Shown: positions 1 through 37,004 of the stretch, piece after piece | How positions within the stretch are numbered: the stretch's first letter is position 1 | How the letters are laid out: each line of letters opens with the position of its first letter | The notes under the pieces: generated by a model | The model's input: the letters and a program-made list of their open reading frames with translations, nothing else | Database searches by the model: none | What the model was told of the DNA's origin: nothing | Position numbers and translations under genes: made by a program | Source of the DNA: a virus | Taxonomy: Duplodnaviria; Caudoviricetes | Direction: 5' to 3' (one strand) | DNA length: 37,004 nt | Virus record (IMG/VR): IMGVR_UViG_3300048561_000081 | Location: 1 to 37,004 of that record

Positions 1-825
1 TCAGCAGGTCACCTCCACACCGTTTTGATGACCCAGCAAGACCCACAACTGCGTGCCCTTCTCGGTCAACATCCGCCGGATCATCACCGGCACCTTGTTG
101 GCGTCGCGCGCTCCGCCATCTGTTCCGCCGATCGGCTGCAGCGTCATGCCCACGCCGTCGTTGTTGGTCGCCGCGGGATTGATCCCGCAGTTGAACGCGT
201 AGCCGTCGCCGTTGCCTTGCTCCTCCAGGCTGATGAACTTCATGCCCGGCGAACCCTTGGCCCAGTACCACGCTTCGTTCACGCCTTCAGTCGTGTCCTC
301 CATCTTCGTAGTCAGGCGCACATAAACGGGCGTCCCATCGTCCGGCAGCCCGGTCACTTCCTGCGACGCCGCCGCACCGAATGCACCGTCGTAGTACTCG
401 TGGCCGCCGCGGGTGCTCCCCACCTGCAGCTTGTATTCGTCGGCGCCCACCGGTTCGTTCCACGTGAACGTGATGGTGGTGTTGGTCAGCACCGCGGGCG
501 ACGCCGGCGTCGCGATCGCGGCGTAGGTCTCATCGACGGTGTACGCGGCTCCGATCGGGTCTGCGCTCGTGCGGCCGCCATCCTTGACCTGCACCCGCCC
601 GGTGCAAAGCAGCTCGATCTCTTCCCAGTCGTACCACCAGACGCCGCCGGTCTGCGATGTCGCGCCCGTCACGCGCACCAGCACTTCGGTGGCGCGCGGC
701 GTACCTCCCGCGCCACGCGGATGATATCCATGCTCGTCCGAACCAGACTGCAGCTGCCCCAACTCGAACAGCTCCTGCTGCCTGCGAACAATTGCCGCGG
801 ATTCCGATCTGCTGCGCGCCATCAC
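1..825 (-). CDS. Putative tail-tip/fibre protein with FN3/Ig-like domain
   Basis: Last visible gene of the tail operon, overlapping the upstream stop. TFTWNEPVGADEYKLQVGSTRGG...VTGLPDDGTPVYVRL resembles an FN3-like module. Confidence 0.6.
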   Translation of the reverse strand: MMARSRSESAAIVRRQQELFELGQLQSGSDEHGYHPRGAGGTPRATEVLVRVTGATSQTGGVWWYDWEEIELLCTGRVQVKDGGRTSADPIGAAYTVDETYAAIATPASPAVLTNTTITFTWNEPVGADEYKLQVGSTRGGHEYYDGAFGAAASQEVTGLPDDGTPVYVRLTTKMEDTTEGVNEAWYWAKGSPGMKFISLEEQGNGDGYAFNCGINPAATNNDGVGMTLQPIGGTDGGARDANKVPVMIRRMLTEKGTQLWVLLGHQNGVEVTC

Positions 826-3107
826 GCACTCTCCATGCCGCGCAGCAGCGGCGCATCATCCAGGGTCAGCATCGTGGTTTGCGCATCGACCTGGTAGACC
901 TTTTGCGTGATGATCGGCAGCGCCCCATAGATGGGCGCTTCGGGGTCGTCGACGATCGTGTTGAACGCAATCACCTCCGTGGGGCCCCGCCGGATCCCCG
1001 ACACGCGCGCCCCCAAGGGAAATTCCTCCTCTTCGATCCAGGGAATGCTCGCCTCGCCGGCCCACTTGCCGCGCACCCGCGTGGCCAGCAGCGACGCCGC
1101 AAGCTTGTTCGCGGCGGCCGTGTCATCCCGCGCCGTCCCGAGGGCGTCCACCTCCGGCGCCGTAGTCGCCTCCACATCCGTGGCCAGCTCTTTGAACGTG
1201 GTGTTGCGCAGCACCAGCGCCGTACTGTCGTGCTCCGCGACCGGAGACGTGAAGAGCGCATCCCCCTCGCCGGTGCACACCTCGTCGGTCTCGATCGCGA
1301 AGTATGCGCGCAGCAGGAACGCCTGCTCCATGAAGGCGTGGTAATAGTTGTCGTACTCGGACGCCGGATCGAGGCTCTCAAAAAGTTCCTTGCCGAAGGA
1401 CAGCAGGTCGCGGGCGGCAATGTAGAACGCGGACTGCTCGGCAATCACCTGCAGCCGGTCGGCCACGCGGTGCCAGCTCGAGCCCGCGTCGAGGCTCACC
1501 TCCAGCAGCACGCCGATGGCCTTGCCGTCCGCGGTCGGCACCGGTCCAACCTTGCGGCGCCGGCGCACCTGGTCGGCCTCATGCTCGAAATCCCAAGGCG
1601 TGGAGTAATCGGTGAACGCGCCGGTCTCGCGGTCGTATTCGGCATGCACCGCGGCGATCTCACCAGATGCGTCGATGCCCCACAGACGCCCGACCAGGCG
1701 ATTCTGCCCGTCGCCATGGTTCGGGCCATCGGGCTGAAACCGGTTGAAAAATTCGCTTCCCGTGTCGGTTGCGAATGGGCTGCTGCTGTACGCCTGGTCG
1801 CGGAAGGTGGTCTTGTCGCCTTCATCCACGTCATCCCAGCGTTCGTCCGGCTTCCACAAGGGCACCAGTGCCGCGCGTACCACGCGCCATTTCTTGTCGC
1901 CGATGACGACGACGCGCCGCAGGGTGTTGCCGTAGTCCACCTGCAGGTTGGCGTTGACCACGTTGTTGGCGGCGAGAATGTCCGTCACTGCGCGCGGCTC
2001 CCCGTCGCCATCCAGGTAACCGCCGTCGCGCTCCAGGCCGAGCTCGACCACGGCGCCATCTGCCGGCGCCCAGAAGTTCAACTCGCTCAGCAGGAACACT
2101 TCGTCCTCTTCGCTGTCGTTGAGGTGCACGACGGACCAGTAGATACCCGCCGCCTTGGCCAGGCGCTTCAAGGCCTCCTCGATCGACAGTCCTTCAACTG
2201 TCAGGTTGTCGGCGCGGCGTACGGTAAGATCGAGCCAGGAGTCCACCGGGCGGTCCTCATCTTCGGGCACGTCGCCCTCCGCCAGGTCATACCACCACTC
2301 GTCTTCCGGACCGGTGCGGTCTTCCGCGGTGAACAAATTGCCTGGACCCACGATCGGCGGGGAATTCTCCGGGTCGAAAGGCAGGTGCACGCGCACCAGG
2401 TAGCGCAGCGCCTGCAGGAGCGTCCAGTACTCCGCTTGCGGATCGCCCTCATAGGTGAACAGGTGGATCGGGCCTTCATGCACGAGCTGGTCCGTGGGCT
2501 TGAACAGCACCGGGCGTTTCATCCGATTGGGTTTGCCACCAGCATTGAAGATGCAGGGCAGTGCCCGCACGTACTTGGCCAGGTCCTCCCAGGCCATGTC
2601 GACAGGATCCTCGGATGGCGGGTCCTCCGCGGCGAGCGTGTCCCACGCCGCCTGGCTCAGCATGTAGCGCCCCTGGATCTGGGCGCTGCGCATGCCGGCA
2701 GCGCGGTGCAGGCAGTCACGCAGGCGCAGCGAACGGTTGTAGGTCACCTGGTTGCCGGCGCTGCCCAGCTGCAGCATGCGTGCGTCGAGGAACCCGCGGG
2801 CCACGAACGTGATGCCCGCCAGGTCATCCGGTTCATCAGGCAGGATGCCGATCGCGCATTCCACGCGCGGCCCGTACATGGTGTTGAAGTCGGCATCGCT
2901 GATCTCTTCCTGGATGACGGTCTCGTCGCGGCGCATCAACCCGTGGAAGTTCACGTCCAGTTCCGCGCTGCCGTGGCCGAACACGCCGCAGATGACGCGC
3001 CGCACTGCCACGCGTTCATCGAACACGAGCCCGGCCTCGGGATCCTCCGGCTGCCGGAAGAATCCCAGGCGTGTGGCGCGTTCGCAGGCTGTCGTCGGTC
3101 GGGGCAT
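822..3107 (-). CDS. Putative tail hub/baseplate protein (761 aa)
   Basis: Large acidic ORF downstream of the tape measure and distal-tail genes; GLSIEEALKRLAKAAG is typical of hub proteins. Mostly positional. Confidence 0.6.
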   Translation of the reverse strand: MPRPTTACERATRLGFFRQPEDPEAGLVFDERVAVRRVICGVFGHGSAELDVNFHGLMRRDETVIQEEISDADFNTMYGPRVECAIGILPDEPDDLAGITFVARGFLDARMLQLGSAGNQVTYNRSLRLRDCLHRAAGMRSAQIQGRYMLSQAAWDTLAAEDPPSEDPVDMAWEDLAKYVRALPCIFNAGGKPNRMKRPVLFKPTDQLVHEGPIHLFTYEGDPQAEYWTLLQALRYLVRVHLPFDPENSPPIVGPGNLFTAEDRTGPEDEWWYDLAEGDVPEDEDRPVDSWLDLTVRRADNLTVEGLSIEEALKRLAKAAGIYWSVVHLNDSEEDEVFLLSELNFWAPADGAVVELGLERDGGYLDGDGEPRAVTDILAANNVVNANLQVDYGNTLRRVVVIGDKKWRVVRAALVPLWKPDERWDDVDEGDKTTFRDQAYSSSPFATDTGSEFFNRFQPDGPNHGDGQNRLVGRLWGIDASGEIAAVHAEYDRETGAFTDYSTPWDFEHEADQVRRRRKVGPVPTADGKAIGVLLEVSLDAGSSWHRVADRLQVIAEQSAFYIAARDLLSFGKELFESLDPASEYDNYYHAFMEQAFLLRAYFAIETDEVCTGEGDALFTSPVAEHDSTALVLRNTTFKELATDVEATTAPEVDALGTARDDTAAANKLAASLLATRVRGKWAGEASIPWIEEEEFPLGARVSGIRRGPTEVIAFNTIVDDPEAPIYGALPIITQKVYQVDAQTTMLTLDDAPLLRGMESA

Positions 3108-3112
3108 ATGAT

Positions 3113-3144
3113 CAGGCTGCAGGCTTTAGGCTGCAGGCTCCAGG
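3113..3144. repeat. Heptamer tandem repeat CAGGCTG-CAGGCTT-TAGGCTG-CAGGCTC
   Basis: Read directly; reverse complement of the (A/C)AGCCT(G/C) family. Confidence 0.9.
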
Positions 3145-3146
3145 TC

Positions 3147-3171
3147 GTGTGCCACTGCTCTGCGAGCAGTG
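3147..3171 (+). repeat. REP-like hairpin family A, copy 1 (GTGTGC-CACTGCTC-TGC-GAGCAGTG)
   Basis: 8-bp perfect stem, 3-nt loop, conserved 5' tail; six copies in the window. Confidence 0.93.
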
Positions 3172-3179
3172 CGTCTACG

Positions 3180-5138
3180 CTACAGTCCCATCCCCATCCG
3201 TTGCGGCGCGCTCGTCCCGCTGCCGCTATTTGCGCCCGCGCCCAGTGCATTGGCGGGCGAACTCCCCCGCACGCGGAAGTCGTACGCTGCGGGGTTCACG
3301 AAGCGCGGGTCCGCGACGACGCTGGCCGCGTCGCTCAATTTGTCGGCCGCGGTGGAAACGTAAGTCGCCCACGCCGTTTGCACTCCGGAGATTCCCGACG
3401 CCAGCGTCACGTTGGCCCCGCCCAGGCCAATCACATTAGTGCCCGACGCCCACAAAACATTGCCCTCGAAGAAGTTGTTCCACGTGTTGGCATCGGCATC
3501 GTCTGCGCCGGGGTCAATCAGGTACGCCGTACTCCCCTTGAGGATGTTCCCGGCGATGCAATTGTCGGTCGCATTCGTGCCGTCCTGATTCGTGTCGATG
3601 GTCAGCGCTGATGTGTCTTCCGCAACGATGGTGTTGCCGATGACGTCGTTGTTTTTCCCGCCGGGAATGTAGAGAGCCGCATCCGTCGCCATGTTGCAGT
3701 AGATGGTGTTGCGGGCAATGACGTTGTCGTCGGACTTGAAGACGAGATTCCCCGCGCTCGAACTGCTCGGCGTGATGAACGTGTTGTCGTACATCCGCAC
3801 GTGGCTGGCACCCACGCCTGCAAAGAAGTTGTGATTCGCGGACGCGTGGGTCCACCGAAAGGTGTTGCGCGCCACGACGATGCTTTCAAACGCGCTCGTG
3901 TTTACCGTGGCATCCCCGCCATCGGTTTCCTTCCCGAGAAGAATGGCGTGGTGGTAGGTGAACTCCAAATCGTTATCGCGCACCTGCACGCTTCGCCAGT
4001 TTCCGGGCGAAGTCAGCAGCTTGCCCACCGAGCCGGTGCAATGCGAAAACCGCAGGCGCGTGCCGTAGCCGTTCAGGGCCGTGCCGCCTACAGCGGTTCC
4101 GTCCTGCAGAAAGCCCGTCGTGCTGGCGGCGATGGACTCATCGAAATCGATGTAATCAAAGTCGAGGGTAGCAATGTCGACGGCGCGAACGTTGCCAGAA
4201 AGCGGGATCGACATCCCGATTGTGGTCTGCAGCATTGGGCGCGTCGTCACGCCGAGAAATCCAACAGAGCCGACGTCGCTCGCAATGCGCGATAGGTAGG
4301 CTTTGCTCGTCAGACTGCCGCCCTCCATGTACAGGTCGGTCGACGATGAGCTTGAACCTTGAATGACGAGGCCGAAGCCTCCACTCGCATCGTTGCGGAT
4401 GTCGCAATTGATAAGCCGAAGGTCGGTTGCCACCGTGTTGATTATCGTGCTGGTGGGGTTGTTGCTGTTAATTCGGAACCCGTTCAGCGTGATAGTTCCG
4501 GTGGAACTTCCCTCGATGCTTATCGCGGCGTTGCCGCTGACCGAATCGCTCAGAAGGGGGTAAAGCCCGCCCGAAGCCACGCCGGTGAACGTGACGTTGG
4601 CGTTCGCGTCATCGAATACGACGAGCTTCAGGTAGTTGGGGTCCATGCCCTCATAGGTGGCAAAGGCGACGGATACCGTGTGCGTTCCGCCGATGGCTGT
4701 TTGGGCCGCCTTGTTTATCGTTCCGAATGGCCCCGTGGTCGTCCCGCCCGCCGTGGCGGCGAGCCCGGTGTTGTTGTTGCTTCCCTTAACGAGCCGATAG
4801 GTGACAGTGTCGTACGTTCCGCTCGACAACGCCGCGCCAAATTCGAGTCTCTTGGTCGAGCCCACATAGCCGGCCGTCGCCTTGCGACACTCCCCGCGGC
4901 GGGATCCGCTGAGGATGAGAATTCCGCAGTTCTCATACACTCCGTTCGACGTCGCGGCGTCGCTGGCAAGGATGATGTGCGTGGAGTCTCCGCCAGCCTG
5001 AGCCGTTCCCGAGATCGAGCCGTTGGTGGTAATGACGCAGTCCGAGCCGTCGACGTAGTATTGCGTCGCGATCGCCGGCAGAGCCAAGCTCACCGCGAGC
5101 AGCCATCCGATCCGAGTTGCGAGTGTTCGTACGCGCAT
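3180..5138 (-). CDS. Beta-helix (pectin-lyase-like) spike/depolymerase with N-terminal signal peptide
   Basis: AGGAGG RBS before ATG 5138; signal-like MRVRTLATRIGWLLAVSLALPAIA; YYVD..GPFGTINKAA N-motif; N/I/V-rich helix repeats; C-terminal DPRFVNPAAYDFRVRGSSPA motif. Confidence 0.75.
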   Translation of the reverse strand: MRVRTLATRIGWLLAVSLALPAIATQYYVDGSDCVITTNGSISGTAQAGGDSTHIILASDAATSNGVYENCGILILSGSRRGECRKATAGYVGSTKRLEFGAALSSGTYDTVTYRLVKGSNNNTGLAATAGGTTTGPFGTINKAAQTAIGGTHTVSVAFATYEGMDPNYLKLVVFDDANANVTFTGVASGGLYPLLSDSVSGNAAISIEGSSTGTITLNGFRINSNNPTSTIINTVATDLRLINCDIRNDASGGFGLVIQGSSSSSTDLYMEGGSLTSKAYLSRIASDVGSVGFLGVTTRPMLQTTIGMSIPLSGNVRAVDIATLDFDYIDFDESIAASTTGFLQDGTAVGGTALNGYGTRLRFSHCTGSVGKLLTSPGNWRSVQVRDNDLEFTYHHAILLGKETDGGDATVNTSAFESIVVARNTFRWTHASANHNFFAGVGASHVRMYDNTFITPSSSSAGNLVFKSDDNVIARNTIYCNMATDAALYIPGGKNNDVIGNTIVAEDTSALTIDTNQDGTNATDNCIAGNILKGSTAYLIDPGADDADANTWNNFFEGNVLWASGTNVIGLGGANVTLASGISGVQTAWATYVSTAADKLSDAASVVADPRFVNPAAYDFRVRGSSPANALGAGANSGSGTSAPQRMGMGL

Positions 5139-5202
5139 CCCTGCGCCTCCTAAATCGATGAAGGCATCAGCCTTCTCTTCAGGCTCCCGCATTGGTTGCC
5201 TT

Positions 5203-5230
5203 CAGCCCCAAGTCTCAAGTCTCAAGCCTA
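5203..5230. repeat. Heptamer tandem repeat CAGCCCC-AAGTCTC-AAGTCTC-AAGCCTA
   Basis: Read directly; the last three bases form the TAG stop of 5228..5608. Confidence 0.9.
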
Positions 5231-5608
5231 ATAAAGCCCCACAATGTCCGTCGCGGTCGTGCCCGTCGCCTTCACGATGCGCACGCGGTAAGGCAGGATC
5301 GATCCCGGCGGAACGTCCGGGAATCCAGTGCTGGTCGCGTCGTCGACCATGAACACCGTCAGGTTCCCGCCGCCGCCGACATAGATCGCGCGCGTCACGC
5401 GGGCCAGTTCGTTGGTGTTGTGCGGCGTGATCGCCGCGGCACTCCGCGCCGGACTGTCCGGCGTCACGGCCCAGCTCTTCCAGCTGTCCGTTGATTGGGC
5501 CACCGCGGTATTCCGCTCGCTCCATGCCGCGAAGCCGATGAGTACCAGGAGCAGCAGCACCATGGCACCCAGCAGCAACCGTTTCATTTTGTAGTCTTCG
5601 CTCTTCAT
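5228..5608 (-). CDS. Head-spike base-like protein (RcGTA Rcc01079-like) with N-terminal hydrophobic leader
   Basis: SPARSAAAITP..NELARVTRAIYVGGGGNLTV....FPDVPPGSILPYRVRIVKATGTTATDIVGLY matches my recollection of the spike-base family; leader MKRLLLGAMVLLLLVLIGFAAW. Confidence 0.75.
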   Translation of the reverse strand: MKSEDYKMKRLLLGAMVLLLLVLIGFAAWSERNTAVAQSTDSWKSWAVTPDSPARSAAAITPHNTNELARVTRAIYVGGGGNLTVFMVDDATSTGFPDVPPGSILPYRVRIVKATGTTATDIVGLY

Positions 5609-5617
5609 GGGTTTTTC

Positions 5618-6064
5618 CTAATCCGGTATCGGAACCTGTCCACTCAGCACCAGGAAGGTGATGTTCACTTCCCGCCGCACCCAGCCGTTCATGGCGCCGC
5701 CGCGGATCGTGTCCACGCGGCCGGCCGGCTGCACGCCCGTGACGATCGCGGTGGTGAAGGTGCGGTCGTCGCTCGTCACCAGCTCGCCGGCGTCGCCGTT
5801 GCGCTTCGCGGTTTCCGCATCCGCGATGATCTGATTCATGATGGCCAGCGTGCTGCAGCGCAGCGCCAGCCGCCACACGACGTTGCGGCCGCGTGCTCCC
5901 AGCACGCGCCGGAACAGCCCGCTGAACCCGACGAAGCTGTAGTCGACGCTGGCCACGTCCAGGTCGCCGGTGTCCACCGCGCAAACGGAATTGGCCGTGC
6001 CCGCGGTCGCAAGCGCGCCGCCGGGCAGTCCGACATCCAGTCCCGTGAAAGTCGGAGTGACCAT
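5618..6064 (-). CDS. Putative distal tail protein
   Basis: 148 aa, coupled directly after the tape measure gene; positional. Confidence 0.55.
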   Translation of the reverse strand: MVTPTFTGLDVGLPGGALATAGTANSVCAVDTGDLDVASVDYSFVGFSGLFRRVLGARGRNVVWRLALRCSTLAIMNQIIADAETAKRNGDAGELVTSDDRTFTTAIVTGVQPAGRVDTIRGGAMNGWVRREVNITFLVLSGQVPIPD

Positions 6065-7656
6065 CAGTCTCGCGCCGCCTCCAGGCCCTCGTCCGCGGGC
6101 GCATGCAGGCCGGGTTCAGGCCCGGCGTTGTGGTACATGGTGCCGACGTTGTAATTCGTGACGCGCACGTCGCGCTCCGCAGCACTCAATTTTCTGGAGA
6201 CGTCCGCCAACCGGTCATCAGACAGGCCGACCTGCAACCCGCCGCCACGCACTTTTTTCAAAGCCTCATCGACTTCGCTGGTGTTCCCTCCGCGCTTGCG
6301 CAGGTCATTCGCACGGCGCTCCAACTCTGCGGCGGTCTCCTCGTCAATGAATACCTCGTCGAGCCTCTTCACCGATTCGAAGGCGGAGATTTCTCCGCTC
6401 GCGAGCTTGCGTTCAAACTCCCGTTTCCCGATGTTGCGGGATTGCTCCAGCGGGGCGAGTTCCTCGCCCGTAACAGCTTCGCGCAAGCGTTCCTGGGCCT
6501 GCCCGCGATTCTGTTGAAATGCAATGTCGGTCTGCCGAACGGCCAGCGCGCGATCGACATCCGCGGCCGACGCATTTGCAATCGCTCCGCTGACATCCGA
6601 AGCGGCCGCCACGCCACCCGGGCCAAAGGCGTCAGCGGCGCGCTCCCCGCGCACGCCAATGCCACCCAGTTTCTTAGTGAACTTGCTGCTTTGTCCGGCG
6701 TCCCTCTCTTGCCCCAAAAGTTCGCGCGTAAGTGCAAAACGCTGCGCACTGGTGAGCGTTGCTGGATCCAGGCCCCGCTGCCGCGCCAGCGTCTTAATGT
6801 CTTTGGCCAGGCCGCTTTGTTCATCGAACGCCAGCGTCTCGAATGTGGCGAGGTTCTGCCCGCCGGCCTCGTCACTGGTTTCCGCCTTGCGCGCTTGACC
6901 CGCAACCTGCAGCACGTCATCAAGAGCTACGCCGCTCTTGAGTGCCCGCCCGCCTTTCGATGCCACCATTGTGGAGAATCCGCCGACCGTCGTGCCGGCA
7001 GCGGCGGCAGCCGCAGCTATCTTCGCGGTTGCGGCCTTGGCGTCCTCAGCGGAGCCGAGCGAACCCGACGCTTCAAGTACATCGAGCAAAGCGTTTTGAT
7101 CAGTCGTCTCCAGATTGAAAGCACCCACCGCACCAGCAAGCGCCTTGGCAGTCCCGATGTTCTGTGACAAGCCGCCGCGGTCCTTCGTCGCTCGATCGAA
7201 CGCCTGTCCAAACGCAGTCGCCTGGTCCTCTTTCAACCCTCCCGTCGCAGCCAGGTCGGCCAGGTCGATCCCCGCCTGGCCCGTCGTCTGCCCGGTCTGC
7301 GCTGCGAGCTTCCCCGCGCTCTCCGCAAAAGCCCGCGCCGACTCTGCCACTTTGTTTTGCGCCTCCTGCACGCGCTGTAGCTCCTGCCAGTATTCGGTGG
7401 CAATGGCTTTCACCGCAGTAAACGCAGCGCCCAATAGCCCCATCGCTGTAAGCAGCTTGCCCGCGCCGGGCGAGACGGTATTGAACACGTCCTTGAGTTG
7501 GTCGAACGTTGACTTCGACTCGCTGGCCGCGCTGCCCGCCTGCGAGGTTTTGCGCCCCAGATCCTCCAGGCTCACCCCGACTGAGTTGCACGCGCGCTCC
7601 GCTTCCTCCTTGCCGAGCACCTTGATCAGGATGTCGTAGCCGGTCATTTGCGCCAT
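6064..7656 (-). CDS. Tail tape measure protein (short, 530 aa)
   Basis: Ala/Gly-rich helical sequence, hydrophobic segment LLTAMGLLGAAFTAV, TMP-like N-terminus, follows the tube gene. Confidence 0.75.
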   Translation of the reverse strand: MAQMTGYDILIKVLGKEEAERACNSVGVSLEDLGRKTSQAGSAASESKSTFDQLKDVFNTVSPGAGKLLTAMGLLGAAFTAVKAIATEYWQELQRVQEAQNKVAESARAFAESAGKLAAQTGQTTGQAGIDLADLAATGGLKEDQATAFGQAFDRATKDRGGLSQNIGTAKALAGAVGAFNLETTDQNALLDVLEASGSLGSAEDAKAATAKIAAAAAAAGTTVGGFSTMVASKGGRALKSGVALDDVLQVAGQARKAETSDEAGGQNLATFETLAFDEQSGLAKDIKTLARQRGLDPATLTSAQRFALTRELLGQERDAGQSSKFTKKLGGIGVRGERAADAFGPGGVAAASDVSGAIANASAADVDRALAVRQTDIAFQQNRGQAQERLREAVTGEELAPLEQSRNIGKREFERKLASGEISAFESVKRLDEVFIDEETAAELERRANDLRKRGGNTSEVDEALKKVRGGGLQVGLSDDRLADVSRKLSAAERDVRVTNYNVGTMYHNAGPEPGLHAPADEGLEAARD

Positions 7657-7695
7657 GGGGTATTTCCAACACTAAGTCAGGTGCGGTAGCCTCGG

Positions 7696-8121
7696 TTACG
7701 GCGTCACATCGGCCATCGTCACCATGGTGGCGTACGTGTCGCTCGCTCCAAGCTTGGCCCGCGCGCTCACTGCCACCGTGCCCGTCGCGGTGTCCTGCAG
7801 AGCCGGAACGCGCCGGCCCACACGCGTGGCCTTCACGTTCTTGATCGTGACATCGCGCAGGTTGCCGCCCTGCTTGCGTTCGCGCACCACCAGGTTGCTC
7901 TCCGCGCCTGCCGCGAACGCGTGCGCCGCCGCCATGGAATTGAAGTTCAGCGACAGCGAAAGCGACCCATCCACCTGGTCGAACTCCTCCGGAGCGCCGT
8001 CCCCGCGGAATACTTTCTCGACGAACTGAAATTCGTCGCTCACGTCGAGCAGGCCTTCCACCTGCGTAGGCGTCGATCCGTGCGTCGCCTTCGTCGTGTT
8101 GGTGATATGCACTGCTGCCAT
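7696..8121 (-). CDS. Putative tail tube protein
   Basis: 141 aa, beta-rich, AAGGAG RBS, between the terminator-like gene and the TMP. Confidence 0.55.
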   Translation of the reverse strand: MAAVHITNTTKATHGSTPTQVEGLLDVSDEFQFVEKVFRGDGAPEEFDQVDGSLSLSLNFNSMAAAHAFAAGAESNLVVRERKQGGNLRDVTIKNVKATRVGRRVPALQDTATGTVAVSARAKLGASDTYATMVTMADVTP

Positions 8122-8139
8122 CGCAGACTCCTTTCGAAA

Positions 8140-8559
8140 TTATGAGTAACTGAACCTGAGCGGCGCCGTGAGCCAGACCAGGCTGGCCGGTTCGCTGCCG
8201 GTGTTGTCCTCGCTGAACCATGAGCCCAGCGTCGCATCCGCGGAGATGCCATCCACGTTGCTGTAGATAAAGTCTTTTGCCGCCGCGCGGAGCAGGGCGG
8301 TCATCTCTGCCAGCAGCTTGTCCTGAAAGCCCGCCGCTTCAAGGCGTGCCGCAGCCACGATCGTGTAATTCGCGAGTTGCTTAAAGCGGTTGTCGCCCGC
8401 GTCGTCGGGAGCCTCATCGTCGGTGACCCAAACCGCCAGCAAGGGAAAAGGCTTCTTCCACTGCATCGGCTCCACGCGCCGGCGCTCGATGGACGTGAAG
8501 TAAGCGGTAAGTTCCGGCTGCGCCAGCCACGCCGTCATGATGTCGCTGAAGTCACCCAT
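8140..8559 (-). CDS. Putative tail terminator protein
   Basis: 139 aa acidic; FPLLAVW and C-terminal LRFSYS strand pattern; position. Confidence 0.55.
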   Translation of the reverse strand: MGDFSDIMTAWLAQPELTAYFTSIERRRVEPMQWKKPFPLLAVWVTDDEAPDDAGDNRFKQLANYTIVAAARLEAAGFQDKLLAEMTALLRAAAKDFIYSNVDGISADATLGSWFSEDNTGSEPASLVWLTAPLRFSYS

Positions 8560-9243
8560 CTACGATGCTATTCCCAGTTCGCTCGCCAGTCGTCGATTGA
8601 ATGCCACCTGGAAGACGCCCGTGTTTTTGCGTACGCCCGCGGACAACCAATGCCGTGCAGGCAGCTTCGTGCGCGCCACCAGGAGGAACAGGAAGTACAA
8701 TTTGCGCTCGACCTTGCGCGGCGTTGTTTGCCCGTTGCGGCCGCGACGCCCGCCAGTGATCTTCATGCGTGCCACCAACATTGGCGGCTTACCCGGACGC
8801 TTCATGAGGAACATGTCCGGGTGCGTCTTCTTTGCTTCGCGGGGACCGCCCGGAAATTTGGGCCGGCCGCTCGGAGTCAGTGCGTCCTTCAACGGGATGG
8901 CCAATGCCTTGGCCTTCACCGGCAGGATGGGCGGATCACCCGTCTCGTGGATGCGGGCGTAAGCTGTTGCTGGGCCTTGAACTACTCCTATCGATGCCAC
9001 CAGCGAGCCGTCGTTGCCGACGCGGCGCCATCCCGTGCTCGCCCGCAACTTTCCGCTGCGCACACCCAGCGTATCAACGCCCGTACCCACAAATGCACTG
9101 GCAATGACAGCGCCTGTCAGCTCCTCCATGCCAGTGGCCAGCGCCTTGGGCAGTGCGGTCATCAGCCGCGGTCCAAAGTGTCGCGCAAGCTCGATAGCCT
9201 TCGCGGCATTGGTCTGGATTTCTATGACCGGAATCGACATCAC
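8560..9243 (-). CDS. Neck/tail completion protein (HK97 gp10 / Mu gpG-like)
   Basis: Motifs RSGKLRAS, YARIHETG, KAKALAIP, LPARHWL; basic. Confidence 0.75.
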   Translation of the reverse strand: MMSIPVIEIQTNAAKAIELARHFGPRLMTALPKALATGMEELTGAVIASAFVGTGVDTLGVRSGKLRASTGWRRVGNDGSLVASIGVVQGPATAYARIHETGDPPILPVKAKALAIPLKDALTPSGRPKFPGGPREAKKTHPDMFLMKRPGKPPMLVARMKITGGRRGRNGQTTPRKVERKLYFLFLLVARTKLPARHWLSAGVRKNTGVFQVAFNRRLASELGIAS

Positions 9244-9896
9244 CCGATCCCCAATCGCGCTGCACTCTTCAGCGGATTGACCACCGCGGTGATCGCTCCG
9301 ACCACGTCGAGATCGCGCACCACCTGCTCGATGGTCGCGGTGCCGACGTTAAAACTCCGCGCGCCGAAATTCTCCTTGTTCTTGAACAGGTGATGGGCCA
9401 GAAACGCCGCCGCCTGCCGCAGTGCCGCCGGCACTTCCGCATATCCCGGCAACGGCGCTTCTTCGTCCGGGATGTCGGCGCGCACCCAGCCGCCGTTGTA
9501 CTTCACGCGCACCCAGCCGCCGGCGAGCGTGAAGTCGGTGAACAAGTCGCGCCCGTACTCGAGGTGGCTCACGCGCGTCCGCTTGACGGCGTACTCGCTG
9601 TTGACCGTGAGCACGTCGGCGGTGTCCACCTCATCGCGCTGCAGGGCGCTGCGCACTTCGATGGCGCCCACGATCGGGAAGCCGGCCAGGTCCACGAACG
9701 GCGCCGCACCCTCGTGGTATTCGACGCGGTTCGCGAACGCCTCCAGGAGCGACCGGCCGGCCGCGTGATCGAAGCGCCCGGCATCGGCCGCAATCCAGTT
9801 CGATGCGAGCGTGCACATCGTGGCGATGATGACATCGTCCTCGTCATCGTCGCGCCCGATGATGGCCTTCACGTCTGCAGTGGTGCACAGCGCCAT
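9240..9896 (-). CDS. Head-tail adaptor (HK97 gp6-like)
   Basis: MALCTTADVKAIIG N-terminus, VRVKYNGGW and VPAALRQAAAFLAHHLF motifs. Confidence 0.78.
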   Translation of the reverse strand: MALCTTADVKAIIGRDDDEDDVIIATMCTLASNWIAADAGRFDHAAGRSLLEAFANRVEYHEGAAPFVDLAGFPIVGAIEVRSALQRDEVDTADVLTVNSEYAVKRTRVSHLEYGRDLFTDFTLAGGWVRVKYNGGWVRADIPDEEAPLPGYAEVPAALRQAAAFLAHHLFKNKENFGARSFNVGTATIEQVVRDLDVVGAITAVVNPLKSAARLGIG

Positions 9897-9906
9897 GGGT
9901 CCTGCC

Positions 9907-9930
9907 CTTCGTGGCTTCGTCGCTTCGTGC
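9907..9930. repeat. Octamer tandem repeat CTTCGT(G/C)(G/C) x3
   Basis: Read directly; the same unit recurs at 21915-21950. Confidence 0.8.
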
Positions 9931-9934
9931 CTAC

Positions 9935-10183
9935 TTAAGCGCCTTCCGCCGGCGCCGGCCCTGGCACCAGCTCGACGGCCGGCGTATCGTCCGGCGCCGT
10001 GGTCAGCACGCGCACCAACCGCACCTGGCTGGCGCCGATGGCCGGCTGCATTTCATACCACCGGGCCACGATCTTCCCGCCGACCGGGTGCACGGTGCCT
10101 TGCCAGCGCACGCCCGGGATCACCGTCTCGACTTCCACCCAGGTGTGCCCGGTGATCGGAATTCCTTCGTTTGGGTTTACCAC
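9935..10183 (-). CDS. Hypothetical protein in head-completion region
   Basis: Fills the operon gap; GTG start with GGAG RBS preferred over the ATG at 10216, which lies inside a repeat. Confidence 0.5.
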   Translation of the reverse strand: MVNPNEGIPITGHTWVEVETVIPGVRWQGTVHPVGGKIVARWYEMQPAIGASQVRLVRVLTTAPDDTPAVELVPGPAPAEGA

Positions 10184-10199
10184 GCTTGATCTCCGTATC

Positions 10200-10224
10200 G
10201 TGTGCCACTGCTGCATCAGCAGTG
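10200..10224 (+). repeat. REP-like hairpin family A, copy 2 (GTGTGC-CACTGCTG-CAT-CAGCAGTG)
   Basis: Perfect 8-bp stem, intergenic. Confidence 0.93.
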
Positions 10225-10239
10225 CAGGTTGTTTATGCC

Positions 10240-10446
10240 TTACTTCACCACATCCGTGTCGCCGTCATCCATGCGGTCGACGATCGCTTCATCGGCGGCC
10301 TTGCCGCCCTTGACTTCGACCAGGCTGTTCTTGTTGGCGCGGTACTGCTCGTTGCTGAGCGTGACCTGGTCGCCACGCGCGACGCGGCCCACGCCAGGAA
10401 TAAACAGCGCTCGCCGAGCCTGATATTGCTTGCCATCTTTGGCCAT
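10240..10446 (-). CDS. Small hypothetical phage protein (68 aa)
   Basis: GAGGAG RBS before ATG 10446; typical small gene after capsid genes. Confidence 0.65.
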   Translation of the reverse strand: MAKDGKQYQARRALFIPGVGRVARGDQVTLSNEQYRANKNSLVEVKGGKAADEAIVDRMDDGDTDVVK

Positions 10447-10471
10447 GAGTTGCTCCTCGTATCCGTGGATT

Positions 10472-10506
10472 CGACGGCCGTTCGAGGCTGGCTCGAACGG
10501 CCGTCG
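10472..10506. terminator. 15-bp perfect hairpin after capsid/decoration genes (terminator or mRNA stabiliser)
   Basis: CGACGGCCGTTCGAG-GCTGG-CTCGAACGGCCGTCG; no clear U-tract. Confidence 0.6.
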
Positions 10507-10522
10507 TGATGCCTTCGAATCG

Positions 10523-10912
10523 TTACGCCACCGGTGCGTCCTGCGGATTGAGTCCCAGCAAGACCCATCCCGCGGTGGTGTTGTTGCCGCCCGCACGCGT
10601 GAGTTGCACGCGTACCTGCTTGCCGCCCTGCGCCGCATTGAACCCCAGCTTCTGCTGGGTATCCGATGCCTGGGCCGGCGTCTTCGCGGCCATCTCGTCA
10701 CGATCGGTGGCTGCCGTGGCGACGTCGTCGCCGTCCTGCAGCTTCGCGGCCAGCGTGCTGTCCGCCCCGATGATGCCGACCAGCAGCACCGCGAGGACCG
10801 CGGAATAACCCGTCGCGTCAACAGCGGCGCCGTTGACGGTGCCGGCGCCGGCCGCGGCGGGGGCCACATACTGCAGCACCTTCACGGCGTTTTTGGGGTT
10901 GCGAAAGAACAT
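10523..10912 (-). CDS. Putative capsid decoration/cement protein
   Basis: Immediately after the major capsid; GAAVDATGY, AKLQDGDD and GGKQVRVQLT patterns; AAGGA RBS. Confidence 0.65.
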   Translation of the reverse strand: MFFRNPKNAVKVLQYVAPAAAGAGTVNGAAVDATGYSAVLAVLLVGIIGADSTLAAKLQDGDDVATAATDRDEMAAKTPAQASDTQQKLGFNAAQGGKQVRVQLTRAGGNNTTAGWVLLGLNPQDAPVA

Positions 10913-10961
10913 TGGCTTTTTCCTTATCAAGTCCGGCCAGGGGCCGGCGTTGTTTTTCCTA

Positions 10962-10989
10962 AAGCCTGCAGCCTAAAGTCTGCAGCCTG
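10962..10989. repeat. Heptamer tandem repeat AAGCCTG-CAGCCTA-AAGTCTG-CAGCCTG
   Basis: Read directly, 6 nt past the capsid stop. Confidence 0.9.
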
Positions 10990-10994
10990 TTCGC

Positions 10995-12332
10995 TTACGC
11001 ATCCGCAGTCTTGATGATGGCCGCGGCGTTCGGCCAGGCGACCTTCACGCCCCAGCGCGACAGCGCCCGAATGGCGTTCTGCGCATTGCGGAAGCGCGCG
11101 TGCGGGCTGTACGCAATGACCAGCCGGCTGCGCGTGCCGAGCTTGATGGCCCGGCGCAGGTCGCCGAAGATGCCGAACTTGGTTCCTGGCGCCTCATCCG
11201 CCAGGCCGGGCAGAATGTCCGCGTACGTCACGTCCTTGCCCAGGATGCGCGACACGGCGCCGTTGGTCGGTTCGGTGAACAGCGGCCGGCCCACGCCGTC
11301 CTTCACGTCGGCGAGGATGTACTCCAGGTCGCTGCTTACCAGCACGCGGCAGTTACCCTCGCGGCGCACCTCGGCGGCGACACTGCCGAACAGATTGATG
11401 AAGTCCTTGTAAGCAATGTCGCCGAAGCCCGTCTTGCCGGCGGGCATGGTCACGACCGTAACGTCGGCGTGGTTGAGCAGGCCCACGAACTTGTTGAAGG
11501 GCTTGGTGCCGTCGCCCAGGAAGCCGCAGTCGTCGACCTTGCGAGCCATGCCGCGCGCGATGCGGTTGGCCCACAGCTCGCCGTAGTTGACCACGGCGTC
11601 CTCATCCAGGCTGACGCTCCACACGCCGTACGCGCCGAACAGCTTGGCCTCCAGCGTGAGTTGCTCGAAGTTGAGGGCCTTCTCCGGCAGCTCCTCACCT
11701 TCCTCTACCGCCACGACTTCCATGTCGTTGGAGTCCTTGGCGAAGGTGGTCTTGTCGCTGCCCATCGGGACCGGGTCGGCGAACTGCGGCAGAATGCCGT
11801 AGGCCTTCATAGCCGCGGTGATCACGCCGCCGAACTCCGGCGGGGAGAGGTAGCCGCCCAGCTCGTCGCTGGAAACGGCGCCGGCGCGTTCGACATCCTC
11901 AACGCGCTTCACCTCCAGGCCGTGCTTTTCCAGAGCCTGCTTGCTCTTGGCGTTGCCGGTGACCACCACGCTCATGAAGTGCCCGAATGCCGCAGCGGCC
12001 GTGCGGTTCGGCATCACCCGGCTGTGATCCTGCGCGTGGTAGCCGGGGTCGTACTTGACCAGCTCGCTGCCGCCGGCCTCGCCCTGTGCGGCAACCAGGC
12101 GCTCGTACTTGGCGAGCGCATCGGTCACTTCCTTCAGCCGCGCGCCGGTGTCGGCCTTGTTCTCGTTGAGCGCCTTCTCCAGCGCGTCCCACTTGGTCTT
12201 GAGCGCGGGGATTTCCAGCGGGTTGTCCGCGCGCCCCTTGATGTCGTCGAGCGCTTTCTTCAAGCGCTCCTGCCCGTCGGCCAGATCCTTCACTGCGCCG
12301 GCGAGCTTCTCGATGCCCTGTGTTGGGTCCAT
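10995..12332 (-). CDS. Major capsid protein, HK97 family
   Basis: Coiled-coil delta domain, GGYLSPPEF, VEEGEELP, FLGDGT..F.GLL, KDGVGRPLF, ILGKDV, FGDL motifs; AAGGAG RBS. Confidence 0.93.
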   Translation of the reverse strand: MDPTQGIEKLAGAVKDLADGQERLKKALDDIKGRADNPLEIPALKTKWDALEKALNENKADTGARLKEVTDALAKYERLVAAQGEAGGSELVKYDPGYHAQDHSRVMPNRTAAAAFGHFMSVVVTGNAKSKQALEKHGLEVKRVEDVERAGAVSSDELGGYLSPPEFGGVITAAMKAYGILPQFADPVPMGSDKTTFAKDSNDMEVVAVEEGEELPEKALNFEQLTLEAKLFGAYGVWSVSLDEDAVVNYGELWANRIARGMARKVDDCGFLGDGTKPFNKFVGLLNHADVTVVTMPAGKTGFGDIAYKDFINLFGSVAAEVRREGNCRVLVSSDLEYILADVKDGVGRPLFTEPTNGAVSRILGKDVTYADILPGLADEAPGTKFGIFGDLRRAIKLGTRSRLVIAYSPHARFRNAQNAIRALSRWGVKVAWPNAAAIIKTADA

Positions 12333-12372
12333 TCCTGGACTCCTTTTCAAAGGAACTTCCGTGTTCTCGCGC

Positions 12373-13092
12373 TCACGCCGCGCGCAGCTTGTTCACGGCA
12401 GCGCACGCCTCCGCGATGCGCTGCCCTGCTAATTCGTCTTCGCTCTCTCGGCCCATCAGTGCTTTGAGGTTGGCAACCGCCGCTTCCATCTGCGCCAGCC
12501 GTACGACCGTTTCCGCGGCGCACCACTGCTGCATCTTCAGGGCCACATGGTCCGTCACCAGGCAGTTGCTGTTGGCCGGCACGCTGCAGGCGGACAGCTC
12601 GCGCAGCGTGGCCTTGGTGTACGTGTAGATGCCGTTGACGGTCTTGGCTTCGTCGGCGCGGAAGCCCACGCTGAAAGCCCGGCCGTCTCCGCCGCGGTAG
12701 AGCTTCCACCACTCTTCGGCCATGTTCGTTTCCGCGAACCGCACCACGGCCACCAGGGCCGTGCCCACCGGCTTCACTTCCAGCACGCTGCCGATCTGGG
12801 CGGGATACCCACTATCCAGGCGGCGCAGGTGTGCCGGCAGGAGCACGGGGTTGCGCATGAACGCGGCGATGCTGTCATCGAACGCGCCCACCGCGATCGA
12901 CTCCTCATAGGTGTCGACGGTCGGGTCAGTGATCACGGCCGTGACCGTGCGCTTGTCCTTGTCGATCGAGCCCTCGCGCACGCAGAGGCGCGCAATGCGC
13001 GTATCGAGTTCGTCCGCGGGGATCCACTCCCGCGCTGCCGTGGGCACGTACTCGCGCACGTTCCAGATGTTGCGTTCGCGCCTGTCACTCAT
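12373..13092 (-). CDS. Prohead maturation protease, HK97 type
   Basis: NPVLLPAH, FSVGF, LRELSACSVPAN; ATGA overlap with the portal stop. Confidence 0.9.
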   Translation of the reverse strand: MSDRRERNIWNVREYVPTAAREWIPADELDTRIARLCVREGSIDKDKRTVTAVITDPTVDTYEESIAVGAFDDSIAAFMRNPVLLPAHLRRLDSGYPAQIGSVLEVKPVGTALVAVVRFAETNMAEEWWKLYRGGDGRAFSVGFRADEAKTVNGIYTYTKATLRELSACSVPANSNCLVTDHVALKMQQWCAAETVVRLAQMEAAVANLKALMGRESEDELAGQRIAEACAAVNKLRAA

Positions 13093-15395
13093 CGTGCGAA
13101 TCCCCCTTGCCCCGCGTCCCGCCGCTCGCGCACCAGGTCCGCGTACGTGTACATACCCAAGCGCTCCGCGGGATCGGATTTGCCGGCCAGTGCCTTGGGC
13201 ACGCTCACGCACGAGCAGTTGATGCGGTTGCCCGCGGAAAGATCGGTGTAGCCCGGATAAGGTGCATCCTCCCAGCCGCTGCCGTCACTGCGCCGCAGGA
13301 GGTAATTCTCCGCGATGGGGATGCCGTCCTTGCTGCGCTGCTCGCACTCCCGATGACTGGCGCGCACGCTGGCCTTGCCGCTGGTCAACCAGCGCTTACC
13401 GTCGATGCCCGCCTGCACCATGCCCTGTTGCCGGCCGGCGCACAGCGCCTCATGAATCTCCGTTTGTGCGATGACGTATCCGCGCGACTGCCAGGTTTCT
13501 TCGAGCAGCGCGTTGAGGCGCGCATCCAGCTCCGCCAGCGTTTCACCGGCGCGCATACCCTCAGTGAGCGTCTTGCGCACCTGGTCGCGTGTGTCGGCAT
13601 TGATACGCACAACCTTGGTGGCCAGTTGCTCGATGACCTTGACCGTCTTCGGATCGTGAATGGTGAACGTCGCGCCGCCGATTTCGTCCGCTATCTGCTT
13701 GCCGCCCAGATCCACGCCGTCGCTGAGCGCCGGCCGCATGACCGCGATGATCCTGTTGTCTTCGACGCCGCCGGCCTTCAGATCGAAGATGATGCGTTCG
13801 ATGGCATCGTTGATGTCGTCTTTGCCGCTTTCCGTTGGCGTGGCCGGGCTGGGGATGTACGGCAGCACCGTGCCCGCAAGCTTGTTGCGCATGTCCCCGA
13901 CCTGACGCTCCAGGAACGGGCGCACCACCTGCGTGGCCACGCGCTGCGTCAACGGCGACCAGGAGGCGAGCCAGCGCTGGTGCAGCGCGTTCTGCGTGGC
14001 GGTTATCCGCACGAGTCCAAGAATCTCATCTGCAATGGCGCGGGCCTTTTCTTCGGGCGTGGGCGTGACGGGCGTCTTCGGCGGCGTCGTGCTCGCGGCC
14101 GGCGGTGTCGGCTCACCTTCGGGCGCCGTGCCCACGGCCAGCAGCGCCCGCGCTTCGGCGACGGCGATGTCCATGGGGATTTGCCCAACCGGGATCATCG
14201 GCACTTCACGGTAGGGCTGCTTGGGTAGCGGGAAGCCCCACGTCTCGATGATCTCGTTTCCGGAGAAGCCCTTGCCGAGCAGCTCAGACGCCTTGACGAC
14301 CGTAGCGATTTCCTGCTCGCGCAGGCACTGCACGTCGGCGGTGTCCAGGCGGAGTTGCAGCCGGCCGCGATCGCCGCGCAGGAATATGGCATTGACGATG
14401 CCTTGAATGCGTCCCTTCAGCGGCAGACCCGTCATCGTCCAGAACGTCGCCTGCTGGATGGGCGCGCTGTTGTATTGCGCCTGGTCCATCAGGTTCATGA
14501 ACAGCGGGGGCATGCCGAAAGCCGTAGCGATGTACATGGCCATCAGGCGCAGGCCTTCCTGCCACTGCATGTCCTTCATGCCACCGACCCCGCGATCGAG
14601 CTTCACTCCGCCCGATAGCAGCACCGGGTTGCCGGCGTTCTGCTCACCGGTGTAGCGCTTGCGGATATTCTGCTGGGCTTCCTCGCGCTGCTCTTCCGTA
14701 AGCGTCGCGTCGGTGCTGAACACGGCGCCCACCTCGGCGCCGTTCTTGATCGCATTCTTGAAGAGCTTCACCCCGCGGTTGAGTGCTTCGATGGACTCTT
14801 CGGACACGCTCACGCCCGACAGCCCGTCGTCGCGCTTGCGCGGGTGGTAGTCGCGCAGCGCAAACACTTCCGAGAGCACCAGGCGCTGGCGGCTTCCCGA
14901 GTCCCAGGGCATGTAGTCGTAACCCACGATCGTGCGCCCGATGCGTACCGGTTCGATCTCGCTACGGCTGGCCACATAGATGCGCCGCTGGCTCGTGGAC
15001 ATGCCCGGCTTCCAGCCTGGCTCGAGCAGGTACGCGATGCCATCGAGAGCGAAGTGCGTGAGCATCGCGATGAGCAGCTCGTCCCCGCTCTGCTGCTCAT
15101 TGGGTTTTTCCACAAGCTGCAGATAGGGGTGATTGGGATCGTCGATCTGATTGCCGCCGGCGTCATACAACCGGACGGGCAGTCCGCCGAGCGATCCGGC
15201 CAGGGCCTTCACGGCGGCGCGCACGAACACGTTGGTTTCGTAGGGATTGGCGCTGCCGGCGCTGGACAGCCGGATTGCCGCCCAGATTTCTTCAAACGGC
15301 TGCAGGCCGGAATCGCTGCGCGTAACGAAGCTCGCCACCGCGCGCCCCGCCCGCGTGATTCCGTCCCAGGCCCGCTTGATGATTGTGTTGGCCAT
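13089..15395 (-). CDS. Portal protein (HK97 family) fused to MuF-like minor head domain
   Basis: N-part VRAAVKALAGSLGGLPVRLY, LVEKPN, NAGNPVLLSGG, IATAFGMPP; Pro-rich linker; C-part IAQTE, KRWLT, VRASH, INCSC. Confidence 0.88.
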   Translation of the reverse strand: MANTIIKRAWDGITRAGRAVASFVTRSDSGLQPFEEIWAAIRLSSAGSANPYETNVFVRAAVKALAGSLGGLPVRLYDAGGNQIDDPNHPYLQLVEKPNEQQSGDELLIAMLTHFALDGIAYLLEPGWKPGMSTSQRRIYVASRSEIEPVRIGRTIVGYDYMPWDSGSRQRLVLSEVFALRDYHPRKRDDGLSGVSVSEESIEALNRGVKLFKNAIKNGAEVGAVFSTDATLTEEQREEAQQNIRKRYTGEQNAGNPVLLSGGVKLDRGVGGMKDMQWQEGLRLMAMYIATAFGMPPLFMNLMDQAQYNSAPIQQATFWTMTGLPLKGRIQGIVNAIFLRGDRGRLQLRLDTADVQCLREQEIATVVKASELLGKGFSGNEIIETWGFPLPKQPYREVPMIPVGQIPMDIAVAEARALLAVGTAPEGEPTPPAASTTPPKTPVTPTPEEKARAIADEILGLVRITATQNALHQRWLASWSPLTQRVATQVVRPFLERQVGDMRNKLAGTVLPYIPSPATPTESGKDDINDAIERIIFDLKAGGVEDNRIIAVMRPALSDGVDLGGKQIADEIGGATFTIHDPKTVKVIEQLATKVVRINADTRDQVRKTLTEGMRAGETLAELDARLNALLEETWQSRGYVIAQTEIHEALCAGRQQGMVQAGIDGKRWLTSGKASVRASHRECEQRSKDGIPIAENYLLRRSDGSGWEDAPYPGYTDLSAGNRINCSCVSVPKALAGKSDPAERLGMYTYADLVRERRDAGQGGFAR

Positions 15396-15400
15396 ATTCG

Positions 15401-16858
15401 TTACGCCACCTGTCCCGGCCCGTAGACCCCGGTCGAAATTTTTTCACATACGGGATCCGGCTTTAACTGTTGCGGCCCAACCTCGATCACGTCGATGGCG
15501 CCAACGCCGACGTCGCCCGCCGCTTCGATCGCCAGGGCCAGGCCCCAGAATTCGTCCGCGTGGCCGGCGTCGTCGCGTTCGCCCTCGAAGCGCACATTGC
15601 CCGCGGCCGTCACCGTCTTGCGCACCTTGTGCAGCCCCTCGCGAATCTGGGCATCGTCGGGAACGCGGATCGTGCGATCTTCGAATCGCGTTCGAACCGG
15701 TATCGCCAGGGCTTCCTTGACCGGCCCGGTGAACACGACTTCCTCGACCGCGGAGTTTCCAAGGGTGGCCTTCAGGCCATCCGAAATACCGATGCCCAGG
15801 CCGGTTGCATCGACGCACGTGCGCCGCACTTTCGCGGCTCGTGCTGCGGCCGTGAGAATGGCAACCTGCTGCGGGATGGGCATGCCCTTGAGCACGATGA
15901 TGCGCCGCGTCCACAGCACGTCGCCCGTTCGTTGCAGGAACCATCCGACCGTGAGGTCTTTCTTGCGACCCACGTCGATGCCCAGGTACATCGGGCCGGC
16001 GTCTGCAACTTCGATCAATGGCTCATCCGGCCGCGGGCAGCTCGCATCCTCGCATGTGGCGATGAGTTGGTACGTCAGCCAGGCCGACGATTCCGCGCTC
16101 GGCTTGCAGCAGTACTCCTGCTGCCAGACTTCCTCGCCGCCGCAACCCGCGTGCTCCTCTTCGAGAAACCCCTCGACAGTGAACTTCGTGCCCTGGGTTT
16201 CGTTGATCAGCCCGACCAGGCCGTCCTCGCAGGCCTTGAAAATGTCCACGTAATGATGCGACCACGGCGCGATCTTGTTACCCGCACGCACCTTCAGGCC
16301 GGCGGCATAGGCTTTCGCGTCCAGGCAGAACTGATTGAACTTCGATCCCTCACCGTTGTGCGAACTACCGATCGTCATCCGTCCGCCCCAAGTCATCACG
16401 GGCTTGGCGGCCGCGTACAGCGCGATGGGATCATCGTGGAAGGCGAACTCGCTGATGGTCACATCGCCGCCCTTGGAGCGCATCCTGCGCGGCGAACTCG
16501 TCAGGCAGTTGATTCGCGCGCCGCTGGGGAAGCGAATGCAGAAGGCCTTGATCTTGCCCTTGTGATCCTCCGCTTCACCCATCGTGTCTTCGAAGTAATC
16601 CGCCACGCCCTTGGCCCGCTCGAACCAGTAGCGGCAGTACTCCGCAAACTCGAAAGCCGCGCTCTCGTCCGCGGAGGTGTACCACAGGTCGCGCGTGATG
16701 GTTTCTTTGATCCGGGCCATGGTCTGCTTGTATGACTCGCAGTAATCGAAGCCGACGCGCCGGCTCTTCTCCACGATCATGAAGCGGGACATGTCGTCCT
16801 GCATCCGATGGTGGTAAGGCAGCCACCGCACCTTCTTGGCTCGAATACGTTCCGTCAT
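15401..16858 (-). CDS. Terminase large subunit (Mu gp28-like)
   Basis: EKSRRVG Walker A-like, ISEFAF Walker B-like, WQQEYCC, GIDVGRKKD, VDATGLG, GHADEFW nuclease motifs. Confidence 0.9.
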   Translation of the reverse strand: MTERIRAKKVRWLPYHHRMQDDMSRFMIVEKSRRVGFDYCESYKQTMARIKETITRDLWYTSADESAAFEFAEYCRYWFERAKGVADYFEDTMGEAEDHKGKIKAFCIRFPSGARINCLTSSPRRMRSKGGDVTISEFAFHDDPIALYAAAKPVMTWGGRMTIGSSHNGEGSKFNQFCLDAKAYAAGLKVRAGNKIAPWSHHYVDIFKACEDGLVGLINETQGTKFTVEGFLEEEHAGCGGEEVWQQEYCCKPSAESSAWLTYQLIATCEDASCPRPDEPLIEVADAGPMYLGIDVGRKKDLTVGWFLQRTGDVLWTRRIIVLKGMPIPQQVAILTAAARAAKVRRTCVDATGLGIGISDGLKATLGNSAVEEVVFTGPVKEALAIPVRTRFEDRTIRVPDDAQIREGLHKVRKTVTAAGNVRFEGERDDAGHADEFWGLALAIEAAGDVGVGAIDVIEVGPQQLKPDPVCEKISTGVYGPGQVA

Positions 16859-17388
16859 GCCGCTCGATCAACCTCTTCCAGGAGCCGGGCCACTTCGGCC
16901 AGGCTCACCGTCTTTGCACCGCCCGCGGCCGCGTCCGGCTTGGCCGCGGCTTCGATCTTTGCCTTCGCCTCCGCCAGGCGCAGCTTGAACACGTGCAGCT
17001 CGCCCTTGCGCTGATCCTCGCGCATCTCCATCAGCGTCTCGATGGCCCGCAGTTGTCCGCTGGTTTTGTCCGCGACGAGCATCCCCTTGATCACCGTGCC
17101 CATCGCGGTCATCTGCACCGCGTCCAGCTTGCTGCGGTCAATGCCATACGCATCGATCAGCCCGTCGAGGAATTCCTTCGCATCCAGGGCGATTTCCAGT
17201 TGCCGCTCGCGGCGCCGGACCGTGGCATATTCCTGCAGCGTGCGCAGCGCCATCGCGGCCTGCACCGCGGGGAACTCGGTATAGATTTCCGTTGGGCTTT
17301 TCCCCATGTCCAGCAGGGCGTCGATCTCGGCGCGCAACGCGGCCGGGATTTCGTCGATCGCCTTGTTGCCTCTGCCAGTCTTGGCCAT
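16855..17388 (-). CDS. Putative terminase small subunit (Mu gp27-like)
   Basis: GRGNKAIDEIPAALRAEIDALL N-terminus; coupled upstream of TerL. Confidence 0.7.
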   Translation of the reverse strand: MAKTGRGNKAIDEIPAALRAEIDALLDMGKSPTEIYTEFPAVQAAMALRTLQEYATVRRRERQLEIALDAKEFLDGLIDAYGIDRSKLDAVQMTAMGTVIKGMLVADKTSGQLRAIETLMEMREDQRKGELHVFKLRLAEAKAKIEAAAKPDAAAGGAKTVSLAEVARLLEEVDRAA

Positions 17389-17439
17389 CGGAATCAGGCT
17401 TCAGGCTCTGCGCCCTCCGCGTCCTCCTGTTGGTTGCCC

Positions 17440-17697
17440 TTATCCCGCGGCCTTGCTCAGCTCGCGGATCATGTTGTTGACCCTGCGCAGCGCCTCGCGG
17501 TTCTTGCCGATGCGCTCCACGCCGTTGCGCAGGCTGTCCAGCGCCAGCTCGGTCACCGCCAGCAGGTTCGCCTCACCGTCGGTGTCGTGCAGTTCCGTCA
17601 TCATCCGCGACGTGTGCCGGTCATGTTCCGCGAGCAGCAGTTCCTTCTCGCGCTCCAGATCCATCAGCCGCCGCTGTTGTGCTTCCGTCAGGCTCAC
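17440..17697 (-). CDS. Hypothetical coiled-coil protein
   Basis: 85 aa, overlaps the upstream stop. Confidence 0.6.
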   Translation of the reverse strand: MSLTEAQQRRLMDLEREKELLLAEHDRHTSRMMTELHDTDGEANLLAVTELALDSLRNGVERIGKNREALRRVNNMIRELSKAAG

Positions 17698-18158
17698 TTG
17701 AACAACTCCAATCCCTTGGGCACCACGATCTGCAGAAACGATTGCAGCAGCGACACGATGATCGCGGTGGTCGCGACCACCTTGGCCACGCTCACGTTGA
17801 GCTTGTTGACGGCCTCACGGTGCCGCGCATGTTCCGCGTCACTGTTCTTGACATGCCGCTCGAACTCATTTTTGGGCAGATAGTCCTTCTCGATGGCTCC
17901 GATGCGTTCGCTCTTACGCGTGTCCAGCGCGAACAGCGTGCGGATGTCCTCGCGCGCCGTGGACACCAGTGCCCGCGTCTCCGCGGTGAGCCCCTCGCAC
18001 TTCACGGCCAGGTTGGCGTTGGCCGCGGTGAGGTGGTCGAGCCGGTCGGACATGCTGTCCATCCGCCCGACCACATTGTTCACGTCCGCGCGGATGCCGG
18101 CGAGTTGTTCCGCCAGCCGTCCCCGGCCATCGTTGCCCTGAGGCGTCGTCACCATCAC
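17694..18158 (-). CDS. Coiled-coil protein with C-terminal transmembrane segment
   Basis: Heptad-rich, ends VAKVVATTAIIVSLLQSFLQIVV; overlaps neighbours. Confidence 0.7.
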   Translation of the reverse strand: MMVTTPQGNDGRGRLAEQLAGIRADVNNVVGRMDSMSDRLDHLTAANANLAVKCEGLTAETRALVSTAREDIRTLFALDTRKSERIGAIEKDYLPKNEFERHVKNSDAEHARHREAVNKLNVSVAKVVATTAIIVSLLQSFLQIVVPKGLELFK

Positions 18159-18535
18159 GCCGTCCCCTCCGTCGCCGTCCAGGCGATCGCGTCATGGCCG
18201 CTGTACGTGCAGCGCCTTTCGGGGCCGCGTTTGACCAGGCCGAGCCGTTCCATTTCCGGCAGGCGTCGCGCCACGACGTAGCGGTCGAAGCCGCTGTGGT
18301 GGGCGATCTCTGAACTCGTCTGCGGTGTGCCACTGCTCTGTGAGCAGTGCGCCTTCATCCAGTTCAGGATCCGCGTGCGCTGCTTGCCGGCTTCGCCGCT
18401 CGCTTCGTGCGCTTCGCCGGCCTTGATGCTCGTGCCAGGATCGGTGGGTCGTGCGTTTGGAGAATCGAACAGCGGACCCGCCGCGTCGCGTTCCGCATTC
18501 GCACTTCGTGGCCATTCTGAAGGTCGCTTAGGCAT
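18155..18535 (-). CDS. Winged-helix DNA-binding protein
   Basis: ARPTDPGTS..A motif then TSSEIAHHSGFDRYVVARRLPEMERLGLVKRG; TGATG coupling at 18535. Confidence 0.75.
   Translation of the reverse strand: MPKRPSEWPRSANAERDAAGPLFDSPNARPTDPGTSIKAGEAHEASGEAGKQRTRILNWMKAHCSQSSGTPQTSSEIAHHSGFDRYVVARRLPEMERLGLVKRGPERRCTYSGHDAIAWTATEGTA
18325..18349 (+). repeat. REP-like hairpin family A, copy 3 (inside CDS)
   Basis: GTGTGCCACTGCTCTGTGAGCAGTG, identical to the copy at 19677. Confidence 0.93.
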
Positions 18536-18858
18536 CACTCCGCTCCCGCCCCGATGGGCTGTTCGAGTGCTCGCGTCTCCGCCCGCACGTGCGCTTCCGT
18601 CAGCGCCGCCATGAACAACGCCTGCACCAGTCGCGTCATTCGGCCGCGTTGCTTGCGGGCGTGGCCTGCCAGGAATTCCGCAAACTTCACCGGCCCCATC
18701 TCGGCGGCAGCGCACAGCTCGCAACACGTTTCGGCGCTGAGCTTCGCGGCGACATCGCGCAGCCGGGCCCAACGCTGATCGAGCAACGCCTGCGCCAATT
18801 GCAGTCGCCGCTCGCGTTGAGCCGTGGTCGGAGTCAGGTTGTCCTGGTTTCGTTCCAT
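18535..18858 (-). CDS. Hypothetical protein
   Basis: 107 aa helical ORF coupled to the downstream gene. Confidence 0.6.
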   Translation of the reverse strand: MERNQDNLTPTTAQRERRLQLAQALLDQRWARLRDVAAKLSAETCCELCAAAEMGPVKFAEFLAGHARKQRGRMTRLVQALFMAALTEAHVRAETRALEQPIGAGAE

Positions 18859-18873
18859 CGTTCTCTGTGCCGC

Positions 18874-18901
18874 GAGCCTCAAGCCCCAAGCCTCAAGCCT
18901 A
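18874..18901. repeat. Heptamer tandem repeat GAGCCTC-AAGCCCC-AAGCCTC-AAGCCTA
   Basis: Read directly; the last three bases form the TAG stop of 18899..19669. Confidence 0.9.
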
Positions 18902-19669
18902 GTAATCTCCGAGGTTTCTCCAGATCACCGTGATCGTCCCCGTGATCGTGCACGAGTCCGACGCCGTCACGTCGTTGCCTTCCCACGCCGAGTTGAGGAA
19001 CAGATCCACCGCGGTGCTTGTGCCGTCGAGCGCCACGTCCGTGGTCGCCACCTGCGTGATCGTCTTTGATCCGCTCGACAGGTCGCCTTCCGCTTTGGTC
19101 AGGATGTTCTGCTCGGTGGTCGCCAGTGCGTTGTTGTCGGTGCCCACCGTTGTGGATCCGACGCCCCAGTCGTACGTGGCCGATTCGCTGAAGCCCGTGG
19201 ATCCGCAATGGATCGCGAGGTTCATCGTCGCCCCTTCGAATTCCACGTATCCGGCCGGCCCTTCGTAGAGTTTGATGACGCCGTGCGCGCCGTTGGAGTT
19301 CGCATCGGTGATGGTCATCGCGGCCGCGGTCAGCGTGAACACCGTCTTGTGCGTCACGCCGTCGCCGTATTCAGCCACCGTGACGCCGGCCGATACCGCG
19401 GCCGTGGCCAGGTCGCCCGCGCCCGCGTCGCACACCAGCGCCTGCGCATCGGTGCTGATGACGCCATCCGAGTTGATGTGCAGCACGCCGCCATCGTCGA
19501 TGACAATGCGGTCCCCGCCGTCATCCAGATAGACCTTGGTGGAGTGCCCGCCATCGGCGCGAGCACTGGCCACGTTGGCAAGCTGAATGCCGAGTGCGAT
19601 GCATGACACAATGATCAGTGCGATGCCCAGTCGTTCGCTGCGGTTGAATCGTTCGCTTCTCACGTTCAT
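18899..19669 (-). CDS. Thr/Gly-rich beta protein (virion decoration-like) with signal-peptide-like N-terminus
   Basis: GGAG RBS; LGIALIIVSCIALGIQLANVASARA followed by an all-beta T/D/G-rich body ending TITGTITVIWRNLGDY. Confidence 0.7.
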   Translation of the reverse strand: MNVRSERFNRSERLGIALIIVSCIALGIQLANVASARADGGHSTKVYLDDGGDRIVIDDGGVLHINSDGVISTDAQALVCDAGAGDLATAAVSAGVTVAEYGDGVTHKTVFTLTAAAMTITDANSNGAHGVIKLYEGPAGYVEFEGATMNLAIHCGSTGFSESATYDWGVGSTTVGTDNNALATTEQNILTKAEGDLSSGSKTITQVATTDVALDGTSTAVDLFLNSAWEGNDVTASDSCTITGTITVIWRNLGDY

Positions 19670-19676
19670 CGTCTCC

Positions 19677-19701
19677 GTGTGCCACTGCTCTGTGAGCAGT
19701 G
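19677..19701 (+). repeat. REP-like hairpin family A, copy 4
   Basis: GTGTGCCACTGCTCTGTGAGCAGTG, followed by heptamers AAGTTCC-AAGTCTC. Confidence 0.93.
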
Positions 19702-19704
19702 TTC

Positions 19705-19854
19705 TCAAGTTCCAAGTCTCATCAGTCTCGCCACACCCCAAGCAGCTCCGGCGAGGAGCACGATCAGCACCGCGATCTGCCACCGGCGTCGCCGCAGTCC
19801 CGGGAAGAATCCCAGCAGCAGCCAGAGCAGGATCGACGGGCGCTCTTGCGACAT
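19705..19854 (-). CDS. Small two-TM membrane protein (49 aa, not in ORF track)
   Basis: Manual translation MSQERPSILLWLLLGFFPGLRRRRWQIAVLIVLLAGAAWGVARLMRLGT*; TGATG coupling to the holin-like stop. Confidence 0.6.
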   Translation of the reverse strand: MSQERPSILLWLLLGFFPGLRRRRWQIAVLIVLLAGAAWGVARLMRLGT

Positions 19855-20213
19855 CACGCGTCCGCATCCAGTTCCCGCTGGCCCGCAGCAGTAATGACAA
19901 TTTGCGGCTCGCGTGCGGGTATTCCATGCGCCGTCAGTGCCGCCCGCACCGCTTCTTCGACGCTGACGCTTTGCAGCTCGACGAGTTCTCCCGGGATTGC
20001 GTTGACCTTCGGCAGGCTCTTGGCCCCGTTGTCCTCGTGCGCGATGCCCAGGATCAGGGCCGCGCCCACACCGAGGATCGTGAGCACCATCGGCTCGCTA
20101 AGGTTGAGCCCGTATTCCGCGGCATAAGCAGCGACCACCGTGGCCAGGGCCACGCGGACCTTGCGGCTCTGCAGGGGTTTTACCAATCGCGTTGCCCAGT
20201 TAGGGAGTGCCAT
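19854..20213 (-). CDS. Putative holin
   Basis: LQSRKVRVALATVVAA start, two hydrophobic helices, then GIAHED; GAGGAG RBS. Confidence 0.65.
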   Translation of the reverse strand: MALPNWATRLVKPLQSRKVRVALATVVAAYAAEYGLNLSEPMVLTILGVGAALILGIAHEDNGAKSLPKVNAIPGELVELQSVSVEEAVRAALTAHGIPAREPQIVITAAGQRELDADA

Positions 20214-20517
20214 TGAGAAGCTCCTCTATGATTTCGTCCGGGGTCTGTATGTCGTCTTGCGGCGCAGGTGCGGGACTCGGCGGCGGCGTGGCACGGGCAT
20301 CCTGCCCGTGGTTCATTCCTGCAGTCTGCGGCCTGCAGTCTGCGGCCTGTGCCTTCGCCGCCAGGTGCACGTGCACGTGCAGATCGCGGCAGCCCGCCGT
20401 TGCCAGGCTGAGTATGGCCCCAAGTCTCAAGCCCCAAGTCCCAAGCCCAACAGCGGCAAGTGCCGCGAGGCCGGACCTCCCTGTCCAACCTCGCGGCGCC
20501 CTCGTCACCTCGCGCAT
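20200..20517 (-). CDS. Putative small lipoprotein containing several repeat insertions
   Basis: Hydrophobic leader ending LATAGC, Pro-rich tail; fills the operon gap; start uncertain. Confidence 0.45.
   Translation of the reverse strand: MREVTRAPRGWTGRSGLAALAAVGLGTWGLRLGAILSLATAGCRDLHVHVHLAAKAQAADCRPQTAGMNHGQDARATPPPSPAPAPQDDIQTPDEIIEELLNGTP
20288..20310 (+). repeat. REP-like hairpin family B (GTGG-CACGGGCA-TCC-TGCCCGTG)
   Basis: 8-bp stem; reads HGQDARAT on the minus strand; variant at 21975-21996. Confidence 0.85.
20322..20349. repeat. Heptamer tandem repeat (CAGTCTG-CGGCCTG) x2
   Basis: Read directly. Confidence 0.85.
20415..20449. repeat. Heptamer tandem repeat TGGCCCC-AAGTCTC-AAGCCCC-AAGTCCC-AAGCCCA
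   Basis: Read directly. Confidence 0.88.
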
Positions 20518-20547
20518 GTGCTGCTGAGATTTCAAATCTCAAATCCT

Positions 20548-20572
20548 GTGTGCCACTGCTGTGTCAGCAGTG
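20548..20572 (+). repeat. REP-like hairpin family A, copy 5 (GTGTGC-CACTGCTG-TGT-CAGCAGTG)
   Basis: Abuts the stop of 20573..20791; preceded by AGATTTC-AAATCTC-AAATCCT heptamers. Confidence 0.93.
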
Positions 20573-20791
20573 TTAGCCTTTCAGCGGCGGCGTCTCGATC
20601 TCCACGCCGGCGAAGCGCGGCTCCGCATCGATCGCGGCGGACACCGCGTCCTTGGCTTCGTCGAGCCGGTTCTCGGCGAGGGCATATCCTTGCCGCTGCA
20701 CGGGGGTCGTGTCGGGCGATTGCTGCCTGCGGATCGCCTCCTTCTTCGCCTCCTCGATCGCCCCGAGCAGTTCGCTAATCGTGATTTTCAT
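20573..20791 (-). CDS. Hypothetical protein (72 aa)
   Basis: AAGGGA RBS before ATG 20791; helical. Confidence 0.65.
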   Translation of the reverse strand: MKITISELLGAIEEAKKEAIRRQQSPDTTPVQRQGYALAENRLDEAKDAVSAAIDAEPRFAGVEIETPPLKG

Positions 20792-20810
20792 GGTGGTTTT
20801 CCCTTTTCTC

Positions 20811-20830
20811 AGGGTGGGCACCGCCCACCA
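20811..20830 (+). repeat. REP-like hairpin family C (AGGGTGGGCACCGCCCACCA)
   Basis: The same 20-mer occurs at 31908-31927, where it begins within GTAG; GGTGGGC/GCCCACC stem. Confidence 0.88.
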
Positions 20831-20892
20831 TTTCCGTCCTCAAGACTCAAGCCCCAGGGATCATGTCCACAGGACATGGTCGGCCCGGGCCG

Positions 20893-21345
20893 TTAACTGA
20901 CTCCTGTTGGATCTTCCAGCTTCGCCGGCTGCATCGCCGGAATATTGGTTTTCCCTGCGTCGCTCGCCCCGCGAATGACCGGCGGCGGAACCACGCCTGG
21001 CTGGCCCGCATCGGCCTGAGCGTGCCCGGAAATCTGTCCGCTCACGCCGACCAGGCGGACCACGGTTTTCGCATGGATGCCCGTGCCGAACAGGGCCAGC
21101 ACCTCGACTTCGTAGCCGGGGTTGTTGGCCTGGGCGGAGGCCTGCAGCGTGCTGGTCCGCGTGCTGGTTTCCTCCATCGCCTTGGTCACCGCCGGGCCGA
21201 TCACTTCCTGGTTGATGGTGGTCCAGGCCCGTTCCAGTTCGGTGGTCTGCGGCGCACATCCCGTGGTGCAACTGCCCAACAGCCCGCTGGTCGCGAGCGT
21301 CGCGAGCAGCGTCAGGATTGTGCTCGCATCGAATTTCAGGGTCAT
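20893..21345 (-). CDS. Putative lipoprotein, first gene of late operon
   Basis: AAGGAG RBS; ILTLLATLATSGLLGSC lipobox-like signal. Confidence 0.7.
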   Translation of the reverse strand: MTLKFDASTILTLLATLATSGLLGSCTTGCAPQTTELERAWTTINQEVIGPAVTKAMEETSTRTSTLQASAQANNPGYEVEVLALFGTGIHAKTVVRLVGVSGQISGHAQADAGQPGVVPPPVIRGASDAGKTNIPAMQPAKLEDPTGVS

Positions 21346-21572
21346 CGTTTGGACTCCTTGGTTTTTCCCAACATGAGTTATTTCCCAATTCGCAGTCTTG
21401 CGCAAATCCGTCTTGTTTCCAGCCGCGAAACGCTTGTGCCACGACGTGGCACCACGTCGCCGGATGGCGGAGGGTGAGTCCGCCATCCGGCCCGTCGTCG
21501 TCATCGCGTCAAAGTGTTCATATGGGCGGGCCGTGATGGTATTCCCAACGGCCGGAGTATTGGTTTTCCCGA

Positions 21573-21600
21573 AAGCCTGCAGCCTGGAGCCTGCCGCCTG
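21573..21600. repeat. Heptamer tandem repeat AAGCCTG-CAGCCTG-GAGCCTG-CCGCCTG
   Basis: Read directly. Confidence 0.9.
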
Positions 21601-21914
21601 AATGGCGCTGCGGGCGGGTGTGCCCCGATCCCCGCCCGCAGCAGCCGCCCCAAGCGTCGAGTGTCGGTCCAGGCCCAGAGCCACGAAGCTCAACAGTTCC
21701 GGAAGGTGCGAAGTGGCGGGCCGCCCGTTAGGGCGCGTCGCCGCCCGCGGCCTGAGTGTGGTGCCGCGGCTCTCTTGCGTAGACCTGCGTAGCTTCGTGG
21801 CTGTGAGTCCGGAGGATGGCTTGGGGGGTGAGGCCTGGGAAGTGAGCAGGGGTGCCACTGCGGAGCCTGTCCTCGACGCGCGAGCGTTCGCGCGTCGGGG
21901 GCGAGCAGTGCGCC

Positions 21915-21950
21915 CTCCGTGGCTCCGTCGCTTCGTGGATTCGTGGCTTC
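21915..21950. repeat. Octamer tandem repeat CT(C/T)CGT(G/C)G x4.5
   Basis: Read directly. Confidence 0.8.
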
Positions 21951-21974
21951 CTACGCCGATCATCCCTGATCCCT

Positions 21975-21996
21975 TGGCACCGGCATCCTTGCCGGT
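21975..21996 (+). repeat. REP-like family B variant (TGGC-ACCGGCA-TCCT-TGCCGGT)
   Basis: Compensatory stem change relative to the 20288 copy. Confidence 0.7.
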
Positions 21997-22118
21997 AAAA
22001 ACAAACACGCCGAGCCGTACCCGCAGTGCAGGAACCCGCTCGGCTTCATGCCGCGATCAGAGATTTTTCCCGGGCTTCAGGGCGTTACCACACGCCCGTC
22101 GAATGGTTCGACGCCTCT

Positions 22119-22161
22119 AATAAAGTTGTCACAAAGAGGTGTGTCAAGACCGTTATGACAA
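22119..22161 (-). promoter_or_regulatory. Candidate leftward (late) promoter with flanking operator-like inverted repeat
   Basis: Minus-strand TTGACA (22142-22147), 17 nt, weak -10 TTTATT; TTGTCACAA...TTATGACAA brackets the -35. Confidence 0.5.
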
Positions 22162-22167
22162 AAATAT

Positions 22168-22962
22168 TCACCAGGGTTTTGGTTTCTTGCCCTTGTGCCG
22201 CGCTTCGCAGTCGCCGTTCCCTTTGGTGTAACCCTCCTTGTAACCAGTGTCTTTTCCCTCTTCGAACCCGCGCGTGTACGCGGCCTTCTCGGCGGCCTCG
22301 ATCTTCGCCGTATCGTCCAGGCTCAGCTCTCGATTGCGCTCCTGCTGATACTTCAGGCTCTCCCTCGCGGTTTTCAATTCTCCCTCGCATGTGACCAGGT
22401 CATTCGCCGTGTCGACCCAGCGCTGGTGGGCGCCGTCCGCACTCTTCTTTTCGGCTTCAATTTGGCCGTTCAGTGCATCGATCGCCTTCTTCTGTTCCGC
22501 CTTCAGCTCCTTCATTTTTTGTTCGTGCTTGTCGCTCATCGCGCTCAGGCTGCGCCCGTGCGCACGCGTGAGTTCCTTCTTCTCTTTTTCCCAGTTCGCC
22601 TCGTCAGCCTGGGTCAGGCTGATCAGTTGGTCGTTGCGTTCATTTGCGAACTGCTCCCGCCCCTCCTTGCGGCCATCCGCCTTTCCCGCCAGGTAGCCGA
22701 TCTGGATGCCCGCCGTGTTGCCGTCCCGGTGCCCTGCGTCGTAGCCGATCTGGCGCGTGGCCTCTTGTTGAATTCTCAAGCCAACCCCAGCTCCAACCCC
22801 ACCCCCGATGAAGAGTGCGACGCCGATCGCGAATCCAAGGTTCGCCATGGAAAAGCCTCTGCGCTGCGGTTGGATTTCTTCCTGCAACTCGTCCATATTG
22901 TCGATTCCCGCCGGTGAATTGGGCATGTCCCCGTGCGACCCACAAAGTCTGCACGTGTTCAC
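22168..22962 (-). CDS. Membrane-anchored coiled-coil protein with GxxxG repeats (FliH/Yae1-like)
   Basis: TM LGFAIGVALFIGGGVGAGVGL; GYDAGHRDGNTAGIQIGYLAGKADGRKEG and AYTRGFEEGKDTGYKEGYTKG; start uncertain. Confidence 0.7.
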   Translation of the reverse strand: MNTCRLCGSHGDMPNSPAGIDNMDELQEEIQPQRRGFSMANLGFAIGVALFIGGGVGAGVGLRIQQEATRQIGYDAGHRDGNTAGIQIGYLAGKADGRKEGREQFANERNDQLISLTQADEANWEKEKKELTRAHGRSLSAMSDKHEQKMKELKAEQKKAIDALNGQIEAEKKSADGAHQRWVDTANDLVTCEGELKTARESLKYQQERNRELSLDDTAKIEAAEKAAYTRGFEEGKDTGYKEGYTKGNGDCEARHKGKKPKPW

Positions 22963-23006
22963 AGCGTACCGTCAGGTTTTTTGCTGAATATCGGTATTTA
23001 CCCTGA

Positions 23007-23035
23007 TTGAAATGCCCTAACAGAATCCGTACGAT
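23007..23035 (+). promoter_or_regulatory. Sigma70-like promoter TTGAAA-N17-TACGAT
   Basis: Read directly in an AT-rich intergenic patch. Confidence 0.6.
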
Positions 23036-23196
23036 GTGCCGGTCTGCTCTCGATTCCGGCTGTTCGCCGGGATGCCAGCCCGCAAGCTGGTCAGGCCGTG
23101 GCCACGGAATAGGCGTTAGTCACGGATGACGCCGGTCTGACCACTTCTCAGCAGTCCCGCACCGCGATGTACGGCGGTGCGGTAAGGGGGTTTCCC

Positions 23197-23430
23197 ATGT
23201 CGATTCAGTACCCGCTACCCCTGCGCGCCGAACGCGAAGTTGCCCTGGAATTGTGCATTGACTTGCTGCATCGCACGCCTACGCCTTTTTTGATCGCTTA
23301 CGTGCCTGTCCTGCAACTAGTCGCTGAGCCTCCCGCAGAGCCGCACTTGCGTTTTTTACCTGCGTTTTCTCGTCCGGGATCTCGAATCCCCGAGGGTGAG
23401 TCGCTGCCCCACTCTCGCCCGGGTGCTTAA
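23197..23430 (+). CDS. Small hypothetical protein overlapping the 3' end of the putative repressor
   Basis: TAAGGGGG RBS and upstream promoter; 152-nt antisense overlap. Confidence 0.45.
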   Translation: MSIQYPLPLRAEREVALELCIDLLHRTPTPFLIAYVPVLQLVAEPPAEPHLRFLPAFSRPGSRIPEGESLPHSRPGA

Positions 23431-23740
23431 CCTTTCGTGGTTCTTGGAGCGGCTGCGGGATCAGCGCGGCGCGCGCAAGGCTGTGGGATTCAACTACAAG
23501 TCCATCCTTAACTCCCAAACCGTTTACGCCGCCGGCCCAGTTTTCAATGCCCTTGTCGACCATGGCAGCGACGCTGAGCAGCAACCGCCGCTCGCTCTCC
23601 ACTCGTGAAGCCAATGCCAGCAGGCCGGCGAGCAGCACGCGCGTTTTTGTAGTGCTGGTTTGGACTTCAAAGTCTTCCACCCAGTCCATGACCGCCTGGT
23701 GGACTTCGCCCTTGAGAGCCTTTTTTTTGCTTGCGCCCAT
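23279..23740 (-). CDS. Putative repressor/regulator (possible ribbon-helix-helix N-terminus)
   Basis: Divergent from the early operon; GGAGG RBS; KKALKGEVHQAVMDWVEDF...TKTRVLLAGL strand-helix-helix pattern. Confidence 0.55.
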   Translation of the reverse strand: MGASKKKALKGEVHQAVMDWVEDFEVQTSTTKTRVLLAGLLALASRVESERRLLLSVAAMVDKGIENWAGGVNGLGVKDGLVVESHSLARAALIPQPLQEPRKVKHPGESGAATHPRGFEIPDEKTQVKNASAALREAQRLVAGQARKRSKKA

Positions 23741-23835
23741 GCCCAGCCCTCCGTGCCTGTTGGCATTTGAGTAATTGGCTGGGCCGAAGTTGCCCGGAAG
23801 CACACTTTCCGTCAAAGACGCTTGAAAAACATTAT

Positions 23836-23915
23836 TCGTACAAATCGTACTTGACTCCGTGTCAACATCGATCATACTTGCACGTGTTCGTACGCATCGT
23901 GCGAATCGTACGATT
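23836..23915. promoter_or_regulatory. Early promoter (TTGACT-N16-CATACT) with six TCGTAC-like operator boxes
   Basis: Boxes at 23836, 23845, 23872 (TCATAC), 23888, 23897 (TCGTGC) and 23906; palindromes TTGAC-N5-GTCAA and AATCGTACGATT. Confidence 0.7.
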
Positions 23916-23928
23916 TGGAGCGTCTTCA

Positions 23929-24111
23929 ATGGCCCTGATTCGAGTTACCGACGAAGAGCAGCAGGCACTTCGAGAACTCGCTCCACGTTACTTCAAGCGG
24001 ACGATTGATCGCATTCGCTGGGCCATCGACGAACTGCAACGCACGAAGGACGTTCGCACGGCATCCGACCGTTCATCGAAGCCCCGTCGGAAGGCGGGTG
24101 CCGCCGCATGA
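23929..24111 (+). CDS. Small Ner/Cro-position regulator (RHH-like, 60 aa)
   Basis: GGAG RBS; ALIRVTDEEQQALRELA...DRIRWAIDEL. Confidence 0.65.
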   Translation: MALIRVTDEEQQALRELAPRYFKRTIDRIRWAIDELQRTKDVRTASDRSSKPRRKAGAAA

Positions 24112-24152
24112 CATCATTAAGCTCTACATCCTTGTGCAGGGAGGCACGTCCG

Positions 24153-24413
24153 ATGGGCATCGGCTTTTTCGGTGTCGATCTTCCTCGTCAGCACTCCGAC
24201 GATCACGGCCCGGTGCAGGTCCGCATCCGGCCCGAGATCGATGTCATCCTTAAGAGAATCTTCCCCGCGTACCCCGGCCGCACCAACGGCTCGGTGCGCG
24301 TGCACCTCGCGTTGATCGCCTTCGCCAAGTCGCTGGGCATCACCGTTCCTTCTGACGTGGTCGAGTCTGTCACCGCGCACGGGCGCAACCATCGCCCGCG
24401 TCGGCATCGTTAA
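24153..24413 (+). CDS. Small putative DNA-binding protein (RHH-like)
   Basis: GGGAGG RBS; VQVRIRPEIDVILKRI...VHLALIAF. Confidence 0.6.
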   Translation: MGIGFFGVDLPRQHSDDHGPVQVRIRPEIDVILKRIFPAYPGRTNGSVRVHLALIAFAKSLGITVPSDVVESVTAHGRNHRPRRHR

Positions 24414-24809
24414 ACGTGTTACCACCCCGGCCCCGACGGGTCGGGATTTTTCCCGGGCGCCCGCATGGCGGGCGGATGTGCTTCGATGCAACGAGTCAAC
24501 CTAAATGCCGGACCGCGTGAGGTTGATTCACTGTCGGCGCACCGTCCCGCCTGCGGGAGCCCGCTTACGATCTCTGGCCGCTACTCCCCTCCAGCGGCCG
24601 ACCAGGCGGCGCGCGTGGCGTGCGATCTCCTCTTCCCCCAGGCCCCGATCCCCCCGCGCCGCCGCCCTGGCTTTTCCCAAGACCTCGACTCACCGCGGCG
24701 CGCGGGATTTGCACCTTTGTTCTACAACATCCGTTGCGAGGAAGGGTACGAACCGCCCACAAGCGCGAAACAACGACTGACGATCTCGTTGCCCGCGCGC
24801 CGCGCTTTT

Positions 24810-24841
24810 GATCTGCGATCTTCGATCTGTGATCTTCAATC
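24810..24841. repeat. Heptamer tandem repeat GATCT(G/T)(C/T) x4
   Basis: Read directly, just before the RBS of 24854. Confidence 0.85.
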
Positions 24842-24853
24842 GGAGTACGCCCC

Positions 24854-25108
24854 ATGTGCTCGACCTGCGCCGATCTCGGCATCCCCCTGCGTTGCACGCA
24901 GTGCTCTACCCCCATCTGCCTGCAGCCCGATCCCGAATGCGCCGGCACGTCACTCGCATCGGACGTCGCCGTGCCGCACCGCACCACGGGCGACTGGCTC
25001 TGCGGCGACTGCGCGTTCTTCGCGGACACCGAAGCCATCGCCGGCAAGTTGCTCCCCGACGTGGAGCCGTACTACAGGCCCGCGCCCCCGCAGCTCCGGC
25101 TGGTCTGA
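24854..25108 (+). CDS. Cys-rich Zn-finger protein
   Basis: CSTC, CTQC, CGDC; GGAG RBS. Confidence 0.65.
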   Translation: MCSTCADLGIPLRCTQCSTPICLQPDPECAGTSLASDVAVPHRTTGDWLCGDCAFFADTEAIAGKLLPDVEPYYRPAPPQLRLV

Positions 25109-25114
25109 CCTGAT

Positions 25115-25144
25115 TCATCGCTCATCGCTCATCGTCCATCATTC
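25115..25144. repeat. Heptamer tandem repeat TCATCG(C/T)-type x4
   Basis: Read directly; intergenic. Confidence 0.85.
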
Positions 25145-25156
25145 GGAGTTCTTCCT

Positions 25157-25468
25157 GTGTGCGCGTGTTGCCCCCTTGAATACGGTGACGGTTGTCTCCT
25201 GCACTGCTCGCGCTGCGGCGCTGCCGTGTGTTACGCGACGCCCAAGAACCCCCGGGCGCGCAAGGCCGTCTACGACCACAACAACGCCAAGCTCGTCTGC
25301 GCGGAGTGCTGGGAATCCAACGCCCCCGTCATCGCCAGGCAGCTCGTCTCCTGGGGCGGAACCGATGGTCCACAGAATGCGCAGAACGCACAGATGCCTG
25401 ATTCTCCTCTGTGCCCCTCTGTGTCATCCGTGGACAAACCCCCTTCGGAGCAATTGCTCCTGTTCTAG
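25157..25468 (+). CDS. Cys-rich Zn-finger protein
   Basis: CACC, CSRC, CAEC; GGAG RBS; 3' part contains 9-10-nt repeats. Confidence 0.55.
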   Translation: MCACCPLEYGDGCLLHCSRCGAAVCYATPKNPRARKAVYDHNNAKLVCAECWESNAPVIARQLVSWGGTDGPQNAQNAQMPDSPLCPSVSSVDKPPSEQLLLF

Positions 25469-25520
25469 TGTGTAGCGCGGCGCGGCCGCGGACAACCGAA
25501 GTTGGATTGGTTTTTTCGGC

Positions 25521-26045
25521 ATGGAGGCCGAGACAGTGAACGGGGAAATGCACGCCGACGCCGAACTCCTCCGCCAGCTCATCGAAGATGGCGCCGCATG
25601 CCGCGATGGTTGCGGCCTCACGGTGAAGCGCATCGCCTACTGGATGCAGCTCGCGCCCGCCACCATCTACGACTACATGTCCGGCCGGCTGACGATCCCG
25701 GTGCGCTTCTGGCGCACGGTTTTTCACCACTGCCCGGATCCCCGAATCCTGGCGCTGATCCTCGGGGAGAGCAACTGCGAGATCATCCTCGGCGACAAAG
25801 TTCCCGACCTGCGCAGCAATGCCGCTTCGTACGTCGCCGCGCTGAACGTCGCCGGCGAATTTCACGAGCAGCAGAAGCGCTTCGTTTCCATCGTGAAGGA
25901 TGGGCGCATCGACGAGGCGGACACTGACGACGTCGTTGCCTACGACCGCGCCTATCAGAACGCTCGCGTGCAGAACGCCGCCATTCACCGCGCGGTGATA
26001 TCCGCGTTCAACAGCCGCACCACTTCGAAGGGAGGCGCCGCATGA
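25521..26045 (+). CDS. Phage regulatory protein, CII-like
   Basis: HTH TVKRIAYWMQLAPATIYDYMSG and C-terminal AGEF...IVKDGRIDEAD motif. Confidence 0.7.
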   Translation: MEAETVNGEMHADAELLRQLIEDGAACRDGCGLTVKRIAYWMQLAPATIYDYMSGRLTIPVRFWRTVFHHCPDPRILALILGESNCEIILGDKVPDLRSNAASYVAALNVAGEFHEQQKRFVSIVKDGRIDEADTDDVVAYDRAYQNARVQNAAIHRAVISAFNSRTTSKGGAA

Positions 26046-26239
26046 GTCGCCTGACTGTGATCGGCCTGATGTTGTTGGGTTTGATCTTCGTGTTGCTGGT
26101 CTGGCATCTGCTCCGCACCGCGGCCTGGACGGCCTGCGCCGACGATCGCGTTACCGCGGCGGAAGACGACGCCTACCACTGCGGCCGGCGCAATTGTCCG
26201 CTGTGCCCGTCCGAGGCCAAACAGGAGATTTCCCAATGA
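26042..26239 (+). CDS. Small membrane protein
   Basis: GGAGG RBS, ATGA overlaps, one TM helix, CGRRNCPLC. Confidence 0.65.
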   Translation: MSRLTVIGLMLLGLIFVLLVWHLLRTAAWTACADDRVTAAEDDAYHCGRRNCPLCPSEAKQEISQ

Positions 26240-26817
26240 CGTCCCCTGCAGCCTGCAGCCGACCATGTCCTGCAGACATGATCCCTCAAGCCCGTTCTGC
26301 CGACGGCCAGCCGCTTGCGGTCGGGCTCAGCGTGTGGATCGCCCACGGCGGCATCGATTCGCGCACCGGCCAGATCAAGACGGTGCGTGGTCGCATCACC
26401 CGCATCTATCCGCCTTCGGGCCGGCTGGTTGTCGCACGCGACGACACGGGCGCGCGCGCTCATGGCAGCGCCGCCGGTTGCTACGTGCTGGCGCCGCCGA
26501 TGATCCGCCGCGTCACCACCGAGCATCAGCTCCGCCGGCTCGTGTGCGGCGACGACGAATGTCGCGTGTGCACCGGCATCATCGCGCGCAGTGACATCGT
26601 GATGCACCAGGTTCCCGGCACGTGCAAGGCGGTCGCTTACCTGCGCTGCATGCACTGCGGCTTCCGTGCGATGGGGGAGTGGAACTACCAGGACGGCATC
26701 TGGCAGCCTGGTCACGTACTCGAGCTTGGCGCCGACGCGCCGGCCGATCGTCGCGCGTGGTTCGATCGAGCAATCAGCGAAGCCCGCGAGCTCGCCACCC
26801 GAAGGGACGTTGCCTGA
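26236..26817 (+). CDS. Hypothetical protein with CxxC pairs
   Basis: AGGAG RBS, ATGA overlap; CRVC and CMHC. Confidence 0.65.
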   Translation: MTSPAACSRPCPADMIPQARSADGQPLAVGLSVWIAHGGIDSRTGQIKTVRGRITRIYPPSGRLVVARDDTGARAHGSAAGCYVLAPPMIRRVTTEHQLRRLVCGDDECRVCTGIIARSDIVMHQVPGTCKAVAYLRCMHCGFRAMGEWNYQDGIWQPGHVLELGADAPADRRAWFDRAISEARELATRRDVA

Positions 26818-26827
26818 AGCCTGAACT

Positions 26828-28996
26828 ATGAACGCTCTCGCATCCAACCTGCAGCCGCAAGTCCTGACCCTTCCCGGCGATGAAGCCGGCGAATGGGTAC
26901 ACGCCGCCATGCTCGGCGTGGGTGATCGCCAGGTACGTCGCATCGCCGAAAAGCTCGATGGCCTGAAGGCGGTTCGCAAGAACAATGGCGAATTCTTCTT
27001 TCGTCGCAACCACCCCGACATCGCCGCCCGCGTGAGGCAGGCTCACCGCGATCGATCGTACGAAGCCGAATCGCTGGCCGGCCTGACGGCCAAGCAGATC
27101 GACCAGGCCCGCGCGAAGTTGAAGGTGCTCGACGCCGCCGGCATCGAGATCCCCAAGCGGGTGGAGACGGCCCGTTGCGGCCGCGTCGACGCGGCCAAGT
27201 GGTTCTGCAGCGTGTTCCTCCCGGCTTCCGACTTGGGTTTCCCCAACGGCGTCCCCGTGCAGACGTTCTACCGCTGGGAGAAGCGGGCCAGGACGGCGCC
27301 GGAGTTCCGCCTGCGCAGCCTGGTCGATGTCCGCGGCCGTACCACAAGCCTCAAGCCCCAAGCCTCAGGCCGTTCTGCCGAGGCCTGGGACTACTTCAAG
27401 CATCTGTACCTCGACCCGCGCAAGCCGGGTATCCAGACCTGCTACGAACTCACGGCGCAGAAGGCCGCAGAGCAGCAGTGGTCCTGGCCGGCGTACAACA
27501 CGATCTGCCGGGCAGTGCGCGACGAGATCCCGAAGGCAACGCAGGTGCTGTTCCGCGAAGGCCGTAAAGCGTTCGAGTCCACCTGCGTGCCGCGCGTGCG
27601 GCGCAGCTTCGATCACCTGGCCACGCATGACACCTGGTGCGCGGACGAATCGACGCTCGACTTCTACTGCCGCTGCCCGGACGGCAAGGGCGGCTGGAAA
27701 CGCATCCGCCCGATTCTCACGGCCTGGCTGGACATCCGCTCGCGCTACTTTGTCGGCTGGCACATTTCCGACCGTGCCAACTCCGACACGATCGTTTGTG
27801 CATTCAAGCGCGGGGTACAGGCCTTCGGACCTCCCCGCGAAGTTCTGTGTGACAACGGCGCGGACTACAAGGCCGTCGCCGGCCGCTCCCGGAAGTGGGC
27901 GTCCTTCGATGAAGGGCACCTCACCAACCTGTACAAGGAACTCGGCGTCGAGTGCCGTTGGGCAATTCCCTATGAGCCCTGGGCGAAGATGATCGAGTCG
28001 CACTTCCGCACGGTGCACGAGCACCACGACAAGCTGTGGGACACCTACTGCGGCGGCAAGCCTGAGGATCGCCCCGAGGGCGTCGTGGGCCTGGCCCTGA
28101 CGGCGCTGCCCACGATCGACGAAGTCCGCACGCGCTTCGCCGAGTGGCTCGAAGCGCATCACGCCCGCCCGCAGTCCGGCGACGGCATGTGCAACCTCGC
28201 GCCGGCGCAGGCGCTGGAGCAGTTCCGTGGCGCCTCGGTCCGGCAGAAGCCGGATGAGGCGATGCTCGACTTCCTGTGCGCCAAGGTCACCAAGCCGGTG
28301 AGCGTGACGCGCGACGGCGTGCGTCACAACGGTATCCACTATGGCCAGGGACAGGACGCGTTGCTCCGCCGCCTGGGCGAGAAGGTTCTGCTGCGCGTTC
28401 CTCCCGAGCGTGCCGATTATGTCGACGTGTGCGAACTGGACGGCCGGCCGATCTGCCGCGCGACGGAGGATCGCCTGCGCGGCGTGGATCCCGCGGACAT
28501 TCGCACGGCGATGAGCCGGCGTAAGCACGCGCGTGCAATCGCCAGGGAAGCCGCGGTCGAGAGCCCGTACGCCGGAAAGTACGGCGATGTGCAAGCCGCA
28601 GTGAAAGCGATGCAGAACCGCCGCAAGGCCGAGATCGTGGATCTGCCGCCGCCGCCCGCGCCGAAGATCGTCCAGGCGACGCGCCCGGACCTGGCCGCGG
28701 ACGTTGCTCGACTGCATTCCGAGGCCCCTTCGAAGCCCGTTCGTGAGGAGCCCGAAAGGCCTTCGTTGTTCAGTGCGGAGGACATTGCCGCGGCGCTGCA
28801 GTTCCCCCTGCAGGACGTTGCCGTTCCCACCGCGGCGCGAGGCGAACGATTGTTCAGCGATGACGACATCGCGTCGGCGCTGCACATGCCGGATTACCCC
28901 GTGGCGGCGGCGGACGTGCCGGTCGCTGATGATGAAGTGGAGTCTTTTGACGCACTCGGTTGGGCGGACCATGAACCCGAAAGACGGCGGGCCTGA
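26828..28996 (+). CDS. Mu-type DDE transposase (MuA-like)
   Basis: HTH VQTFYRWEK; catalytic WCAD, LCDNGADY, KMIES; Mu C-terminal VTRDGVRHNGIHY domain. Confidence 0.93.
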   Translation: MNALASNLQPQVLTLPGDEAGEWVHAAMLGVGDRQVRRIAEKLDGLKAVRKNNGEFFFRRNHPDIAARVRQAHRDRSYEAESLAGLTAKQIDQARAKLKVLDAAGIEIPKRVETARCGRVDAAKWFCSVFLPASDLGFPNGVPVQTFYRWEKRARTAPEFRLRSLVDVRGRTTSLKPQASGRSAEAWDYFKHLYLDPRKPGIQTCYELTAQKAAEQQWSWPAYNTICRAVRDEIPKATQVLFREGRKAFESTCVPRVRRSFDHLATHDTWCADESTLDFYCRCPDGKGGWKRIRPILTAWLDIRSRYFVGWHISDRANSDTIVCAFKRGVQAFGPPREVLCDNGADYKAVAGRSRKWASFDEGHLTNLYKELGVECRWAIPYEPWAKMIESHFRTVHEHHDKLWDTYCGGKPEDRPEGVVGLALTALPTIDEVRTRFAEWLEAHHARPQSGDGMCNLAPAQALEQFRGASVRQKPDEAMLDFLCAKVTKPVSVTRDGVRHNGIHYGQGQDALLRRLGEKVLLRVPPERADYVDVCELDGRPICRATEDRLRGVDPADIRTAMSRRKHARAIAREAAVESPYAGKYGDVQAAVKAMQNRRKAEIVDLPPPPAPKIVQATRPDLAADVARLHSEAPSKPVREEPERPSLFSAEDIAAALQFPLQDVAVPTAARGERLFSDDDIASALHMPDYPVAAADVPVADDEVESFDALGWADHEPERRRA
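27346..27366. repeat. Three heptamers AAGCCTC-AAGCCCC-AAGCCTC in frame inside the transposase
   Basis: 21 bp, encodes SLKPQAS. Confidence 0.9.
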
Positions 28997-29069
28997 CGGC
29001 GGCGGCGCTTGGATGCCGCAGAAGCCGCAACAGCCTGACACATTTGATCTGCTCGGCCAGGAGGGCCAG

Positions 29070-30170
29070 ATGGCAAAGTCGACACGGATGTCGCAACCCG
29101 GTGAAGTTCTCAGTCCCGAAAAGCGCACCGAGATCATCGCCCGCTTCACGGAGTACGTGAAGGTCAAGGGCATCAAGCGCGCCGACGTCTGCCGCCAGAT
29201 CGGCATCGAGAGCCCCACGCTCAGCGAGATCCTCCGCGGCGTGTACAAGGTCGCGCCCGAGACGCTCGACGCACACCTGCGCCAGCTCAACAACTGGGTC
29301 GAGATCGACAGCCGGCGGGACAACCTGCTCGCCAATCGCGACTACGTCGAAACGACCATCGCCCGGAAGATCATCACCGCCGCGGAGTATGTGATCGAGA
29401 CGTGCGGCATGGGCGCCGTGTGGGGCCCCGCGCGCATCGGCAAGACGTTTACACTGGAGGCGATCGCCAGGGAGGAGCGTTACGGCCATCCGCTGTTGTT
29501 CCGCGTCAACGCCGCCCACGCCAGCGCCATTCGTGTTTGCCGCATGATGTGCGCCCAGCTCGGGCTTGCCGCCATGTCCGCGTTCGATGTCGTGTATCGC
29601 AACCTGATCAAGCACCTGAAGGGCACGCGCAAGCTGCTGATGTTCGATGAGGCGGACCGTTGCGACTACAAGGCGCTGGAGTTCATCCGCGACGTGCACG
29701 ACGAAACCGGCTGCCCGGTCCTGCTGGCCGGCAAGCCGACGATCTATCAGAAGCTCGGCTTTCGCGAGATGGGGTCATTTCGCGAGGTGACCGACCAGCT
29801 CGCCGGCCGCATCGTGATTCGGTGCGACCTGACGGAGCACACGCGCACCAAGAACGGCAAGCCGCGCCCGCTCTACACGATCGACGACATCCGCAAGATC
29901 ATCGCCATGGGCAACTTCAAATTGCACGTGACGCGCGATGCGGAGGATTGGCTGCAGGATCGCGCCTCCAGCCTGGGCATGGGCGGCATCGGTCGCGCCA
30001 AGAGCCTGCTGTTCCTGGCGGCGAAGGTGGCAGCGCGCAAGGGCATGCACGAACTCACCGCGCAGCACCTCGCGGAAATGGAAGAGAACCTGATCGGCTC
30101 GGAAGAGTCGAGCGACATGAGCAAGCACCTTTCGACTCAGGAAGGTCTGCAGATTCGCAAGCTGGCGTAG
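29070..30170 (+). CDS. Transposition AAA+ ATPase (MuB-like) with N-terminal HTH
   Basis: AGGAGG RBS; RADVCRQIGIESPTLSEILRG; Walker A GPARIGKT; Walker B LLMFDEAD. Alternative starts 28971/29013. Confidence 0.92.
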   Translation: MAKSTRMSQPGEVLSPEKRTEIIARFTEYVKVKGIKRADVCRQIGIESPTLSEILRGVYKVAPETLDAHLRQLNNWVEIDSRRDNLLANRDYVETTIARKIITAAEYVIETCGMGAVWGPARIGKTFTLEAIAREERYGHPLLFRVNAAHASAIRVCRMMCAQLGLAAMSAFDVVYRNLIKHLKGTRKLLMFDEADRCDYKALEFIRDVHDETGCPVLLAGKPTIYQKLGFREMGSFREVTDQLAGRIVIRCDLTEHTRTKNGKPRPLYTIDDIRKIIAMGNFKLHVTRDAEDWLQDRASSLGMGGIGRAKSLLFLAAKVAARKGMHELTAQHLAEMEENLIGSEESSDMSKHLSTQEGLQIRKLA

Positions 30171-30177
30171 GGATGCA

Positions 30178-30759
30178 ATGACCGCACGGATGCGGAAATC
30201 AGGGCCAAACCCCGAGGGCACAGAGCAAGGGAATTCTCTGCGCCCTCTTTCTCCGTTACCTCCGTTATCTCCTGTTGGAACTCCCAATCCCCATCGCGCC
30301 GGCGATTGCTACGTCATGCCCGGCGAGGATGGCCATTGGCGCATCAAGCTCACCCTCGTGCGTGATTGTGGCAATGGCGCCGGTGTGTTCACTCTGGAAG
30401 ACGGAACGCGCGTGGAGTTCCTCTTCGCCAACGTCCGGCGCGTCGGCCTCGCTCGCGACCTGGTCGCGGAAGATGCCGCCGAATCCGCCGCCGTCGAGCG
30501 TCGCCTGCGCACCACGCGCAGCCGCGCCACGCATCGCCAGCGACAGAATCGTGGGATCAACCCGGCGCAGGTGCGCGCCATCATCGCCGCCGGCAAGGCA
30601 CGCGGCTTCACTGTCGAGGATCTCCGCGGCTTCACGTCGCAACACTCCATCAGCAAGCTCACCATCGCGGAGGCGAGTGCCCTCCTCGATCGCTTGAATG
30701 ATCGTTCCACAAGCCCCAAGCCTCAAGCCTCAGGCCCCGATAGCAAGGAGACCACATGA
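30178..30759 (+). CDS. Protein with C-terminal GemA (Mu gp16)-like domain
   Basis: AQVRAIIAAGKARGFTVEDLRG....SISKLTIAEASALLDRL; N-terminus repeat-derived, start uncertain. Confidence 0.55.
   Translation: MTARMRKSGPNPEGTEQGNSLRPLSPLPPLSPVGTPNPHRAGDCYVMPGEDGHWRIKLTLVRDCGNGAGVFTLEDGTRVEFLFANVRRVGLARDLVAEDAAESAAVERRLRTTRSRATHRQRQNRGINPAQVRAIIAAGKARGFTVEDLRGFTSQHSISKLTIAEASALLDRLNDRSTSPKPQASGPDSKETT
30707..30738. repeat. Heptamer array CCAC-AAGCCCC-AAGCCTC-AAGCCTC-AGGCCCC
   Basis: 30707-30736 matches 27342-27371 at 28 of 30 positions. Confidence 0.9.
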
Positions 30760-31076
30760 CCCGACCCGTGCTCAAGAGCCAGCACCGCGCCCAGCGCGAC
30801 CGCCGCAAGAAGTCGTTGCACCGCTTCGCCGATCGCGGGATGCGGATGTTTGACGAGTTCCTCGGCGACTTCGATACCGAGATCACGGTGCATGAGTCGC
30901 CGTGCACCCAGCGCGCCTACGTGCGCATCTGGAGCAACCAGCGCGGCAACCGCAACAAGTACGTGCCGCTGAAGATCAACGTCCCGCAGGCCAAACGCTG
31001 CATCGCGGCATTGCAGCAATTCGTCGCCCTGGCCGAAGCCGGTGCCTTGCATGCGCCGGCCGGAGCAATGTCATGA
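30756..31076 (+). CDS. Hypothetical protein
   Basis: AAGGAG RBS, ATGA overlaps at both ends. Confidence 0.7.
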   Translation: MTRPVLKSQHRAQRDRRKKSLHRFADRGMRMFDEFLGDFDTEITVHESPCTQRAYVRIWSNQRGNRNKYVPLKINVPQAKRCIAALQQFVALAEAGALHAPAGAMS

Positions 31077-31909
31077 GCAACGACAACTACGCGGCCGATG
31101 CTCGCGCGGACGTCAACCAGGACGGCCTGGTCAACGGCGCCGACATCCTCGCGATCCGCTCGCCGGACAATTGGAACAAGCCCGTGCGGCCGACCGATGT
31201 GCCTCAGCCGCCGCCGGCTGAACGCCAGCGGATCGTATATGCGGGCACCGACCAGGACGCCTGCGCGTTGGACGTGCGCGCGAGCAACCGCCTGGTGCAA
31301 AGCGCCGACATCACCAGCACGTCCCACGGCGTGATGAACTCCGCGGCCTGGAAGACGGCGGGCCTCACCCTGCGCGATTGCCTGATCGAGACGATCGGCT
31401 ACGGCATCTACTCCGAATGCGAGGGCCTCAGCATTCTGGGCTCGCGGATCCATGCACAGCTTCGCGACCCGATTCGCATTGCGGGTGGGCGCAGCATCCT
31501 GGTCCAGGATTGCCAGATCGACCCGGTGTCCGCGGCCGTCGCCGTCCGCGTGCACGACAACGCGCGCGACGTCATGTTCCACCGCGTGAAATTTCGCAAC
31601 GCGAATCCGTGGTGTGCCGATCTCGGCGAGCAGTACCGCGGTGCCGGCGGCGTGGTCAACAACGTCATTTTCGTGGACTGCGAATTCCAGGCTTGCCCGC
31701 AGACGGTGATGGCCGTGCGCGTGCGCGCGCAAAACGTGGTGGTGCGCAATTGCCGCGGCATCGGCTTCGACAAGGCCCTGCCTGGTGCGGTCCTGGTTTC
31801 GGTGGAACGCCATTCGTGCGACCCCATCGGCTGTCGCATCGAAGGTTGCTCGATCGATGGCAACAAGCAGCTCGTCGGCCAGCGTTGGTCCGATACGGTC
31901 GTTGTGTAG
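31073..31909 (+). CDS. Beta-helix protein with N-terminal dockerin/EF-hand-like motif
   Basis: ADVNQDGLVNGADILAI; helix rungs LTLRDCLIE, ILVQDCQID, VIFVDCEF, VVVRNCRG. Confidence 0.72.
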   Translation: MSNDNYAADARADVNQDGLVNGADILAIRSPDNWNKPVRPTDVPQPPPAERQRIVYAGTDQDACALDVRASNRLVQSADITSTSHGVMNSAAWKTAGLTLRDCLIETIGYGIYSECEGLSILGSRIHAQLRDPIRIAGGRSILVQDCQIDPVSAAVAVRVHDNARDVMFHRVKFRNANPWCADLGEQYRGAGGVVNNVIFVDCEFQACPQTVMAVRVRAQNVVVRNCRGIGFDKALPGAVLVSVERHSCDPIGCRIEGCSIDGNKQLVGQRWSDTVVV

Positions 31910-31926
31910 GGTGGGCACCGCCCACC
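31906..31926 (+). repeat. REP-like family C (GTAG-GGTGGGC-ACC-GCCCACC)
   Basis: GTAG plus palindrome, the classic REP architecture; its TAG is the stop of 31073..31909. Confidence 0.9.
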
Positions 31927-31941
31927 ATGGAGAGAAACCCA

Positions 31942-32952
31942 ATGCCACGCAAGGCAAGGTTCATCATTCATCATTCATCATTCATCATTCTCGCGGCGAC
32001 GACGCTCGCCGCCGCGCAGCTCCCGCGCATGACTGCGACGCCGGCGCCGGTCGAACGCGACGTATACACCATGGCCGACCTGGTCGCGGCCATGAGCACG
32101 CGCGACGCGGACCTGGTCGTGCGCCTGCATAGTCGATTGTCGATAGGTAACCGCGGCGGCGGAGCCGGCTGGGAATTCAATATCCCCGGGCGGACCATCG
32201 TCGTGCAGGCCGATCCGGGCGCGGGCTTCGACTTCGCTCCGTACGTGACCGCCTGGCCGGCCGCGTTCGATCCCAACGGGCTCGGCTTCAACTGCCAGAA
32301 CCTGGAGTTACGCGGGCTTTGGGTTGGGAATTACCAAGGCTCAGGCGCGGCGATCAAGCTGGACATCCTCGGCACGGCAACGATTGAAAACTGCCACGCG
32401 GAGAATGTCAGCTCCACCTTGCGGGCGCAGCGCCCGGATGGCGATCGCGGCGTTGCCGCGGTCTACGGCCATCGCGTGGGCAAGCTCGCCACACGCGGCA
32501 ACACCTTCAAGAACTGCTGCACCAGCCACCAGTCCTGGGCACATGTGTACTACATCCGCGCCACCGGCTCGATCGACGTAGACGACGCGTGGTACGACGG
32601 CTGCAATTCACCGTGGGCGCTCATTGGGGAAAAGCCAGACGTGACGATATCCGCGCACGTGCAATGGGTGCGCGGGGAGATCAATACGTGGGACCGCGGC
32701 ATGGACGCGCCGGCCAAGCAGATCCCGCCAGTACTCGCGACGCTGCGCGGCGGTCGCGGCGTGTGGACCGTGGACCACGTGCTCGGCTCCTGGGACTACC
32801 TTTGGAATGTCGCTCCGGAGGACTTTGACCCGGCACGCCACCGAACCCACGCGGACACCTCGCAGGCCACGCTGCAGCAGGGCCTCGCGATCTGGCTGAA
32901 TCACGGCAATTACAGCGCGTCGCAATGGAAGGCCGCGGGCTTCGAACGTTGA
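31942..32952 (+). CDS. Putative secreted beta-helix protein
   Basis: GGAGAG RBS; signal-like MPRKARFII...LAATTLAAA; rungs LELRGL, TIENCH, RGNTFKNC, HVYYI. Confidence 0.65.
   Translation: MPRKARFIIHHSSFIILAATTLAAAQLPRMTATPAPVERDVYTMADLVAAMSTRDADLVVRLHSRLSIGNRGGGAGWEFNIPGRTIVVQADPGAGFDFAPYVTAWPAAFDPNGLGFNCQNLELRGLWVGNYQGSGAAIKLDILGTATIENCHAENVSSTLRAQRPDGDRGVAAVYGHRVGKLATRGNTFKNCCTSHQSWAHVYYIRATGSIDVDDAWYDGCNSPWALIGEKPDVTISAHVQWVRGEINTWDRGMDAPAKQIPPVLATLRGGRGVWTVDHVLGSWDYLWNVAPEDFDPARHRTHADTSQATLQQGLAIWLNHGNYSASQWKAAGFER
31960..31990. repeat. Perfect tandem repeat (TTCATCA)x4 + TTC
   Basis: Read directly; lies in the signal-peptide coding region. Confidence 0.95.
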
Positions 32953-32953
32953 C

Positions 32954-32978
32954 GTGTGCCACTGCTGTGGCAGCAGTG
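32954..32978 (+). repeat. REP-like hairpin family A, copy 6 (GTGTGC-CACTGCTG-TGG-CAGCAGTG)
   Basis: Intergenic, followed by inverted heptamers CTTGAGG-CTTGGGG. Confidence 0.93.
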
Positions 32979-32999
32979 GTCTTGAGGCTTGGGGAAACC

Positions 33000-33470
33000 A
33001 TGAAGATCTACGTTGCATCCAGTTGGCGAAATTACCTGCAACAGGGCATGGTCCATGCGCTGCGGTCCGTGGGCCACACCGTCTACGATTACCGCAACCC
33101 GCGACCGGGTGATAAGGGGTTTTCCTGGGCGTCGATCGACCCGGACTGGCGCAACTGGACGCCCGCGCAACATGTCGCTGCGTTGGCGCACCCGATTGCC
33201 GAAGCGGGTTTCAAGAACGACATGGATGCCTTGCGGGATTGCGATGGATGCGTCCTGGTTTTGCCATGCGGGCGCAGCGCACACCTCGAACTTGGTTGGG
33301 CTGTCGGTGCGGGGAAGCGCACGTGTGTGCTTGAGCCCGAGCCTTGCGAGGCGGAGTTGATGTACGCGATGTCCGACAAAATCTGCACCGAGTTCAGAGA
33401 TGTGCTGGATTTCTTCGGCTATCCAAACATCGACGTGGAACCGTCGGATGACCTGCAGCCTGGAGCCTGA
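33000..33470 (+). CDS. Nucleoside 2-deoxyribosyltransferase-like protein
   Basis: KIYVASSW, DMDALRDCDGCVLVL, GRSAHLELGWAVGAGKR motifs. Confidence 0.75.
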   Translation: MKIYVASSWRNYLQQGMVHALRSVGHTVYDYRNPRPGDKGFSWASIDPDWRNWTPAQHVAALAHPIAEAGFKNDMDALRDCDGCVLVLPCGRSAHLELGWAVGAGKRTCVLEPEPCEAELMYAMSDKICTEFRDVLDFFGYPNIDVEPSDDLQPGA

Positions 33471-33476
33471 AGCCTG
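33456..33476. repeat. Heptamers CAGCCTG-GAGCCTG-AAGCCTG
   Basis: Supplies the TGA stop at 33468-33470 and abuts ATG 33477. Confidence 0.88.
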
Positions 33477-33704
33477 ATGAAACTCTACGCCGTCGTTCAT
33501 GCGGACAAACCCAACGAGCCGGTGACCGACATCACCAACGGCCCGGTGATCTACACGGACAAGACCGGCGCCGATCTCTACGCCGGCCAGCGTGGCAAGC
33601 GCCGCCGCGTCCGCCCGGTGCAGCTCGTGTTCCTGGATGACGAGCCGGCTGCCGTTCTCGAGAACAAGCCGCGCACGAGAGGCGGAAAAAAGGCCAGAAA
33701 ATGA
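33477..33704 (+). CDS. Hypothetical protein
   Basis: 75 aa, ATGA overlap downstream. Confidence 0.6.
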   Translation: MKLYAVVHADKPNEPVTDITNGPVIYTDKTGADLYAGQRGKRRRVRPVQLVFLDDEPAAVLENKPRTRGGKKARK

Positions 33705-34546
33705 CCGGTCGCGCCTGGACATCTTCCGAACTTCGCACCCTTCGCCGGCTCTATCCGGTGTTGGGGCCCCACGACACGGCAGCGGCGATAGGCCGAACCG
33801 TGAAGGCGGTCAGCTCGCGCGCCAAGGTCCTGCACATCCAGGTGGAGGGTTGCCGGCGATTCTGGACCACGGAGGAACTCGACTTCGTCCGCGCGAATTA
33901 CCGGCAGCTCACGGCGAAGCAGATCGGCGCGCAGCTCGGCCGCTCGGTCTCATCCGTCTACCAGGGTGCGGAGAAGCTCGGCCTGGTCATCGCTCGCCCG
34001 CCGCTTGATCGTGAAGCGCGGCTTGCGTCATTGCGTCAGCTTCACGCGCAGGGCTACAGCGATTCAGAGATTGCCAGGGAGTGGGGCATATCCCGCAAGG
34101 TCGCCGAGGACTGGCGCAAGCGCGCAGGGTTGCCGAGCAACGCCTTATCCGAGCACCGGCGCGCCCGCGTGCGTGAGAAGACGCGCGAGCAGCTCGCGCG
34201 TGCCGGGCTGCCGTCTCTCGCTCACGTGCGTCTGGCTGCTTTCAAGAAATTCGCGCGCAAGCATGGCTGGCCGGAGGATCTGCGTCCCCGTGCCGTGATG
34301 ATGCTGAACGCAATGTGGCAGCGGGGCCCGATGACGCGCAGGGAGTTGGCCGACGCCATCGGCATGCCTTGGAAGGGATCGCGCAAGAGTCTCGTCTCGA
34401 ATGATCCCGAAGGCAGTTACCTCGCGCACCTCATGAAGCGCGGCCTGGTCGTGTCCCTCGGTCGCTGCAAGCAGAACGGAGGCCAGGGCAAGAACACTCA
34501 CGTCTATACGCTCGCACTCGATGTGCAGCGCGGAAAGGTTGGATAG
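33701..34546 (+). CDS. Multi-HTH DNA-binding protein
   Basis: Repeats WTSSELRTLRRLY / WTTEELDFVRANY; GYSDSEIAREWGISRKV; GPMTRRELADAIG. Confidence 0.78.
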   Translation: MTGRAWTSSELRTLRRLYPVLGPHDTAAAIGRTVKAVSSRAKVLHIQVEGCRRFWTTEELDFVRANYRQLTAKQIGAQLGRSVSSVYQGAEKLGLVIARPPLDREARLASLRQLHAQGYSDSEIAREWGISRKVAEDWRKRAGLPSNALSEHRRARVREKTREQLARAGLPSLAHVRLAAFKKFARKHGWPEDLRPRAVMMLNAMWQRGPMTRRELADAIGMPWKGSRKSLVSNDPEGSYLAHLMKRGLVVSLGRCKQNGGQGKNTHVYTLALDVQRGKVG

Positions 34547-34551
34547 TGCCC

Positions 34552-34941
34552 ATGGGTAAGCATCGTGCTCCGTTGTCCGTGACCGACATCGCTCCAGCGC
34601 AGAGCGACTTCGCGGGCCTTCCGCCGTGGATGCAGACCATGCGCCAGGCGGCGATGGACTCGATCAAGGAAGAGGACGTCAAGCAGATCGTGGCCAACCA
34701 GGTCAAGGCCGCGAAGGAAGGTGACGGCAAGGCGATCCGGTTCGTGTTCGATTACCTGCTCGGCGGCAACGCGATGAAGGGCGCCACGTTCATCCAGAAC
34801 AACTTCCACGGCGAGCAGCCGCAGACGCCGACCGACGAACGGCCGGGCAGCAACGGCAAGCTCAGCAAGATGCAGAAGCGTCTAGCCGCGAATCTGCCGC
34901 TTACGAACAAAGACGACGGCCCGGAGGTGGATCTGTCGTGA
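34552..34941 (+). CDS. Hypothetical protein resembling small-terminase oligomerisation segments
   Basis: IVANQVKAAKEGDGKAIRFVFDYLLG. Confidence 0.6.
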   Translation: MGKHRAPLSVTDIAPAQSDFAGLPPWMQTMRQAAMDSIKEEDVKQIVANQVKAAKEGDGKAIRFVFDYLLGGNAMKGATFIQNNFHGEQPQTPTDERPGSNGKLSKMQKRLAANLPLTNKDDGPEVDLS

Positions 34942-35044
34942 CTCGTGTTGAACATTGCGAAATGAAAAGGCCGAGGGCGACCCGGTGTCATTTGGTTCCG
35001 ATCGACGCGAGCCGAACGGAGGTGGGCCGCCCCCGGCTGTCCAG

Positions 35045-35443
35045 TCATACCACTGAGCGCAATTGCACGGTCAGCTTCACCGCGCACAGTTGGTTCAGCG
35101 ACACGCCTTCCGCGTCTGCCTCTGCGAGCAGCGCCGCGTGTATAGCCTTCGGAAGTCGAATGCTCAAGTGGCCGTTGGCGGACGCCAGGCGGTCACCCAG
35201 GGGCGCAGGATCTCCCTTGGAGCCGCGCAGCTCTTCGATCATCGCCAGGATGGCGGCGTGTTCCTCCGTCTGCCCGAACGCGGTGCGCTCGCCCGGCGTC
35301 GCGAACAGCTTTGCATACGGACTGCCCAGGCCGAACACGGCGTTGTGCAGTTCAATCCAGTTCTTCGCGCCGGCGCGCACCTTTTCCGCGAGGCGCACCA
35401 GCTCCGCTGCCTTCTTGGACAGCTCACGGTCTTTCTTGTTCAT
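35045..35443 (-). CDS. HicB-like antitoxin/regulator with C-terminal ribbon-helix-helix
   Basis: ANGHLSIRLPKAIHAALLAEADAEGVSLNQLCAVKL; AAGGA RBS. Confidence 0.8.
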   Translation of the reverse strand: MNKKDRELSKKAAELVRLAEKVRAGAKNWIELHNAVFGLGSPYAKLFATPGERTAFGQTEEHAAILAMIEELRGSKGDPAPLGDRLASANGHLSIRLPKAIHAALLAEADAEGVSLNQLCAVKLTVQLRSVV

Positions 35444-35484
35444 CGATCATCCTTGCCTTTCTGAATCCCGAGCACGCGGGAAGT

Positions 35485-35506
35485 GGGGGGGTCTTGCGAC
35501 CCCCCC
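35485..35506 (-). terminator. GC hairpin GGGGGGGTC-GCAA-GACCCCCCC between cassette genes
   Basis: 9-bp perfect stem, GNRA loop on the minus strand, no strong U-tract. Confidence 0.5.
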
Positions 35507-35512
35507 GGTCCC

Positions 35513-35833
35513 TCAGTCGTTGGTGGTCAGGAATTCGATTCCGTCCCGCACTTCGAAGTACATCGCGATTTGCCCGAGTTGTTTTCCGATGTCCCGCACC
35601 GCTTGGCGGGCTTCAGTCAACCGCTCGGCTTCGAAGGCCACTACGATCTTGAGCGACTGGTCCACGTACAGGCGACCATCCGCCGGATCGATCCAGTGCC
35701 CTTCGACGATTCCTTCGATCGTCAGGCCGCCGAACCGTTCCCGTAAGGCTTGCAGGATTGCATCCTGTTCGCCTCGGGGGACCTCCGACCCGTCATTTCG
35801 ACGGGTCGGCACCAGCGTGATGAAAGCTTTCAC
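35513..35833 (-). CDS. Small alpha/beta protein (DUF3574/PII-like fold candidate, 106 aa)
   Basis: GGGGGTGA RBS before GTG; RFGGLT..EGHW..GRLYVDQSLKIVV...LGQIAMYFE pattern. Confidence 0.7.
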   Translation of the reverse strand: MKAFITLVPTRRNDGSEVPRGEQDAILQALRERFGGLTIEGIVEGHWIDPADGRLYVDQSLKIVVAFEAERLTEARQAVRDIGKQLGQIAMYFEVRDGIEFLTTND

Positions 35834-35891
35834 TTCATCACCCCCTTTCGTGCTCGCGTCTTCACTTTTCAAAGAACCAAACGACACCCCA

Positions 35892-35947
35892 ATAATAGCA
35901 CAGGTACACACAAAGTCAAATGGAATTGTGTTTACGGGTGCTATTAT
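35892..35947. promoter_or_regulatory. Symmetric promoter/operator for the inverted cassette
   Basis: Minus-strand TTGACT-N16-TATTAT with TG extension; 22-bp imperfect inverted repeat whose outer 10 bp (ATAATAGCAC/GTGCTATTAT) are perfect. Confidence 0.75.
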
Positions 35948-36009
35948 AAAAAACCGGCCCGCGCGGCATCGCCAGGGCCGGTCACCGTGTGAAACTGGGG
36001 GAATCCGCA

Positions 36010-36264
36010 ATGCCTGAACAGGCCACGGTCGAATTGCATCCGGCTTGGCAATGGGACTGCGACGCGTGCGGCCGCGAGGTATTCGAACGCACGATGACTC
36101 AGCAGCTCACGGCGGAGGAAGTGCGGGAACTTGCGGAGCGCATGGGCGAAGAGGTGGTTGGCGAACTACCGCCCGATGACGAACGCGGCGAAGTAGTCCA
36201 CTTGCCCGACGAGGTCGAATGCCCGCACTGCGGCGCGATCTTTGCCACGGAGATCCCGGAGTGA
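36010..36264 (+). CDS. Acidic Zn-ribbon protein
   Basis: WDCDACG ... ECPHCG; GGGGGA RBS. Confidence 0.7.
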   Translation: MPEQATVELHPAWQWDCDACGREVFERTMTQQLTAEEVRELAERMGEEVVGELPPDDERGEVVHLPDEVECPHCGAIFATEIPE

Positions 36265-37004
36265 CCGCGCAGCTCTTTAATCCAAATGTGGCGGAATCGC
36301 TTCCGACCTTGCGCGACAGCGCAGGGGAAGAATACGTTGCGATGGCCGTCAACGTGTTTGCCATCAGCGGTCGCGGGCTGAAGGGCGAGGTGACGTTTTA
36401 CTATGGCCGGCGGGTGACCGGCACGATCACCCTCGACAAGCCGAACCCTGCTGGCCGCCTGCGTTGCACCATCGACTTCACGGCGCCGTCCTCCTGGAAG
36501 CGCGAGCATCCCCTTTCAGCTCTGCGCGTCGTCGCGCACTGGTTCCGTGATATCGGTGGATTTGCCGCCGTGCGCAAAGCGCACGTGTGCCACATCGTTG
36601 CACGCTTGGCCGAAGGCATGGAGGAAGCGGAGGCGCACCAGGCTGTCACGGCCTACGCCGCGAGCGAGTGGCACCAGAAGCGCCGGTGTTGGGTTGCTAT
36701 CCAGAAGTTCTTCACGAACCACGCTGGCCACGTGGAGCAATGGCTGGACAAGGCGCACTCAGATCCGCGGCTGCGCCCGCCCGATCCCGACGCCCCGCGC
36801 CGCGCCGAGGAGGCGAAGGCTCGCCTCGATGCTGCCGAGGCGCAACGCGCGAAGGTCGATCGCTGGAAGTTCCTCGCGACCGACCGCGGCCGCGAATACC
36901 TGGCCACCCCCGAAGGCCAGGCGTTCCTGAAGACTGCCGAGGGCCAGGACTTCCTGCGCTCGGATGCGTCGCGTACACTCAGATCATCCGGAGTGAATCA
37001 GTGA
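36261..37004 (+). CDS. Hypothetical protein
   Basis: GTGA overlap; C-terminal repeats FLATDRGRE/YLATPEGQA/FLKTAEGQD. Confidence 0.65.
   Translation: MTAQLFNPNVAESLPTLRDSAGEEYVAMAVNVFAISGRGLKGEVTFYYGRRVTGTITLDKPNPAGRLRCTIDFTAPSSWKREHPLSALRVVAHWFRDIGGFAAVRKAHVCHIVARLAEGMEEAEAHQAVTAYAASEWHQKRRCWVAIQKFFTNHAGHVEQWLDKAHSDPRLRPPDPDAPRRAEEAKARLDAAEAQRAKVDRWKFLATDRGREYLATPEGQAFLKTAEGQDFLRSDASRTLRSSGVNQ

Follow-up and report, generated by a model that had tools for sequence, protein, structure and literature searches.

Tailed-phage particles are usually regarded as complete in the cytoplasm before lysis. The window analysed here, a stretch of 37,004 nucleotides, raises the question of whether some outer head parts of its phage may be finished elsewhere. 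An earlier note had reported basic-hydrophobic leaders on three open reading frames (3180..5138, 5228..5608 and 18899..19669), and had proposed that a spike base, a fibre and a decoration-like protein may be exported and added to particles in the periplasm or at lysis, or repurposed as host-surface structures. All three frames were found on the minus strand at these positions with the leader sequences that had been quoted; the leader of 5228..5608 is present, but its frame begins seven codons ahead of the quoted MKRLLL. The window was assigned to a Mu-like transposable phage, with a Mu-type transposase, a transposition ATPase and a portal with a Mu F domain all present (Table 1). Four public RNA runs gave only short contigs with even, low depth over window positions 1-20000; they were uninformative on transcription, and no sequence differences were listed.

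Table 1. Features of the window discussed in the text
Feature	Position	Strand	Evidence
Fibre of the head spike (predicted), 652 aa; C-terminal part likely a right-handed beta-helix	3180..5138	-	directly 3' of base gene; homologue P0101; Atlas features
Candidate base-docking peptide, C-terminal QRMGMGL, displaced from N-terminus	3183..3203	-	sequence; RcGTA motif
Predicted signal peptide of fibre, aa 1-24, AIA/T, after AGGAGG site	5067..5138	-	hydropathy, RBS scores, sequence
Head-spike base, Rcc01079 family, 126 aa, N-terminal leader	5228..5608	-	NF048002, 6TB9, phrog_12296
Predicted signal peptide of base, aa 1-37, putative AVA/Q site	5498..5608	-	hydropathy, RBS scores, sequence
Decoration-like gene 3' of capsid gene, without leader	10523..10930	-	phrog_5707
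Major capsid protein of HK97 type, leaderless; presumed spike-base partner	10995..12350	-	PF05065, phrog_10
Predicted capsid-accessory (head-fibre-like) protein, 256 aa	18899..19669	-	leader; N-domain short and phrog_12102-like; C-domain a jelly roll (phrog_11997)
Candidate disulfide pair, Cys155-Cys240 codon span	18950..19207	-	Cys pair in leadered members
Predicted signal peptide of 18899..19669, aa 1-38, ARA/D	19556..19669	-	hydropathy, RBS scores, sequence
Mu-type transposase and transposition ATPase	26828..30170	+	phrog_310 E 5.6e-81, phrog_296 E 1.3e-42

Leaders were scored with a home-made heuristic, namely the best uncharged 11-residue hydropathy together with the net charge preceding it. 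Of 26 ORFs scored in the late region, these three genes alone combined a hydropathy above 2.4 with a basic n-region: the fibre (2.45, net charge +3), the base (3.29, +2) and 18899..19669 (3.19, +2). Next in rank stood a holin-like gene at 2.13, followed by two genes of lipoprotein-like type (1.96 and 1.86), and by this heuristic no comparable leader was found on the capsid, portal, terminase, adaptor, tube, tape measure or tail-tip genes. On the same measure, all three leaders have a basic n-region and an uncharged h-region of 10-15 residues, as in Sec/SPase I signals, and all three end in AxA-type sites. The AxA clearly precedes a conserved mature start in the fibre (AIA/T) and in 18899..19669 (ARA/D), and lies farther from the h-region in the base. 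The twin-arginine (RR) motif was absent from all three leaders; a lipobox-like IVSC lies within the h-region of 18899..19669, at a position that is not fixed among homologues. The three proteins are predicted to carry Sec signals, with export and cleavage likely in late infection, and because the leaders resemble export signals, an origin of these outer parts beyond the cytoplasm is likely. Among the genes scored, leaders occur only on accessory outer parts and the core virion genes are without them, yet the decoration-like gene 10523..10930 is also leaderless.

The resemblance of 5228..5608 to Rcc01079 that the earlier note had suggested was confirmed by a profile match to NF048002 (96.4 bits, cut-off 28), in which residues 41-126 cover the whole model (1-85), and by a match to Rcc01079 in 6TB9 (E 2.6e-7). 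As described in the available text of the sources, the RcGTA head spike of Rhodobacter capsulatus consists of an Rcc01079 pentamer base and an Rcc01080 fibre (PDB 6TB9; PMC7296036, PMC5026251, PMC10218006); the base attaches to the capsid by its N-terminal end, Glu12 included, and the fibre joins the base by way of its N-terminal IALGLGLGL, an (L-G)n peptide (PMC7296036). The two systems are alike in having a homologous base that includes the capsid-binding arm, in gene order, with a fibre gene whose product likely binds sugar placed after that of the base, and in an alternating hydrophobic-Gly peptide at one fibre end. Unlike RcGTA, the window belongs to a Mu-like phage in which base and fibre are leadered, the fibre is not homologous to Rcc01080, and the docking-like peptide is C-terminal rather than N-terminal. 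The arm could be aligned in the window base, RcGTA Glu12 corresponding to Asp51; this acidic residue is Asn in the bases of two relatives (L082 and L086). The window base is about 37 residues longer than the usual Rcc01079-type protein, which has about 85-90 aa, starts at the arm and is leaderless. The base family is common to PDB 8CJZ, the spike base protein of phage Carin-1, and to the cultured phages P8625, immuto_2-6A and RcapNL. The translated bases of P8625, immuto and one uncultured record have no leader, unlike the window base, and the gene following the leaderless base begins MIGLGLDL in P8625 and MYIGLGISL in immuto. None of the 13 GenBank phage matches to the base covered the leader.

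True starts beyond the leaders were considered by scoring ribosome-binding sites (RBS). In the fibre the strongest site, at ATG 5138 (-9.9 kcal/mol), lies upstream of the hydrophobic segment, as do both sites of 18899..19669 (-5.4 at codon 1, -6.6 at codon 3). The base ATG (5608, -3.9) is barely ahead of an in-frame GTG at codon 36 (-3.5 kcal/mol), and these near-equal scores make a second, leaderless start possible, which would yield a normal 91-aa cytoplasmic base. The base h-region is also long and separated by about eight polar residues from the AVA site, a distance that makes an uncleaved anchor possible. In L089, moreover, the hydrophobic segment is internal, after an 85-residue phrog_2616 domain, and an in-frame Met follows. 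These features would suit uncleaved anchors or dual starts (an anchored and a cytoplasmic form), with anchored bases tethering heads to the inner membrane while these mature and assembly staying cytoplasmic. We regard this as distinctly unlikely: the hydrophobic segments are preceded by basic residues, which by the positive-inside rule would put the folded domains outside; AxA sites are retained across diverged leaders; residues 18 to at least 42 of the fibre contain no in-frame start; and the RBS is weak or absent at downstream starts in L089, L133 and 18899..19669.

Leaders were also found in related phages, on all three equivalents in two of them, but most relatives are leaderless. In the Mu-like L082 (TerL 57%, capsid 47%), the base, the fibre and the 18899 homologue are all leadered; its fibre is of the LamG/DNRLRE type, unrelated to the window fibre, and its 18899 homologue lies between adaptor and neck genes. 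Leadered equivalents of all three genes are likewise present in a non-Mu HK97-type phage (L086/L087/L089, counted as one phage). Leader sequences have diverged between phages, with the mature starts still in register; an alignment of 16 leadered bases places the conserved Asp known from the usual N-terminus in this family just past the leader. Among the best 149 representative base relatives, 15 are leadered (16 were flagged and one was discarded by eye), compared with 0 of 63 relatives obtained by word search; a second scan, directed at leadered bases, added just one such base among 56 new unique bases. In a quick-search base tree of 136 sequences and 90 columns, the 18 leadered rows were scattered (14 changes against a shuffled mean of 17.1), a pattern still compatible with a single origin. 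Eight loci with terminase, portal and mostly capsid similarity had no spike-base or 18899 homologue in the DNA examined.

The leaderless majority would fit functionless chance extensions, either mis-called starts or translated intergenic repeats, as would the n-regions of some relatives, which are translated 7-nt repeats (e.g. the L082 base and L086:5412). This explanation is largely refuted and we hold it to be very improbable. Three different phages are leadered on all three genes, two of the leaders are preceded by a strong RBS, the 15 leadered representatives share the n-h-c design, and leaders occur at three or more places in the 18899-family tree. Since all three equivalents are leadered in two other phages with diverged sequences, the leaders are not mis-called starts.

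The third protein, 18899..19669, matched phrog_11997 (E 6.4e-16) and phrog_12102 (E 1.2e-4) and belongs to an uncharacterised jelly-roll family usually encoded 3' of the major capsid gene. Large ORFs upstream of family genes best matched major head proteins in 39 of 55 cases; the window copy instead lies upstream of the terminase genes. The earlier note had placed it in the morphogenesis operon, and it does belong to the same co-oriented late run, but its neighbours are membrane/lysis-type genes and not head genes. A fold search with its model returned generic jelly rolls and uncharacterised phage proteins (best Z 7.2), the Pam1 and GP4 capsid chains scoring Z of about 6, and no sequence homology to the known decoration proteins Dec, Hoc/Soc or gp8.5 was found. 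The label 'decoration-like' is based on where the gene lies and on a jelly-roll fold of generic type. When the family was searched with a leaderless profile, 67 of 71 members were leaderless. Leaders occur at three or more places in the family tree, with no fewer than three gains or losses of the leader. Leadered homologues lie in the head module of L082, L089, L083, L228, L236 and L249. L083 is a distant phage-like stretch with the GTDB label Neomegalonema. Seven of 12 leadered members carry both Cys155 and Cys240, against none of 25 without a leader, and the seven Cys-pair proteins form one group in the tree. Export for the sake of disulfide folding alone was ruled out, as this fails to account for the other two proteins: the base is without any Cys, and only one of the seven fibre Cys is conserved in P0101, a leadered fibre homologue (53% identical; AxA site AFA/T).

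A beta-helix gene had been proposed in the position of the RcGTA fibre gene. The gene does adjoin that of the base, but the beta-helix call is weak. The window fibre had no Pfam match; PF13229 was weakly matched by P0101 (E 0.0049, below cut-off), and an Atlas feature match of 0.96 led to a viral cluster in which 11% of members carry PF13229. The single-sequence fold was too poor for use (pLDDT 36.5), and no PDB match was obtained at E<=1 from single-sequence or profile searches, homology to Rcc01080 being absent. All three leadered fibres end in such a motif, RMGMGL (window), RMGLGM and VGFSLGVGL, an L/M-G-L/M-G-L/M pattern defined post hoc from these same sequences, which represent two independent families only (the window fibre and P0101 forming one). 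Of 100 genes 3' of leaderless bases, 32 begin with a docking-like motif and none ends with its strict form; of five genes 3' of leadered bases, none begins with it and three end with it. In the loci covered by this count, 6 of 2541 long frames ended with the motif, all of them copies of the three leadered fibres. The window motif has three alternating hydrophobic residues rather than five, and loosely similar ends also occur after two leaderless bases (KLGL in L157, ALAL in L119). The C-terminal placement of the motif on leadered fibres is new here. Its retention at this end suggests that the spike still assembles, and favours virion use over host-surface repurposing.

Genuine-looking leaders would equally be expected of exported proteins that stay off virions, with virion-derived parts reused and the fibres, released or periplasmic, serving as decoys, receptor masks, capsule-clearing enzymes or superinfection blockers. 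The window gene 18899..19669 lies among membrane/lipoprotein genes, distant from the head genes; two of five leadered bases (the L129 group and L260) have no adjoining fibre gene; and beta-helix and CBM96/DNRLRE domains are frequent in secreted bacterial proteins. We nevertheless consider such a role fairly unlikely. Away from capsids there is no clear use for a base that is intact, arm included, together with a fibre tail resembling a docking peptide; six relatives keep the leadered 18899 homologue in the head module, and the genes are co-oriented with and tightly coupled to structural genes, the base ATG standing 10 nt past the stop of the upstream gene. The interpretation in the earlier note is supported in part. 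The grounds for doubt that it had named (leaders not predicted as signals or not conserved, starts downstream, no virion homology) were not borne out: Rcc01079 homology was found, related phages retain the leaders, and relatives show the 18899 family to be capsid-linked.

The best reading of these sequences, to which we give slightly more than even credence, is Sec export, periplasmic spike assembly and loading onto heads at lysis. All three proteins would be exported by Sec and cleaved by SPase I, and cleavage would liberate the capsid-binding arm at the base's N-terminus. Five bases and one fibre would then pre-assemble in the periplasm, with the fibre's C-terminal peptide doing the docking since its N-terminus, we propose, is taken up by the signal peptide. 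When the inner membrane fails, capsids and periplasm would mix, spikes would bind pentons and the jelly-roll protein would bind the head surface; the spikes may then, as in RcGTA, make the initial contact with host polysaccharide. Virion proteins with cleavable signal peptides are known from filamentous phages (pIII and pVIII); these remain in the inner membrane, particles leave by extrusion with no lysis, and virus class and folds are unrelated to those of the window phage. The proposed parts are alike to phage L Dec, T4 Hoc/Soc and the phi29 gp8.5 head fibre in being dispensable outer parts addable to finished capsids, some of which (Dec) bind finished capsids in vitro (PMC7602432, available text), and this makes late loading feasible. 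Signal, periplasm and secretion are unmentioned in the available text of that review, and at the level of titles and the openings of abstracts, no description of Sec-exported tailed-phage head spikes was found.

More broadly, the findings may point to a second, extracytoplasmic assembly line of tailed phages, in which spikes and head fibres are Sec-secreted, built in the periplasm and added at lysis, with lineages having switched repeatedly and the docking peptide having moved to the C-terminus to accommodate the signal peptide; we judge this to be evenly balanced between right and wrong. The C-terminal docking peptide provides a sharp prediction that distinguishes virion from decoy use, and the solved structure and genetic model available for Rcc01079/Rcc01080 make the idea directly testable. 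If true, secretion of a head-spike module would introduce a compartmentalised step into assembly, would tie host range to the host Sec and periplasmic folding machinery, and would account for many signal-peptide 'hypothetical' genes in structural operons.

The window was a single virus record of a Mu-like transposable phage whose late genes ran co-oriented on the minus strand, encoding a terminase, a portal-Mu F domain fusion, a protease, an HK97-type capsid protein, an adaptor and tail proteins. Its proteins were also found on a 1.13-Mb contig, which fits an integrated prophage. As the window stops within the tail region, further fibre genes may be missing. Upstream of the jelly-roll gene lay a cluster of membrane genes made up of a holin-like gene, a pair of lipoprotein-like genes and a small two-helix ORF; the proteins scanned included no recognisable endolysin. 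Possible secreted morons lay in the early region: one product was a dockerin-like/beta-helix protein matching PF13229 (E 1.1e-7), and a second repeat-rich protein had a segment that may be signal-like. A HicB-like gene (PF05534) and the small ORF upstream of it form a possible toxin-antitoxin-type pair.

Coordinates of features in the window and in related loci (L-numbers)
Feature	Locus	Position	Strand	C-terminal fibre motif
Fibre	window	3180..5138	-	RMGMGL
Spike base	window	5228..5608	-	
Decoration-like gene	window	10523..10930		
Jelly-roll protein	window	18899..19669	-	
Membrane gene cluster	window	19708-22008	-	
Transposase, transposition ATPase	window	26828..30170		
Early-region genes	window	30902-32952	+	
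HicB-like gene, small ORF	window	35045-36010	-	
AGCAGTGGCACAC	window	3147-3159, 10200-10212, 18325-18337, 19677-19689, 20548-20560, 32954-32966	-	
7-nt tandem repeats (examples)	window	3113-3144, 5209-5226, 18875-18900, 20417-20448, 31960-31990		
Fibre	L086			RMGLGM
Fibre	L082			VGFSLGVGL
Fused jelly-roll homologue	L089	1498-2430	-	
Phage-like stretch	L083	2994-10441		
Leadered beta-rich protein	L012	8568-9362		
Leadered spike base	L133	4514-4849		
Leadered spike base	L260	3066-3416		

The basic-hydrophobic leaders quoted in the earlier note were present on the base, the fibre and the jelly-roll protein. A simple heuristic of hydropathy and charge singled them out among 26 late-region ORFs as the only ones with both a basic n-region and an uncharged segment scoring above 2.4, and sequence inspection revealed no twin-arginine motif in them. 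The decoration-like gene was leaderless, indicating that the proposed export route is not used by every accessory. Ribosome-binding scores favoured a start upstream of the hydrophobic segment for the fibre (-9.9) and the jelly-roll protein, and an artefactual origin of the leaders is considered highly improbable. For the base, the ATG scored -3.9 and the in-frame GTG at its codon 36 scored -3.5, close enough to allow a second, leaderless product. That the leaders act as uncleaved anchors, or reflect dual starts, seems quite unlikely. Many short 7-nt tandem repeats lay between window genes, and repeats of this kind were translated into leader n-regions in relatives. The host may be of Planctomycetota type.

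The proposed resemblance of the base to the RcGTA head-spike base, Rcc01079, was borne out, with residues 41-126 covering the full length of NF048002 at a score far over the cut-off and a match to Rcc01079 in PDB 6TB9. The window base is a complete NF048002-type protein with a leader added in front, an addition relative to its RcGTA homologue, and represents a new, leadered form of a known family. According to the available text of PMC7296036, RcGTA bases bind the capsid penton via the N-terminus with Glu12. This residue aligned with window Asp51 (Asn in two related bases). Across 16 aligned leadered bases, the leaders varied freely and the Asp conserved at the family's normal N-terminus came just behind them.

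Leaders were absent from all 63 base relatives found by word search and present in 15 of the 149 best base representatives (16 were flagged, of which one, its n-region acidic, was discarded on visual inspection), a share biased upward because the query contained the leader. Retention in related phages, which the earlier note had put forward as a check, held for all three genes in L082 and L086/L087/L089 but not in most relatives. L082 (IMGVR_UViG_3300028648_000006) is a Mu-like relative with its jelly-roll homologue between adaptor and neck genes. L086/L087/L089, one HK97/lambda-type phage, had one more leadered tail-region gene, and its jelly-roll homologue was fused behind a phrog_2616 post-capsid domain with an internal hydrophobic signal-like segment and AxA site; if cleaved, one domain would stay in the cytoplasm anchored to the membrane and the other would be set free outside. 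Leadered homologues also lay within the head module of L083, L228, L236 and L249.

Other leadered genes were seen. L083 (NZ_JAQTXI010000020.1), from a MAG labelled Neomegalonema but low-GC in style and possibly mis-binned, carried at least four around a capsid gene. In L012, a related Mu-like phage, a non-homologous leadered beta-rich protein occupied the same slot as the window jelly-roll gene, upstream of the terminase. Leadered bases were found between terminase and portal (L133) and before a head-tail adaptor (L260), neither with an adjacent fibre gene.

The window contained six exact copies of AGCAGTGGCACAC (chance mean 0.07); the four that were folded made up the 3' side of an 8-bp hairpin. 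The element was also present in the unrelated L086/L087 and may therefore be a REP-like repeat of the host, which would hint that both phages use hosts of one group.

In the jelly-roll protein, a short N-domain resembling phrog_12102 was followed by the jelly-roll domain, which matched phrog_11997. Its seven best relatives were leadered (9/34 overall). A leaderless-profile scan gave 71 unique members, four credibly leadered (six flagged). Of the 55 members with a large ORF just upstream, 39 had one whose best match was a major head protein, of various types overall, so that, as predicted from gene context, the family probably serves as a capsid accessory. In a 37-row tree the leader was gained or lost at least three times, and a single leadered clade was rejected (AU p 7.8e-8). 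Cys155 and Cys240 occurred together in 7/12 leadered versus 0/25 leaderless members, all seven in one tree group; the residues end and begin two strands that would lie next to each other in a canonical jelly roll.

The fibre is likely a beta-helix, on weak support. Its one close relative, P0101 (53%), differed in its leader and shared the mature start. No homology to the RcGTA fibre Rcc01080 was found, and an Rcc01080-like role outside that family is suggested by analogy. In the available texts of PMC7296036 and PMC10218006, the RcGTA fibre docks to the base pentamer via an N-terminal IALGLGLGL, whereas the docking-like motif of the window fibre is C-terminal. In cultured phages with leaderless bases, the next gene bears the same kind of N-terminal motif. 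Two viral-contig scans gave 100 unique leaderless bases that had an ORF downstream (16 others had none to score); the gene behind them started with a docking-type motif in 32 cases and ended hydrophobic-G-hydrophobic-G-hydrophobic in none. Five unique bases were leadered: three were followed by a leadered fibre ending in the motif and two had no adjacent fibre. The L082 fibre is an unrelated LamG/DNRLRE/CBM96-type protein. In the set of loci used for this count, six of 2541 long reading frames ended in the motif, all copies of these three fibres, the motif having been defined after the sequences were seen and representing only two independent fibre families. Loosely similar ends occurred downstream of leaderless bases at two loci.

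Within the openly accessible literature covered, Sec export of head parts was nowhere described for a tailed phage. Some decoration proteins bind late, onto finished capsids (PMC7602432, available text). On balance we lean slightly towards a scheme in which Sec would export all three proteins with cleavage of the leaders, base and fibre would come together in the periplasm, and the parts would attach to expanded heads once the inner membrane gives way. Disulfides would be a possible benefit of export for the jelly-roll protein and none for the Cys-free base, which would have to go where its fibre goes. Export without use in the virion is considered unlikely. The motif positions suggest that the docking peptide shifted to the free fibre end once a signal peptide took the N-terminus, and such relocation would imply selection for an assembled spike.
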